Assembly (NCBI GenBank): GCA_963727825.1 | Contig: CAVSHO010000011.1 | Coordinates: 160,001 to 224,000 of the forward strand | Origin: Ignavibacteriota bacterium | GTDB lineage: Bacteria > Bacteroidota > Ignavibacteria > UBA10030 | Length of the DNA: 64,000 nt | Reading direction: 5' to 3' | Shown here: positions 1 to 64,000 of the stretch, one piece after another | Position numbering within the stretch: position 1 is the first letter of the stretch | Layout of the letters: each line of letters opens with the position of its first letter | Position numbers and translations under genes: made by a program | The notes under the pieces: generated by a model | The model's input: the letters and a program-made list of their open reading frames with translations, nothing else | Database searches by the model: none | What the model was told of the DNA's origin: nothing

Positions 1-123
1 AGCACAATCGTGTTGCAGAAAATCTGTTTCATTAATAACCGTATCAGCTTTAAGTACCGATGAGTTACCCTTGTAGAGTAACTCACCGATAATTTCTTCT
101 TCAACTAGCTTTCTTGTGATCAT
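1..123 (-). CDS. N-terminal part of a hypothetical protein, weakly resembling a DnaB-helicase N-terminal domain (runs off window edge)
   Basis: Not in ORF track. ATG at 123 with AAGGA RBS; reads MITRKLVEEEIIGELLYKGNSSVLKADTVINETDFLQHDCA, similar to the E-x-x-[VI]-[LI]-G-x-LL...[ED]-DF pattern of DnaB N-domains. Confidence 0.35.
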   Translation of the reverse strand, partial: MITRKLVEEEIIGELLYKGNSSVLKADTVINETDFLQHDCA

Positions 124-143
124 ATATATCCTTGGAATTGTTA

Positions 144-567
144 TCAGGTACTGAAAGAAATTTCTATAGTTGTACTTACAGTTGGAGATAAGGGTTTATT
201 CGGTTGTTCTTCTGTAGATATTTCTATCCCAAATTCAGATATTGAAAGGAATATCTGGCGTTCGAGATGGTTATCTTTGAAGTGAAGGAACTTCCCTTTT
301 TCTAGTATATGTATTCTCGTTGTAACAAGCGGTTTAGAAAAGGGGATATGTACTACAACAAACTTAAATGTACCTGTACTTCATCAAGTCATAATTAAAA
401 CCGTAACTACCTCCAAATTGCCGGTACTTATGCCGATCCGGATTGCGTTCACAGTAAAACGCAATACCCTGAATGCGTCCTAAAATCCGATGACTTTTAT
501 ATTTTTTATCAGGTAGTAAAAGATGGACTGTTCCATTGGGAGCAATTCTAATATTAGATGTAAACAT
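144..567 (-). CDS. Hypothetical protein (mobile-element type), split by a +1 frameshift near 372
   Basis: ORF 364..567 (AGGAG RBS) continues in another frame as GTFKFVVVHIPFSKPLVTTRIHILEKGKFLHFKDNHLERQIFLSISEFG... to TGA at 144; total span 424 nt = 3n+1. Confidence 0.45.
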
Positions 568-731
568 TGTATAACTCCTAAAAATAGAAAACCGCTGAAG
601 GGAAATTATGATGAAAAACCCTCAACGGTCTCTTATTTCCAATATGTAAGTATTTTAGTATCATAATTTATTTTGATACAAGATACTTCCACGAGGAAGA
701 CTTAACTATTTTATAAATAAATTTAAGTTTT

Positions 732-1334
732 TTAAGTTTGTTTCCTCTTCTTTTTATATCCTGTTAATGAGGCGTATTGTCTCAGTTTATGATACATAGG
801 ATTTTTATCTTTGAATTCCTCTTTAGAAGGCATATCTGAAGGGCATAATTCTAATCCAATATTATGTAGAACTACAGCGGGGATTGTTTTTCCCTTAACG
901 AGATGTCTTTTTTCACATGCAGTCTTGAATTTATCTATAAAGTCGTCTTGATCTATTATATCAGAATTAGTTTTATTTTTGTTTGCATCATTTGACGATG
1001 GAACGGTAAGAATGCCGGATAATGAAGGTTCGATAGAAGACTGTATTTGTATTTTCTCATCTTCCTTACGTCGAAGTTTTTCAAAAGCGTATTCTTTTGC
1101 CCTTACTTCCGATAATTTTTCTTCATGTTCAAGTAATTTCAATTTATGTATCAACTGCATTTTTTTCTCTTCAAGCTTAGGTATTTCTGGATTTACAAAT
1201 GGACTTTGGCGCTTCTTTTCGATTTCATCATCTATTGCTGAAATCTTAGCCAGAATTGATTTATTTTCATCATCGCCATCCATAATTAAATCTTTACGAT
1301 TGAAAATTAAATCATTAAATTTAATCTTTTTCAT
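732..1334 (-). CDS. Hypothetical protein, charged/coiled-coil rich
   Basis: 200-aa ORF starting 3 nt after the upstream gene's stop; no recognisable family. Confidence 0.6.
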   Translation of the reverse strand: MKKIKFNDLIFNRKDLIMDGDDENKSILAKISAIDDEIEKKRQSPFVNPEIPKLEEKKMQLIHKLKLLEHEEKLSEVRAKEYAFEKLRRKEDEKIQIQSSIEPSLSGILTVPSSNDANKNKTNSDIIDQDDFIDKFKTACEKRHLVKGKTIPAVVLHNIGLELCPSDMPSKEEFKDKNPMYHKLRQYASLTGYKKKRKQT

Positions 1335-1337
1335 AGA

Positions 1338-1925
1338 CTAAAAATCTTTCTTCAAGTATTCGTTGGCTATTCTCATATTTTGATAATTAATTTTAAGCCC
1401 ATAATTCACGCCTCCTGGAAATACTTCCAGAAATATTGCACAAGTGTCTTTCCCTTTATTGACAAAGCACCATTGAGCCTCAGTTGTCTCTCGATCAATA
1501 ATATTCAATTCTTGGCAACTATCGCTTTTGAAAAGTGCAACGTCTACTTCTGGTTTCCCATATTTCTTGGAAATTGCGCTCTTAATCGACCACAACTTCC
1601 GGATAAAATATTCGCATTTAATATCGTCAAGAAATACCATGCCAGCAAAAAAACTTTTGTTATGAAAATAAATTGCAAATTGATTGACTTTTTCACTCGC
1701 AAACATGCCGCCATAAAAAACCATTATTTCCTTATTGCTTTTTACAGTATCAAAATGGACACCGTCCCGTTTAAGCATTTTCGATTTAACAGTTTCTGAG
1801 TTGTCGCCCCACCTCAAATCAAGAAATCCATTAAGCGTCTTTCCTTGATCTTGTGCTACTAGTTCTTGATTAGTTAAGAATTCCCCCAAAAATAATATTG
1901 AAATTAGAAAAATAATCTTGTTCAT
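1338..1925 (-). CDS. Hypothetical secreted protein
   Basis: 195 aa, AGGAGG RBS, signal peptide (MNKIIFLISILFLG...LVAQ). Confidence 0.7.
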   Translation of the reverse strand: MNKIIFLISILFLGEFLTNQELVAQDQGKTLNGFLDLRWGDNSETVKSKMLKRDGVHFDTVKSNKEIMVFYGGMFASEKVNQFAIYFHNKSFFAGMVFLDDIKCEYFIRKLWSIKSAISKKYGKPEVDVALFKSDSCQELNIIDRETTEAQWCFVNKGKDTCAIFLEVFPGGVNYGLKINYQNMRIANEYLKKDF

Positions 1926-2538
1926 ATAAAGTTACCTCCTACAAAATGGTATTAAGCACAAGAATATTTATTGTGCAAATATACTAACTTCTTTAATAAA
2001 ATTTTGAGAAAAATATTTGTCGACTATTATTTAGAGCTCTATACCCCCTAAATGTCCCTCTACCCCCCGTCGTTATCTGAGTAATTTTCATTTTTGATAT
2101 TTTAAATATACAGATATTCAAGATAGAGTATACTTTTGAAGCGATCATTAAGAGCATTAATTGTCTTCATATCCATCAACTAAAGCAATCATTGAATTAT
2201 GGTTTATACCCTATACACGAAGTTGGATGAAAGAAAAAAATATTCTGACGGTGACGAACTAAAAGGACAGGGATAAACCTCATATAAGCTCCACTTGCCT
2301 TCCGTTTCTTTGTTTTGTAAATTGACATTGACTTAAAGAAACATGCTTCCCAAGATAGTAAAAAGAAATTTACTCGAAAGAGTAGAACCTCAAGTGTTTG
2401 GGAATTGGAAGCTCCGTTTCGCTTGAGGTTTCTTATTCGTGGCATTGGTGACTATTTTGGGCACTGACAGAGTGAAATAAAATCGAAACTTCACTCAACA
2501 CGATAGAAGAAATTGTCGAAAAAAGATTGTTTTCTTTT

Positions 2539-2612
2539 GCACCCATAGCTCAATTGGATAGAGCGGCAGCCTACGGAGCTGTAGGTTGGGGGTTCGACTC
2601 CCTCTGGGTGCA
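2539..2612 (+). tRNA. tRNA-Arg(ACG)
   Basis: Cloverleaf: acceptor GCACCCA/TGGGTGC, anticodon arm GCAGC-CTACGGA-GCTGT, T-loop GTTCGAC; CCA not encoded. Confidence 0.95.
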
Positions 2613-2615
2613 CAT

Positions 2616-2650
2616 AAAAAAGCTCTGAACTCACAGGGCTTTTTCTTTGT
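2616..2650. terminator. Probable bidirectional intrinsic terminator between tRNA-Arg and the U32 gene
   Basis: AAAAAAGCTCTG...CAGGGCTTTTT hairpin with A/T tails on both sides, between convergent genes. Confidence 0.7.
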
Positions 2651-2651
2651 T

Positions 2652-4481
2652 TTATTCTAGCACGATTCTCATCTGGCAAGATTCACAATCAAACTCCAGA
2701 CGATATTTATTCCTTGTATCCTCCAAAAATAATGGTTCTGCATCGGAGATATTTTTACCTGTACAAAGACCATATTGGAAACGTAAACAGTGCTTCATCG
2801 TCATCACTGTCTTTCCCTTAGTTACATTTTGAAGCTCAAATGCATTTTCAATATTTTCTACACCATGCCTACGATAGAATGCCTCCGCCTTCTTATTTGC
2901 AACATTTGCCATATAATCTAAATGCGCTTCCGGATACGGTTCATTGTTGGGTTGAATAAATGAAATTTTTCTGTTGTATAGTTTCAATCGTGATTCTTCC
3001 AATTGGCGTATTCCTTCACGCCGCATTTCATTAAGTATACTGATGGGAAGAAAATATGGTTGATTCCAAACCACATTCATTTCTTCGCAAATAAAAATCG
3101 TATCACCTAATTTTGTAAGTTGGTGGTGAACAGTTTCCTCTGCCTGATTTTTGCTTTTTGCAGGTTTTTTTTCATAAGCTCGATCAATTTTTATTTTAAC
3201 GCCATTTTCATCTTCAATGTAAACGGTAAAGCCATCATTTGATTCAATAAATTGCATTTTCACTGCAATTAAGCGCTTTGTTTTATCTGCTTGAAGTTCC
3301 TTTGCAAATACATAATCATAATTGCGATAAATCATTGTTCCAACTTCAAGCCCATCGATTTCAGAAGGAAATATTTTCTTTCCTTCTATCTTATTTATAT
3401 TTGTGCCCAACAAATCATTCTGCGCATTGAAAAAACAGATCCCATCTCCATTATGCAGCGTTTCTTCCGTCTCCAGAATAAAGCAATTTCGTTCTATCTG
3501 TTTCACCTTTCCTAAATATGCACCGGTGGATTTCGGTGTGTATGGAGAAAGGATATCTTTAGTCCGACGTTGAATGAAATGTTCAGTAAATCCGCGATTG
3601 AATGTTTTAAATAAATTTGGTTGAAATGTTATCATTGTTTTCCCGGTCGATGCCCGGGCAAGCGAACCATCCTTTTCTATTATCTCATCAATTCTTTGTC
3701 TGTAGAATGCCGTAACATTTTTAACATAGTTGATGTCTTTCAAGCGTCCTTCAATCTTAAATGAAGACACGCCTGCATCAATCAAATCGCGAAGATATTC
3801 AGAAAGATTTAAATCCTTGAGTGAGAGCAGATATTTATTCTGTTCAATTATGTTTCCTGAATTATCTTTAAGCGTGTAAGGCAAACGACATGGCTGTGCA
3901 CATTCGCCGCGGTTTGCGCTTCTCCCTTGCGTTGCCTGACTGAGATAGCATTGTCCGCTGAAACTGACGCACAATGCACCGTGGATGAAAAACTCTAAAT
4001 CTATATTTGTATTCGACCTAATTTCGCGCAATTGTTTCAGCGATAATTCTCGCGCTAATATAACACGCTGGAATCCAACTTTCTCAAGAAATTGAATCTT
4101 CTTCAACGAATAATTGTGCGTTTGTGTGCTGGCAAACAACGGAAGCGGCGGCAAGTCAAGTTCCAATAATCCCATATCCTGAATGATTAGAGCATCTGCA
4201 CCTGCCTCATATACAGATCGAGCAAGAGCAAGCGCCTCGTCTAATTCATCATCATACAAAATCGTATTCAGCGTAATATAAACTTTTGACCAATAGCGAT
4301 GTGCATAGTTCACAAGTTTAGCTATGTCATCTAACGAATTACCTGCAGCAGTGCGCGCACCAAACTTTGGTGCACCAATATATACTGCATCTGCGCCGTG
4401 ATTAATTGCAGCTATGCCCGTTGCTAAATTTTTAGCCGGAGAGAGAAGTTCTATACGACGGTTGCGTTCTTTATTATTCAT
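2652..4481 (-). CDS. rlhA: U32-family protein with C-terminal DUF3656-type region; RlhA-like 23S rRNA hydroxylase
   Basis: ELLSPA...GADAVYIG..FGAR, HGALCVSFSGQC...NRGECAQPCR Fe-S motif, KIEGRLK; 609 aa matches the long RlhA/YdcP class. Confidence 0.75.
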   Translation of the reverse strand: MNNKERNRRIELLSPAKNLATGIAAINHGADAVYIGAPKFGARTAAGNSLDDIAKLVNYAHRYWSKVYITLNTILYDDELDEALALARSVYEAGADALIIQDMGLLELDLPPLPLFASTQTHNYSLKKIQFLEKVGFQRVILARELSLKQLREIRSNTNIDLEFFIHGALCVSFSGQCYLSQATQGRSANRGECAQPCRLPYTLKDNSGNIIEQNKYLLSLKDLNLSEYLRDLIDAGVSSFKIEGRLKDINYVKNVTAFYRQRIDEIIEKDGSLARASTGKTMITFQPNLFKTFNRGFTEHFIQRRTKDILSPYTPKSTGAYLGKVKQIERNCFILETEETLHNGDGICFFNAQNDLLGTNINKIEGKKIFPSEIDGLEVGTMIYRNYDYVFAKELQADKTKRLIAVKMQFIESNDGFTVYIEDENGVKIKIDRAYEKKPAKSKNQAEETVHHQLTKLGDTIFICEEMNVVWNQPYFLPISILNEMRREGIRQLEESRLKLYNRKISFIQPNNEPYPEAHLDYMANVANKKAEAFYRRHGVENIENAFELQNVTKGKTVMTMKHCLRFQYGLCTGKNISDAEPLFLEDTRNKYRLEFDCESCQMRIVLE

Positions 4482-4585
4482 TCAGCAATTTCCTATATAG
4501 TAAGGTAGATAAACTTCTCCTTCCCCTCAAATTGATAGCGCAGAAAAACTTCCGTATATTTCAAATAAAATAATAGGAGAATTTT

Positions 4586-5641
4586 TTGCAGAATCGCGAT
4601 AATAAGGAATGGATTCCAACAAATCCTGACTATGATCCCAACAAACCAATGCAGGTCGGCGGACAAGCAGTTATTGAAGGTGTAATGATGCGCGCGCCTG
4701 GTTCAGTTGCCACGGCAGTGCGACGGGCAAATGGACAAATCGTAGTTCAACATCAGGAATATAAATCGGTTACGGAAAAATATAAATGGCTGAATGTGCC
4801 AATCTTGCGTGGTGCAGTTGGGCTTATCGATATGATGTATCTCGGCATGAAAACACTCAACTTTTCTGCCGAGATTGCAATGCTTGATGTTGAGACTGAA
4901 GAGACAAAGAAAAATGGTAAAACAGGTGAAAATAATTCTGAGAATAAAACTAAACCTCAGTCAAAGTTAGCACTTGTAGCAACGCTTGTATTTGCACTCG
5001 CTCTTGGAATAGGTGTTTTCTTTATCGTCCCGTTATATCTTACAACCAAAGTATTCGCAATTGAACAAACTGCAATGATGTTCAACCTCGTGGCTGGCGC
5101 TATTCGCATTACGATCTTGCTTCTTTATATGGCTGGTATTTCATTGATGAAAGATATCCAGCAGCTTTTTCGTTATCACGGCGCGGAACATAAATCTGTA
5201 TTCGCGTATGAATTGAAAGGCTCACTCGTCCCAGAGTCCGTGGTAAAATACAGTCGTTTTCATCCTCGGTGCGGCACAAGTTTTTTACTTATCGTTGCAT
5301 TTGTCGCAATTCTTTCCTTCAGTCTTCTTGATGCATTCTTACTGATCTTTATTGGCAAGATCACATTGTCAATCCGTCTGTTGACGCATTTGCCTTTTAT
5401 CCCCGTCGTTGGCGGTTTGGCATATGAAATTATTAGATTTTCTGCAAAGCATGGAACAACTTGGTGGGGTAAAACATTGATCGCGCCTGGACTTTGGCTT
5501 CAACATATTACAACGAAGGAGCCTACCGAGCCGCAAATAGAAGTTGCTTTGGTAGCACTCAAATGTGCTTTAGGTCAAGAAGATCCAAACAAATATATTC
5601 TACAACCCGGTCCCGCAGTGGTTTCTTCAACCAAAGCATAA
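4586..5641 (+). CDS. DUF1385 (YqhQ-like) membrane protein
   Basis: [37 protein letters not shown] motifs; typical neighbour of prfA. Confidence 0.9.
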
Positions 5642-5648
5642 TATTGTT

Positions 5649-6719
5649 ATGATTGATAAGTTAGAAAAAATATTTCAGCGGTACGATGAAGTCAGCAAAT
5701 TGATGAGCGATCCGGCAATTGTTGCTGATCAGCAAAAAAGTCGAGAATTAGGAAAAGAATTTCATTCTTTGGAAATGGTTGTAAAAGCTGGGATTCGTTA
5801 TAAAAAGGTTTATCACGATTTCAACGGAAGCAAAGAGTTATTGGATTCTACAAGCGATCCAGAAATGAAATCGCTTGCACAGGAAGAATACGATCGGCTT
5901 AAGGTGGAATTAGCCCGGCTTGAAGAAGAAATGAAGATGTTGCTGATTCCTTCTGATCCGAACGATTCGAAAAATTTTATTATGGAAATTCGTGCAGGCA
6001 CCGGTGGCGAGGAAGCTGCAATATTTGCTGCAGATTTGTATAGAATGTACACGCGCTATTCGGAAAGGAAAAGTTGGAAAGTCGAGATAATGGATTGGAA
6101 TGAAACAGGCAAAGGCGGCTTTAAAGAAATTGTCTTTGCAGTATCTGGCGAAGGCGCATATGGAGAAATGAAATATGAAAGCGGTGTGCATCGGGTCCAG
6201 CGTGTGCCGGAAACAGAAGCACAAGGGCGTGTGCATACTTCAGCGGCATCCGTAGTTGTGCTGCCTGAAGTTGAAGATGTAGAAATAGACATCAACCCGG
6301 CTGATCTTCAAATTGACACATATCGCTCGGGCGGCAAAGGCGGGCAGAATGTAAATAAAGTTGAAACAGCAGTACGTATTACGCACAAACCAAGCGGAAT
6401 TATTGTTGCCTGCCAACAAGAGCGCTCGCAATTTCAAAATCGTGAACGAGCGATGAAAATGCTGCGCGCTAAATTATACGAGATGAAACTTGAAGAGCAA
6501 ACAAAATCTACCGCGGCGCAGCGAAAGTCGATGGTGAAGAGCGGTGATAGAAGTGATAAAATCCGAACATATAATTTTCCGCAAAACCGGCTAACCGATC
6601 ATCGCATCGGATATACAATTTATAGCTTGGACCGCGTGATTGATGGTGACTTAGATGCATTAATCGAGCAATTGCGGATAGCCGATCGCGCTGAAAAACT
6701 ACAAAACGCAACGGCATAA
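5649..6719 (+). CDS. prfA: Peptide chain release factor 1
   Basis: [25 protein letters not shown] (PxT), [17 protein letters not shown]. Confidence 0.97.
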
Positions 6720-6725
6720 TTTTGC

Positions 6726-7196
6726 CTATCGTTTTTTTTGAAAAGTTCTCTTCTTTGCAAAAAACTCTTTTAGTAATGATTCGCTTTCCTTATCGCAAAT
6801 TCCTCCTACAACATGAACGCTATGATTCAGCCGTGGATCTTCGACAATATTATACAATGTTCCGCAAGACCCGGCTTTTGGATCATACGAACTGAATACA
6901 AGTGTCGGAATGCGAGCAAGAACAATAGCGCCTGCACACATCGGGCAAGGTTCTAACGTCACATAAAGCGTGCAATTCTCTAATCTTCGCGAATGCATAT
7001 AATTTGAAGCAGCAGTAATTGCAATCATTTCGGCGTGAGCAGTGGGATCTTGCAGTAGTTCTATCTGATTATATCCCCTGCCGATAATCTCCCCTTTATG
7101 CACAACGATTGCCCCCACCGGCACTTCATTTGCATCGAAGGCGCGCTGCGCTTCTTGAATCGCTGTTTTCATCCATTGCGCATGCGGCGTCATCAT
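6726..7196 (-). CDS. tadA: tRNA adenosine(34) deaminase
   Basis: [21 protein letters not shown] motifs, 156 aa. Confidence 0.9.
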
Positions 7197-7310
7197 AAAT
7201 ACTTTATAGTGCTATCGTGATTGCTTAGCTGATACGGTTTGTAGGAAATGTTCTAACTAACAGCGCTTCTTGACGCTATATCGCCAGCTTGTGAATCAAT
7301 AGATTGCGCA

Positions 7311-7820
7311 TTATACGTGTTCAACTTTTGAGAAATCCGATAATGCTGCAATTATCCGATTCACTTCTTCACCAATTGTATCAAGTTGGCGCATTATTTT
7401 CAGATTGCCTGCAGCAGCTTTATGTGCAGATCCGAGTGTGAGCACAATAATTGATAGCGGGTTATTAATGTGATGCTGTATACCACGAGCTACTTCGTGC
7501 AGTGTTTTAAGCTGTGTTTGCTGAAGCTGCATTTCTCGTTCAGCAATGAGTCTTTGCTCTTCGCTTTCGTGCAGTTTTGTCCTGATTTCAATAACATTCA
7601 CCAATGCTACAGCAAGAAGCCACAAAAATGGAAAGGCGTCAAAACTGTCAATTATATTCTCAATAAATAATGAAGTATGGAAGGTAATGTACTTCACTCT
7701 GATAAAATAATGTATGATGCAAAATAATAGATAGCCGTAAATGAATAACCCAGAAAGAACCGCTGGGTATTTTATGCAAAAATTTTTCACCTTTTCATAA
7801 ATCTTTTTGATGGGGTTCAT
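7311..7820 (-). CDS. Membrane protein with HisKA-like H-box but no ATPase domain
   Basis: Two hydrophobic segments, a coiled coil, then IQHHINNPLSII; ends ~50 aa later. Confidence 0.65.
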   Translation of the reverse strand: MNPIKKIYEKVKNFCIKYPAVLSGLFIYGYLLFCIIHYFIRVKYITFHTSLFIENIIDSFDAFPFLWLLAVALVNVIEIRTKLHESEEQRLIAEREMQLQQTQLKTLHEVARGIQHHINNPLSIIVLTLGSAHKAAAGNLKIMRQLDTIGEEVNRIIAALSDFSKVEHV

Positions 7821-7887
7821 CTGAAGTACTCCCCGAATATTGTTCGATGGATATTGATAATTTCAACCAAACTAATTTAAGATATTG

Positions 7888-7961
7888 TGCACCCGGAGGG
7901 AGTCGAACCCCCAACCCTCAGATCCGAAGTCTGATGCTCTATCCAATTGAGCTACGGGTGC
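7888..7961 (-). tRNA. tRNA-Arg(UCG)
   Basis: Reverse complement GCACCCGTAGCTCAATTGGATAGAGCATCAGACTTCGGATCTGAGGGTTGGGGGTTCGACTCCCTCCGGGTGCA; anticodon TCG. Confidence 0.95.
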
Positions 7962-8197
7962 ATTAGCACACAAGACAAAATCCATTATTTGTTATTAAGA
8001 TTGAACCATGTGCATACCTTAATACAGATCCCGCCATAAAATGTTATGATTCTAAAAAATGCTGCTATTCGATATAAAACACATCGCAGATAATTTCCGA
8101 ATTACATGTGCAAATCAATATTTCCTAGTGCGCTAATAATTTACAAAACAAACCCACATCTTGCAACAATACAACTATTCTACATATTTCTGATAAT

Positions 8198-10030
8198 TTA
8201 TAGGTTAAGAAGTTGGATAATGTCGAATCTCTTCATTCTGGAAAGTTCAACTTTGAGTTCCTTGCGTTTATCTTTGTCATAGAGAAAGAAAAAGAGCTGC
8301 TGAATTTTCTTTTCCTTTATCGAACGCGGTATATTTATTTTTTCCAAAGTGTAAGGATCGAACCCAGTATAGAACATCACTGAAGCAAGTGTCATGGGTG
8401 TTGGCGTAAAATCCTGAACCTGTTCTAGCTTGATATTCAGTTTTTGCATTTGGACAGAAATATCGGCCATATCATCAAGCCCGCTCGCCGGTAGGCTCGA
8501 AATAAAATATGGGATCAATTGCTGGTTTAATCCATATTCCCGGCAAATTCCTAGGAATCGGTTATATAAATTAATGAATAAATCAAAGGAAGGTTTGCGC
8601 AAGAGTTTTAAAACTTTCTCCGAAGTATGTTCCGGGGCAACTTTTAATCTCCCAGAAACATGATGGAGAACAAGCTCCTTGAAATATTCGAGCGACGAAG
8701 GATTGATAGGCTTATTCTTTTTATCGAGAATAAGATCATACCTGATCCCGCTTCCAACCGTAATTTTTTTAATGCCTTTCACCTTCCTTGACTCTTTATA
8801 CAATTCGATGAGAGGAGTGCAATCGGCATCTAAATTCTTGCATAGAATAGGGTACAAACACGATGGTCGTTTGCATGCGGCACATTGTTTAGAGTTAATG
8901 CCACTCATCATGTACATATTTGCTGAAGGACCGCCTAAATCGGTAATGTGGCCTTTAAAAGATGGAGCAACGGCAATAGTTTTCAATTCTTTCAGTATAG
9001 AAGCCTGTGAGCGGCTTGAAATAAACTTTCCTTGATGAGCAGAAATTGTACAGAACGAACATCCTCCAAAACATCCTCGATGAATCGTGACAGAATCTTT
9101 GATCATTTCATACGCCGGGATCAGCTCTTTTCTATTATATCTTGGATGCGGCCGGCGAGTGAACGGCAGATTATAAATACTGTCGATTTCTGTTTGCGAG
9201 AGCACCGGAAACGGTGGATTGACTATGATGTATACATCCCCAATTTTTTCAGCAAGAGGCCGTTGTTCAATTTTATTTGATTCCTCTTCGATCATCACAA
9301 AATTGCGGGCAAATGCTTTCTTGCTTATCACACATTCTTCATAAGATGCAAGCGAAACTATTTTATCATTTCGTGTGAATGGAAATTCTTTTGTGCAAAA
9401 AGTCGTTTGGGGAATTTGTGTTATGCTTTCAATGTTTTCGCCGTTGCTTAATCTGCCAGCTATTGCGACAACAGCTTTTTCTGCCATTCCATAAGCAATC
9501 AAATCTGCGCTTGAATCGATTAATATGGAAGGCCTCAAAGAGTCGCTCCAATAATCATAATGCGTAAGGCGGCGAAGCGAAGCTTCAATACCCCCAATAA
9601 TTAAGGGAACATGAGGATAAAGCGATTTCAGTATTTTTGAATAGATTTGTACTGCATAATCGGGCCTCTGCCCTGCTTTATCTCCGGGAGTAAATGCATC
9701 GTTTGAACGGAGGCGTTTGTTTGCTGTGTAATGATTCACCATGGAATCCATATTCCCCGATGTAACTCCGAAAAACAACCTGGGCACTCCCATTTTTTTA
9801 AAGTCCCTAAGATCATCGCGCCAATTAGGTTGCGGAACAATGGCGACTTTATATCCTGCTTTTTCTAGTATTCGAGCAATAATCGCTGCACCAAATGCCG
9901 GATGGTCAACAAATGCATCTCCTGTAAATATAATAACGTCGGCTTGTTCCCAACCGAGTTCTTGCATTTCTTTTAGAGAAGTGGGAAAGGTGTTCCCTTT
10001 TTTATTTACTTGAGTCCAATTACTTTTCAT
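8198..10030 (-). CDS. ygiQ: YgiQ/UPF0313-family radical SAM protein
   Basis: TGDAFVDHPAFG, GNMDSMVNHYT, RGCFGGCSFC, DLGGPSANMY, KVAPEH, QVQDFTPTPMT. Confidence 0.9.
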   Translation of the reverse strand: MKSNWTQVNKKGNTFPTSLKEMQELGWEQADVIIFTGDAFVDHPAFGAAIIARILEKAGYKVAIVPQPNWRDDLRDFKKMGVPRLFFGVTSGNMDSMVNHYTANKRLRSNDAFTPGDKAGQRPDYAVQIYSKILKSLYPHVPLIIGGIEASLRRLTHYDYWSDSLRPSILIDSSADLIAYGMAEKAVVAIAGRLSNGENIESITQIPQTTFCTKEFPFTRNDKIVSLASYEECVISKKAFARNFVMIEEESNKIEQRPLAEKIGDVYIIVNPPFPVLSQTEIDSIYNLPFTRRPHPRYNRKELIPAYEMIKDSVTIHRGCFGGCSFCTISAHQGKFISSRSQASILKELKTIAVAPSFKGHITDLGGPSANMYMMSGINSKQCAACKRPSCLYPILCKNLDADCTPLIELYKESRKVKGIKKITVGSGIRYDLILDKKNKPINPSSLEYFKELVLHHVSGRLKVAPEHTSEKVLKLLRKPSFDLFINLYNRFLGICREYGLNQQLIPYFISSLPASGLDDMADISVQMQKLNIKLEQVQDFTPTPMTLASVMFYTGFDPYTLEKINIPRSIKEKKIQQLFFFLYDKDKRKELKVELSRMKRFDIIQLLNL

Positions 10031-10286
10031 TTTTCTATTTATAGTCTCTGATTTTGCATTATTTAATAATGTACGTTATTAATTTTTTTCTTGCTTAGAA
10101 TGGAGACATCTACTAAGAAAAATAAATATTATCTCAACGGCATAGTGTATCGTCGACCAAAGGGCAGTAATCAACAGTTGTCAGATTTTTTTTTAATTTA
10201 GGTGAAGAAGGATCGAAAGGAGGTTTTATGCTAAAGTAGGTTAGAGAAATCTTATTAATCACAGCCATCTCACTGATATTTGAATG

Positions 10287-10691
10287 CTACCATTCCTTCA
10301 GGCTCAATGTCACCGTTCTTCCTAAACGTATACCTGATATTACGGTGCAAGAAATATTCTGATCTGTTTCGATCACTTTGCCATGTCCGATAACTACATT
10401 CTTTGGAATTCCATCAGATAGGTCAACTATACCAAAACTTGTACCTTTCTCGCTTGACACTTGAATTAAAAGCTTCGTCTTCGCCGGCATCGGTTTGTTA
10501 ATGGATGCCATGATCTTCCAATTGTTGGAATAGGTCGACAGGTTATAGTGTTGCTCTACCATTTTACTGTGAAAAGCGAGGAATCGATTGGAACCATTGT
10601 TCACCGAAATGAAACCTAAGAGCCTTATTTCATATGCACCGAGTGATGCTATTGACAGGAAGAATACAAGCACTAATAAACATTTTCGCAT
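10287..10691 (-). CDS. Small secreted beta-rich (pilin-like) protein, paralog 1
   Basis: Signal peptide, GGAGG RBS, near-identical to ORFs ending at 11243 and 11943; alternating C-terminal strand RTVTLSLKEW. Confidence 0.75.
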   Translation of the reverse strand: MRKCLLVLVFFLSIASLGAYEIRLLGFISVNNGSNRFLAFHSKMVEQHYNLSTYSNNWKIMASINKPMPAKTKLLIQVSSEKGTSFGIVDLSDGIPKNVVIGHGKVIETDQNISCTVISGIRLGRTVTLSLKEW

Positions 10692-10714
10692 TTTTTAAAT
10701 CCCTCCATTCATCA

Positions 10715-10885
10715 CTATATGTATTCCTGATAACCATTAAGATTGCCTGTGATGGAAATATCGGAAATCGGCTTCATTTCAAATGTGACCGATTGTGTAA
10801 TGCTATTATTACTACTTTGTGAGCGTAGTTTAACAGATGTTGTGACTACTAGTAGGAAAAGGACTATGACACTAAGTATTTTCAC
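10715..10885 (-). CDS. 56-aa truncated paralog of the pilin-like family (signal peptide plus N-terminal strand only)
   Basis: Below ORF-track cutoff. GTG start; MKILSVIVLFLLVVTTSVKLRSQSSNNSITQSVTFEMKPISDISITGNLNGYQEYI; FEMKPI matches YEMKPL/FEIKPL of the paralogs and the IVLFLL DNA matches paralog 2. Confidence 0.5.
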   Translation of the reverse strand: MKILSVIVLFLLVVTTSVKLRSQSSNNSITQSVTFEMKPISDISITGNLNGYQEYI

Positions 10886-11086
10886 CTGTATTGATTCTAA
10901 AATTTCTAACGAATAAACAGGGGAAATGGTTCCTGTACTTAAGAATGTATGGTCTTTATATGCTCATAGATAATTGAACTTTTATAATTGAATTGCATGT
11001 TATAATGATACATTGTTGTGTCATCGAGCTTTTGGGGGTAACGTTTATCCTATAATTAATGGGATTCTTAATAAAAAAAATCACAC

Positions 11087-11102
11087 TGGCATATAGATTG
11101 AC
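11087..11102 (+). promoter_or_regulatory. sigma54-type promoter copy with no downstream sense gene
   Basis: TGGCATATAGATTGAC, nearly identical (with ~25 nt downstream) to 37024-37060; enhancer-like ATGTTATAATGATAC at 10997-11011. Confidence 0.55.
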
Positions 11103-11242
11103 TAATATTCCTTGTTCCTATTTAATCAGTTAATAGGAATTAAATCGACGTTGGATGCAGAACAAATCTATGGAGACGTGTACAGAGATACGTAGTTTAT
11201 AGAAGTCTTATTTCCTACTGCCATTATGCTGATATTTGAGTG

Positions 11243-11704
11243 CTACCATTCCTTCAGGCTCAATGTCACTGTTCTTCCTAAACATGTACCTGATATAACG
11301 GTGCAAGAAATATTCTGATCTGTTTCGACCACTTTACCATTTCCGATAACTACATTCTTTGGAATTCCATCAGATAGGTCAACTATACCAAAACTTGTAC
11401 CTTTCTCGCTTGACACTTGAATTAAAAGCTTCGTCTTCGCCGGCATCGGTTCGTCAATGGATGCAATGATCTTCCAATTATTGGAATAGGTTGACAGGTT
11501 ATAGTGTCGCACTACCCTTTTACTATGAAAAGCAAAGAATCGATTGGAACCATTATTCACTGAAATGAAACCTAAAGGCTTTATTTCAAAAGCACCGAGT
11601 GATGCAATGGTTATCATTATAGCCAATAGGAAAAGGACTATGGTAATAGGACTTTTCAACCTCCACCCTGTGTAATCTTTAACAAAAAGATTTTTTATAG
11701 TCAA
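11243..11704 (-). CDS. Small secreted beta-rich (pilin-like) protein, paralog 2
   Basis: Near-identical mature region to paralogs 1 and 3; true start may be TTG at 11659. Confidence 0.75.
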   Translation of the reverse strand: MTIKNLFVKDYTGWRLKSPITIVLFLLAIMITIASLGAFEIKPLGFISVNNGSNRFFAFHSKRVVRHYNLSTYSNNWKIIASIDEPMPAKTKLLIQVSSEKGTSFGIVDLSDGIPKNVVIGNGKVVETDQNISCTVISGTCLGRTVTLSLKEW

Positions 11705-11732
11705 GTACTTTTTTATTTAAATTCTATTAAAA

Positions 11733-11856
11733 CATCCTCGCAATCCAGCCCGCCTGCTGCGGGCAGGCGTACGCGGGAGTCTAATGTTCTAGATACCTTC
11801 TGACTTTGCCGGGACGGGAATGACGCCACAAACGGCGGGGTATTAAACCCGAAAAA
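11733..11856. repeat. REP-like palindromic element cluster
   Basis: GC-rich hairpins (CGCCTGC..GCAGGCG; CGGGAATGAC end); 24-bp CGGCGGGGTATTAAACCCGAAAAA at 11833-11856 is identical to 18496-18519. Confidence 0.55.
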
Positions 11857-11942
11857 GAACAAATCTATTGAGGCGTGTAAAGAGATAAATCGTAGTTTAG
11901 AGAAGTCTTATATCCTGCTGCCACTATGCTGATATTTGAGTG

Positions 11943-12347
11943 TTACCATTCCTTTAAGTTTAATGTCACCGTTCTTCCTAAACGTGTACCAGATATAACG
12001 GTGCAAGAAATATTCTGATCTGTTTCGACCACATTGCCATTTCCGATAACTACATTCTTTGGAGTCCCATCCGACAGGTCAACTATGCCAAGACTTGTAC
12101 CTTTCTTGCTTGACACTTGAATTAAAAGCTTTGTTTTCGCCGGCATTGGCTCATCAATGGATGCTATGATCTTCCAATTATTGGAATAGGTCGACAGGTT
12201 ATAGTGCCGCTCCACCATTTTACTATGAAAAGCGAGGAATCGATTGGAACCATTATTCACCGATATGAAACCTAAGGGCTTCATTTCATAAGCGCCGATC
12301 GATGCAATTGACACGAAGAATACAAGTGCTAATAGACATTGTCGCAT
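11943..12347 (-). CDS. Small secreted beta-rich (pilin-like) protein, paralog 3
   Basis: ORF track 11943..12401; ATG at 12347 (MRQCLLALVFF) gives the same 405-nt length as paralog 1. Confidence 0.75.
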   Translation of the reverse strand: MRQCLLALVFFVSIASIGAYEMKPLGFISVNNGSNRFLAFHSKMVERHYNLSTYSNNWKIIASIDEPMPAKTKLLIQVSSKKGTSLGIVDLSDGTPKNVVIGNGNVVETDQNISCTVISGTRLGRTVTLNLKEW

Positions 12348-12416
12348 TTTTTTAAATCCTAACTGGTATTTTGTATTTATATTTGAATGCATGGTTTTCA
12401 TTTACGAAGTGAATAG

Positions 12417-12432
12417 TTCACTTTGGATGCCA
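12417..12432 (-). promoter_or_regulatory. Weaker candidate sigma54-type promoter for the paralog array
   Basis: Reverse complement TGGCATCCAAAGTGAA: correct GG-N10-GA spacing, 70 nt upstream of the paralog 3 start. Confidence 0.35.
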
Positions 12433-12793
12433 TACAGACCAACCCTGACTTGTTTTTATGGGTTCTGTTAAACTATTGGAAACAAAGGAGTTAGGGCGTA
12501 GACAAAAAACAGCAGATTTTATCTTAGGTGTAAAAAATTGAATTTTCTACAATGGTGATTCTGAGAATACAATTGATATCTATGAAAGAATCAGGATGGT
12601 AACAAAATAGGTAGATTGAGTGGAGTTTATTGCTGAACAAAATTGGAATTGTGGCAGAAGTCCATTGCGTTTTCTCTGGCACTCAAAACGTCAAAAAACT
12701 GCTATAACGGAGTTATAATGCCAAACGAAGATATGTAGTAGGAGAGTAAAAAGATTTATTCCCTACTATGTTCAATATCCAGACACTTGTGTG

Positions 12794-12841
12794 GTCATTC
12801 CGGCGTTCCGAAGGAATCACTTTGTGAAAAGCCGGAATCCA
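12794..12841. repeat. REP-like palindrome
   Basis: GTCATTCCGGC...GCCGGAATCC inverted ends. Confidence 0.5.
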
Positions 12842-12979
12842 GTAAATGAATACCAGCATACGTTGGCATAACAAACATCTCACTGCTTATAGCAAGGATT
12901 ATTTATTTGGTAATTGCAAAAACCGGTGGAATATTATCGGACGAAGAGAAAACTACTCATGTGTTTCATCTTCTGTTTT

Positions 12980-15900
12980 TCATTTTTCCTCGAGGAGATT
13001 GTTCAATGCTTTTAAGCGAGATTCTACATTACGAGCATGGACATTATCAGGATACTGTTCATTGAGAGTCTGATAAGTGTTTCGGGCTTTTTCTCGCTCA
13101 CCTGTCTGCTCGTACGATCTGCCCAACATATAGTACGCATCAGGTTTTTTATTTGACGAATTAATAGCAATAACTTTTTGGAAATGCTCTATCGCGTTAT
13201 TATAATCACGGGTAGCATAATTGCATTCACCCATCCAATACTCACAATTACCGACGAGAGATGTTTCAATTCCCATCTCAATTAGACTGTTAAATTTCAC
13301 AAATGCCTCTTCGTACTTCTTCTCGCGGAACAGTGAAACTGCATCGGCATATTCTTCACGAAGCAAGGAATCACTATTTGCCTTCGATTCTGGCTGCGGC
13401 TCGGTCTCAGCTATTTCTTTATGAAGAGAAGTATCGATACCTTCATTCTGAGTTGGAATTGCTATCTGTTCCGTATATTCTTTGAGAATGGTGGAATCAG
13501 TTTTTTCTCTCTTCCCAGGCATAGAAATAATGAACTTTCTGACGGTATCTCTGGCTATGACTTTTGTCGTATCCATTTCTTGAACAGGTTTTGTAGTTTT
13601 TAACAGGCTTTCGCATACAATGACAAGGTCTTCAACTATATCCCCTTGCTTCGAGTGATGCACAGTAACAGGAAGCGGCCCGTTCTGCTGGATTGCTTGA
13701 AGAAATTTAAGTTGCTCGGGATCGACCGCAAGTGTGTAGCTCCCCGGCGCTACAGCCATTGCGTAGAATCCCCCATCAGCAAATGTGCGAAGCGTATCGC
13801 CGAAATTTCCTTTGGTGGCACGCATAATTACTCGGCTTCCACTGAGTGGAGTACGCATTCCATCCCTTTCTAAATAGACATTTCCAGAAATTGTCCCGGC
13901 GCGATAGAATGGGATTTCAATTCTCCTCATTTGATTCGGATCAACGACAAAAGAGAACTTATCGATTGTCGGCACTAAATTAGGATCGATCTGTTGTCTG
14001 TCGACCTCTAAATTGTAACGGAAGTAACTTTCCAGCTGCGTTACCCGGATAATACTGTCCCTACCAAGCTCGATCTTGCCCATTCCGTCTACTTTAATTC
14101 CGTTCGCGGGAATGAGCTCATCTCCGGCATCGTACTTACCGTTATAGTTGTTATCGACAAACAATAATACATCAATGCCCCCTTTACCGATCTGTTCGCG
14201 ATTTGATAGGAACGCCGTGCCGCGGTCAAGTGCCACTGAGCCATAAATTGATTGGCGGGAAGTACTGCTTTCATGTGAGAAGAAATCGAAGACCGAAGAT
14301 GTTCGCGTAAAATTTAGGTCCATAATCAGGCCAGCCTCAAACGAAGTAGTGTGGATTGCAAAGTTGCGCTCATATCCCAGATTGAATTGGAAGATCTGCA
14401 TAAATGTTTTAGAAAATTGGAGGCTCGCGTCCTGAAGGGTCCTGGCTTGCAAATCGTATATTGCCTGGCCACGCAGGAGAAATGCCTGCAGGAAATTTGG
14501 AAGAAACGATGAGCGAGGCAGCGTGTACATAAGCGTTGTTGTGAAGAGACCGTTACCGGCTAAGTTCAATGGACTTACATCAGTGCCAACTGTTACTTCA
14601 CTATAGCTCATCAGCAGCTGCATATTGGTAAACTGGGTTGAAAGATCGAATCGAGTTGACAAATGTTTTCCCGACACAGCATCCGTGTAGTCCTCGGAGA
14701 TCCTGAATCCGGTGCCGGCAGAGATAAACGCGAGAGGCAAGGAGAGAGCCAGGCTTGCATTCTGCTGCGGCGATGTGCCGATAAGCGTATCATTCAATAC
14801 ATATTTTGCGTACGAGGCAAACACGCCGGCGTTGGAGGCAAATAAAGCATTCGCATTCAAGAGGTAATACGCATTCGGCGCTACATTGACATTGAAAATG
14901 TACTGGGAAAACAAGCGGGATGAAAATCCAAAATTATATATCGGTTTCTGGAGACCGGTATTATCGCTGCGCTCGAGGCCGCCGTTGAGCGTTAGCCAGT
15001 TCGCAGCGCCATAGAGTAAATTTGCATTTCCATAATACGCATTATTCGTCGATACTGTATTATTATCCACTTTTCCTGCTTGTACATTGTAACTAAGAAT
15101 CCCCTTTGGTACAAACGAGAATGGTATCTGAATTTGTTTCTCACTAACATTTATATCACCATATTTGGAAAACGTTTTAACTGTAATTTTCTCTGTTCCG
15201 TACGTAAGCGGAAATTGAAATCGGTAGTAGCCCGCCGCGTTAGCTTTCTGAAAAGCAACCAGGCGGTCATTAAGGTACAATTCAACCTCGGACTGGGGAT
15301 CGGTGAATCCATCAACGACATAATTATCAAACATTACACGAGGTTCGACGGGCTCATTTGATAAGGCAATGCCGTTGACTCTCGGAATAAAATTGCTGCC
15401 GGTCGTAATCTGACCTGCCGTGAACGAGCTAAAATAGTTATTCCCCCGTACAACGTAACGCCAGTGGAGGTCGTCTACAGAAGCGGACTGCCCCGTTGTA
15501 CCAATCAGGCTACCCTGAATATCCCCTCCAGCCACTTCACCCCCGCCAGTGAGCGTATAATTCGTTCCCTGTGACGAGAATTTGTCTAACGAAGTAGATA
15601 TGTTGTAGTCTAGGACGGAGCCACCGAGGACTGAACGATCGAGAGCATAACGCAGCGGATATTTCACCGACGGGCCGAAGTCGCTTCCTACTTCCGAGCG
15701 TGCCAACGCTGCCTTCTTGCGAACGAGCGCAGGTAATTCCTTGGACGTCTCGCCGATAATCTGAAGACGGTTAATATTGACTGTGCTGCTGATACCAAAG
15801 ATTTCTTCGAATTTTTCAGTAGATATGTAAATATCCATCTCCCCTTTGAACATCTCTTCCAGCGTCAGTACATATACTTTATCTCCAAGGGAAATCTCAT

Positions 15901-16237
15901 GCCTGACCGGATTGATTGTCATTGGTATTGCAGAGGAGATATATGTCCCTTTAATGATATATTGTCCCTCGATGGTATAATACACTTCAAAGATATTAAA
16001 CAATTCTATAATAGGAAGATAGATTTTGTCATTCTTAATTGCGACTGATATGTTATAGCTGCCCAATTCCTTGAGAGTGTACCCAAATATTACTTCATCA
16101 TATTGGGAGGCTTGCTGCGATAGCGATTGGGATGGAACAAGAAAATAGAATAAAAAAAATATACTAAGCGTTAATAGCAGATTTCGCACAACGCCATTAT
16201 GGTTTTTTGATGGGATGAACTCACATTCCAGCGACAC
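12980..16237 (-). CDS. Atypical fimbrial usher-like outer-membrane protein with C-terminal Ig-like (SdrD-B/carboxypeptidase-regulatory-like) domains and a CpoB/YbgF-like TPR
   Basis: Signal peptide; amphipathic beta-strand core; usher-like VELYLNDRL...GYYRFQFPLTYG segment; LFVDNNYNGKYDAGDE and TFADGGFY..VAPGSYTL Ig motifs; YWMGECNY...KKPDAYYMLG TPR; directly downstream of a chaperone and pilin. Confidence 0.7.
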   Translation of the reverse strand: MSLECEFIPSKNHNGVVRNLLLTLSIFFLFYFLVPSQSLSQQASQYDEVIFGYTLKELGSYNISVAIKNDKIYLPIIELFNIFEVYYTIEGQYIIKGTYISSAIPMTINPVRHEISLGDKVYVLTLEEMFKGEMDIYISTEKFEEIFGISSTVNINRLQIIGETSKELPALVRKKAALARSEVGSDFGPSVKYPLRYALDRSVLGGSVLDYNISTSLDKFSSQGTNYTLTGGGEVAGGDIQGSLIGTTGQSASVDDLHWRYVVRGNNYFSSFTAGQITTGSNFIPRVNGIALSNEPVEPRVMFDNYVVDGFTDPQSEVELYLNDRLVAFQKANAAGYYRFQFPLTYGTEKITVKTFSKYGDINVSEKQIQIPFSFVPKGILSYNVQAGKVDNNTVSTNNAYYGNANLLYGAANWLTLNGGLERSDNTGLQKPIYNFGFSSRLFSQYIFNVNVAPNAYYLLNANALFASNAGVFASYAKYVLNDTLIGTSPQQNASLALSLPLAFISAGTGFRISEDYTDAVSGKHLSTRFDLSTQFTNMQLLMSYSEVTVGTDVSPLNLAGNGLFTTTLMYTLPRSSFLPNFLQAFLLRGQAIYDLQARTLQDASLQFSKTFMQIFQFNLGYERNFAIHTTSFEAGLIMDLNFTRTSSVFDFFSHESSTSRQSIYGSVALDRGTAFLSNREQIGKGGIDVLLFVDNNYNGKYDAGDELIPANGIKVDGMGKIELGRDSIIRVTQLESYFRYNLEVDRQQIDPNLVPTIDKFSFVVDPNQMRRIEIPFYRAGTISGNVYLERDGMRTPLSGSRVIMRATKGNFGDTLRTFADGGFYAMAVAPGSYTLAVDPEQLKFLQAIQQNGPLPVTVHHSKQGDIVEDLVIVCESLLKTTKPVQEMDTTKVIARDTVRKFIISMPGKREKTDSTILKEYTEQIAIPTQNEGIDTSLHKEIAETEPQPESKANSDSLLREEYADAVSLFREKKYEEAFVKFNSLIEMGIETSLVGNCEYWMGECNYATRDYNNAIEHFQKVIAINSSNKKPDAYYMLGRSYEQTGEREKARNTYQTLNEQYPDNVHARNVESRLKALNNLLEEK

Positions 16238-16299
16238 TTTATTCCTAAAAAAAACTTCCTCTTTGAGGGTGTTTTCATGTACCCTATAGCGTTGTTACC

Positions 16300-16382
16300 A
16301 TCCCGATTGTTTATAACAATCGGGATTTTTTAGATTTTTACTTAAAATCGATAAATAAGATTCCCGCTTACGCGGGAATGAC
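16300..16382. repeat. Perfect 12-bp hairpin plus REP-like palindrome between chaperone and usher-like genes
   Basis: ATCCCGATTGTT-TAT-AACAATCGGGAT (16300-16326) and GATTCCCGCTTACGCGGGAATGAC (16359-16382). Confidence 0.6.
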
Positions 16383-16494
16383 AATCTATCGGACAACCTT
16401 AAAAAGGAAAATGAATTGAAAATTTCTTTTTTTACAGATGAATCTGCTATATAACAATAGTTACATGTACGTTCTGTTATGATGCCGCAATGGA

Positions 16495-17343
16495 TCATTG
16501 CAAATTCACGGCCACTTCTTTAGTCACAGGTTGGGCTTGCAACAAATCTTCCGTCGCAACATCCGACCGCTTGGTTTCAAATGTCAGAAGAAGTTTATAC
16601 TTACCCTTTGCCACTTTTGAAAGGTCAAGGTCTATTTTGTTTTTCATGCGAAAATAAATTGATGCTGTCGCCTCGGACAAAGCTACCTTTTCATTTGCAG
16701 CAGAAAACAATTCTGCCTTCATACTGCCGACGTAAGGCGCGTTGCCAGTACGCTCCACATCCGCAACAACAGTTAGCTTATTGTCCTTCAATGCTGTATT
16801 AACATCGTGTACGATCAGGCCGGTAGAGACATTCCCTTTCCTGTAGAAAACAGGAAATATCTGGTCAAACTTGAAATTGACTTGTGCCGTGATTGCATCG
16901 GTTACTTTTTTCCCGATGTCGGGCGTTTTCTGAGCCGACGTTACCTTAACTCTGGAAAAAAAGAAAGCATCCTTAACAGAACTCTTCGTGCGCACTTGCA
17001 ACCTAACAGTTTGTTCTTGTTTAGCATTCAAAATAAAACTTCTTGGATAAGCACGGACCATTGGATTTAGCGCGTACGTTTTTGCAGCAACCGTATCGTT
17101 GTAATTCATTACGGCATTGCCCATACTGTCAGCATCGGTATATCCAAATGCAAAGCTTATGCTCACTTCTTGAGGAGCTGCAGAATTGTTTGTGATATAC
17201 ATATTCCCGATCCCGCTCTTGGAATCAATAAAGAGAATCGAGGGCGCTACGGTTACCTGGGCAAAAAGCATTTCTGTCCCCAGGAATATTATGGGTATCA
17301 GGAAGACAAATAATCTGGAACTGCAACACGACAGGCGTTTCAT
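16495..17343 (-). CDS. PapD-like periplasmic pilus chaperone
   Basis: Signal peptide; VTVAPSILFI...ITNNS...YPRSFILNAKQEQTVRL...FPVFYRKG...RTGNAPYVG two-Ig-domain chaperone pattern. Confidence 0.75.
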   Translation of the reverse strand: MKRLSCCSSRLFVFLIPIIFLGTEMLFAQVTVAPSILFIDSKSGIGNMYITNNSAAPQEVSISFAFGYTDADSMGNAVMNYNDTVAAKTYALNPMVRAYPRSFILNAKQEQTVRLQVRTKSSVKDAFFFSRVKVTSAQKTPDIGKKVTDAITAQVNFKFDQIFPVFYRKGNVSTGLIVHDVNTALKDNKLTVVADVERTGNAPYVGSMKAELFSAANEKVALSEATASIYFRMKNKIDLDLSKVAKGKYKLLLTFETKRSDVATEDLLQAQPVTKEVAVNLQ

Positions 17344-17429
17344 TCTGATATTTTCCCCTTTCTTAAAGAATTTATAATCCTAGAGAGAACGTAAATGTCA
17401 CTCATTCAGGAAATAAGCAACATAATAAC

Positions 17430-17463
17430 AAACAGAAAGCCCTGACGTAAGGGCTTCCTGTTT
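17430..17463 (-). terminator. Hairpin (partial terminator or mRNA stabiliser) after the major pilin candidate
   Basis: AAACAGGAAGCCCT-TACGTC-AGGGCTTTCTGTTT on the minus strand. Confidence 0.7.
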
Positions 17464-17509
17464 ATAACATTCTAATAAAGCAATAACTAATGATAATTGC
17501 AACGATTTT

Positions 17510-18034
17510 CTATTTGTATTCGACTGAAAAAGTCGATGCGCCTGTGAATGCACCCAGATCCGTACCTGTTGTCATGGTTCCTCCAACCCACAGAGAATAA
17601 TTGTTACTACTCGGTACCACGTCAGCACCAGAACTCAATAAACTAGCGTTTGCTAGTGAACTAGGGTCACCATAAACAGTGAGTGCCAACGACAAGGTTT
17701 TTCCTCCTGGACCGTTGAGCGTAATAGGTGATTGCCAACTTACTAAAACATCTGTATTTGCTCCAGTGATTGTAACCGTGCCAGCGGCAGCTTGGGAACC
17801 TAAATATGCGTTATTGGTTGAAGTTTTGGGATCGAGAACAACCGACCTGCTTGCCGGAACGTTACCAAACGCTATGTCGGTTTTAGCAATCGATAAAGCT
17901 GATATAACAGTCGCATTAGCATTGACATTGGTACTAACATTAGTCTGTGCCTGCATATTGCCGGCGACTAAAATCACCAGAATTGCTACTAAAAGGGTGG
18001 ATGTAAAAATATTGCGTAACATATGTACCTCCAT
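17510..18034 (-). CDS. DUF4402-type pilin-like protein, probable major subunit
   Basis: Signal peptide; ANATVISALSIAKTDIAFGN N-terminus, LWVGGT..GAFTGASTFSVEY C-terminus; own promoter and downstream hairpin. Start may be ATG at 18022. Confidence 0.75.
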   Translation of the reverse strand: MEVHMLRNIFTSTLLVAILVILVAGNMQAQTNVSTNVNANATVISALSIAKTDIAFGNVPASRSVVLDPKTSTNNAYLGSQAAAGTVTITGANTDVLVSWQSPITLNGPGGKTLSLALTVYGDPSSLANASLLSSGADVVPSSNNYSLWVGGTMTTGTDLGAFTGASTFSVEYK

Positions 18035-18103
18035 TAAATTATTTGTTTATTTATTGTGTATTAATTTTGTTTATTGCTTCTATTAATTTCTTTCTTTACT
18101 TAT

Positions 18104-18280
18104 CTCAATCTCCGTGCCAACATAAATTCCCGCTTTTTTCAACGATTTTCAAGCATTTAAAAAACTATTATGTCCATAATGAGATTGCTGACTCATATTG
18201 AGAATTTTGATATTTACTGTAAACACGCGATATTCTCAAAAAACCAATATTCTCAATATATTTCAGTATCATAATGATAC
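18104..18280 (-). promoter_or_regulatory. sigma54-type promoter and enhancer sites for the pilin-chaperone-usher unit
   Basis: TGGCACGGAGATTGAG (rc of 18104-18119); GACTCATATTGAGAA 18190-18204; palindrome GTATCAT-A-ATGATAC 18266-18280. Confidence 0.75.
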
Positions 18281-18419
18281 ATAATTGTTATATACTTATT
18301 CTTATAATGGTATTTTACAATATTTTAAGGTTTTTAAAATACACATTTATTGATCGATTAGCAAATGATGTTACAAACCATACTGTCTTTTCTTAGTGTC
18401 CGAAATATGGGGTAAGGAT

Positions 18420-18519
18420 CACCGAAACAAGTGGCGCTGTACACCATGGCGCCAAAGGCGCTCATTCGGCATGACAATCTATAATACGACGCAAGCGGCG
18501 GGGTATTAAACCCGAAAAA
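18420..18519. repeat. REP-like element cluster
   Basis: CCGAA...TTCGGCATGAC ends, internal TGGCGC repeats, and the 24-bp sequence shared with 11833-11856. Confidence 0.45.
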
Positions 18520-18661
18520 TAATGAAACCATTAACAAATATTGTTTTAGAAGAATATACTATGGGACAGTTTCTTCGAAGTTCAGAGATTAAAAAGTCGA
18601 ATTATCAAAAGGATTTTATAGCTATTTGTTGCTGGATTAATCTATAGAAGAATGGGTCTTT

Positions 18662-19251
18662 TTACAAATACTCGAGAGTTATAATCGAGACAGGCAATTT
18701 ACCATTATTACTTATTGTAGCTTTCTGATGATGGACTAAGAAAAATGTATACGCGACAAAAAGTGGGTCAATAGCTTTCATCGAGCGCTTTAAAAGATTA
18801 TTATTTCTTAATCTAAATTGCACAAAATTTCCGTCTGTGATTATCGCCCGATTGAAATAAGTTGTCCCATCATTTAAATATCCGCAGTTAATTCGCATCG
18901 GATAGACACTCTGTTCATTCTTTTGAGACAATCCGGGCTTGTAAAACTCAGAAGAACAGTAATATTTTCATAAGCTGAGATAGAGAATCCAAAATCGAGG
19001 CTAACGATATCTTCATTACCAGGTTTTGCTGATGCCAATTCATTCAAATGTGTTATATCTTCTGCAAACAAAGTTCTCAAGTTATCATCCATCCTAGTAA
19101 TATTTACAGATGGTAAAACATTTAGCTTGACCTTCATCAAAGGCGTTATTTGTGCCTGACTCTCTCCCGACAGCCCGACGATCAATGCCATTGCGACTAC
19201 CGCAGTTCCGATTATGCGAGCATGGAAGCTATGCCATCTTTGATTCGTCAT
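18662..19251 (-). CDS. Secreted pilin-like protein split by a frameshift near 18935
   Basis: ORF 18874..19290 (likely start ATG 19251, signal peptide ..GESQAQ) and ORF 18662..18931 (CGYLNDG...IITLEYL) join; the C-terminal xEY strand matches the neighbouring pilins. Confidence 0.6.
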
Positions 19252-19258
19252 AGCTATA

Positions 19259-19873
19259 TTATGGATATGTTGAGTAATTAACAGAGACACTTATTGTTCC
19301 AGTATAATATCCCGCATTCACATTGCCCACAGGCCCTAACTTTCCATACAGAAATATATATGCCGTTGCAGAGGGAGCTGTATATCCACCGTGTGCAGGA
19401 GTTGGGGGCGGTGCAGGTACACCCGCAGTCCTTCGAAGCATCGGAAGTGTTATTGCGGAAAATCCTGCAGGGACTTCAACAGCACTCGTCTTTGCCGTGG
19501 CCGCATCGCTACTTCCAAGATTTGAATAGGCGAAGTTACAGGTGAACGGTATCTGGCTGCTCGCTCCTGCAGTCATGTACATAGGAGCGGATATTGTTAC
19601 CGTAATATCCCTCGTCGCATCACCTACAATTGTAATATACTGAGTTTCGTTGTCGGTCAATGTGATAGTGACTGTTGCACTGCTGTTGCTAACAATTTCC
19701 GGTTGCTTATCATTAAAGTTCAAAGTAGCACCATTACTTGCGACCAGAGAAATGCCCACAGAAGTTGTATAGGCACCAAAATTTATTTTTTGTGCAACTC
19801 CAAAGCTGATCACAAACACACTCAATAGTATCAGCATTCCCCATCGTTTCAGTATGTGTGTAAGCGAGATCAT
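19259..19873 (-). CDS. Secreted pilin-like (Ig-fold) minor subunit candidate
   Basis: Signal peptide; C-terminal FLYGKLGPVGNVNAGYYTGTISVSVNY pilin-type strand; ATGA overlap with upstream gene. Confidence 0.7.
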   Translation of the reverse strand: MISLTHILKRWGMLILLSVFVISFGVAQKINFGAYTTSVGISLVASNGATLNFNDKQPEIVSNSSATVTITLTDNETQYITIVGDATRDITVTISAPMYMTAGASSQIPFTCNFAYSNLGSSDAATAKTSAVEVPAGFSAITLPMLRRTAGVPAPPPTPAHGGYTAPSATAYIFLYGKLGPVGNVNAGYYTGTISVSVNYSTYP

Positions 19874-20373
19874 AAAATGTACTCTACATCGATTTTCAGT
19901 TCCATTGTGTAATTACCGGGCATAATGTCTTCAAGGCCTGAAAGTTGTCCTCCCACCCACAGATAATACTCTCCCCTATCACTCAGCTTGACTTCATTCT
20001 GCGTGAGAAGGATCGATTCCTTCTGGATATTATAAGTATTTCCGCTGACATTGTAGGTGAAGAAAAGTTGCGATTGGCCGTTTTCGTGCCGCAGAATCGA
20101 TTGTTTTTCATTTGTAATCCGCACGAGACTGTTCGGAGAGCCGACGATTTTTATCATTCCAGAATGCAAGTCTCTTTGTGGGTCAATATTGAGATCTGTC
20201 GGCGAGAGATTGCCAACTTCAAATTCCAGGTCCTTCATCACAATCAGATCTACATTGCCAACAACATTTGCGGAGGCAGTGATCCTTGCCACAACCTGAT
20301 CCGTATTTTGTGCTTCTGCAATGTACCCGATAAGCAAGCTGATCGCAAGTAAATATGTCAAATATTTTATCAT
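19870..20373 (-). CDS. DUF4402-type pilin-like minor subunit candidate
   Basis: Signal peptide; ASANVV..DL.F N-terminus and YLWVGGQL..PGNYTMELKIDVEY C-terminus; ATGA overlap with the giant gene's stop. Confidence 0.75.
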   Translation of the reverse strand: MIKYLTYLLAISLLIGYIAEAQNTDQVVARITASANVVGNVDLIVMKDLEFEVGNLSPTDLNIDPQRDLHSGMIKIVGSPNSLVRITNEKQSILRHENGQSQLFFTYNVSGNTYNIQKESILLTQNEVKLSDRGEYYLWVGGQLSGLEDIMPGNYTMELKIDVEYIL

Positions 20374-23300
20374 TTAAGTACAACCATTTTTTTAGTTTGT
20401 GTTTTTTCTGCCGCGGTCATCCTGCAGAAATATACGCCGCTGGCAACATTTGATGCATTCCACACCACGAGATGATTCCCGGCTGAGTATTCCTGATCAG
20501 TCACAGTGGCGACTTGCTGGCCCAGGATATTGAATACCCGGATCGTTACGCGCGTTTGTGCTGGAATTGAAAAAGTAATGTTCGTCGTCGGGTTAAACGG
20601 GTTCGGATAGTTCTGTGCCAGTTGAGGAGTAGTCGGAAAATATCCTGACAAACTATTGTTTGCCGAGACAACCAGACGGAAACGGGACTCTGAAGCGCTG
20701 CTCTTCGCTAATTTGGCAGCGGGAACTGTCTGCACGACAGGCTGTGGTAATGCATGTAATGATTGACGATTCGATGCAACACCAGATCCCTTTTGTAAAA
20801 GACTACTGCTCGACGATATCAAGTCGGCTGGTGTAGTGTACTGGAATGTCAGGTCGCCCGCTTCTATCATTGAGGCCGCTGTCCCGGAGACATCGTCCAT
20901 AAGAAAGATGTTCCAGCCAACAGGAAGCTGTCCGTTCAAATTCCAACTAAGTGTAAATGAGCCGTTAAACGGTTGACCACCAACTGTCCCGCCAACGTAC
21001 AACGGAAGTGTGAACGGTTGAACAAAACCTGTATCGGGTAAATTCTGGATTTGCATAGCGGGCTGGCCCGTTCCGGCAACAGAGTAAAGTATTAAATAAT
21101 TATCAGAGAGCGGAACCAAACTGAACGCATCGTACGGATCGTATGTTATCTTTCCGCTGGGGCTGAACATCAAGTACGCTTGCGTTTGAAGCCCATTAGC
21201 TGAGAGCTCTAATTCGAGAACAGGCGCCGAATCATTGATACCCAAACTTTTCTTGTCGGATGTGTTTTTTGCAAGTGAGGCCGGCTTCGCGATGCTCGTG
21301 CTTTTCTTCCCGGCAGAATCCGGCGAGACAGATGCCAACGTGCCTTTACCTGCAGATTTCTTTCCGAGGAAGTTGCCCCCTGTCGCTTTCACTCTATTGT
21401 CGCATTTCAGTGAGGGACTGGCGGCGTTTGCTTTCACCCAGAATGCTTGAAATGGTGTTATCAATCCACCTGTAATATTTCCCGTTGAGCCATTCCAATA
21501 TTTGTAGTTGCTCGTGGCTGGATCCCAAATATAAATTGTTCCATCAATGTTCGTCTTTGTCCACCCTGACCCCGCATTCCAATTGATCGTGGAAGGAGTC
21601 GGGTTGCCGACCAGGTTCCAACCTCCATCGATAGAGTCGATATCTGTAAAAGTTTTGCTTTTTGATGTATCATTGGAACCTACCGGCGTCGCAGTGACGC
21701 CAAAATCGAATGCCGAGGTTAGCAGATTCTCCGTACCTGTGGCAGTCATCGTTAGCGGAAGGACATCGCTGTAATTGCTGGCTATATCAGGTCTGAGCGC
21801 ACCATTAAATACATAGTACATGTATCCCCTTCCCAACTTAACGGCAACGGAATCCATTCTCCACGCCTGCAACGATGTGCCCTGACTCGTTTCATCCCAC
21901 CACAGCAGATTGGGTTGCAGAGAGGGATAACTCGATCCCGTAAAGCCCTGTGTGACGAAGGGTGCTGCAAACATTGAACTGACTGTTACGCTATCGGGAG
22001 CGGCGAGCATGCGCCATCCTTCGGTTCCGGTTATCGTGTACATCACCTGAAGTGTAGGTGCACTGCTGCTGAGGTTGATATAGTTCGATCCTTCATTGAT
22101 AATTATTTTTCCTGCGGAAATAGAAGCGCCGGATTCGATTTTGAGATTTGAACCGGAACCGATATATACATTGTTGGTCACACTAAAACTATTATTATTA
22201 TCAAACGATCCACCATTGTCTACTATTAAACTCGTAATTGTTACACTGGTGTTTAAAGTGTCTGCAAAATTATTGCTGATATGTACCGTATCAATTGACA
22301 TCGGCACCCTATAATTCCAGGTAGCAGCGTTACTCCAATCTCCGCTTGCAATTGAGGTAATTAGAAGAGGCATAATATTTATGCCACCTATTGTAAAGAA
22401 ATGATTATCGAGGTTTACGAGTGTCGAAGTGGCAACCGTACCCGAAGTCTGTCCATTGTCAGTAACAACCTGACCGACAGCATTCCAAGGAATAAGCCAT
22501 TCGACCACCCTTGTAAGAGCGCGTGTTGATGCCGAGCTGCTCATTCCTGTGTATTGGTCCCAGCTTAAAACAACATTTGCGCTTCCACCTGATGGACCAA
22601 TAATATTCCAATATTCATTATTCACAACTGATTGTAATGGAGATACCATCTGTGTAGTGTTATATCCAGCGGTTGTAGGATCCTTATCAAAAAATTGTGC
22701 CGTCCAAGTTTGTGTTCCTGAAGTAGAAGTGCTATTTACTGAAACATATCCAATCCGGTTTCGGCTTGAGGAATTTGCATCTCCAACCGGAAATTGGAAC
22801 GATGAGCCATTAATTATTTTCTTACTTAGCGGCCCGTTTACAAATGAATTATCGCTTCCACCAACAACAGCACTTGAACTTGTATTGGTAATAGTCAGGA
22901 TATTGTTGGCAATGTTATTAAAATTAATGTTTCCCAATGTCAGCAGAAGCTGATCGCTTATATCAACAGTTCCGGTATTAATAGTTAGTCCCGCAGCATT
23001 ATTTATTTCGAGGTCATAGAATGTCTCTTTCATAGAATTACCAGACATCAAAATACTTTGTGCTGCCGAACCGCTGAAATGCACAGCACCTGTTCCAGCA
23101 GTAAAGCCAGCAATACTCGTGTTTTGATCAATCCAGTTTCCAAGAACGAAAAGGTCTTTATTGTATAGAGTATTATCCAATCTGCTGCCATCAGAAATTG
23201 TTATGTTGCCATTTATCTTTGTATCAACGCTACTGATGTACTTTTTGCCGGTTCCTGAGAATATTACTTGTTGATAAGGTTTATTTATATTTCCCGGATT

Positions 23301-26300
23301 TAAAGGCATTGTGCCATCAGTGTTCCCATAAAACTCAACAGTACTTGGTAAGTTCGCAAGAAATAAATCGTACGATCCGCCTGGGAATATGAATATAGCA
23401 CTGCCAGTAGGTGACATACGTATTTTTCCTGTACCTGATACCTGCCCGATATTATTAGATACCGTATTCGTTGCATCGAGCACTCCTTCGATATCTACTG
23501 AAGATGCAAGCGCTCCATTAACGCTAATAGTTACAGTGTGGGGAGCATTTATAACAACCGAGTGGCCATTTGGGACAAAGGAAGGAGACCAAACTGTTGC
23601 ATCATTCCAATTTCCTGATTTTGTGCTATATAATATCGGTAATGAAATAAATTGATCTCCAATCGTATACGATCCATCTAAGAGCGAAGTGCTGCTAAAA
23701 GAAAATGTTGGAGAACTTATTGTTCCTGGTGTAACAGTTGTCCATGCGGCTGTAGAATTATCGCACCGTTCAATATTCGCAGGACTTCCAGTTACATCAG
23801 CGGGGATGTACGTGTACGAATGCGTTACATTATAAGTTGATGGCGAAAAGCCTGTTGTTACCACCTTCCAATAGTAATTCAAATAATTTGAATAGTTTGC
23901 AGGATTAATTGATGGGTGTAAATCATCTATTGGAATGACGTTTATGGTTGCTCCTGCCGCATTAGTATTGGCGGTAAAGTTATATGTGCAGGGAGTGTAT
24001 TTTCCATTAGCACCTATAGGATAAGTAAACGATGAAGCGCCGTTCGGGAATATCTTTGTAACTCCTATATCACCTAATACACCATTAAGAATAACATGGT
24101 TTGTTCCACTGGCACCTACAATTATAACGCTTTGCCCAAAAGTCAAAGAATAATTATCGATGTATAAATTACCATTAGTAAACTTGAGCTGACCGTTAAT
24201 CGTCGAATTGTCGGTCATATTAACGCCATGCCCGCTGTTGTTGATTTCAATGTTACCGAAAATTCCGCTTCCGCTGCCTGTCATCCCCTGGTTGGCTGTT
24301 CCCTTAAAAATCATTCCACCGCTTGTTGAAGAACTGTAGTGAGTAGCGTTGTTGTTAACATTATTCAATAAGGTTATTGTATTTCCATTGTCGTTCAACG
24401 TGCCGGAGCTTAATGTCAAATCACCGTTAATGGTGATATTGCTGCTGCTTAATGATATGCTATGCCCGGCAGCAGTGGAGACATCCAAATTAGCGAAGTT
24501 AGTAATATTAGAAGGAGAAGTTGTGCCGGTTATGGTTTGGTCAGTGCTTCCTACAAAACCGGTGGATTGCGTAAGCACCTGAGTTTGATAACCACCGACA
24601 TTGAGTCCAACAGTAGATGTTGTATTGTTATTTATCAAATTCCCGCCGATAGTGACATTAAGTCCATTAGTATTATAATAACTTGATGTTCCACCGATAG
24701 TCAAACTTCCGACAAGAGTTAATGGATATATTTCCTGTATTGCCGATGATTTTGTCGTCGCTTCGAGTGTAAGGTTTCCTATAGAACATGAAGATTGGAA
24801 ATAGAACAATGTACTAGCAGGTGTAACACCCGAATATCCAAACTGTATCGTGCCACCGGTGACATTTTCAATGTCGGGATCTAAATACAAATCATAAGGA
24901 GAGCTATTATTGATATCATTGGCAATTATGATCGTGCCATTGCTCACGGTAAACTTGCTTCCGCCATTTAGTACTTCAAACACGGCTCTTGACGTACTAG
25001 CATTTTTACCACCTATGGTAACGGTCCCACCTGTTTGTGTATAATTCAATGAACCAGAGGTGGTTCCTGTTCCGCGCCTTATTTGTGAATAGACATTGAG
25101 AGATCCGCCTGAGATAATAATTTCAGGAGTGCCTGCCGAAGCATAGACAGTATTAAAAGCATTGGCAGATGCTGATGCTATAGCTGGGCCAATATTGACT
25201 GCTCCTGCAATTATTTCCAACCGGCCAACAAGAGATAAATCAGCTGCCGCAGCACCAGTGGCTATATTAAATGTACCTCCATTCGCAGAAAGACATGCCG
25301 TGCTCGGTATTGAGAAACCGCCTACAGAAAGAGGCATTGTCACGTTTGAAGTTAATCTGAACGTCCCGTTCTGCAAATTAAGACCGCCACCGCCCATTTG
25401 AAAACCTGTAGGATCGACATTAACATTTAAGATAGAATCTTTTGATGTGCCTTTATTGACTGTTATGCCGTATAAGCGTGTTCGTGTCGGTGTAGAAGTA
25501 CTGGTAAGAGATTTACTTAATGAACCTGTAAAAATAAGAGTACAATAATAATTATCATTAGTCGGATAGTTCGAGTCTAAATCAAATGTTCCGTTATTAA
25601 TTATGTTTCCATAAACTGTTAAAGTGTTTGCTACTGAATTACCACCATTTCTAACTTGCAGCACTCCACCGGACGCAATGTTAATATCGTTATCGGCAAT
25701 TACGTACTCGGCAAGATTGTTCTGGTATTGTAATATTCCGTACTGATTTATATTGATATTACCTTTTACTTCTATAGTTGTTGAGCTTGCACCGGCGTTA
25801 ATCTGCGTTATGCAATTTGATGTGCCGCCCCCGGATGAACATCCCGCTGTCAAATTATTATAAATCGTCAAGTTTGAATTAGGCAAAATTATATTCGATG
25901 CATTATAAGGTGAAGTAATAAGATTATAGTACCCGGTAATATTCGCTGTACCTCCACCGGGCAAAGTATACGTTGTCGGTAATGTAAGTGTCCCTGCGGC
26001 AGCCTGATAATATTCCACCGTCCCACCGGAAGGTCCTAAGAAATTTCCCCAGTCGCCAGCAGGGAAATATGTTGAGCTGGCAATTCTCAATGTTCCACTA
26101 CCCGTAGAAATTGAGCCGAAACTATGTCCATTTATAATTCCTAAATCGAGTGTTGAACCGGATTCAATAGTTAAGCTGCTTGAAGAAGCTGCTACTGGAG
26201 TTGTAACTGTGTAAGGACTGCAAATGATTACCAGAGTACCAGCGGTAGGTGTGCCACCACCACCAATGCCGCCTCTTGTTGTGGACCAAGTATTAGCATT

Positions 26301-29300
26301 ATTCCAAGGACCACTCACAACACTATATAAAGTAGGGATGGCACCAAATGCTGTAGCAGGATCACCGGCTGTATATTCTCCGTCAGCAATACTTGTATTA
26401 TAGGTGACCTGGTTTGTAGTGGTATTCACTCCACTTGTAGTTAATGAACTCCAGCTTGAACCATTATAAAGGGCAGGAACATAATTTCCTTCAGTGCCGG
26501 CTACAAAATAATTAGATGCGGCATAATCGTAATAATAAATATTGATAACCGAACTGGCCGGAATACCTGTGAAGCCAGTACTGGTTGCCTTCCAGTAGCA
26601 AGTTAAAGCATTATTAGAACCTTGCGCTAACGGATGCCTTCCATTAACAGGGTGTGTTGTTACCGTTCCATAGGCAGTTGGCGCAGTAGTGAATTGTATC
26701 GAGTGCGGCATATAATAGTATGTTGCATTCGTATAAAAACCAAACGGAAAAACAAAAGCCAATGTATTGGCATAAGTTTTACTTACCCCTCCGTCGGAAA
26801 GCAAGCCGCTGGTTTGAATCATCTTGTTATTGTTAAAAGTCGTACCAATATTTACATCGGAATAAACCATAGAATTTGCGCCTAATGCAAGGCGATAGCT
26901 GCCAATATTAAGTATATTCCACACGCCTGTTGTTGTACCAGCCAATCTTAAATTACCTGTAACAGCCATATTAGCTGTAGCAGTAACAGAACCGCCCGTT
27001 TTATTTAATGTCAGGTTATTGAAAATTCCTGCTCCGTTTCCACTCAGCGTTTGCGCTGCGGTACCAGTCAGAATTATAGCGCCTGTACTGACTCGGCTTA
27101 TGTGTGTTCCGCTATTAATAATATTTCCGTATACAGTGACAGTTTCGCCGCTGTCATTCAGAACCGAGTTCTGATCTATAAAGAGCGCACCGTTCACAAT
27201 CACATTATTATTAATAATTGAGGTAAGGGATGAGTTTGTAATAGTAAGATTGTTCAGTCCACCTGTAATGGTTCCTACATTATTGAAAGCTTGAGCGCCT
27301 GTACTGTTAAATGTTGTTGTCGAAGTCGTACTAGGCGTGTACGTGCCTCCTGACGAAATAGTAAAATTATGTCCCACGTTCAGACTAATAGTACTTGTGT
27401 TCAAGTTTAATACAGAAAGGTTGCCAATGGTTAGATCATGCAAGACACTAAGGCTCGAACCTGGTGTATTCCATTGAACAGTTGTAGTCCCTGTTCCAGT
27501 CCGGTTTGATATATTCACATTATAAAATGGGACTGTTGAATTTGCCGTGTAGACGGTAGCAGAGCTTGGTACGTTAATATTTATTGTTCCACCGGTAACA
27601 TTATAATTTCCTGCTTGAGATTCAATATCCATAATTTGGAAATCTGTAGTACCACCAGAAAAAGTATTATTCGTAAAATTGATTGTTCCCCCGCTCATAG
27701 TAAAGGAAGAATTTACATTACTAAGTCCAAACATCGGCCCTGCATGGTTTTCTCCCAGTAATTGGAAGTTCGCTGTTCCACCTGTTTGTATATAACTCAT
27801 CTGATTAGTGCCACCTGTGGAAGTCCATACCTGACTAGCAACCAATGTGCCGGTTCCTTCGATCATAATTACAGGTGTTCCTAATGTTCCTAAAACCATA
27901 CCGGCTGCATCGCCCATAGAAAACGAACCCCCACTTAGACGCAATGTGCCGTACAATGTAGCCGCCTGATAGCCGGTTCCATTAACGCCTGATAAAGTGG
28001 TTGAAACAGTAGCGCCATTAACCCATAATTCAGCAGTAGGTATAATATTAAAGTCTTGTCCGCCTTCTGTTAGAGATGGGACGTTAATATTTGCATCGAG
28101 CTTCAGCGTACCATAATGAATAAAGAGCGCCTTATAATATGCTCCATATCCAAAGCCCTCTGGTTGACCATCAAACTGGTTATTACCCTGGTTATTGGGA
28201 GCGTAAAGAGCAAAATTACTCGTACTGGAAGAATTGACTTCTAATGTATAGGTCTTGTCTGTTCCTTTTTCTACGATAAGTCTGAAAAAGTCTGTTGTTC
28301 CATTACAAGTGACAGTATTGTTTGTTGCACCATGGAAGAAAACCTGAACATCGCCACAATTTGTTCCGCCCCAGGCCGTCGTTGTAAGTATATAGTATGC
28401 ACTACTGTCCGGTGATGGCAACCCTGTAAAACGAATAGAACCATTATTCACCAAATTGCCGTATAGTGATAATGTGTGGACACCAGAATAAGTTACGGGA
28501 AGTGCCGGCACCGCAGTCGGATTAGGAATTCCGTGCGCAGTTGCAAAATTATTTACCCTGACATTGCATCCGGCATCGACAGTAAAATCTCCATAGACAG
28601 TCATGTTGATAAGGCTATCTGAAGGTGTCAAATTGCCAAAATAGAGTGTCTGGGTTCCCGACGAATAATTTTTTACACTCAAATTTCCATTAATAGTATA
28701 TGTTATAGGGCCAGCGTTGTTGCTAAAGAAGTAAGAACTGATTGCACTCGTAGTATTATTTGAAATTATCAAATTGTTGTACGTAAAGGGAGACGGAGTA
28801 GCGGGGGGGATGCTGACACCATTAAGATTGTAGAACTCTATCGTTCCACCGCCGCTTGCAACAAAACTCGTATAAGTTCCACCGGGGAAAGTATTAGAAC
28901 TAAGCTTTATTTTCCCTTGTCCTGATACCGTTCCAAAATTATGTCCGGTAGTGGACCCAATGTCAAGAATGCCCCCTGAATTAACTGTGAGTGTATTTAC
29001 TTGTTTAGTATTCGCGCTGATAGAAATTGTTCGGCCATTGAGAATGGTAACGATATCTGAATTTGCTGGAACACCGGAATTTATCAACGTTGTACCTGAA
29101 GGATCTGATGTCCAGGAAGATGCATTGTTCCAATCGCCCGATTGATACGAATAATATGTATTCGAAGTTGACGGTGCAGAAGAGCCGGCGGTCCACTTTC
29201 CTGAAATCGATGCAGCCGATGCACCGGATGTGTCTGTTCCAAATGGATTAGCAGCAAGTGCTGTGTGTGTGCCAGGTGCTGATACCCAGGATGATCCGCC

Positions 29301-32300
29301 GTTATACCAGGTATCATATAGCGATCGTCCACCGGGCGCTTCGGCATTATTATATGTAAATCTTAATTTCGTGTTTATAGCTGAGTATCCAGCGCTGATC
29401 GTGAGTGTCCAATACTTGCTTAAAGTATTTGCGCCTTGATTCACAGTAGTTGCACTGATTTGGAGATTTCCGGTACCGGTTGCGGTAAAACCACCGATGG
29501 TAAGATCCAAAGGATCATAATACCCGCCTGACCCGACAGGATAAACGATGCCAATACCAGTACCGCCGGTTCCGCCTGCTTTTTGTAAATAACCGGTGCC
29601 ACTGGTTTGAATCATGGCTGTGGTACTATATGATCCTGCAATGGCATTTGCGGCTTGATTGCTTAGAAGTAAATTATAGTTGCCGATGGTTAAAACGCCG
29701 GAAGTCAGAGTCAAGGTACTGGAAACTGTGAGCGTGCAAGCCAGAACAACAGACATGCCGCTTGTCTGATTCAGTGTAAGATTGTTAAACGTCTGACTTG
29801 CTGCCGTTCCGTTAATGTTTTGCGAGCCAGTGCCATCGAAGACAACCGTTCCGGTTCCGTATGTAAACGTCCCACCGTTGTTCGTCCAGTCACCGGCGAT
29901 ATTGTGTGTAAATGCGCCACTTGTGAATGTTGTCCCCGATCCTATCACAACATTTCCACCGATAGTCAAACCGACAACTCCCGTTGTTGTTGCAGTGCCG
30001 CTTAATGTCAGATTGCCACCGATCGCAGTGGTGCCGGTTTGTAGAGTCTTAGCACCACTGTTACTGAGGGTGAGATTATAATAATTAGTATTAATAACTG
30101 TCTGTGTACCTGCATATCCGTAATTAACTGTATTTCCAGTTGCTGTGGCAATAAAATCCGCAGCTGGAATACCTGGAGTCCCTGTAAAATTAATATTTAT
30201 GGTGCCAGTGGTTCCATTAGTTAAGGTGCCTGTGCCAGATTGAGCTAATGCCGTTGTGACGGTTAATGTTCCATTGTTCGTATATGTACCGCTCACCGTG
30301 ACGCTCGGAATTGAAATGGGATTTGTTCCACCAATCGTTTTTGTGGCACCAGAGAATGTTTGCACACCCGTGCTGGCGGTGTATGTTCCGTTATTTGTGA
30401 GACTCCCCGCAATACCAACAACCGCTGCTCCATTTTCAGTTAATGTACCGTATATCGTAACATCGGAACTAAAGGTAAGTGCTTCTGCCACGCTTTCTGT
30501 AAAATTACCCCCACTATTAATAGTCACTGCGCCAGTAAATGTCTTTGTGCCGGTTGTAGAAGTTATTGAGAGTGTTCCGCTCATTCCTCCACCGACGGTG
30601 GTTGTACCGTTTACTGTCAAATTGAAACCTGCCACAGTAAATGTCGTTCCATCTCCAATAACAAGACTTCCGACGGTCAAACCAACGACTGTTGTCGCAG
30701 ATGCAGTTCCACTCAACGTCAAAGCACCGCTAATCGTTATCGTACCGGTTTGCAATGTTTTCGCACTGGTGTTGCTTAATGTTAAATTGTAATAATTAGT
30801 ATTAATAACTGTTTGTGTACCTGCATATCCGTAATTAACTGTATTTCCATTTGTTGTGGCAATAAAATCCGCAGCTGGAATACCTGGAGTCCCTGTAAAA
30901 TTAATATTTATGGTGCCGGCGGCTCCGTTAGTTAATGTGCCTGTGCCAGATTGAGCTAATGCTGTTGTGACGGTTAAAGTTCCATTGTTCGTATATGTAC
31001 CGCTCACCGTGACGCTCGGAATTGAAATGGTACTCGTTCCACCAATTGTTTTCAATGAACCAGAAAATGTATGCACACCCGTGTTTGCAGTGAACGTTCC
31101 GTTGTCTGTGAAATTACCGGCAACACTGACAGTCGCTGCCACGGATTCCGTTAGTGTGCCGCCGCTGTTTATGGTAATATCCGAACCAAATGTGACCGCG
31201 GCAACAGTACCACTCAATGTTATAGAACCGCCATTATTGATAGTTACAGCGCCTGTAAAGGTATATGTATGGTTCTGAGTAATAGATATTGGGCCGCTTA
31301 CAGAAGCAGTGCCACCCACACTAAAATTGAAATTTCCAATCGTGAGCGTCGTGCCGGAGCCGACGTTAAGATTGCCGCCGACAGCCAAATTGGACGTAGT
31401 AGTTGTCGATACTGTACCACTCAGAGTCATATTCCCGTTGATCGCTGTCGTATTGTTCTGCAGAACATCTGTTCCGCTTCCGCTTAATGTAAGATTATAA
31501 TAAGTCGTAGAATTAATCGTTTGTGATGCACCACTGTAATTAACCGTTCCGGCTGTATTGGCAGTAAGAGTGGTAATTGTAGGTACGGTGTTATCGCTAA
31601 TGTTAAGTGTACCAGTGTTGGTAAGAGCAGTAATTGTGCCCGAACTGACAAGGTTAGTTGTGCCAGAGTTGGTAATACCAGCAATAGTGCCAGTGCCATT
31701 GAGATTAAGCGTACCAGTGTTTGTAAAATTAGCAAGAGCTGTACTAATTGCACCAGAACCACTGATAGCTGTTGTTCCTGCATTTGTAAGAGTGGTAACT
31801 GAGCAAGTTCCACCAATATTCAGTGTGCCTGTCGAACTATTGCTCATTGTACCTGTACCAGCTAACGCTGTGCCAACAGTCAATGTTGCATTGTTTGTGT
31901 ACGTGCCGTTAACTGTGACGCTTGGGATGGAAATCGCATTTGTTCCGTTAATAGTCTTTGTCGTTCCGGAAAATGTATGCACACCTGTGCTGGCGGTGTA
32001 TGTTCCGTTATTTGTGAAACTTCCTGCAATACCAACAACCGCAGTCGTATTCTCCGTTAATGCACCGCCGTTATTAATAATAACATCCGAACCAAATGAA
32101 AGCGTGGCAGCAGCACTCTCAGTGATAGCGCCGCCGTTATTGATTGTTACAGCGCCGATGAAGGTCTGAGTGTTTGTTGCAGCTGTAGATATCGCCAGCG
32201 TACCACCTGTTCCGCCACCTACAGTAGTTGTGCCCATTACAGTAAGTGCATATGTAGCGTTAGATGTAAATGTCGTTCCATCTCCTATCGAAAGATTGCC

Positions 32301-35300
32301 GCCGATGGTAGTTGCAATACCTGTACTGGTATTCGTACTTCCACTTGTACTAAGGTTATTAAACGTTGTACTTGCCGAACCACCGATGACCTGAGTTGTT
32401 CCATTGAAAGTAACAGTGCCAGTAGCGGGTGTAAATGTGCCTCCATTGTTCGTCCAGCTACCGCTTACGATAAGAGTATTTGTCGTGCTGTTGGTAAGCG
32501 TTGCTCCAGAATTAATGACAATGGAACTTGCCGTCTGATTATTTGTATTTATTGTGATAGTGCCCGTGCTTTGAATTGTAATTTGAGTTGCTGAACTTGT
32601 AGGAGCCGCTGTTGCCAGATACCAATTAATGTTGTCATGTGAGCTCTGCCAATTTGATGCGGTGCTCCAGTTTCCTGTGGCGATGGATCTGAAATAATCA
32701 GTTGCCGAAGAAGTGAATGCTGGTCCTACAACAAAGTCACTAAAACTATTTAGTCCTGATACTTGGGTTGTATAAGGTCCGGAACCTGCATTTATTACGG
32801 GAGTTGGAGATGTCCATACCGACGCAGTATATTTACCGACAATAAAACCAGTATTATTACTACCTCCAATAATATCACCTGCATTATAAGTGAACGTCGG
32901 AGAATAAGTAGTAAAAACAATGCCAGAATTAGTTAAAGTCCAATACAAGCCAACATCTTTTGAACCATCTACCGGTGAGCCGGTATTAGGTTCTTGTCCG
33001 GAAGTAACGTTGGCAGTGAGGTTTCCTCCAGTCGTGACCGATGCAAAATTAACACTAACAGGAGTATAGCTTGAGGATGTTCCCACATCAAAAGTATAAT
33101 TATTAGCTCCTGTAGCAATTGCTCTTTGCAGGTTGCCTACTATCTGCCCGCTTGTCCGAGATACAGCGTTGGCTGCACTATTTGTGACAATAAGTGTGTA
33201 AGATCCCGTAGCAATATTCCCCGAGTTTAACTTGAGGTTATTACTTACCGTTGTTGCTGCCCCAAGTGTCCCTATTTGTGTTGACTTGTCTATCGTAAGG
33301 TTATAATATGTTGTACCATTTATTGTCTGCCCTCCGGTTGTGCTGTTGTAATCTGCCGTATTGCCTGTCGCAGTCGCCGTCAGTGTAGTCGATCCAACCG
33401 TTGCTGCACCTATATTAAGAATCGCATTTGCAGCTTGCACAAAAGTACCGGTACCTGCCCATGTGGTGGTAATATTTAATCCCCCTGCAGCAGTAATGTT
33501 ATTAGTGAGACCCGTTCCCGTGCTGCTGACAGTTATATTGGTAAAGGTGGTCGCGTTTCCATTTATGGATTGTGAAGCGCCTAAAAATGTATAAGTACCT
33601 GTACCTGAATTAAATGTTCCTGTATTGGTAAAATTGCCTGTACTAATTGTCACCGGTTCATTCACCGTATTATTATTCCATGTTCCACCGTTTATATTTA
33701 AACTGCTTACTGTTATCAGAGGTGTTGCTTGAGCCGTGGTGATATTTACAACTCCTCCGGTATTTACAGTTACAGCACCCATTGACCTTGTTCCGGTAGC
33801 ATTATTAAAAGTTAATGTGCCCGTTACAGAAGTGGTCCCTGTTACAGTTAAACTTGTTGCAAAACTGCCAACGAACAATGTACCGCCGCTGACAACAATA
33901 TTACCGCTTACTGAAGTAGTAGTGGTTGTATTGCTGAATACGACTCCGGACGCATTGCTATTATTAAACTCAAGATTACCAAATGTATTAGTTGCGCCAC
34001 CGATAGTTTGAGCATTTGAACTACTCATTAAAATTTTTCCTGCACCTGAATGAGTAGCGTTATTCATTACATTACCATTTACTGTAATTGCATATCCGCC
34101 ATCGGCGAATGTTTCACCGGCTGTCGCTATGGTCAAATTACCTGCAACCGTAATCGCACTTGTTACCGTCTTTGTTCCTGAGGCGCCCGTGATTGTTAAA
34201 TGACCATAGGTCGAAGGACCTACACTTGTAACGCTACCTGCAACATTTTGTGCATTGGTGATTGTGTTATAATTTACCGTTGAAGTTGGATTCAAAGTAA
34301 TATGAGCAGTAGTAAAGTTTGTTGGGAACGAAGTTATTGTTGCGGTGCCTGCGCCGATCTGCAAGGTCGCTCCGGCGGCAACACTCAAAGTTCCTGTTGC
34401 GTTTCCAGTTATCTGGAAGCCGCCATCGGCAAGTGTGCCGTTATTAATAGTAAGGTTACCACTCACTGTGAAAGCTCCGCCCAAAGTAGCCGTATTTGAA
34501 GATTTATCAACTGTAAGATTGAAATAAGGATTGGTTGTAGGCACTTTTATTGTTTGAGCTGCCGTACCCGTGTAGGTAACCAAGTTTGCACTGGTGGCAG
34601 GAATTATAGTTCCGGTTATACTCGTATTTGCCAAAGAAAAACTACCACCGGATGCATTAGTAATAGAACTAGCTCCTGCAATGGCTGATGTCCCTGTTGA
34701 ATTCAATGTTCCATTATTAGTTAATGCAGCATTTATAGTAAATGTACCAGATACATTTACCGTAGTACTGGCATTAATAGCTGTAGCGCCCCCAATAGTT
34801 AGTAATCCAAATGATAATGGATTACCCCCTAAAGTTTTAGTCGCACCATTCAGTGAAGTGGTTCCTGTGGAAGCAGAAAGATCGAAAGATGTTCCATTGT
34901 TGGTTATATTTCCACCGAAGTTAATAGCTGCTGCAACAGCAGTCGCATTAAATGTACCACCACTGATTATAGTTACATCACCGGTAAAAGTTTTTGAACC
35001 GGTTGCATTGTTTATTGACAAGGTACCGGTTACAGAAGTAGTCCCCGTTACAGTTAAACTTGTTGCAAAACTGCCAACGAACAATGTACCGCCGCTGACA
35101 ACAATATTACCGCTTACTGAAGTAGTAGTGGTTGTATTGCTGAATACAACTCCGGATGCATTGCTATTATTAAATTCAAGATTACCAAATGTATTAGTTG
35201 CGCCACCGATAGTTTGAGCATTTGAACTACTCATTAAAATTTTTCCTGCACCTGAATGAGTAGCGTTATTCATTACATTACCATTTACTGTAATTGCATA

Positions 35301-36394
35301 TCCGCCATCGGCGAATGTTTCACCGGCTGTCGCTATAGTCAAATTACCTGCAACCGTAATCGCCTGAAGCCGCTGTTTTTGTGCCTGAGCCCTTGAATGG
35401 TAAGATTTCCATAGGTCGATGGACCGGCACTTGTAACGTTTCCAGCAACATTTTGTCCATTGTGATCGTAGAATTATAATATTACCGTTGAAGTAGCGAC
35501 TAAAGTAATATGAGCAGTAGTATAAAGTTTGTTGGGAACGAAGTTCTTGTTGCGGTGCCTGCGCCGATCTGCAAGGTAGCTCCGTTGGCAACACCCAAAG
35601 TTCCTGTTGCGTTTCCAGTTATCTGAGAATCCGCCATCGGCAAGTGTGCCGTTGAGCACCGATAAATTATTACTCACCGTTGTTGCCGCGCTTAATGTGA
35701 CACCAGCGCTGTTGTTGATCGTAAGATTAAGTGGTGTAGTTGATGTTAATCCATTTCCGGTTACTTGGGCTGCTGTACCATTGTAAATGTAATTTGCTCC
35801 TGCAGTATATGTTCTTGTAGTAGTCTGAATATTACCTGTAGCTCCTGCTGTTGAAATACCGGCTGTTGAACCAACTTGAAGTGTAGCGGTTGCTGCATTG
35901 ATAAACACACCAGCGCCACTTATAATCCCGGCTGGTGGCATAACAAGTGTACCATTGTTAGTAAAAGTATTTGCAGCATTTCCTTCCGTAACAGTTCCAT
36001 TGACAGTCCCTGTAGCTGTCGCTGCGAGTGTAATATTCGGCCTAGTACCATTTGTGTTATTCAATGTGAAGGTCTTTGAAGCAGCTACACTGAATGTTGT
36101 GCTGATAGTAATAGTATTCCCATTTGCAGAAGCTGCAAAAGTACAGGTTCCGTTAATAGTCAGACTATTTAAAGTTATCGTTGGTACTGCTGTAATATTG
36201 CCCGTTTGATCGGCGGGAATAATTACATCATCACCCGTAGTTGGTACCGTGCCACCCCAATTGGCCGCTGTAGTCCATGCACCGCCTGTTGTCGGACTCC
36301 AGGTTCTAGTTGCTGCCATTACCGTTGCGCCAATGAACACAACCATCACCAACAGAACGTTCAGTGCATGCGATATATGATATTTCTTTTTCAT
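20370..36394 (-). CDS. Giant (~5,340 aa) Thr/Gly/Asn/Ser-rich beta-helix-like surface protein with T9SS type-A C-terminal sorting domain; frameshifted near 35360-35630
   Basis: ORF 35474..36400 gives the signal peptide (MKKKYHISHALNVLLVMVVFIGATVMA); ORF 20370..35594 gives the rest, ending QNYPNPFNPTTNITFSIP...SGVYFCRM..TKKMVVLK. The junction lies in a repeat whose intact twin shows the correct frame. Confidence 0.85.
30080..31050. repeat. Intragenic direct repeat (~260 nt, period 711 nt = 237 aa)
   Basis: 30080-30340 matches 30791-31050 (ISIPSVTVSGTYTNNGTL...GYAGTQTVINTNYYNLTLSN); a more diverged copy lies near 31880-32160. Confidence 0.85.
33823..35653. repeat. Intragenic direct repeat (~620 nt, period ~1206 nt)
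   Basis: 33823-34442 matches 35029-35653 (GTLADGGFQITG...AITVAGNLTIATAGETFADGGY...SLTVTGTTSVTG). Confidence 0.9.
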
Positions 36395-36775
36395 TACCAA
36401 GAATTACAAATTATTATCTATGATAGATTCTTATTCCATTATTAATCTGCGAAAGCATTGGTTGCCATCGGTTGCACATGCAATTGCTGCTTGCTAGAAA
36501 GGTACGGTGTACACACTTCAATTCTCCCCCAGAAGTTTACATACAATGCCTTTTCCAGAAGTGTCATGCCCACCTTTATTCTCTTCATATGTAAAATACG
36601 CTTTATTAAGTTCTGTTTCCCTTACAAACTTTCCAGATTTCAATGAACTTATATAAACTGCTTAACATTTTTTTTATAGTAAAAATCTATTCATTTGATA
36701 ACCAAGAATGAAAGGGATAGTATAGTTTTTTAAAAAAATCATTACTTATTTAACCTATTTATTCATATAAATTAT

Positions 36776-37039
36776 GTCAATCTACGTGCCATCACAGATT
36801 CCCTTTTTTAAGGAATTTTCGAGTAATCAGTTCAGACTTGTGCACTATTTCGAGAATATTGACTCATAATGAGAACACGAATATACTGCGTAAATTAACG
36901 ATAAGAATCAAAATTGGACTTTTATTATACAATTGAGTATCATAATGATACATGGCTGTAGCGTTTAGTATTTTGATTTGGCATTTTCTACATAATTATT
37001 AGCAATTTTTATAAAAAATATGCTGGCATATAGATTGAT
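36776..37039. promoter_or_regulatory. Divergent pair of sigma54-type promoters sharing enhancer sites
   Basis: Minus: TGGCACGTAGATTGAC (rc 36776-36791). Sites: GACTCATAATGAGAA 36861-36875 and GTATCATAATGATAC 36937-36951. Plus: TGGCATATAGATTGAT 37024-37039. Confidence 0.75.
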
Positions 37040-37118
37040 TGATATTCATTGTCCTTATTTAACCTATCACAATAAATTGCCTTTGATTATGAAATCATTG
37101 ACAAGAGGTGTAAATAGT

Positions 37119-37832
37119 ATGTACAGTGAGCCGGCTGTTTTTGGAACTCAAAAATTGAAGAGCAAAATTGTCAAGCAGATTTCGCATGAATTTCGTACGC
37201 CTCTTACTTCCATAATTGGCTTCGCCGAGATGCTCGAGGAAGATATCCAGATCAACGAAAATCAGCGGATAGAATATGCAAGTTATATCCGGAACGAGGG
37301 GCTGCGGCTAACGAAACTTGTTGACGACCTTGTCGGACTTGATTCTCTTGAGCAAGGACAGGTTCACCTTCAATTGGAAGAATCTGAAATTCAGGAAACA
37401 GTACGGTATGCCGCAAAGTTTGTCGCGGAACAAGCACTTAATAAGTGCATCCACCTTTCTATCGAGATGCCAGACGAACCTATCCTTCTAAACATTGACC
37501 GTGAAAGAATCGTTCACGCTTTATATCAATTACTCCATAATGCCGTTCGATTCACAAAACCTTGTGGCCTTATAAATCTAAAAGTAGAAGCGGCCGACAA
37601 GTTTGCTATAATCTCCATCCATGATGATGGTCCTGGTATTCCGGAAAAAGATATACCATTTCTATTTACAAGATTTGGAAAGCTATACCGTTCAGGCGAA
37701 GAAACGCATGGCAGCGGAGTTGGACTCGCAATCGTAAAACATATTATTGATCAGCATAACGGCGATATCGCTGTACAAAGCAAAGTCGGAGAAGGTTCAA
37801 CCTTCACAATACAAATTCCGATTCTTTCGTAA
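37119..37832 (+). CDS. Histidine kinase (HisKA + HATPase only, no sensor domain)
   Basis: SHEFRTPL, LLHNAVRFT, DDGPGI, GSGVGL boxes. ORF track starts at 37020, which overlaps the promoter; ATG 37119 has a GAGGTG RBS. Confidence 0.85.
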   Translation: MYSEPAVFGTQKLKSKIVKQISHEFRTPLTSIIGFAEMLEEDIQINENQRIEYASYIRNEGLRLTKLVDDLVGLDSLEQGQVHLQLEESEIQETVRYAAKFVAEQALNKCIHLSIEMPDEPILLNIDRERIVHALYQLLHNAVRFTKPCGLINLKVEAADKFAIISIHDDGPGIPEKDIPFLFTRFGKLYRSGEETHGSGVGLAIVKHIIDQHNGDIAVQSKVGEGSTFTIQIPILS

Positions 37833-37880
37833 TGATTCATTAGAAATCCTTTTTTTCCAAATAGAGGAATTAAATCTATA

Positions 37881-39260
37881 TTGAGCGCAGAACGAATCTA
37901 TATTGTTGATGATGAAATAACAATTGCCAAGCTGCTTGAATTGTGGGTCGGGCATCGATGGGGGTACTCTGTTGAGGTTTTCCATAATGGAAAAGATTTT
38001 TTAGATCGCATAGTAGAGCCTCCTGACCTTGTATTGTTGGACATTATGCTGCCAGATATAAGTGGTATTGATTTATTGAAAGAGTTCAAGCGACGCTATC
38101 CCGAGCTGCCTGTTATCATGCTTTCTGCGCAGGAAAGTATCGAGGTGGCGGTTAATACTCTTAAACTAGGAGCCGCCGACTATTTTAGTAAACCAATTGA
38201 CATGCCGAAGCTGGAACTTGCAATAAAAAATTCTCTCAAACTTGCAGCATTATCCCGTGAAGTTGAGAATTTGCATGAAAGCGTCGGAACACGTTTGCAT
38301 TTCGACAATATAGTTTCACAGAGCGGGGAAATGCAAGATGTGTTTAAACTCGTGAACAAGGTAATGCACATCGATATTTGTGTTCTCATATTAGGCGAAA
38401 GTGGCACAGGCAAAGAGCTCGTAGCTCGTGCAATTCATTATAACAGCGACCGCCGAAGTGGTCCATTTGTAGTCGTGAATTGCGCTTCAATTCCTCACGA
38501 CTTATTAGAAAGCGAACTCTTCGGGCATGAGAAGGGTTCATTTACCGGCGCAATTCAGCGGCGAATTGGAAAATTTGAGCAGGCGAATGGAGGTACAATA
38601 TTTTTAGATGAGATCGGCGAACTTGATCAAAGCCTGCAATCAAAAATACTCCGTGTTATCCAGGAAAAACAATTTGATCGAGTAGGAGGAAGTGAGACAA
38701 TCACAACCGATGCACGACTTATTTTTGCTACACACCGCGATCTTTGGGAAGAAGTGAAACAGAAGAATTTCCGCGAAGATTTATACTTCCGTATTTCGAC
38801 ATTTCCGATTATGCTTCCTCCTCTCCGCCAGCGGAAATCGGATATTCTTTTGCTTGCAGACCATTTTATAAAAAAACTTGGGGAGGAACTCGGGAAGCCA
38901 AATATTCAATTTTCACGCAAAGCTCTCGACTTGCTCTACAACTATCCATGGCCAGGCAACGTGCGCGAATTAGAAAATGTAATTCAACGCGGTTTGGTCT
39001 TGACAGACGGACAGATATTTAGCGAGCGAGAATTACCGATCTTTATTCAGTCTTATGGTTCTGCTGAAACAGACATCAAACAAAATTCAATCTTCCAAGA
39101 GAGCCAGGATTCAATCATTTCATTCGAGAAAATTAAAGAAACCGCTATCCGACAAGCTTTGAAAAATACAAACGGGAATATAGCAGAAGCTGCAAAGAAA
39201 TTAAAAATCGGCCGTGCTACTCTTTATCGGCTCGTAGAAAAATACAAAATTCAAATTTGA
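37881..39260 (+). CDS. NtrC/AtoC-family sigma54-dependent response regulator
   Basis: Receiver (IVDDE, LLDIMLP), Walker A GESGTGKE, GSFTGA loop, FLDEIGEL, WPGNVRELEN, Fis-type HTH. Confidence 0.95.
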   Translation: MSAERIYIVDDEITIAKLLELWVGHRWGYSVEVFHNGKDFLDRIVEPPDLVLLDIMLPDISGIDLLKEFKRRYPELPVIMLSAQESIEVAVNTLKLGAADYFSKPIDMPKLELAIKNSLKLAALSREVENLHESVGTRLHFDNIVSQSGEMQDVFKLVNKVMHIDICVLILGESGTGKELVARAIHYNSDRRSGPFVVVNCASIPHDLLESELFGHEKGSFTGAIQRRIGKFEQANGGTIFLDEIGELDQSLQSKILRVIQEKQFDRVGGSETITTDARLIFATHRDLWEEVKQKNFREDLYFRISTFPIMLPPLRQRKSDILLLADHFIKKLGEELGKPNIQFSRKALDLLYNYPWPGNVRELENVIQRGLVLTDGQIFSERELPIFIQSYGSAETDIKQNSIFQESQDSIISFEKIKETAIRQALKNTNGNIAEAAKKLKIGRATLYRLVEKYKIQI

Positions 39261-39483
39261 TAAATATCCTTTTAGCTGATCTTTAATTATCCTTACTCCC
39301 GCTTGCGTTCTAATTTATTGTTGTGAATTCCCTACCCGTCGCATGCTTACTGTTTTCACAAAGCGATTTCTATACAACTTATTAATTTCACTACAAGTTT
39401 TTAGGTATTAAATCGAAATGGAATAGATCCAATTTGTGTTATTTGCCAACTTTATGAGAAATAGTGATTCTATTTATACGTTC

Positions 39484-39519
39484 AAAATAAAACCCCGACT
39501 ATTTTTATCAGCCGAGGTT
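39484..39519 (-). terminator. Intrinsic terminator downstream of gnd
   Basis: AACCTCGGCT-loop-AGTCGGGGTT followed by TTATTTT on the minus strand. Confidence 0.65.
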
Positions 39520-39575
39520 ATTAAATGAAATTGTATAATCTTAATTAATCTGTACTAACATAGGAATACAAAGAA

Positions 39576-41034
39576 TTACGCAATATATGTTGATGATGAT
39601 GTATCACCACCGCGTCCCGTCCAGTTAGTATGAAAGAATTCTCCACGGGGTTTATCAATGTGCTCATAAGTATGAGCACCGAAGTAATCGCGCTGGGCTT
39701 GCAATAGATTTGCAGGAAGCCGCTTTTGGCGATAGCCATCGTAAAATGCCAACGAAGAACTCATAGATGGCATAGGAATTCCAATTTGAGCCGCTGTCGC
39801 AACAATCTTCCGCCAAGATTCCTGGCAGCTCGTCATTACCTTTTTGAAGTACGGATCGAGAAGAAGATTTGTGAGGTTTGGATTCTTGTCATAAGCATTT
39901 TTAATTTTTCCAAGGAATGTACTACGAATAATACATCCGCCGCGCCAAAGAAGGGCGATACCTCCATAATTAAGATCCCAATTATATTCCTTGGCAGCTT
40001 CCTTCATTAACATATATCCTTGCGCATATGAAGTTAGCTTAGAGGCATACATTGCCTTTCGGATATCTTCAATAAATTTCTTCTTATTGCCAATGATTTT
40101 ATTCTTTTTAGGCCCTTTCAAAATCTTTGAAGCGATGATGCGTTCATCTTTAATAGCAGAGAGACAACGCGCAAAGACAGCTTCTGAAACCATGGTCATG
40201 GGAATGCCAAGATCAAGAGCTGCAACACTTGTCCATTTGCCTGTTCCTTTTTGACCAGCACTATCGAGAATAGAATCGACGACATATTTATTCTTTTCAT
40301 CTTTATAGTTGAGAATGTCTCGAGTGATTTCGATAAGATAGGACTTCAATTCGCCCTCGTTCCACTCTTTAAAAACCTCATACATTTCTTTATTGCTCAT
40401 GCCCAGACCATCTTTCATCATCTGATAACATTCACAAATAAGTTGCATATCACCATACTCAATACCGTTGTGAACCATCTTTACAAAATGACCGGCTCCA
40501 TCGTTTCCAACCCAATCGCAACAAGGTGTACCATCTTCAACTTTTGCAGCGATCGCTTGAAAAATGGGCTTTACAGATGGCCAGGCCGCTGCCGAACCGC
40601 CAGGCATAATGGACGGGCCTTTTAACGCACCTTCTTCACCTCCGGAAACACCGGTGCCAATAAACAATAATCCCTTACTTTCTAAGTACTTTGTTCTTCT
40701 TATGGTATCGGGAAAATGTGAATTACCGCCGTCGATAATTATATCACCGGGCTCAAGGAAAGGAATTAACTTATCAATGAATTCATCGACTGCTTTGCCC
40801 GCTTTCACCATAAGCATTGCTTTGCGCGGACGTTTCAACGATGCTACAAATGCTTGTATTGAATGCGTACCAATGAATTTTTTTCCGGCGCCGCGTCCCT
40901 GAATAAATTTATCCACCTTCTCTATCGTACGATTAAACACTGAAACAGTGAAACCACGGCTTTCGACGTTGAGCACGAGATTCTCACCCATTACCGCTAA
41001 ACCGATTAATCCGAAATCCGCTTTTATGTTCCAT
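39576..41034 (-). CDS. gnd: 6-phosphogluconate dehydrogenase (decarboxylating)
   Basis: GVSGGEEGA, VKMVHNGIEYGDMQ, QAQRDYFGAHTY; true N-terminus MEHKADFGLIGLAVMGEN needs removal of one A in an A-run just after ATG 41034. Confidence 0.95.
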
Positions 41035-41088
41035 TTTTGTTCGTCCTCTATTATTTATGAAACTATTATTTCGATTTCCTCGAATTAA

Positions 41089-42357
41089 TTAAATCGATCT
41101 CCGATACGCCCACAGACCAAGTGCGGGATTTGAAATATAAAAAATCTTTTCTCCATCCGGCATCGTATTAAAACCGTCTTTCAATTTTTCCGGATTGTAT
41201 TTTTTTATCATTTCATCAAGATCTGCATATTTGAAATTGACATTCTCAATTTCCTGCTTCGTTAGATGACCCGGACAATAAGTAATGGAGAACCGATCTT
41301 CAGAAGATCCATGAATCAAATGTGCAGCTGCACCGAGATTGTTTTTCAGATCATCAGAAGTTCTAACGAGTTCTAATACTTTGGTGTGCCAACATAGCCA
41401 TATTTACGAATGAGGACATCGATTTGCTTATCTTCTCCAAATTCTTTCAGTGCAGGAGCCACCACAATAAGCTCTCCGCGATCTGCTATGGCCATACGAG
41501 TTCGATAGATACTCTTGTTGCCAAGCCATGTGCTTTTAAATTCTGAAGGATCCAAAAAAACAATAACTTTCTTCAATGGCTCTTCGACCATTTGGAAATT
41601 CACCTTGAGCGATAACGCAGCTGCAAGATTGAAGCATTCTATATCATCTCCAATATAGAGACCACGAACTTTCAACTGCCCATCTGCCCCAGCCGATACT
41701 ACTGTCTGAATATAAATGATTGGCAGGTGCTTTGCAAAATGATCTGAGGCATAATTATAGACACGCCGGACAGGATTGTCCGCACGTCCCATGATGCGCT
41801 CCATTCCATAAACAGCGCCGAGAAAATGACTTTTATTGATACCTTCTGGTCCACCGGTTCCCACAAGAATATTTTTGTTGTAATTTGCCATACCGATAAC
41901 TTCGTGAGGAACCACCTGGCCAAGCGATAATATCAGATCAAAATTCCCTTCTACAAGAAGTTTATTAACCTGCGCCTTCCATGCGTAATCCAACTTGCCT
42001 TCAGATTGTTGATAAATAAAATCAGAAGGGACTTCACCCAATGTGACGACATCTTTCCGCCAATCGTGCACTCGAAAAAGATTCAAAGGAGTATTGCCGA
42101 ACATCGTCTTAATATCTTTTTCGGTCATGGCAGTATGCGTACCAAGCGCTGGAAGAATATCGGTAAGTTTTTCTTTGTAATATTCCCAAGTGAGTCGTGT
42201 CAGTACGCCCGCATGCGAATGAAATCGAGTAAAATCAGGCGGAATGGCTAAAACTTTTTTCTTCTCACCTAATTTTTCAAATGCTTCAACAAGACCTGTT
42301 TCTTAGATCTTCTTCATCGAGAACATCATTTTCAGAACCGCGCTTATAAAGGAGCAT
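41089..42357 (-). CDS. LarA/lactate-racemase-superfamily epimerase (GntE-like), broken by small indels
   Basis: Fragments join: MLLYKRGS..; PPDFTRFHS, PALGTH; VVPHEVIGMANYNKN; AHLIHGSS..SNPALGLW. Indels near 42300 and 41378. Confidence 0.75.
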
Positions 42358-42449
42358 AAAGCAATATCCTTTTTACCATCTACTTATAAAACAGAGGAAC
42401 GCCATTGTTAGTTCACCAATGACGTTTCTTCTCTATTCTCCAGTAATAA

Positions 42450-43529
42450 TTAACGCTGAATTCGAGCCGATCCGCCTTTAGCAAATGCTTTCACTTGATC
42501 AAGAGTTACCATAGTTGTATCACCTGGAGTCGTCGTCAACATTGCTCCATGAGCCCAGCCAAGATTGACTGCTTCTTGCGGTTGTTCACCTGATAATAGA
42601 CCATAGAAAAATCCAGCAGCATAACCATCGCCACCACCCACACGATCGAAAACATCCAATTCAGCAGTCGGAGATTGATAGGTTTTTCCATCAACCCATG
42701 CTACCGCTGCCCAGCTATGACGATTTGTGGAATGTACTTCACGTAAAGTAGTTGCGACTGCTTTCACATTAGGATGTTTCTTCACAACGAGGTCAATCAT
42801 TTTAAAGAATGCAGTTGGGTCGAGGTTGGACTTTGATTCTACGTCTTGACCTTGAATGCCTAATCCCTTTTGCAGATCTTCTTCATTACCGACAAGCACA
42901 TCAACATTTTCTACAATCTTTGCGATAACTTCAGCTGCTTTTTTTTCACCGCCCCAAATATTCCAGAGTTTAGCACGGAAATTCAGATCGAAACTCGTAA
43001 CAGCGCCAGCTTTCTTAGCCGCCTTCATTCCCTCGATAATAACCTGGCCGGTGGATTCGGAAAGGGCAGCAAAAATTCCACCACTGTGGAACCAGCGTAC
43101 GCCTCCAGTAAAAATTTCGTCCCAATTAAAATCACCTGGCTTCAGCAAAGAACCGGCTTCGTTTGAGCGATTATAAAATACAACAGGCGGACGCACACTA
43201 TGGCCTTGATCGCTGTACACGGTCGCCATATTGGGACCGTTCACACCATTATGTCTAAACTTTTTATAAAACGGTTTTACACCCATCGCACGCACACGCT
43301 CGTTGATTAGATCTCCTATTGGATAATCAACCATTGCCGACACGATAGCTGTTTTCATTCCAAAGCAATCAGATAAGTTTGCAGCAACATTGAACTCGCC
43401 GCCGCTGACATGAATTTTACATTCTGATGCTTTCCGGAAAGGAATAATGCCAGGATCCAACCGATGCACCAAAGCACCGAGAGAAACCAAATCTAACGCA
43501 CCATCTTTCTTTACATTCAATCCACTCAT
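42450..43529 (-). CDS. PfkB-family sugar-acid kinase (KdgK/GntK-like)
   Basis: GGEFNVA, SFDLNFRAKLW, VGNEED, DRVGGGDGYAAG, GGSARIQR C-terminus. Confidence 0.85.
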   Translation of the reverse strand: MSGLNVKKDGALDLVSLGALVHRLDPGIIPFRKASECKIHVSGGEFNVAANLSDCFGMKTAIVSAMVDYPIGDLINERVRAMGVKPFYKKFRHNGVNGPNMATVYSDQGHSVRPPVVFYNRSNEAGSLLKPGDFNWDEIFTGGVRWFHSGGIFAALSESTGQVIIEGMKAAKKAGAVTSFDLNFRAKLWNIWGGEKKAAEVIAKIVENVDVLVGNEEDLQKGLGIQGQDVESKSNLDPTAFFKMIDLVVKKHPNVKAVATTLREVHSTNRHSWAAVAWVDGKTYQSPTAELDVFDRVGGGDGYAAGFFYGLLSGEQPQEAVNLGWAHGAMLTTTPGDTTMVTLDQVKAFAKGGSARIQR

Positions 43530-43559
43530 TATTTGCTCCTTTATCTCTTATTCAAGTCT

Positions 43560-44408
43560 CTATACGCCTGCATACGCCGAGAAACCACCATCAATTGGCA
43601 GAATTATGCCGGTGACAAATTTCGATGCCGGCGACAAGAGCCACAACATTCCGCCTAACAAGTCATCAGGTACGCCAAAACGTCCCGCTGGCGTATGATC
43701 CAGGATTTTCTTGCCGCGTGCGGTCAATTCGCCTGTTGCTTTATCAGTTAATAAAAAACGATTTTGTTCTGTGAGAAAGAAACCTGGAGCGATAGCATTC
43801 ACGCGGATATTCGGTGTATATTCCTGAGCAATATGGACAGCCAGCCATTGCGTAAAATTACTGATGGCAGCTTTTGCTGCAGAGTATGCAGGGATTCGCG
43901 TTAATGGACGGAAAGCATTCATGGAAGAAACATTTAAAATAATACCTTCCTCCTGTGCAACCATAGCTTTCCCAAAGACTTGGCTGGGAATAATTGCTCC
44001 AAGTAAATTGAGATTAGCAACAAACTGAATTGCTTCAGATGGAATATCAAAGAATGACATCTCTGCACTGGTCGTTGCCTTTGGATTATTTCCACCAGCA
44101 CCGTTGATCAGAATATCTACTTTTCCATATTCTGCAAATGTTTTATCGGCAGCTTCTTGCACCTTTACTTTATCAAGCACATCAATAAAAATCGCTTTAT
44201 GCTTACCTATAGTACCGCTTAAAGACTTAAGCGTTTTTTCACCAAGCGACATCTCCCGATCGAGAATAACGACATTCGCATTGCATCCAGCAAGACAGCG
44301 TGCCATTTCGCTGCAGAGTACACCTCCGCCACCGGTGATTGCAACAGTCTTTCCTGTAAAATCATAAGCTTTTGTTAATTCCTGCGAATTCATTGTTATT
44401 CCTTTCAA
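43560..44408 (-). CDS. uxuB: SDR oxidoreductase, D-mannonate oxidoreductase (fructuronate reductase) type
   Basis: TGGGGVLC, INGAGGNNPKATT, PLTRIPAYSAAKAA, PIDGGFSAY motifs typical of SDR-type UxuB. Confidence 0.75.
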   Translation of the reverse strand: MKGITMNSQELTKAYDFTGKTVAITGGGGVLCSEMARCLAGCNANVVILDREMSLGEKTLKSLSGTIGKHKAIFIDVLDKVKVQEAADKTFAEYGKVDILINGAGGNNPKATTSAEMSFFDIPSEAIQFVANLNLLGAIIPSQVFGKAMVAQEEGIILNVSSMNAFRPLTRIPAYSAAKAAISNFTQWLAVHIAQEYTPNIRVNAIAPGFFLTEQNRFLLTDKATGELTARGKKILDHTPAGRFGVPDDLLGGMLWLLSPASKFVTGIILPIDGGFSAYAGV

Positions 44409-44461
44409 TTAAAATTTCATTTGGCTCTTTTTCAATAATCGAATCGCTATAAGTTTAAATA

Positions 44462-45817
44462 TCATAAATCAGTGATTGGTTTATGTCGTGGAACCAGTAT
44501 TTTCATGAAACCCCATGCAGTCACATACGATAACGCACAAACAACGAACATAATCATATATGCTGTCTGTGGTGTTCCAATATAAAAATCTGTTAATCTA
44601 CCCGCTAATAATTGAATAACAACACCACCTATTCCACCTGCCATTGTACCAATACCAGTAATAGAAGCTACAGCTTTTTTAGGGAACATATCAGATACGG
44701 TTGTAAATAAATTAGCAGACCATGCTTGATGGGCAGCCGCACCTATGCAAATGATTGCCACGGCTAAATACATTGCCATTCCGCCAAAATGTTCTACATT
44801 GCCAAAATACTGTGTCAATAAAACAATAAGTGGAAACAGGGCAATTATTATCATAGTAGTCATTCGTGCCTTATAGATATGCATTCCTTTATTCATAAAT
44901 ATCATAGGAATACCGCCGCCGTATACGCTTCCAATAATTGAAATTCCATAGACAATAAAAGTAGGCCACTTTACTTCTGCCGGAGTCATTCCAAACTGTT
45001 TGATCAGATAATCCGGCAGCCAAAACAAATAGAACCACCAAACACCATCGGTAAGAAATTTGCCGAAAAAGAAAGACCATGTCTGGCGATAACTGAATAG
45101 CCTTCCCCATGGAACATGGGTACTGTCTTCTACTAATTTATCTGTTCCCTCGTCCGATGAATGGATATATTCGTACTCAGGTTTTAATAACTTTTTATGT
45201 TTTGAAGGAATTTCGTATAGCCAAAACCAGAAAATTAGCCATAAAAGTCCTATTGCACCTGTAACTATAAATGATATTTTCCAGCCAGCTTGATCGCCGT
45301 AAGTTACCATAATCCATGGTATTAACAATGCTGCAATCATAGCACCCATATTTGACCCGCTGTTAAAAATACCAAATGCAAGCGCTCGTTCTTTTTTGGG
45401 AAACCATTCAGCGACGGTTTTATTAGAAGCAGGGAAATTACCTGCCTCACCAACCGCGAATATACTCCTAATAAATACATGCACTGCAATAGTGGCACCC
45501 GCAAAAGCATTAGCTATACCTGCGAACGACCAAACTATCAAGGACCAAGCTAATCCAAGCTTTGTTCCTATTTTATCAATTAATCGACCTGCCCCAATCG
45601 TCATTCCGGCGTAAAAAGCCGTAAAGAATGCCGTAAGGTATGAAAAATCTGTATTGGTCCATCCGAAACCACCCGACTCAACCGATTTACAATAGAACGG
45701 TTTTAAATAACTGATTACCTGACGATCCATATAATTGATAGTCGTTGCAAAAAACAAAAGTGCACAGATCACCCACCGATAATTGCCAATTTTCATCTTC
45801 ATATCATCTGTCATCAT
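44462..45817 (-). CDS. exuT: MFS hexuronate transporter
   Basis: RWVICALLFFATTINYMDRQ, GEAGNFPA, EWFPKKERA, HQAWSAN. Confidence 0.8.
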   Translation of the reverse strand: MMTDDMKMKIGNYRWVICALLFFATTINYMDRQVISYLKPFYCKSVESGGFGWTNTDFSYLTAFFTAFYAGMTIGAGRLIDKIGTKLGLAWSLIVWSFAGIANAFAGATIAVHVFIRSIFAVGEAGNFPASNKTVAEWFPKKERALAFGIFNSGSNMGAMIAALLIPWIMVTYGDQAGWKISFIVTGAIGLLWLIFWFWLYEIPSKHKKLLKPEYEYIHSSDEGTDKLVEDSTHVPWGRLFSYRQTWSFFFGKFLTDGVWWFYLFWLPDYLIKQFGMTPAEVKWPTFIVYGISIIGSVYGGGIPMIFMNKGMHIYKARMTTMIIIALFPLIVLLTQYFGNVEHFGGMAMYLAVAIICIGAAAHQAWSANLFTTVSDMFPKKAVASITGIGTMAGGIGGVVIQLLAGRLTDFYIGTPQTAYMIMFVVCALSYVTAWGFMKILVPRHKPITDL

Positions 45818-46104
45818 TTTGTCCTTTTTAAATTCATTTGATTTATTATGAAAGTAGCTGATTTGCTTATTTGAATGCTAAAAATTTTTAGTTCTTTTTT
45901 TTCTGTGTTTGTTAATATAGTATAGATTTCTTGATTTTTCCAGAATTCTAATACTTTATATCCAAATATTTCCCTTCACTTTGTTTTCTATTAAACTAAA
46001 ACATGATCCTTATTGCTCGGTTTGCATTTACTTTGCTTTTACTGTATTTTTCCAATGTTATGTAAATAATTATATTCAATCAGTATCATACATACAAACC
46101 ATCA

Positions 46105-47457
46105 ATGACACGAACCTTTTTTCTTCTATCAATACTTTTCTATACAATATCTTTCAGTCAGTTTGGAGAAGATATGCATAGATCATCTCTAAGCTTTTTT
46201 AATCCAATTACCTTCGAAGCTGTTCCATATTGGAGTGAGGACACAACATCTATCGAACTTGCAGTTTTTTACCGGATTAATCCAGATATATTCTTTTTTG
46301 CTAAAACATACGCTGGACAGAACGAGGCATATGAGGCAAAGGGTGAATTAGTATTTGAAGTTTTTGATGAAAAAGATGTTGCCATTACACATAACTTTCG
46401 GCCTTTAAGGATCGAACGAAATTCGCTTCCAGCAGAAGGTGTTTCATTTTCAGAAGAATTACAAGGAACGCTTACATTTAAATTGAAAAAAGGATTGTAT
46501 AAAATTTTTGTAGAGACAAAAGACAGCGAATCCGGTAAATTATTTATTAATCGCGATACGAAAATTGATGCTCGAGCTTTTTCTTCCGATTTAAACTCAT
46601 CCCCTGCGATTTTTGTTGAGCCGATATCACTCGATACTTCTATAAACAATCGACTAACTTTCTTTCCGATTAATCGTGGAGGCAATGTTATTATAGGTCA
46701 AGCTGGAGGGTGTCTGATTCAGGTTATATCACCGGACACGAAAACGGCTATCCATCTCTCGTGGAAAGTGAACAGTAAAAACGAAAGTGATGAAAATATT
46801 CCGCAAGAATTACACGGTGAAAAATACATTCAGCAAAGCGGCATGCCTGTTATAATGGAGAATTCAAATCGCAATTCAATTACCACAAAAAGGGATTCGG
46901 AACGCAGCCGATTAATCTTTATTCCTTTTGCAATTGAACGATTAGAGACAGGCAAATATCAAATGACCGTAAAGATAACACAAGGATCGTTAAAGTTGAC
47001 AAAGGATTTCTTTTTCAACATTATCTGGCCATCGAAACCACATTCTCTCTCAGACTTTAAGCTGGCTGTCGAGGCGGTACGCTACATTGCGACAGAAGGA
47101 GAAATTGATAGTATGACGGCTTTCAGTTCCAGTAAATCGATGAATGCTTTCAGAACATTCTGGTACAAGCACAATCCGGATACAACGCGTGCTTTTAATC
47201 CTGCTATGGCAGAGTATTATCGCAGAGTCGATGAAACGATCAAGCGATTTTCTTCGGCTAACGAAATGGATGGCTATAGAACAGATCGTGGACGAATTTA
47301 TATTTTATTCGGTTCACCATCCATCGCAAATCGTTTGTTGAAACCTAATTCCGCGCCTACAGAAATTTGGACCTACGAAAAGCTTAAAAAAAGATTTACT
47401 TTTACAGACGAGAAGAAAACAGGAAACTATGTTTTAATTAAAATGGAGAAATATTGA
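46105..47457 (+). CDS. GWxTD-domain protein
   Basis: Signal peptide; FW...EYYRRV...GYRTDRGRIYILFGSP...EIWTY. Confidence 0.85.
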   Translation: MTRTFFLLSILFYTISFSQFGEDMHRSSLSFFNPITFEAVPYWSEDTTSIELAVFYRINPDIFFFAKTYAGQNEAYEAKGELVFEVFDEKDVAITHNFRPLRIERNSLPAEGVSFSEELQGTLTFKLKKGLYKIFVETKDSESGKLFINRDTKIDARAFSSDLNSSPAIFVEPISLDTSINNRLTFFPINRGGNVIIGQAGGCLIQVISPDTKTAIHLSWKVNSKNESDENIPQELHGEKYIQQSGMPVIMENSNRNSITTKRDSERSRLIFIPFAIERLETGKYQMTVKITQGSLKLTKDFFFNIIWPSKPHSLSDFKLAVEAVRYIATEGEIDSMTAFSSSKSMNAFRTFWYKHNPDTTRAFNPAMAEYYRRVDETIKRFSSANEMDGYRTDRGRIYILFGSPSIANRLLKPNSAPTEIWTYEKLKKRFTFTDEKKTGNYVLIKMEKY

Positions 47458-48458
47458 AACCGATTATAGCTATTACTATTGGCGACTTTAACGGTGTCGG
47501 TCCTGAACTCGCAATTAAATCAGCGGTAAATCAATCAGTATTAAAAAACTGTACCCCTCTGCTTGTTGGTCCTCTAAGAGTATTTGAACACACTGCAAAG
47601 CAATATAAGTTAAAATTTAAATTTGAAAGAGCTACTCTTGCATCACTCCAACGGCCGTCATCAAATACTACTCCTATTGTTGATGTTGCCGATGGTATCG
47701 GTGCAGATATCCAATATGGAATTCCAACTAAAGCTTCCGGAAGATCTGCCGGAAGCGCCATTGAACGAGCGGTTGAATTGTGCTTGCAAAATAAAGTAGC
47801 TGCAATGGTAACTGCACCGGTATCAAAAGAAGCGCTTAATTCTGCTGGTTTCAATTTTCCCGGTCAAACAGAAATGATTGCTCTGCTGACGAGTTCACAA
47901 AGTGTGGCAATGATGCTGATCTCTGATACAATGCGAGTTGGATTAGTTACAATCCATACCGGATTAAAAAACGTCGCGGCGCAAATATCCAAAGAAAAGG
48001 TCATTGAGAAGATTTCTATTATCGATAAATCGCTGAAGAAAGACTTCCGTTTAAAGAAACCAAAACTCGCCATTCTTGCTCTCAATCCGCATGGCGGCGA
48101 GAATGGTTTAATTGGAACGGAAGAAAACGAAGTTATTATTCCTGCAATTGCAGAGTCTCAATCAGCAGGAATTCTTGCCACAGGTCCCTTCCCCGCCGAT
48201 GCATTTTTTGGCAACAAATTGTATAAAAATTTTGATGTTATTGTGGCAATGTACCACGACCAAGGTCTAATTCCGTTAAAGATGAATTCCTTTAGCAAAG
48301 GAGTTAACTTTTCAGCAGGACTTAAGATCATACGCACATCGCCTGACCATGGCACTGCATATGATATTGCGGGAAAGAATAAAGCTAATATATCTAGTAT
48401 GCTCGAAGCAATCAAAATAGCATTGACAATATCAAAGAATAGGCGGAAAAATGATTGA
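47454..48458 (+). CDS. pdxA: 4-hydroxythreonine-4-phosphate dehydrogenase
   Basis: GDFNGVGPE, TAPVSK, LNPHGGE, AMYHDQGL, RTSPDHGTAYDIAG. Confidence 0.95.
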   Translation: MKPIIAITIGDFNGVGPELAIKSAVNQSVLKNCTPLLVGPLRVFEHTAKQYKLKFKFERATLASLQRPSSNTTPIVDVADGIGADIQYGIPTKASGRSAGSAIERAVELCLQNKVAAMVTAPVSKEALNSAGFNFPGQTEMIALLTSSQSVAMMLISDTMRVGLVTIHTGLKNVAAQISKEKVIEKISIIDKSLKKDFRLKKPKLAILALNPHGGENGLIGTEENEVIIPAIAESQSAGILATGPFPADAFFGNKLYKNFDVIVAMYHDQGLIPLKMNSFSKGVNFSAGLKIIRTSPDHGTAYDIAGKNKANISSMLEAIKIALTISKNRRKND

Positions 48459-49122
48459 TATACAAAACGTTAGTGTTTCATTCGACAACCAGCGTGTACT
48501 TGACGGTATAAATTTTTCGATGAAACAGAGCGAGTTTGTCTACTTGGTCGGTCAAACAGGTATGGGCAAAAGTACTCTAATGCGTTTGATGTATTTTGAT
48601 TTACTGCCATCTTCGGGCAAAGTAAGAGTTGCTAGTTATGATTCTGCTTCTATTACAAGCCGACAGATACCTCGCATACGACGACGGCTTGGAATTGTAT
48701 TCCAGGACTTTAAATTGCTGGAAGATCGCAATGTGTATGATAACGTTGCATTTGCATTATTTGTTACGAATGCACAACGCAGCGAAATCAAAAAGAAAGT
48801 ATTGCATGTTCTTGCCGATGTTGGTATAAGTCATAAGCGTTATCAGATGCCGAACGAATTATCCGGTGGCGAACAGCAACGCATAGTTATTGCGCGTGCT
48901 CTGGTAAACGAGCCGGTTGTTTTATTAGCAGATGAGCCTACTGGTAATCTTGATCCGACATCTTCTGCAGAAATCATGGAACTTCTCACAAAAATCAATA
49001 TGCGCGGCACCGCCATCCTGATGGCAACTCATAACTATGATCTCGTTAAAAAATATCCTGCTAGAGTTGTTCAGCTAAAGGAAGGAAAACTTTTCGAAGT
49101 GGAAATGAAAAAAGTGAAATAG
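48451..49122 (+). CDS. ftsE: Cell division ABC ATPase
   Basis: GQTGMGKST, RRRLGIVFQDFKLL, LSGGEQQR, LADEPTGNLD, MATH. Confidence 0.85.
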   Translation: MIDIQNVSVSFDNQRVLDGINFSMKQSEFVYLVGQTGMGKSTLMRLMYFDLLPSSGKVRVASYDSASITSRQIPRIRRRLGIVFQDFKLLEDRNVYDNVAFALFVTNAQRSEIKKKVLHVLADVGISHKRYQMPNELSGGEQQRIVIARALVNEPVVLLADEPTGNLDPTSSAEIMELLTKINMRGTAILMATHNYDLVKKYPARVVQLKEGKLFEVEMKKVK

Positions 49123-49204
49123 AATTTAAAGCCTTTGCGAGATCACAAAGTTTAACTTAGTTATATTGCGAAAGTGCCATAGATATTTTACAAAAGTTTT
49201 TCGG

Positions 49205-49435
49205 CTATTTTACCTGTTCAACTCGCTTTACTTCTGGATGCTCGATCATTAATGCGCGCTCGATACCCGCACGCAATGTCATTAACGACATTGGACAGCC
49301 CACGCATGATCCAAGTAATCGCACTTCAATAATACCGTTATCTTTGACCTGCACTAATTGAACATCTCCGCCATCTATCGCGAGAAAAATACGAAGACGC
49401 GAAAGACTTACTTCAATTTCTTGTGATGTTAACAC
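49205..49435 (-). CDS. NifU-C/Nfu-type Fe-S carrier
   Basis: DGGDVQLV...LLGSCVGCPMS..TL..GIE. Confidence 0.9.
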   Translation of the reverse strand: MLTSQEIEVSLSRLRIFLAIDGGDVQLVQVKDNGIIEVRLLGSCVGCPMSLMTLRAGIERALMIEHPEVKRVEQVK

Positions 49436-49439
49436 TTCA

Positions 49440-49979
49440 TTACCCTTTTAAGAATAAATCAATTCTCTTTTTTTGTCGAAGATGATGTCGGTAGTGCATT
49501 ACAATTAATTGATACCATTCCTTTGCTCCCAAATATCCAAACGCTGGATGCTTAGCTTTTCCGAAATGAACTGCATTATCAATTTCACCAGATAAATTTT
49601 GAAGTCGTTTTTGTAACAATCCCATTCCTGCCAAAATATTTTCTCTACTTTCTGGTTGTTTTGGAGTATAAGTTGGAGACGGCGGTACTTTGACACGAAC
49701 CGGCGGAAATGAATTTATACAAAACATCAGTTTGCCGGGGAAACTCTTTTTTTCTTTCTGATTTGCGTTGTTTGAAAGGCATTGTTCAATTTGCTTTATT
49801 TGGTAGTTTAATGTTCCAAACACAAGATGCCCATATACCTGTCCTATAGACCAACTCTCGGAGGAAGGTTTCTTGGAAAATTGTTCATCAGAATATTTTC
49901 CTAACTCTGATTCCCAAATACTAGATATTTGCAAATACTTATCAAATAAATCTTCCGTTGTCATTTTTCCAGTCAGCAT
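49440..49979 (-). CDS. DinB-family protein
   Basis: WSIGQVYGHL, HPAFG, HYRHHLRQ. Confidence 0.85.
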   Translation of the reverse strand: MLTGKMTTEDLFDKYLQISSIWESELGKYSDEQFSKKPSSESWSIGQVYGHLVFGTLNYQIKQIEQCLSNNANQKEKKSFPGKLMFCINSFPPVRVKVPPSPTYTPKQPESRENILAGMGLLQKRLQNLSGEIDNAVHFGKAKHPAFGYLGAKEWYQLIVMHYRHHLRQKKRIDLFLKG

Positions 49980-50003
49980 TATATATAGATAGATACTCTA
50001 ACA

Positions 50004-51102
50004 TTAATTCTGATTTGGCATCAATATTTCTATCTTTGGCATTGATGGCGTTCCAAGATATTGAATACTTATCTGTGCCGCAAGCTGTCTTGCTATGCTT
50101 TGAATAATTTTTCCCTGTTGAGAGTCCAGTTCTCCATGAACGATTGGGTTACCCTTATCTCCTCCTATCCGCACCTTTATATCAATTGGAATTTCGCCAA
50201 GGAACGGAACATTAAGCTCTTCAGCTGTTCGCTTACCGCCTCCGCTGTCAAATATATTTTCGCGTTGGCCGCAGTGATTGCAAATGAAGTAACTCATATT
50301 CTCAATAATACCCAATACCGGAACATTAACCTTATTGAACATTACCAATCCCTTCTTTGCATCTGCAAGCGCCACATCCTGCGGTGTTGTAACAATAACT
50401 GCGCCTGTCAACGGAATTGTTTGTACAAGCGTTAGCTGAACATCGCCTGTACCCGGAGGCAAATCAAAAATTAGATAATCCAATTCGCCCCAATTTACAT
50501 CCGACATAAATTGCTTTACTGCGCCGCTTGCCATAGGTCCTCGCCAAATAACGGCTTCCATCGGATCGACAAGGAAACCGATCGACATAATTTTTACACC
50601 ATAACGTTCCAATGGTTGAAGTTTATTATCCAATACTTTCGGTCGATCATTGATACCGAACATAAGCGGAATACTTGGTCCATAGACGTCGGCGTCGACA
50701 AGCCCGACCTTTGCACCATCCATAGCAAGTGCTACGGCAAGATTCACGGCAACTGTCGATTTACCAACGCCGCCTTTTCCACTTGCCACAGCAATTGTAT
50801 TCTTCACGCCGGGTAATATAGTAACTTTTTGTGCATGCGTATTTCGCTGGACATTTGAAGTCATATTGATATCGATCTTTTCTACTTCTTCAATGGTACT
50901 GCGAATAGCTTTTTCACACTCTACAATGAATTGATCCCGAACCGGACATGCCGGTGTCGTTAGCTGCAGATCGAATTTCACATTGCTTCCGGTGATAATC
51001 AGATTCTTAACAAATCCAAGTTCCACAATATTACGGTGCAAATCAGGGTCTTTGACTTGTTTCAGTGATTCTAAGAATATTTTCTTCTGTCAGTTTCAGC
51101 AT
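50004..51102 (-). CDS. mrp: Mrp/ApbC (NBP35-family) Fe-S cluster carrier ATPase
   Basis: SGKGGVGKST, DADVYGPS, WRGPM, DLPPGTGD, ENMS..CNHC; N-terminus MLKLTEE..LKQVKDPDL from ATG 51102 needs a 1-nt correction. Confidence 0.92.
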
Positions 51103-51182
51103 ATTATTGATTTTTCTTTTTTATTGAATTTATAAGTTTGATGATTCAAATGATAAAACGAATGATGTAGATATTCAGTTCC

Positions 51183-52601
51183 CTATCCTTTTATCACTCC
51201 AATTGGAATCATCTTTGCAACTTTGCGCGAGATACCTGCATTGTGTACGACATCTACGACATCGCTTACATCTTTGTACGCCTCGGGCTTTTCTTCTGTC
51301 AAACCGCTCCTGGACGCGCTGCGTACGTGAATGCCTTTTTCTTTTAGCTGATGAATCAATTCCTCAGCGTTTGCATTTCGTTTCGCCGCATGCCGGCTCA
51401 TTGCTCTGCCAGCACCGTGACAAGTCGAGCCAAAAGTCTCTGCCATTGCCCGCTCTGTGCCAACTAATACATACGAACAGGTGCCCATACTACCAGGAAT
51501 CAGGACAGGTTGTCCAACATTAAAATAGTCTTTTGGAATTTCTGGCCTATGTTTTGGGAAAGCACGCGTGGCTCCTTTTCGATGCACCAATACTCGTCCT
51601 CCGACACTGTGAGTTTCTTCTTTTGCAATATTGTGGGCTACATCATAAACTAACTTTAATTCACTATTCCCCAGAATATTCTTAAATGCCTGCCGAGTCC
51701 AATGACTCATCATCTGGCGATTGGCAAATGCAAAATTTGCGGCTGCTGCCATTGCCTTCAAATAACGTTGACCTTCTTGAGATTTAATTGGCACACAAGC
51801 AAGCTGACGATCTACTACTTTGATGCCGTACTTCGGCATCGCTTCCTGCATCTCTTCCAAATAATCTGTACAGACTTGATGACCAAGGCCGCGAGAGCCA
51901 CTGTGAATCATAACTACAATTTGATTAAGCCACAAACCAAAAGTTCTCGCTGCTTCTTCGTCAAATATTTCTTTTACATACTGAACTTCGATAAAATGAT
52001 TGCCAGAACCTAATGTACCAAGCTGATCTCGTCCCCGTTGTTTTGCGCGGCGGCTGACTTCTTTTAGATCAGCGGTGGCAATTGTGCCGCGTTCTTCGAT
52101 GTGATCAATATCAGACATAGTACCATAACCATTCTCAACAGCCCAACTTGCACCTTTTTCTAATACTTCATCAAGTTGCTCGAATGACAAATCAATAATT
52201 CCAGATTTGCCCGCTCCGCAAGGAATATCGTTGAATAACTGATTAAGCAACGTGTCAAGTTTCGGTTTTAATTCGTCCAGCAATATATTCGATGCAAGCA
52301 GCCGTACACCACAATTAATATCAAAACCAACGCCGCCCGCCGAGACGATCCCTTTTTCGATATCTGCCGCTGCTACTCCACCAATTGCAAAACCATAACC
52401 TTGATGTGCATCTGGCATTGCAAGCGACCGACCAACCAACCCAGGAAGTGTCGCCACATTGGCAATCTGAGTTAATGTCTGATCCTTTTCGATGGCAATA
52501 ATGAGTTCATCATTAGCATAAATCAATCCCTCTACCTTCATACCCGCTTGAAAGGATTTCGGAATTACGTAGCGATAATCGTCTAATTTCTTGAGTGTCA
52601 T
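51183..52601 (-). CDS. rtcB: RtcB RNA ligase
   Basis: MPDAHQGYG, DINCG, GSGNHF, HSGSRG, HRKGAT, PGSMG, HGAGR, YKD. Confidence 0.95.
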   Translation of the reverse strand: MTLKKLDDYRYVIPKSFQAGMKVEGLIYANDELIIAIEKDQTLTQIANVATLPGLVGRSLAMPDAHQGYGFAIGGVAAADIEKGIVSAGGVGFDINCGVRLLASNILLDELKPKLDTLLNQLFNDIPCGAGKSGIIDLSFEQLDEVLEKGASWAVENGYGTMSDIDHIEERGTIATADLKEVSRRAKQRGRDQLGTLGSGNHFIEVQYVKEIFDEEAARTFGLWLNQIVVMIHSGSRGLGHQVCTDYLEEMQEAMPKYGIKVVDRQLACVPIKSQEGQRYLKAMAAAANFAFANRQMMSHWTRQAFKNILGNSELKLVYDVAHNIAKEETHSVGGRVLVHRKGATRAFPKHRPEIPKDYFNVGQPVLIPGSMGTCSYVLVGTERAMAETFGSTCHGAGRAMSRHAAKRNANAEELIHQLKEKGIHVRSASRSGLTEEKPEAYKDVSDVVDVVHNAGISRKVAKMIPIGVIKG

Positions 52602-52604
52602 CTC

Positions 52605-53024
52605 TTAGATGTCCACAAACACACGCGCTGTCCAATCTCCGCTATGTCCCTCAATCTTGAGCTGATGATATGTGATAGCTTTAACGTCGAGGTTGAGGTT
52701 GTGCTTAGCAGCATTAAATGGTTCACCTAAAATTTTTGCTTTCAACAACGTATCACTAAGCACCTCGAATTCTACTGCTGCAGTTAAAAACCTTTCAGCA
52801 TCACATAGGAAGAGAACCTCTGTTAACCATCGAACAAGCAAGTTTTCGCGGTCGATTGCAGGAATGCTTATTGTTCGTTCTATAAGGGGTTCAATTATTG
52901 AAGTTCCCGCAATCACAAATATCAATCCGAGAGCAGCATTGCGATACATCTCCTCTCTCGTACTTCCATGAGCCTCAATGCCTAAATCGGATGGATGTTC
53001 AAGTATTTCGTATGCCGGTGTCAA
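52605..53024 (-). CDS. Archease
   Basis: EHPSDLG, VKAITYH, VFVDI C-terminus; immediately upstream of rtcB. Confidence 0.9.
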   Translation of the reverse strand: MTPAYEILEHPSDLGIEAHGSTREEMYRNAALGLIFVIAGTSIIEPLIERTISIPAIDRENLLVRWLTEVLFLCDAERFLTAAVEFEVLSDTLLKAKILGEPFNAAKHNLNLDVKAITYHQLKIEGHSGDWTARVFVDI

Positions 53025-53030
53025 TTCAAA

Positions 53031-53942
53031 CTACATTAAGGTTTTACCGCTTAATTTTTTCAATGCCTCTAAGTAGAGTGCGGAGGTTTTTAAGATTATA
53101 TCTATCGGTAATTTGGGTGCAGGCGGTTTTTTGTCGAAGTTAATAGAAAGAAGATAATCACGCACGAATTGTTTATCATAACTTTCTTGTGCGCGGCCAG
53201 CCTGGTATTTGTCTTTCGGCCAAAAACGTGAAGAATCCGGCGTGAGCAATTCATCAATAAGAATCAATTCGCCGTTTTCATTCAATCCATATTCCATCTT
53301 TGTATCGGCAATAATAATGCCCTTCTTCTCTGCTAACTCCGCTCCATGACAATATATTTTCAGAGAGACATCTCTGACTTTCTCAGCAAGTTCTCTACCA
53401 ATAATGTTTGCCATCTGGTCAAACGAAATACTTTCGTCGTGTTTTCCGACTTCTTCCTTTGTCGTCGGTGTGAAAATTGGCTCTGGCAACTTGGATGATT
53501 CAACAAGTCCATCCGGTAATTGAACTCCACAGACACTTTTTCTTTTCTGATATTCGTTCCATCCAGAACCAGAGAGATACCCGCGGACGATACATTCAAC
53601 CGCCAATGGCTTCGTCTTCTTCACAAACATTGAACGATCTCCAAGAGACTCCCAATATGGCTTGCACGCGGAGGGAAAATCGTACACGATTGAAGAAATA
53701 AGATGATCGGGGATAATATCCTTCGTTTGTTCAAACCAGAAATCGGAGATTTGCGTTAACACTTTTCCTTTATACGGAATGCCTTCATTCATCACAACAT
53801 CAAACGCTGAAAGTCGGTCGGTTGCGACGATAAGCAGTGCTTCACCGAAATCATATATATCCCGCACTTTGCCGCGATTTATCAATTTCAAGGTGGGGAA
53901 ATTTGTTTGCGTGACAACCGGTTCCATTATATTGCTTATCAT
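53031..53942 (-). CDS. purC: SAICAR synthase
   Basis: [43 protein letters not shown]. Confidence 0.95.
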
Positions 53943-54550
53943 AATTCCTCATCGATGAATGAACAGTTAATTGTAAGTGATTTTTCCAATCTTTTCATAT
54001 ATTCACTGTGCGGAATCTCGCGCGCTCCAAATCTTTCCAAGTGTGGCGTCAGATACTGGGTATCAAGCAATGAGAAGCCGCGTTCCATCATTCTTTTAAC
54101 AAGATAAACGAGGGCAATCTTAGAAGCATCCCGTGTTCTGCTGAACATCGACTCGCCGAAAAACGCTCCGCGAATTGCAACGCCGTAGAGACCGCCGACT
54201 AGTTTGTCATCTCTCCATATTTCAACACTGTGCGCTAATCCAAGTTGATAAAGCTGCATATAACTTTGTATAATCGTTTCCGAGATCCATGTCTCCTCTC
54301 GCTCTGCACACGCACGCATCACTTCTTCAAACCGCGTATTAATACGAACTTCAAACTCTCCTTTCCTCAGTGTCAACTTGAGACTTCGCGGAATATGAAA
54401 CTCATTCAAATCAAATATCGTGCGTGGATCTGGTGCGTACCAACTTATTTCACCCGTTTTCGGATCCGCCATCGGGAAATATCCATTGCAGTATGCCGTA
54501 CATAAAAATTGCGGATCGATAATTTTAATTTGTGACGAATGCGCCTGCAT
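53939..54550 (-). CDS. aat: Leucyl/phenylalanyl-tRNA-protein transferase
   Basis: [36 protein letters not shown]. Confidence 0.93.
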
Positions 54551-54603
54551 TGTTTGTTGGCAATTCCGAATTAAATTATCATGATATCAGCAGCTTTCAA
54601 GTT

Positions 54604-55698
54604 TTATTCTCCAAATGAAGTCCCGACCATTTTGGCAGCATGAATATATTGCGAATCAAGCGGCACAGTTCGGAGTTTCAAAATTGCATCTTTAACAGAC
54701 ACAGCAACAACTTCGGTTCCACGTAAACTAACCATATATCCGAATTTACCTTGCTCTGCCAATTCAAGCGCCATTGCACCGAATCTTGTAGCGAGGATAC
54801 GATCGTATGGAGTTGGACTGCCGCCGCGCAAAACATGTCCCAAAACAACGACGCGTGTTTCAAGTCCGGTTGCTTCTTCAATCTTTCGTCCAACCAGATC
54901 ACCGATTCCGCCTAAACGTACCGGGTCTGTGCGCTTTTTATCCATTTCTTTTACAACTACATCACCTTCGGCGGGTTTTGCGCCCTCTGCTACACAAATA
55001 ATGCTGAACCTGTTCCCGCGTTTGCTACGAAGAAGGACATGTTCATACACTTTATCCCACTTAAACGGAATTTCTGGAATTAAAATCGCATCTGCACCTC
55101 CGGCAATTCCAGCGCCAAGTGCAATCCATCCCGCATACCGTCCCATCACTTCTACTACCATGACGCGATGATGCGACGAAGCAGTTGTGTGAAGGCGATC
55201 TATCGCTTCAGTTGCAACCGAGACAGCGGAATCATAACCAAATGTCACATCAGTTGCGGAAAGATCATTATCGATAGTTTTGGGAACACCTATTAAATTC
55301 AAGCCAAGTTCTGTGAAGCGATCTACAATGTGCATTGTTCCATCGCCGCCAACTGCAATAAGCGCATCTAAATTCCAGTCGCGATAATTCTGAATTGCTT
55401 GAGACGAATAATCGAGAATATCAATACCTTGCGGTGTCTCTACTGGAAATTGGAATGGATTTCCTTTGTTAGAGGTACCAAGAATTGTTCCACCCATATT
55501 GACGATGCCTCCGACATCTTTCGGTGTTAATTCACGCATTCGCCCTTCCACAAGACCTTCAAAACCATCCAAAATTCCGATAATAGTTGAATTAAATTGT
55601 GTCATAGCTGGTTTTGCAATACTACGAATAACAGCATTCAAACCGGGGCAATCCCCGCCGCCAGTAAGAATTCCGATTCTTCTTAAATTGTTTTTCAC
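54604..55698 (-). CDS. pfkA: 6-phosphofructokinase
   Basis: GGGDCPGLN, GGDGT, PKTIDND, EVMGRYAG, LGHVLRGG. Confidence 0.92.
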   Translation of the reverse strand: MKNNLRRIGILTGGGDCPGLNAVIRSIAKPAMTQFNSTIIGILDGFEGLVEGRMRELTPKDVGGIVNMGGTILGTSNKGNPFQFPVETPQGIDILDYSSQAIQNYRDWNLDALIAVGGDGTMHIVDRFTELGLNLIGVPKTIDNDLSATDVTFGYDSAVSVATEAIDRLHTTASSHHRVMVVEVMGRYAGWIALGAGIAGGADAILIPEIPFKWDKVYEHVLLRSKRGNRFSIICVAEGAKPAEGDVVVKEMDKKRTDPVRLGGIGDLVGRKIEEATGLETRVVVLGHVLRGGSPTPYDRILATRFGAMALELAEQGKFGYMVSLRGTEVVAVSVKDAILKLRTVPLDSQYIHAAKMVGTSFGE

Positions 55699-55779
55699 TT
55701 TATTACCTTAATTGTGAACAATTCCTCTTCTTAAATATACAAAAAAGAGCACTGTATTTCCACCGGCTCTATCAAACGG

Positions 55780-55811
55780 AAAAAGCCCCTCCAGTTGCAC
55801 CGAAGAGGCTT
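55780..55811 (-). terminator. Intrinsic terminator between the DUF3667 gene and pfkA
   Basis: AAGCCTCTTCGG-TGCAA-CTGGAGGGGCTT followed by T-run on the minus strand. Confidence 0.6.
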
Positions 55812-55924
55812 CGCCCGACACTGTTAAATTAACATTAAGCTTCTATTTTCTTCACCTGTCTGTTCTGTTGAAATATCTCACCAAGCCAAGCACCAAAGAG
55901 GGAGATAAAGATTTCTATGCGCGC

Positions 55925-56827
55925 TTAAAATATCATAATGGCAATTAATGCCGTCAAGAAAAATAAAAAAGCCATCGAAATAAATTGCAGCACACCAACA
56001 AGAAGTGTTTTCCCAATCATTTTCACGCGCGAACCTTCATATACATACCTCAATGCCATAAACAGATAGAGCGGACAGACGATGATTGGAACTACGAATG
56101 TCAGCGGTGTTCCCGCAAGCCAATCCACTACTATGCATACAGTGAATAGAAGGAATACAAAACTAAAATAATGGATTGAGAATACAAGTGTACCTATGTA
56201 GGACTGTGCCTTTCTCCGGTTCAGGAGAAAAACAAAGAGGGCAAATAACGGCATCAAGGCAAACATCATATAAGATATTCCCTTCATCAAGAGGTGATTG
56301 AACCCCTCCTGTCCCTCTGTGCCGATGCGCGATATTTGCCGCACAATGTACCTGTTCAGTATTGTAAGAGCCATGCCGCGGGATTGCATGAGAGAATCTA
56401 GTTGTGCTTGCTGAAGCCCCCGTAGCTCCTGTGAATTTATTTCGTTGTATGTGATGCCTTTTGTAGTGCGGGGCGAATCTGCCGAAGAGACCGAATCATG
56501 CTTTCCGGGCGATAAGGATAAAAGAAGGAAAAAAATAAAACTGATGAAGATGTACAACCTGACTGGTGGAACGTACCGCGCACGTTTTCCTTTGATGAAT
56601 TCCGACGTCACAAATCCTGGCTTTAAGGTAAGTGCCTGTATTGTCCGGATAGATTTTATATCGAAATGGAAAATTCCTTCTAGCGCTTCTCCTAATAAAT
56701 GCCGCAGTGGGATATTGAGATCGTGGTTCTCTTGCCCACACAGAGGACAATAAGTGTATGATGTCTCAAGTCGCGTGCCGCAATTTGAGCACTCCGGAAA
56801 TTTCCGTTTTTTTATTTTTTTCTCCAC
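55925..56827 (-). CDS. DUF3667 zinc-ribbon membrane protein
   Basis: CSNCG...CPLCGQ, KPG..T.EF..GKR.RY.PP.RLY motif, multiple TM helices. Confidence 0.85.
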   Translation of the reverse strand: MEKKIKKRKFPECSNCGTRLETSYTYCPLCGQENHDLNIPLRHLLGEALEGIFHFDIKSIRTIQALTLKPGFVTSEFIKGKRARYVPPVRLYIFISFIFFLLLSLSPGKHDSVSSADSPRTTKGITYNEINSQELRGLQQAQLDSLMQSRGMALTILNRYIVRQISRIGTEGQEGFNHLLMKGISYMMFALMPLFALFVFLLNRRKAQSYIGTLVFSIHYFSFVFLLFTVCIVVDWLAGTPLTFVVPIIVCPLYLFMALRYVYEGSRVKMIGKTLLVGVLQFISMAFLFFLTALIAIMIF

Positions 56828-57291
56828 TTTTGTAATTCTAAATCAGAGCACACGTTTTGTTTTTTGGCCACACCACGCGTTTGAAAACTTATAGGTGTAT
56901 ATTCCATCAACTCGATGTCATTGCCATCCGGGTCTTTGATCCATGCTTGTTTAGAATTATCCATTCCGACCGTAATCTGTGAAATATTGACGCCTCTTTT
57001 AACAAGTAGATCTCTATATGTTTCTAATTTCTTCACCTCAAAGCATAAATGACGGTACTTGCTTCCGTGTTTTAATGCTACCACGCGGCCGCCCCATTGT
57101 CGGACTGCACCCGCTTGATTAAAAATTTCGATGAACGTCATCTTACCACATTTGATATACCATCCAAATGGTTTACCTTTATCGTTATCAAGTGTGAATG
57201 CTATTTTCAATCCGAGTTTCTTTGTATAGAAATCAACCATTTCTTTATGCCTATCAGAAAACAAATTAATGTGAGCAAGTTGTGTAATCAT
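56812..57291 (-). CDS. VOC/glyoxalase-family protein
   Basis: AHINL..FY..KLGL, HLCFEV, WIKDPDGNDIELME. Confidence 0.85.
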   Translation of the reverse strand: MITQLAHINLFSDRHKEMVDFYTKKLGLKIAFTLDNDKGKPFGWYIKCGKMTFIEIFNQAGAVRQWGGRVVALKHGSKYRHLCFEVKKLETYRDLLVKRGVNISQITVGMDNSKQAWIKDPDGNDIELMEYTPISFQTRGVAKKQNVCSDLELQKWRKK

Positions 57292-57316
57292 GAATATCTC
57301 CAGTTTAATAAATCGT

Positions 57317-58385
57317 TTACAGTAAAATCAATTTATTGCCATTCTTTGCAGATTCAAAACACGCATCCATCACCCGCTGTGTCATTACGGACATCATCGG
57401 CCATTCATCATTTAATTTCCCTGAACGAATTTGATCGACAAAATTTCGGATCATTTTTGTATCCTGTGCATGAACCCTGCTCTCGGTATGCTCGCCCGTG
57501 CAATCACAGCATTTGACTCGCACTTGAGTATTATTGACCTCAAACGATGGTTCGTGAATGCTTGATGAATGGACAAAATCAGGGACATACAATTTTCCAT
57601 TCGTGCCGCTAATAATACTCCACTGTTGAAACGCTGCCAGGAACGAGCAAAAGAAACTGGCAGAAGTATCATCGTCAAATATAAGCTCTCCAGAAAAATC
57701 CGTTGGAGTTGGTGCAGGACTAATATTGCTGCCCTGTTGAGATAGAATCCTTCCGGTAACACCATATGGCAACTGCCAATTCATCGTCCATAGCGTAAAT
57801 CGAATATTATACCAACCGAGATCACCAAGACAACCGGTAGGTTCAAGTTCGCTGTGCAAACGGATATTTGTCCGTCGATACTCTTCAGAAGCCAAGAAAC
57901 TAAACATAGAGGAGATTCGCTTAATCTGACCGATATTTTGATTATCATCCAACACTTCGCGGATGCGTAGAAGTCGGGGATTGTGCATAAACATAACGCC
58001 GTCCATAAACTGCACTTTGTTTTGTCGGCAGGTATCTACCATTTCTTGCACATCATTTAAATTTAAGCCGCACGGTTTTTCGCAAATGACATGTTTGCCT
58101 GCTTTTGCCGCTCGCAAGACCCATTGCTTGCGCAATCCGGTAGGCAGTGGAATATACACTGCGTCGATATCAGGCGCATCGATCAATTGCTGATAATTGT
58201 CATACGCCTTCGGACGCACTTCAAATGTATTTTCAGACCTGGCAGTTCTGAATAAACTGTTCACTTCTCTCAATAGCACGACTGGCGACGGCAACCACAA
58301 CTGAATTTCCACTATCGAAAATAGCGCGCCAGTTTTGACGAGCTATATCCGCTGCACCTAAGATACCCCAACGAAGTTTTTTCAT
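57317..58385 (-). CDS. Gfo/Idh/MocA-family oxidoreductase (+1 frameshift near 58240)
   Basis: True N-terminus MKKLRWGILGAADIAR from ATG 58385 is in a different frame; DAVYIPLP, KHVICEKP, GCLGDLGWY. Confidence 0.88.
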
Positions 58386-58426
58386 ATTTTAATTCTCGCT
58401 TATTTTCTGTCAATGAAAAAATAATA

Positions 58427-59491
58427 CTAACCTACTTTAGCAATATCGCGTTGCGCTCGCCACTCCTTAATATTGGAAGGTGGAATTAATATTTGATCTG
58501 ATTCCCGATGTTCTAAATGAAGTGCTTCAGTTGGGCAAACAAGGACACACAAACCGCAACCGACACAATGCTTTAAATCCACAGTAAGCATTGTATCCAG
58601 AAGCGACAGTGCTTTAAACTGACATCGGTCGATACAAGCACCGCACAGAGAACATTTTTCTTCCTCTAACGCAATTTGGAAACTTGAATGTGCAACTGCA
58701 CTGAGAATTCCATATTCAGCAATGCCTCTCATAATTCCACAGCAACACGTGCAGCAGTTGCAAATATATTCTATTCCGTCTCGATAATTACCGGAAGAGT
58801 GCACAAGCCCTGCTTCTTCCGTCTCCCACAGAATTTTAAGCGCCTCTTCTTTCGTGATTGCCCGATCCACTTTACTCCGGTCAAAGGCATTCCTCACAGG
58901 CGCAAACACCAAACAGGTTTCTAACGCATGATGGCACTCCTTACCTAACAAATGTTGTTGCTTGCGGCAAATACAATCCCGCACTCCCCACGATTGCGCT
59001 TTTTCCAACAATGCAGTTGCCTGTTCATAAGGATCTATATTTATTCTTAGTGGAATTGCCCTGCCAACCGGTATGACTCGATGAAGCGCCGGCGTCGGAC
59101 GAAGCACTCCACCTTGTGTCTCGCGGTAATACTGTTCAAACAACTCTGCCATTTCTTTATCCATGCTCGGTAACTGTCCTTCATAAAACCCAACAACGAA
59201 TGGACGCAAGGCATATGTAAATTCTCCCTCCCCTTTTCGCAGATCGATCAACCCCTTTGCGACCATCCGTTTCAATATATCTCGTGCCTCCTTGGGATCA
59301 TTTCCGGTCCTATTCGCAATTACCGCAATAGATTCAGGCTCCAGATTCATAGCACACGCCAGCAATGCTTCTTCTGGTGCGAATATCTTAGCAAGCATTT
59401 GATATTCAACATCGCTCTGTGTTCTTGGGAATCGATTAGGAAGTTCGTCTAATTTTTGAGCCAGACGTTGGAATATTTCGTTTTGCACCAT
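58427..59491 (-). CDS. 4Fe-4S dicluster-binding protein
   Basis: CICRK, ICNCCTCCCG, CSLCGACIDRCQ, CVGCGLCVLVCP. Confidence 0.85.
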   Translation of the reverse strand: MVQNEIFQRLAQKLDELPNRFPRTQSDVEYQMLAKIFAPEEALLACAMNLEPESIAVIANRTGNDPKEARDILKRMVAKGLIDLRKGEGEFTYALRPFVVGFYEGQLPSMDKEMAELFEQYYRETQGGVLRPTPALHRVIPVGRAIPLRINIDPYEQATALLEKAQSWGVRDCICRKQQHLLGKECHHALETCLVFAPVRNAFDRSKVDRAITKEEALKILWETEEAGLVHSSGNYRDGIEYICNCCTCCCGIMRGIAEYGILSAVAHSSFQIALEEEKCSLCGACIDRCQFKALSLLDTMLTVDLKHCVGCGLCVLVCPTEALHLEHRESDQILIPPSNIKEWRAQRDIAKVG

Positions 59492-59550
59492 CAGTTCTAA
59501 TTTCTGAAAAATATAAATTTTCTCATAAAGTGAATAATTGATTGGAAAGG

Positions 59551-60714
59551 TTACTTCGGGAATGCATCTAACTGGTTCGGCGCTTTCGCCTCAGGAATTA
59601 ATTGCACAGTTTTGAATTTCTCTGTGAGGCCAGCCAACTGCTTGTCGGCCTTATCGTAGTTGTTCTTCGCATTGTTAAGCTGCGTCCCAAGTGTTTCAAA
59701 TATATCGTTGAACTTTCGCAATTCCGTACCAAGCAATTCAAGATTTTGAAATATTTCTTTTGCACTTCTCTCTATTTGCAATCCTTTCAAGCCCAGCGCA
59801 ATAACCCGCAGGTGCGCATAAAAGCTATTGGGTGACACCGGTACAACCCGCTTCTTCGTTGCGTAAGCGTAGAGTCCATCTTCTTCCGCATAAGATTCTT
59901 CTTTGATGATGGTTTCGTAATAAATATTTTCCGCAGGAATGTACATAAGCGCAAAGTCGAACGTTCCTTCATCGGGTAAAATATATTTCTCTGAGATTGC
60001 GTCAATATGTTTTTTAACATCCGATTTGAAAAGACGAGCAGCGGTTTTCTTTTCTTGTTCAGTTTTGGCATCAAGCATCTTGCGGAAATTTTCGAGCGGA
60101 AACTTGGAATCTACCGGCACTTTGCCGCCAGCTGTGTTTATAATAGCGTCGACCGTTTGACCATTACGGAATGTATATTGAATATCATATGCATTTGCAG
60201 GAAGAACTTGTTTGAGCAGATCTTCTAACAATAATTCACCAAGTCCACCGCGCAGCTTCGGTGCCTTCAGCATTTCTTCTAGTTTGGAAACGCTTTGGCC
60301 TAACTCCTTAATCTCTTGCGTGGCTTGACCAAGCTCGCCAAGTTTGTTCTGCACATCTTGAATAACCTTTGCTGCATTATCCAAACGCGAACCCATTTGA
60401 CCGGTATTATTTTGCAGCTGTGATGTAACACTGCTCAATTGCGAAGTAACCGTCGTCAGCTGCTGATTCACGGTTTCCGAAGTCGCTTGCAGGCTTTTAA
60501 ACACAACGTCAGTCGTGTTTTTCAGCGATGTAACAAGTGTATCTGTTGTGTTCTTGAGATTTTGGCTTACTTCGCCGCGTAATGCATCGACTTGCTGCTG
60601 AAAAAGCAATGTGGTCTCAGGGGAATTTTCTCTATTTCGTGTTGACTGACGAAGCAATAGAATGATAATTAAAATTACGACTAATAACGATATAATTAAC
60701 GATGCAACTTCCAT
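59551..60714 (-). CDS. rmuC: DNA recombination protein RmuC
   Basis: N-terminal TM and coiled coil; RGGLGE..L, VDSKFPL, KYILP.GT.DFALMYIPAE, VSPNS. Confidence 0.9.
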   Translation of the reverse strand: MEVASLIISLLVVILIIILLLRQSTRNRENSPETTLLFQQQVDALRGEVSQNLKNTTDTLVTSLKNTTDVVFKSLQATSETVNQQLTTVTSQLSSVTSQLQNNTGQMGSRLDNAAKVIQDVQNKLGELGQATQEIKELGQSVSKLEEMLKAPKLRGGLGELLLEDLLKQVLPANAYDIQYTFRNGQTVDAIINTAGGKVPVDSKFPLENFRKMLDAKTEQEKKTAARLFKSDVKKHIDAISEKYILPDEGTFDFALMYIPAENIYYETIIKEESYAEEDGLYAYATKKRVVPVSPNSFYAHLRVIALGLKGLQIERSAKEIFQNLELLGTELRKFNDIFETLGTQLNNAKNNYDKADKQLAGLTEKFKTVQLIPEAKAPNQLDAFPK

Positions 60715-60778
60715 GGTACTTCTTCCTTTTTACACTCTTTCATTTACAAATTCATTTCCGCCATTTTTCTTGTTCCTT

Positions 60779-61921
60779 CTACCCTTTCAAAAACATCAAT
60801 ACCACTGTTATCATAAACATAAAGAACATCATGCGCGCAAGCGGTAAATGATTTCGCTTCATCCATCCCCAGGCGATTGCTGCTCCGATCATTATCACAG
60901 CAAGAGCAATCGTGCTCGCAATACTTTTTGCAACGGAGAATGTCATTCCATAATAAAAAGCCAGACTCCGTTCATTCCAGAACCTTCCATAAATAACAAG
61001 TAAGTGCGCCGTGTACACCATCAATGATTCCCTGCCGACGTCTAACACGAACGAATTTTCCGTCTTGCGATAGTCTGCGTAGAACCAACAGATCGATAAA
61101 AGTAACATCACAATTCCAAGCCGTTCAAGAAAGAATAATGGGTTTGCACGAATATCTATCGAAATGATATGCACACTTGCCTGCAATTCCATTCCAATCA
61201 TGCAAACGACAAATAGAACGGCTCCTGCAAGTGCAAAACGTAATATAAATTCTCTTTCCTTTTTCTGCTCGCGGGCATCAATATATCCTGAAGCGAAGTA
61301 ACCTCCAAAGAGCATAAACGCCAACCAGGGGAAAAGCGGAAATAGGGAATAATGCTGGCTATTGATATATGCTGAGATAGGCGCTGGAATCCATTTCAAG
61401 AAATCAACATTCCATACAAACATCGTTGCAAAAACTACAAACAATCCACTTGTCAAGAGAAACGTCCGGTAAGTCCGAGCATTTTTTATCACTAATCTCG
61501 AAATAAAAAGCACGAGCAAACCAAAGGCAATGCAGTGAAGAATATCCACCTGATAGAAACTCAGCCATCCTTCTTCTGTTGTGTCTGTAATCATTCGACG
61601 AAATGAAAAAAAAGGCAGGTGCAAAAAATAACCAATACCCCACACCAATCCGATTCGCCCAAGTTGTTTCCAAAATGCAGATCCGTAAGTCCGAAATGAT
61701 TCCAGCTTCCTTTGACTTGCAATCAAGAATACAAAACCAGAAATAAAAGTGAAACTTGGCGCAACTAACCCATTGATAAAGTTCAGAACATTGAACCAAG
61801 AAGTAGTTTTCAACGCTGGCAAAATAAAGGCGTTAAATACATGAACTTCAATCATCACCAGCAGCGCCCATCCACGCAGAAGGTCGATGAAAGCAAGTCG
61901 ATTTTTTGTCGGAGCAGCCAT
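60779..61921 (-). CDS. DUF1624/HGSNAT-like membrane acyltransferase
   Basis: RLAFIDLLRGWA..MI..H, DILHCI, FPLFPW, many TM helices. Confidence 0.75.
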   Translation of the reverse strand: MAAPTKNRLAFIDLLRGWALLVMIEVHVFNAFILPALKTTSWFNVLNFINGLVAPSFTFISGFVFLIASQRKLESFRTYGSAFWKQLGRIGLVWGIGYFLHLPFFSFRRMITDTTEEGWLSFYQVDILHCIAFGLLVLFISRLVIKNARTYRTFLLTSGLFVVFATMFVWNVDFLKWIPAPISAYINSQHYSLFPLFPWLAFMLFGGYFASGYIDAREQKKEREFILRFALAGAVLFVVCMIGMELQASVHIISIDIRANPLFFLERLGIVMLLLSICWFYADYRKTENSFVLDVGRESLMVYTAHLLVIYGRFWNERSLAFYYGMTFSVAKSIASTIALAVIMIGAAIAWGWMKRNHLPLARMMFFMFMITVVLMFLKG

Positions 61922-61939
61922 TTGTAAGTTGTTAATTTG

Positions 61940-63154
61940 TCAGATAAGTTTCATTTTCTTTCCAACCTTCTCAAACGCTTCTAGTGCGCAATTGATATTT
62001 TTTTTTGTGAGCGCAGCAGACATCTGAGCACGCAATCGGGCTTCACCTTTTGGAACAACTGGATACCACAACCCTTTTATATACACCCCAGCTTTAAGCA
62101 ATTGGCTGCTCATTTCCTGAGCGACGGACGCTTCGCCAAGCATTATTGGAACAATAGGATGCGTACCCTCAATAATATTGAGACCGATACTTTTAATTTC
62201 TTTTCTGAAGTACGCTGTATTCTCCTGAAGTCGTCTGATGATTGATTTATCTTTCATCAACAAGTCGAACGCTGCGATTGAACCGCAAACCACTGCAGGA
62301 GGAAGCGAGTTTGAAAAAATATATGGCCGTCCTTTTTGGCGCATATACCCAATCATTTCATTCGAGCCGCTGATAAAACCACCAGCTGCACCGCCAATCG
62401 CCTTGCCGAGAGTGCCAACTGTTACATCAATTTTACCAAGCAAGTTGAATTGCTCGGCCGTTCCTCTGCCGGTTTTGCCGCATACACCAATACCGTGCGC
62501 ATCATCTATAAAAACGACGGTACTGTAATTTTTAGCGAGTTCAAGAATTTTTGGCAGCGGTGCTAAATCACCTTCCATACTGAAGACACCATCTGTGGCG
62601 ACCATCCGTATGCGATAATCTTTGTTTTTATCTTCCTCCAATTGCCGTTCGAGGTCGGAAACATCACCATGATTATAAATTTTACGATCTGTAGTTTCTG
62701 CACGGCATAACCGCTGTCCATCAATAATGCTGGCGTGATTTAAGCGGTCGCTGTAGATCACATCTTTGTAGTTCTCGTATCCAAGCTTTTCGTTTGTCAG
62801 TGCAGAAAAAAATGCAACGTTAGCCGCAAACGACGAAGAAAAAAGAATAGTATCCTCTGATTTCAGAAACTTCGATATTTTATTTTCTAGTTCAAGATGA
62901 ATTGTCTGTGTGCCGGTGAGAAAGCGCACAGAGGCAAGTCCATATCCATATTTCTTGATGCCATCAATTGCGGCTTTGCATACAGCGGGATGATTCGACA
63001 TCCCTAAATAATTATTCGACGCGAGCATTACAACTTCTTTGCCGCGCACCTTCACTATACCGTCTTGTGCAGACTGGAGAGCAGTCTCATATTTAATGGT
63101 TTGAGATTCTTCGAGCCGTTTCAGCTCGGCGGCAAGCAATTCATTGAGATTCAT
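61940..63154 (-). CDS. kbl: Glycine C-acetyltransferase (2-amino-3-ketobutyrate CoA ligase)
   Basis: NNYLG, ASVRF, LNHASIIDG, TDGVFSMEG, GTLGKA, RPYIFSN, PVVPKG.ARLR.Q.SA. Confidence 0.9.
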   Translation of the reverse strand: MNLNELLAAELKRLEESQTIKYETALQSAQDGIVKVRGKEVVMLASNNYLGMSNHPAVCKAAIDGIKKYGYGLASVRFLTGTQTIHLELENKISKFLKSEDTILFSSSFAANVAFFSALTNEKLGYENYKDVIYSDRLNHASIIDGQRLCRAETTDRKIYNHGDVSDLERQLEEDKNKDYRIRMVATDGVFSMEGDLAPLPKILELAKNYSTVVFIDDAHGIGVCGKTGRGTAEQFNLLGKIDVTVGTLGKAIGGAAGGFISGSNEMIGYMRQKGRPYIFSNSLPPAVVCGSIAAFDLLMKDKSIIRRLQENTAYFRKEIKSIGLNIIEGTHPIVPIMLGEASVAQEMSSQLLKAGVYIKGLWYPVVPKGEARLRAQMSAALTKKNINCALEAFEKVGKKMKLI

Positions 63155-63224
63155 GATCGGCTGGCTTTTGCATATTAAATTATAAGATTTTAATTAACAA
63201 TTTAATTATTGAGATAGCTTTTCA

Positions 63225-64000
63225 CTATTTCTTCCTTAATCGGATAGAAAACGACCCATCCATTCCATGCTTATGCCTGAAGGTTTCAACTTGTCCTTGA
63301 TTTCCAATAAGGTCCTGATGAATAATATTACTTCCAGATTCTATGGAGAAATCAAGATGTTGCTCAAGAAATTCTTTGATAAGGTCAATATTTTCTTCAG
63401 GTTCAATCGTGCAAGTACTATAGACAAGGACACCACCCGGTTTCACGAGTTTCGCTGCATTCTCCATAAGTGATTTTTGCAAATGCACGAGCTTGGGAAT
63501 ATCATCTGCATCCCGCTGCCATTTCGCATCTGGTTTCTTTGAAAGCACGCCAAGTCCCGAGCATGGAGCGTCCACCAGCACTTTTTCTGCCGGTGGGATT
63601 TCAATTGTTGCGCCATCGTCAGCTATCAAATGCACATTTGTGATACCGAGCCGCTGGCATGCACTCTTCACAAGATGAAGACGAGTCTCATAGCGATCGA
63701 CAGCAATAATTTCACCGAAGTTTTTCATCAATTCCCCGATGAAAGTTGTTTTCCCGCCCGGCGCCGAACAAAGATCAATAACACGTTCTCCAGGGTTGGG
63801 ATCCAATAAAAGTACCGGCATGCCTGCACTTTCATCCTGTACAGAAAAATATCCCTGCTGGAAGAGTTCTGAACTGCCGATGTCAGCCATGTGCTGAACT
63901 CTGACAAAATAATCGAGATACGGAGAACGTGAATATTGAATCTGATGTTTTTCTAACAATGAAATGAAATAATTGAAATCAACTTTTAAGCGATTGACGC
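63225..64000 (-). CDS. rsmB: 16S rRNA m5C967 methyltransferase, C-terminal part (runs off window)
   Basis: VQDESA, DLCSAPGGKT, VDAPCSGLG, VYSTCT.EPEEN. Confidence 0.9.
   Translation of the reverse strand, partial: VNRLKVDFNYFISLLEKHQIQYSRSPYLDYFVRVQHMADIGSSELFQQGYFSVQDESAGMPVLLLDPNPGERVIDLCSAPGGKTTFIGELMKNFGEIIAVDRYETRLHLVKSACQRLGITNVHLIADDGATIEIPPAEKVLVDAPCSGLGVLSKKPDAKWQRDADDIPKLVHLQKSLMENAAKLVKPGGVLVYSTCTIEPEENIDLIKEFLEQHLDFSIESGSNIIHQDLIGNQGQVETFRHKHGMDGSFSIRLRKK

Follow-up and report, generated by a model that had tools for sequence, protein, structure and literature searches.

In chaperone-usher pili, subunits share a hallmark C-terminal motif, a Gly some 14 residues before the chain end together with a penultimate Tyr, and adhesins carry their fibre-joining domain at the C-terminus. 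The chaperone-usher families listed in an excerpt of PMC4654587 come only from Proteobacteria, Cyanobacteria and Deinococcus-Thermus. Mfa5, the tip protein of the type V Mfa1 fimbria of Porphyromonas gingivalis, is described in an excerpt of PMC7835359 as a multidomain protein of 1228 aa with a T9SS C-terminal signal domain; its gene is part of the fimbrial operon, and its export depends on the T9SS. The other fimbrial proteins take another route.

In the window (the whole 64-kb stretch of DNA that we analysed, from an Ignavibacteriota bacterium), we found a conserved seven-gene cassette that encodes a T9SS cargo, four subunits (A to D), a chaperone and an usher. Because usher-type fibre genes are joined in a conserved cassette to a cargo tagged for another secretion system, the locus suggests one appendage that is built via two export routes. 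As the original prediction stated, every gene from 10287 to 36400 is on the minus strand. The order big gene-A-B-C-D-chaperone-usher is conserved in Ignavibacteria-like MAGs, in Cyclobacteriaceae isolates and in MAGs labelled Sphingobacteriaceae or Chitinophaga.

We identified 42 related loci, of which 34 reach upstream of subunit A and 8 are cut by contig ends. In all 34, the gene directly 5' of subunit A encodes a homologue of the giant's last ~600 aa, and the CTD gene is missing in none; cultured Algoriphagus, Rhodonellum and Mariniradius strains are among these loci. Recurrent linkage of the giant CTD gene to the fibre genes had been set as a test of the prediction, and this linkage is what we observe. 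The junction is tight: in 32 of the 34 loci, A's ATG lies between 4 nt inside the big gene's end and 13 nt past it, and in the remaining two, 293 and 368 nt separate the genes. In the window, both predicted ATGA overlaps, at 20370-20373 (the giant's stop codon and A's start codon) and at 19870-19873 (A and B), are real. The source organisms that are named are Bacteroidota, Ignavibacteria-like lineages or Balneolales, save for six loci labelled as Limnohabitans, Reyranella or Planctomycetota MAGs (L017, L023, L024, L037, L040 and L041); these labels may be binning errors. It is highly probable that the cassette is one functionally linked unit.

The three small secreted proteins at the end of the region (134, 153 and 152 aa; 10287..12401, minus strand), which had been predicted to be a pilin-like paralog array, are outside this unit. 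They are genuinely repeated (89-94% over 300 nt) and of an unassigned family, but we detected no kinship with subunits A-D (hhalign probability <1%), no match in Pfam or NCBIfam, no same-strand -24/-12 element and no homologue in any of the 42 related loci. We rejected the pilin-like assignment; the array consists of lineage-specific neighbours of the conserved cassette.

The giant gene and its cargo architecture

The main ORF of the giant gene (5074 aa; 20370..35594, minus strand) ends, as predicted, in a T9SS type A C-terminal sorting domain (CTD; 20379..20609, minus strand). At residues 922-998 of the last 1000 aa, it scores 49.4 bits against TIGR04183 (cut-off 23) and 48.2 bits against PF18962 (cut-off 27), and the solved structures that it weakly matches are T9SS CTDs. 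In front of the CTD is a module of ~500 aa (20658..22115, minus strand), made up of two conserved blocks and a variable linker, that is common to every upstream CTD protein of the related loci. The passenger N-terminal to this module is ~4,700 aa of repeats in the window copy, and ~4,000 aa of the main ORF are threonine/glycine/asparagine-rich repeats without a family match. In other loci the passengers vary (DUF285, Ice_binding, YDG), and the upstream CTD proteins range from 988 aa to >2576 aa in length. Por_Secre_tail is found at the end of 18/18 tested upstream homologues, at or above the gathering score in 12 and at 21.8-26.8 bits in the other six. When we searched with the module by itself, we found 104 clusters with many different passenger families, 88 of which have PF18962 by our count. 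Judged by its sequence, the giant is a modular T9SS cargo with a variable N-terminal passenger, a conserved ~500-aa module and a type A CTD. The presence of T9SS core genes in the host had also been set as a test; among the 31 flanking ORFs scanned in the window, no T9SS model matched at E <= 1e-5.

A C-terminal domain of this kind could also mean that the big protein is a classical tip adhesin that leaves through the usher, with an Ig-like CTD that targets the chaperone or usher and with the T9SS uninvolved. The position of the CTD agrees with that of the fibre-joining domain of chaperone-usher adhesins, and the CTD is an Ig-like beta-sandwich according to an excerpt of PMC4804311. However, this domain passes the cut-offs of curated T9SS type A models, its weak structural matches are T9SS CTDs, it is unlike the DUF4402 subunits, and the named hosts, apart from the six possibly misbinned loci, are Bacteroidota, Ignavibacteria-like or Balneolales. 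Passengers of several thousand residues are also unlike known usher substrates. We consider export of the big protein through the usher very improbable.

The prediction of a single protein of ~5,340 aa does not hold, as we found two ORFs in its place. The 5' ORF (308 aa; 35474..36400, minus strand) begins with what resembles a signal peptide and matches G8 weakly, and the 5074-aa ORF has no signal peptide. The distance from 36400 to 20370 is 16031 nt (3n+2), so the two ORFs are in different frames. At their junction (35365..35640, minus strand), six frame changes fall within ~275 nt when the sequence is compared with an internal copy of the repeat that is in frame (33754-34490). With no signal peptide in the long ORF and a broken gene C (see below), the window copy may be inactive, barring assembly errors. 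Six frame changes in the giant, one in gene C and the missing signal peptide would fit a cassette that is decaying in this genome, where the giant and gene C are pseudogenes and only the relatives are functional, a reading compatible with the other explanations discussed here. We think that decay is unlikely: neutral decay would not crowd six indels into ~275 nt and leave the remaining ~15.7 kb unbroken. The cluster is also part of a repeat that shares ~94% identity with a second copy at a distance of 1.2 kb, a setting in which consensus errors are likely. An unrelated LarA-like metabolic gene near 41390 is likewise frameshifted, which points to assembly indel errors, and the cassette is otherwise unbroken and shares 76-86% identity with that of locus L001.

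Subunits, chaperone and usher

Between the giant and chaperone genes are four paralogous DUF4402-type subunit genes, all on the minus strand: A (167 aa; 19870..20373), B (204 aa, distantly DUF4402-type; 19259..19873), C (18662..19290) and D (174 aa; 17510..18034). Three pilin-like genes had been predicted directly after the giant, which agrees with this kinship, except that the third, C, is frameshifted near 18930 into two ORFs (18874-19290 and 18662-18931; homologues without a break have 196-222 aa). The hhalign probabilities are 99.5% for A-D, 96.3% for B-D and 92% for B-C. DUF4402 (PF14352), a Pfam family without assigned function for which a full-text literature search for 'DUF4402' returned no paper, is matched at E <= 0.01 by 31/36 members of the D family, 15/28 of A, 6/31 of B and 1/29 of C. 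The predicted DUF4402 identity thus holds for the D and A families and is only remote for B and C. In the window itself, A and B score below the Pfam cut-off of 25.2 (25.0 and 19.8 bits), and D by itself has no DUF4402 match.

Subunits D and A have ordinary signal peptides and share a conserved Gly ~14 residues from the C-terminus (-14 in D) and a penultimate Tyr (-2). D, the gene that had been named as the major pilin candidate, is likely the major subunit; this role fits the presence of a separate promoter and of a hairpin (16-pair stem; 17428..17465, minus strand) immediately 3' of the gene. Terminator-like sites across the region show no excess (8, compared to a shuffle mean of 7.9). L001 and L003 have D in two tandem copies. 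For A, B and C, a role as minor or tip subunits is likely. The D family profile has no significant alignment with E. coli FimA (probability 4.8%), and a sequence search of solved structures with this profile found no solved pilin.

The predicted PapD-like chaperone and usher are recognisable in their modelled folds, but not by curated sequence models. The chaperone-like periplasmic protein (282 aa; 16495..17343, minus strand) is modelled with two Ig-like domains (pLDDT 79.3), and its best Foldseek matches are chaperones of chaperone-usher systems (EcpB, SafB, Caf1M, FimC, CsuC, CfaA and PapD; E 5e-9 to 5e-7, TM-score 0.49-0.59 relative to the target). PapD_N has no match in the window protein and a weak one in 2/32 sampled relatives. 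For the usher-like outer-membrane protein (1085 aa; 12980..16237, minus strand; pLDDT 75.9), ranks 1-18 among the Foldseek matches listed are all FimD/PapC (E 2e-29 to 3e-13), and the match that follows is at E 2e-10. The window protein scores 18.7 bits against Pfam Usher, below the cut-off of 27.1, and 4/27 family members match this model at all. Family profiles of chaperone and usher do not significantly match E. coli FimC and FimD (probability 1.1% and 0.3%), and found no solved chaperone or usher in a sequence search of solved structures. The usher also has extra C-terminal Ig-like domains and, at residues 955-1085 (12983-13375, minus strand), a YbgF/CpoB-like TPR domain; TPR repeats (TPR_2) are found in 5/27 relatives. 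We know of no classical usher with such extra Ig-like domains and TPR repeats. Together with the four subunits, the two proteins would form a divergent chaperone-usher-type assembly line.

Promoters and the relation of cargo to fibre

In the window, a 16-nt palindrome, TGTATCATTATGATAC, occurs in two exact copies, one upstream of the giant gene (36937..36952) and one upstream of D (18266..18281); we take it as a candidate site for binding of the sigma54 activator. Each lies 161-162 nt upstream of a sigma54-like -24/-12 element of the common form TGGCACG.AGATTGA (162 nt at D). The giant's element (TGGCACGTAGATTGA; 36777..36791, minus strand) is ~380 nt upstream of the start codon and has TTGA in its -12 part instead of the canonical TTGC; D's element (TGGCACGGAGATTGA; 18105..18119, minus strand) is 70 nt upstream of the gene. 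L001 and L003 have the same palindrome at the same spacing, and the Cyclobacteriaceae loci do not have this design. Two genes on the plus strand encode a histidine kinase (HisKA and HATPase_c; 37020..37832), with a plus-strand TGGCATATAGATTGA at 37024-37038, and an NtrC-type response regulator with receiver, sigma54-interaction AAA+ and Fis-type HTH domains (37881..39260; Sigma54_activat E 4e-70). The activator would drive giant-A-B-C and D-chaperone-usher from sigma54-type promoters in this lineage. The single sigma54 circuit that had been predicted is retained for the giant and D units, but it excludes the paralog array and applies to this lineage only.

We propose that the subunits would pass the outer membrane via the usher and polymerise through strand exchange, while the cargo would leave via the T9SS and its conserved module would dock onto the minor subunits on the cell surface. 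The fibre would then be a stalk that presents interchangeable passengers, comparable to Mfa5 on the type V Mfa1 fimbria. Physical docking of the cargo onto the fibre, a reading drawn from gene linkage and module conservation, is a tentative but real possibility.

Somewhat unlikely, in our view, is that the cassette encodes two co-regulated yet separate structures, a chaperone-usher-like fimbria and an outer-membrane-anchored T9SS adhesin within one adhesion or biofilm programme, where the module is a cell-proximal stalk or anchor. The two units have their own promoters in this lineage, T9SS cargo is anchored through LPS in Bacteroidota according to excerpts of PMC5053529 and PMC12860637, and the module does not resemble subunits A-D in sequence (hhalign probability <=0.5%), so that no donor-strand-type interface can be proposed from sequence. 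However, tight or overlapping big gene-A junctions in 32/34 loci point to a stoichiometry fixed relative to a minor subunit, more than co-regulation by itself would call for, and the CTD gene is absent from 0/34 loci. The module also keeps 31-37% identity across families despite the exchange of passengers, which fits a conserved partner.

The same linkage would be expected if a short outer-membrane oligomer of DUF4402 subunits served as a surface socket that holds the T9SS cargo after CTD removal, as an alternative to lipid anchoring. The usher's extra Ig-like domains, the TPR_2 repeats of some relatives and the fact that a long polymer is not evident anywhere in the data agree with a socket. 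In contrast, D resembles an abundant polymerising subunit (own promoter, hairpin, tandem copies in L001 and L003, Gly/Tyr motif), and four subunit classes exceed the needs of a simple socket; we regard it as quite unlikely. Docking onto a putatively adhesive fibre is our working proposal.

Comparison with known systems

SprB of Flavobacterium johnsoniae, whose CTD is of type B, travels on the cell surface during gliding, and its gene is accompanied by sprC, sprD and sprF; to our knowledge, no chaperone, usher or DUF4402 gene adjoins its gene. Like the giant, SprB is a very large, repetitive, T9SS-exported surface protein (PMC7918930, in excerpt).

Like chaperone-usher pili (classical Fim/Pap, archaic Csu/CupE, alternative ECP/CFA-I), the cassette combines, in predicted structures, a two-Ig-domain chaperone and a FimD/PapC-fold usher with several small paralogous secreted subunits that have the Gly/Tyr C-terminal motif, and a hairpin follows the candidate major subunit gene. 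In contrast to these pili, the three curated Pfam families are not reached at cut-off, the profile matches to E. coli FimC, FimD and FimA are not significant, the subunits are DUF4402 proteins, and the usher has extra Ig-like domains with a YbgF-like TPR tail in the window copy. The hosts are Bacteroidota and Ignavibacteria-like bacteria, and the large 'adhesin' gene has a T9SS tag and no pilin domain.

The original prediction that no characterised system is arranged in this way needs qualification, since Mfa5 is a T9SS-exported pilus tip protein (PMC7835359, in excerpt). In Mfa1/Mfa5, as in the cassette, a large accessory T9SS-tagged protein is encoded with fimbrial genes. The Mfa1 type V fibre is made from lipoprotein-precursor subunits that polymerise after gingipain cleavage, without a chaperone or usher. 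In contrast, the subunits of the cassette have ordinary signal peptides and genes that adjoin those of a chaperone and an usher, the big gene heads the cassette and overlaps subunit A, and the cargo family has a conserved pre-CTD module with exchanged passengers.

The cassette and its recurrence across genomes

Every gene from 10287 to 36400 lies on the minus strand. The giant gene, which specifies a T9SS-type cargo protein with a C-terminal sorting domain (CTD), is represented by a 5' ORF of 308 aa with a signal-peptide-like start (35474–36400) and a long ORF of 5074 aa (20370–35594). It is followed by four genes for DUF4402-type subunits, A (167 aa; 19870–20373), B (204 aa; 19259–19873), C (broken; 18662–19290) and D (174 aa; 17510–18034), and then by genes for a chaperone-like protein of 282 aa (16495–17343) and an usher-like protein of 1085 aa (12980–16237). 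Three paralogs of 134–153 aa (par1–par3) occupy 10287–12401 on the same strand, and a pair of genes at 37020–39260, divergent from the cassette, specifies a histidine kinase and a sigma54 activator of the NtrC type. Both ATGA overlaps claimed in the original prediction were found in the sequence. A 47-nt element, whose two copies are 83% identical, occurs downstream of par3 (11823–11869) and downstream of gene C (18486–18532) and might be a shared terminator or repeat element. Unrelated neighbours in the window include a gene for a GWxTD-domain protein (46105–47457) and one for an RtcB-family RNA ligase (51183–53024), after which comes a small conserved gene (PRK00407).

A scan with the chaperone alignment, limited to one genome per species, yielded 42 related loci, 8 of which end at a contig edge before A. 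In 34 of the 34 loci long enough, we found a homologue of the giant's last ~600 aa directly upstream of A, and in 32 of these the start ATG of A falls between 4 nt inside and 13 nt past the end of the big gene. The order big-A-B-C-D-chaperone-usher is maintained throughout the related loci. Recurrent linkage of the giant CTD gene to the subunit, chaperone and usher genes had been the strongest refutation test of the original prediction, and the linkage held at every locus long enough. The cassette is very probably a functional unit. Taken as a whole, the original prediction is borne out in part, both in what it described and in how it read it.

Carriers among metagenome-assembled genomes (MAGs) are Ignavibacteria-like, Bacteroidales, and Sphingobacteriaceae- or Chitinophaga-labelled, and cultured carriers belong to the Cyclobacteriaceae (Algoriphagus, Cognataquiflexum, Aquiflexum, Rhodonellum and Mariniradius). 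The cassette is present in the type strains of Algoriphagus ratkowskyi, A. mannitolivorans, A. marincola, A. alkaliphilus, Rhodonellum psychrophilum and Mariniradius saccharolyticus, and genetics and microscopy are therefore feasible. Six of the related loci (L017, L023, L024, L037, L040 and L041), from MAGs labelled Limnohabitans, Reyranella or Planctomycetota, have cassettes much like those of Algoriphagus; their identity to the window chaperone is 37–43%, which is the Algoriphagus range, and these cassettes may be binning errors.

As had been predicted, the giant carries a type A T9SS CTD at its extreme C-terminus: its last ~77 residues score 49.4 bits against TIGR04183 (cut-off 23) and 48.2 bits against PF18962 (cut-off 27). 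The 4,000 aa before this CTD have no Pfam or NCBIfam match. Por_Secre_tail terminates all 18 of the upstream proteins tested, and 12 of these reach the cut-off. The conserved part of the cargo consists of a module, made of two blocks that a variable linker joins, and of the CTD after it; in the giant, this module of ~500 aa lies at 20658–22115. Passengers, the variable N-terminal parts of these proteins, differ among loci (DUF285, Ice_binding, YDG), and the cargo proteins range in length from 988 to over 2576 aa. Complete giant homologues, among those displayed, start with a hydrophobic leader. One related locus (L032) has two module and CTD proteins in tandem upstream of A (3–1457 and 2862–7694). 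None of the 31 flanking ORFs of the 64-kb window matches a T9SS model at E ≤ 1e-5. The cargo gene sits in one cassette with an usher-like gene and its product ends in a T9SS signal; that this big protein is exported through the usher is, in our judgement, barely credible.

When we searched with the module only, we recovered 104 clusters with many passenger types, the named sources of which include Bacteroides sedimenti, Fodinibius salsisoli and a Balneolales bacterium. An Atlas search with the module returned clusters that were CTD-bearing or without a name, and nothing else, and the module had no detectable likeness to solved structures except at the CTD. Some module and chaperone matches lie on equal-sized contigs (34779, 39416, 47189 and 18040), as do some paralog-family and chaperone matches (20971, 16506 and 3340), which suggests that the module or paralog genes are co-located with chaperone genes there. 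We considered a pilin domain hidden in the module and rejected it, with hhalign probabilities of at most 0.5% against A–D and no hmmsearch match at E ≤ 10. A complex prediction for the module (residues 55–550 of the alignment) with mature A scored 0.00 against a mark of 0.32, was run without controls, and speaks neither for nor against binding.

Subunits, chaperone and usher

For each of the four subunits we assembled a family from the related loci; the families are akin, with hhalign probabilities of 99.5% for A with D, 96.3% for B with D and 92% for B with C. At E ≤ 0.01, DUF4402 (PF14352) is matched by 31 of 36 D proteins (best E 1.7e-14), 15 of 28 A proteins, 6 of 31 B proteins and 1 of 29 C proteins, and the Pfam matches of the D family at this threshold are limited to DUF4402 and DUF7827. 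For the archaic (sigma, Csu-type) chaperone-usher class, the expected marks are spore-coat-protein-U-type subunits and a chaperone and usher that group with CsuC and CsuD. Against the DUF4402 gathering cut-off of 25.2 bits, the window copies of A and B score 25.0 and 19.8, and D has no match. D and A conserve a penultimate Tyr and, some 14 residues before the C-terminus, a Gly, a pattern that we take to be the C-terminal hallmark of chaperone-usher subunits, and hydrophobic residues alternate after the signal peptide. These are at most indirect signs of an incomplete Ig fold with an N-terminal donor strand, as assembly by donor-strand complementation and exchange would need. D has a promoter-like site of its own and a 16-pair hairpin directly 3' of the gene, and it is duplicated in tandem in two related loci, L001 (6538–8141) and L003 (171–1730). 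These three features suit a major subunit. The same genes could instead form a short surface socket in place of a fibre, which we think very unlikely alongside a D gene with these features. With D as the major subunit of a fibre, the next genes would supply its assembly machinery.

Pfam, NCBIfam and PDB sequence searches with the 282-aa chaperone-like protein were all empty. Its family comprises 133 relatives in a word-indexed search, some of them labelled 'P pilus assembly chaperone PapD' or 'fimbrial biogenesis chaperone' at source; an exhaustive search at E ≤ 0.001 gave 1254 representative clusters. The structural model (pLDDT 79.3) is a two-domain beta protein whose best Foldseek matches in the PDB are EcpB, SafB, Caf1M, FimC, CsuC, CfaA and PapD (E 5e-9 to 5e-7). 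These look-alikes span all three chaperone-usher classes with TM-scores of 0.49–0.59 relative to the target; CsuC scores no better than the classical chaperones, and other proteins with two Ig domains score close to chaperones against the model. PapD_N (PF00345) does not match the window chaperone and matches 2 of 32 sampled relatives below the cut-off (E 2.9e-4 and 5.2e-3). The family profile aligned to E. coli K-12 FimC at a probability of 1.1%, which is not significant; this alignment pairs the family-invariant Lys133 with the Lys of the FimC 'NVK', a pairing on which, at that probability, we did not rely.

For the usher model (pLDDT 75.9), ranks 1–18 among the Foldseek matches listed are all FimD or PapC (E 2e-29 to 3e-13), and the next match has an E of 2e-10. 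Pfam Usher scores 18.7 bits on the 1085-aa protein, below its cut-off of 27.1, and is found at E ≤ 0.01 in 4 of 27 usher relatives. The C-terminus bears Ig-like domains plus a YbgF/CpoB-like TPR tail (12983–13375, minus strand), which superposes on the TPR domain of Xanthomonas YbgF with a TM-score of 0.86. TPR repeats are present in only 5 of the 27 relatives, and L009, a related locus, has the TPR domain in an ORF of its own downstream of the usher gene.

The usher and D family profiles gave no significant alignment to E. coli K-12 FimD and FimA, and PDB sequence and profile searches with the chaperone, the usher, the D family, the paralog family and the module returned nothing relevant beyond TPR matches and weak T9SS-CTD matches. 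The chaperone and usher folds foreseen in the original prediction thus appear in the models, as a two-Ig chaperone and an usher-type barrel, but the curated Pfam sequence models are not reached. Because the family profiles align insignificantly with FimC, FimD and FimA, the apparent kinship to chaperone-usher machinery is one of predicted fold and gene context, outside the curated sequence families.

Control, paralogs and interrupted frames

The units had also been proposed to share one sigma54 circuit. As the promoter criterion we took GG-N10-GC at -24/-12 together with an upstream activator site and an enhancer-binding protein. The NtrC-type enhancer-binding protein matches Sigma54_activat at E 4e-70. 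Same-strand elements precede D (TGGCACGGAGATTGA, 18105–18119) and the giant (TGGCACGTAGATTGA, 36777–36791), and an exact 16-nt palindrome, TGTATCATTATGATAC, lies upstream of both, at 162 nt for D and 161 nt for the giant. Both elements read TGGCACG.AGATTGA; the -12 part is TTGA, so that GA stands in place of GC. A relaxed promoter pattern was found 7 times across the window, a count reached by 22 of 100 shuffles and thus at chance level. We found no sigma54-type sites before the paralog, chaperone or usher genes in the window.

Among the related loci, the palindrome and a -24/-12-like site precede each of the two D genes of L001, with spacings of 163 and 162 nt, and L003 has the palindrome in a design like that of the window. 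The strict sigma54-type pattern occurs before D in 1 of 36 D-bearing loci (L001) and also in L003, which is outside that set; in L009, a TTGC variant lies within an over-extended D ORF. Since the Cyclobacteriaceae loci lack the promoter and palindrome design of the window and, among the related loci, L007 and L008 alone have an NtrC-type regulator next to the cassette, the putative sigma54-type control would be an addition, particular to this lineage, that covers two transcription units. The proposed single circuit amounts to a design common to the giant and D units and does not extend to the paralogs or the Cyclobacteriaceae loci. In a rival reading, fibre and cargo are separate structures that are co-regulated; with the big gene directly upstream of A in all loci long enough, we regard that reading as rather unlikely.

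The region upstream of par1 (10960–11110) repeats part of the divergent control region that separates the giant from the kinase gene (36900–37045). TGGCATATAGATTGA is found on the plus strand in both regions (11087–11101 and 37024–37038), and the par1 copy has a degenerate palindrome with 3 mismatches (10997–11012) and a promoter-like site that faces away from the paralog genes.

The three paralogs are genuine repeats, 89–94% identical over 300 nt. They match no Pfam or NCBIfam family and show no relation to A–D, and the 42 related loci contain no counterpart; on these grounds we rejected the array as pilins, as unsupported. The 'pilin-like paralog array' of the original prediction found no support in sequence. 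Only 48 close relatives turned up, none below 63% identity, and their records are Ignavibacteriales-like; an Atlas search with the paralog family returned only Bacteroidota clusters without a name and of low recognition value. The paralogs are lineage-specific neighbours of the cassette.

The giant had been described as one protein of ~5,340 aa, which does not hold for the sequence as deposited: ORFs of 308 and 5074 aa are separated by six frame changes. From 36400 to 20370 there are 16031 nt, or 3n+2, so the two ORFs are out of phase. An in-frame repeat copy at 33754–34490 aligns with the short ORF at its 3' end and with the long ORF at its 5' end (92% mean column identity), and following this homology across the junction requires the six frame changes between about 35365 and 35640. 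These changes cluster inside a repeat with two copies 1.2 kb apart and about 94% identical, and the rest of the giant, ~15.7 kb, is an open frame. The deposited 5074-aa ORF has no N-terminal Sec signal peptide; it is the detached 308-aa ORF whose N-terminus resembles one. Direct repeats in the giant include a 300-nt pair (33788–34087 and 34994–35293; 94% identical, spacing 1206 nt) and further families around 29959–32116 with a spacing of 711 nt.

Gene C has a single frameshift near 18930, and its homologues are 196–222 aa long. A gene for a LarA-like nickel-dependent hexonate epimerase (41089–42302, minus strand) carries a frameshift near 41373–41403 that leaves frames of 309 and 104 aa; as the third broken gene in the window, it hints at assembly indel errors. 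The breaks in the giant, gene C and the LarA-like gene are more likely consensus errors than decay. With a giant and a gene C that are broken as deposited, the cassette copy of this genome could be inactive, which we consider improbable and which is independent of the other readings.

A proposed display appendage and its known counterparts

We propose that the chaperone and usher would build a DUF4402 fibre in which D forms the rod and A–C are minor subunits, that the cargo would be exported via the T9SS, and that the cargo module would dock onto the minor subunits at the cell surface, so that the fibre would present interchangeable passengers. We give this reading just short of an even chance. 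Stated more broadly, the cassette could encode a modular display appendage of Bacteroidota and Ignavibacteria that depends on two secretion systems, in which a very divergent and unrecognised chaperone-usher branch builds the DUF4402 fibre and T9SS cargo plugs on via its module; we advance this tentatively, as possible at somewhat below even.

If true, one fibre type could display ice-binding-like, DUF285, Ig-repeat or giant repeat passengers, and the chaperone-usher pathway would be extended to a new phylum. DUF4402 subunits in a chaperone-usher-like line would give an uncharacterised Pfam family a function; we found no full-text literature on DUF4402. The invariable coupling to module-bearing T9SS cargo raises the question of how the products of two outer-membrane export routes join, and the exchange of passengers hints at a naturally occurring surface-display scaffold.

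Characterised Bacteroidota pili are of type V. One review-type text places chaperone-usher families in Proteobacteria, Cyanobacteria and Deinococcus-Thermus, and the word 'Bacteroidetes' is absent from it (PMC4654587). Judged by abstracts, literature searches turned up neither a Bacteroidota chaperone-usher system nor its coupling to the T9SS. According to a source on Mfa fimbriae, Mfa5 alone among the proteins of the Mfa fimbria bears a C-terminal signal domain for the T9SS, a T9SS block halts its export and leaves the other fimbrial proteins unaffected, and its position is the fimbrial tip (PMC7835359). On that account, a T9SS-supplied pilus tip is already characterised for type V pili, and the original prediction's statement that it knew of no characterised system of this kind holds, as far as abstracts tell, for a chaperone-usher-like version but not for T9SS supply of a tip (PMC7835359). 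If our reading is true, the cassette would follow Mfa5 as a second instance, different in mechanism, in which the T9SS provides a pilus tip. What is new here is the chaperone-usher-like machinery, the DUF4402 subunits and a conserved, putative docking-type module with swapped passengers.
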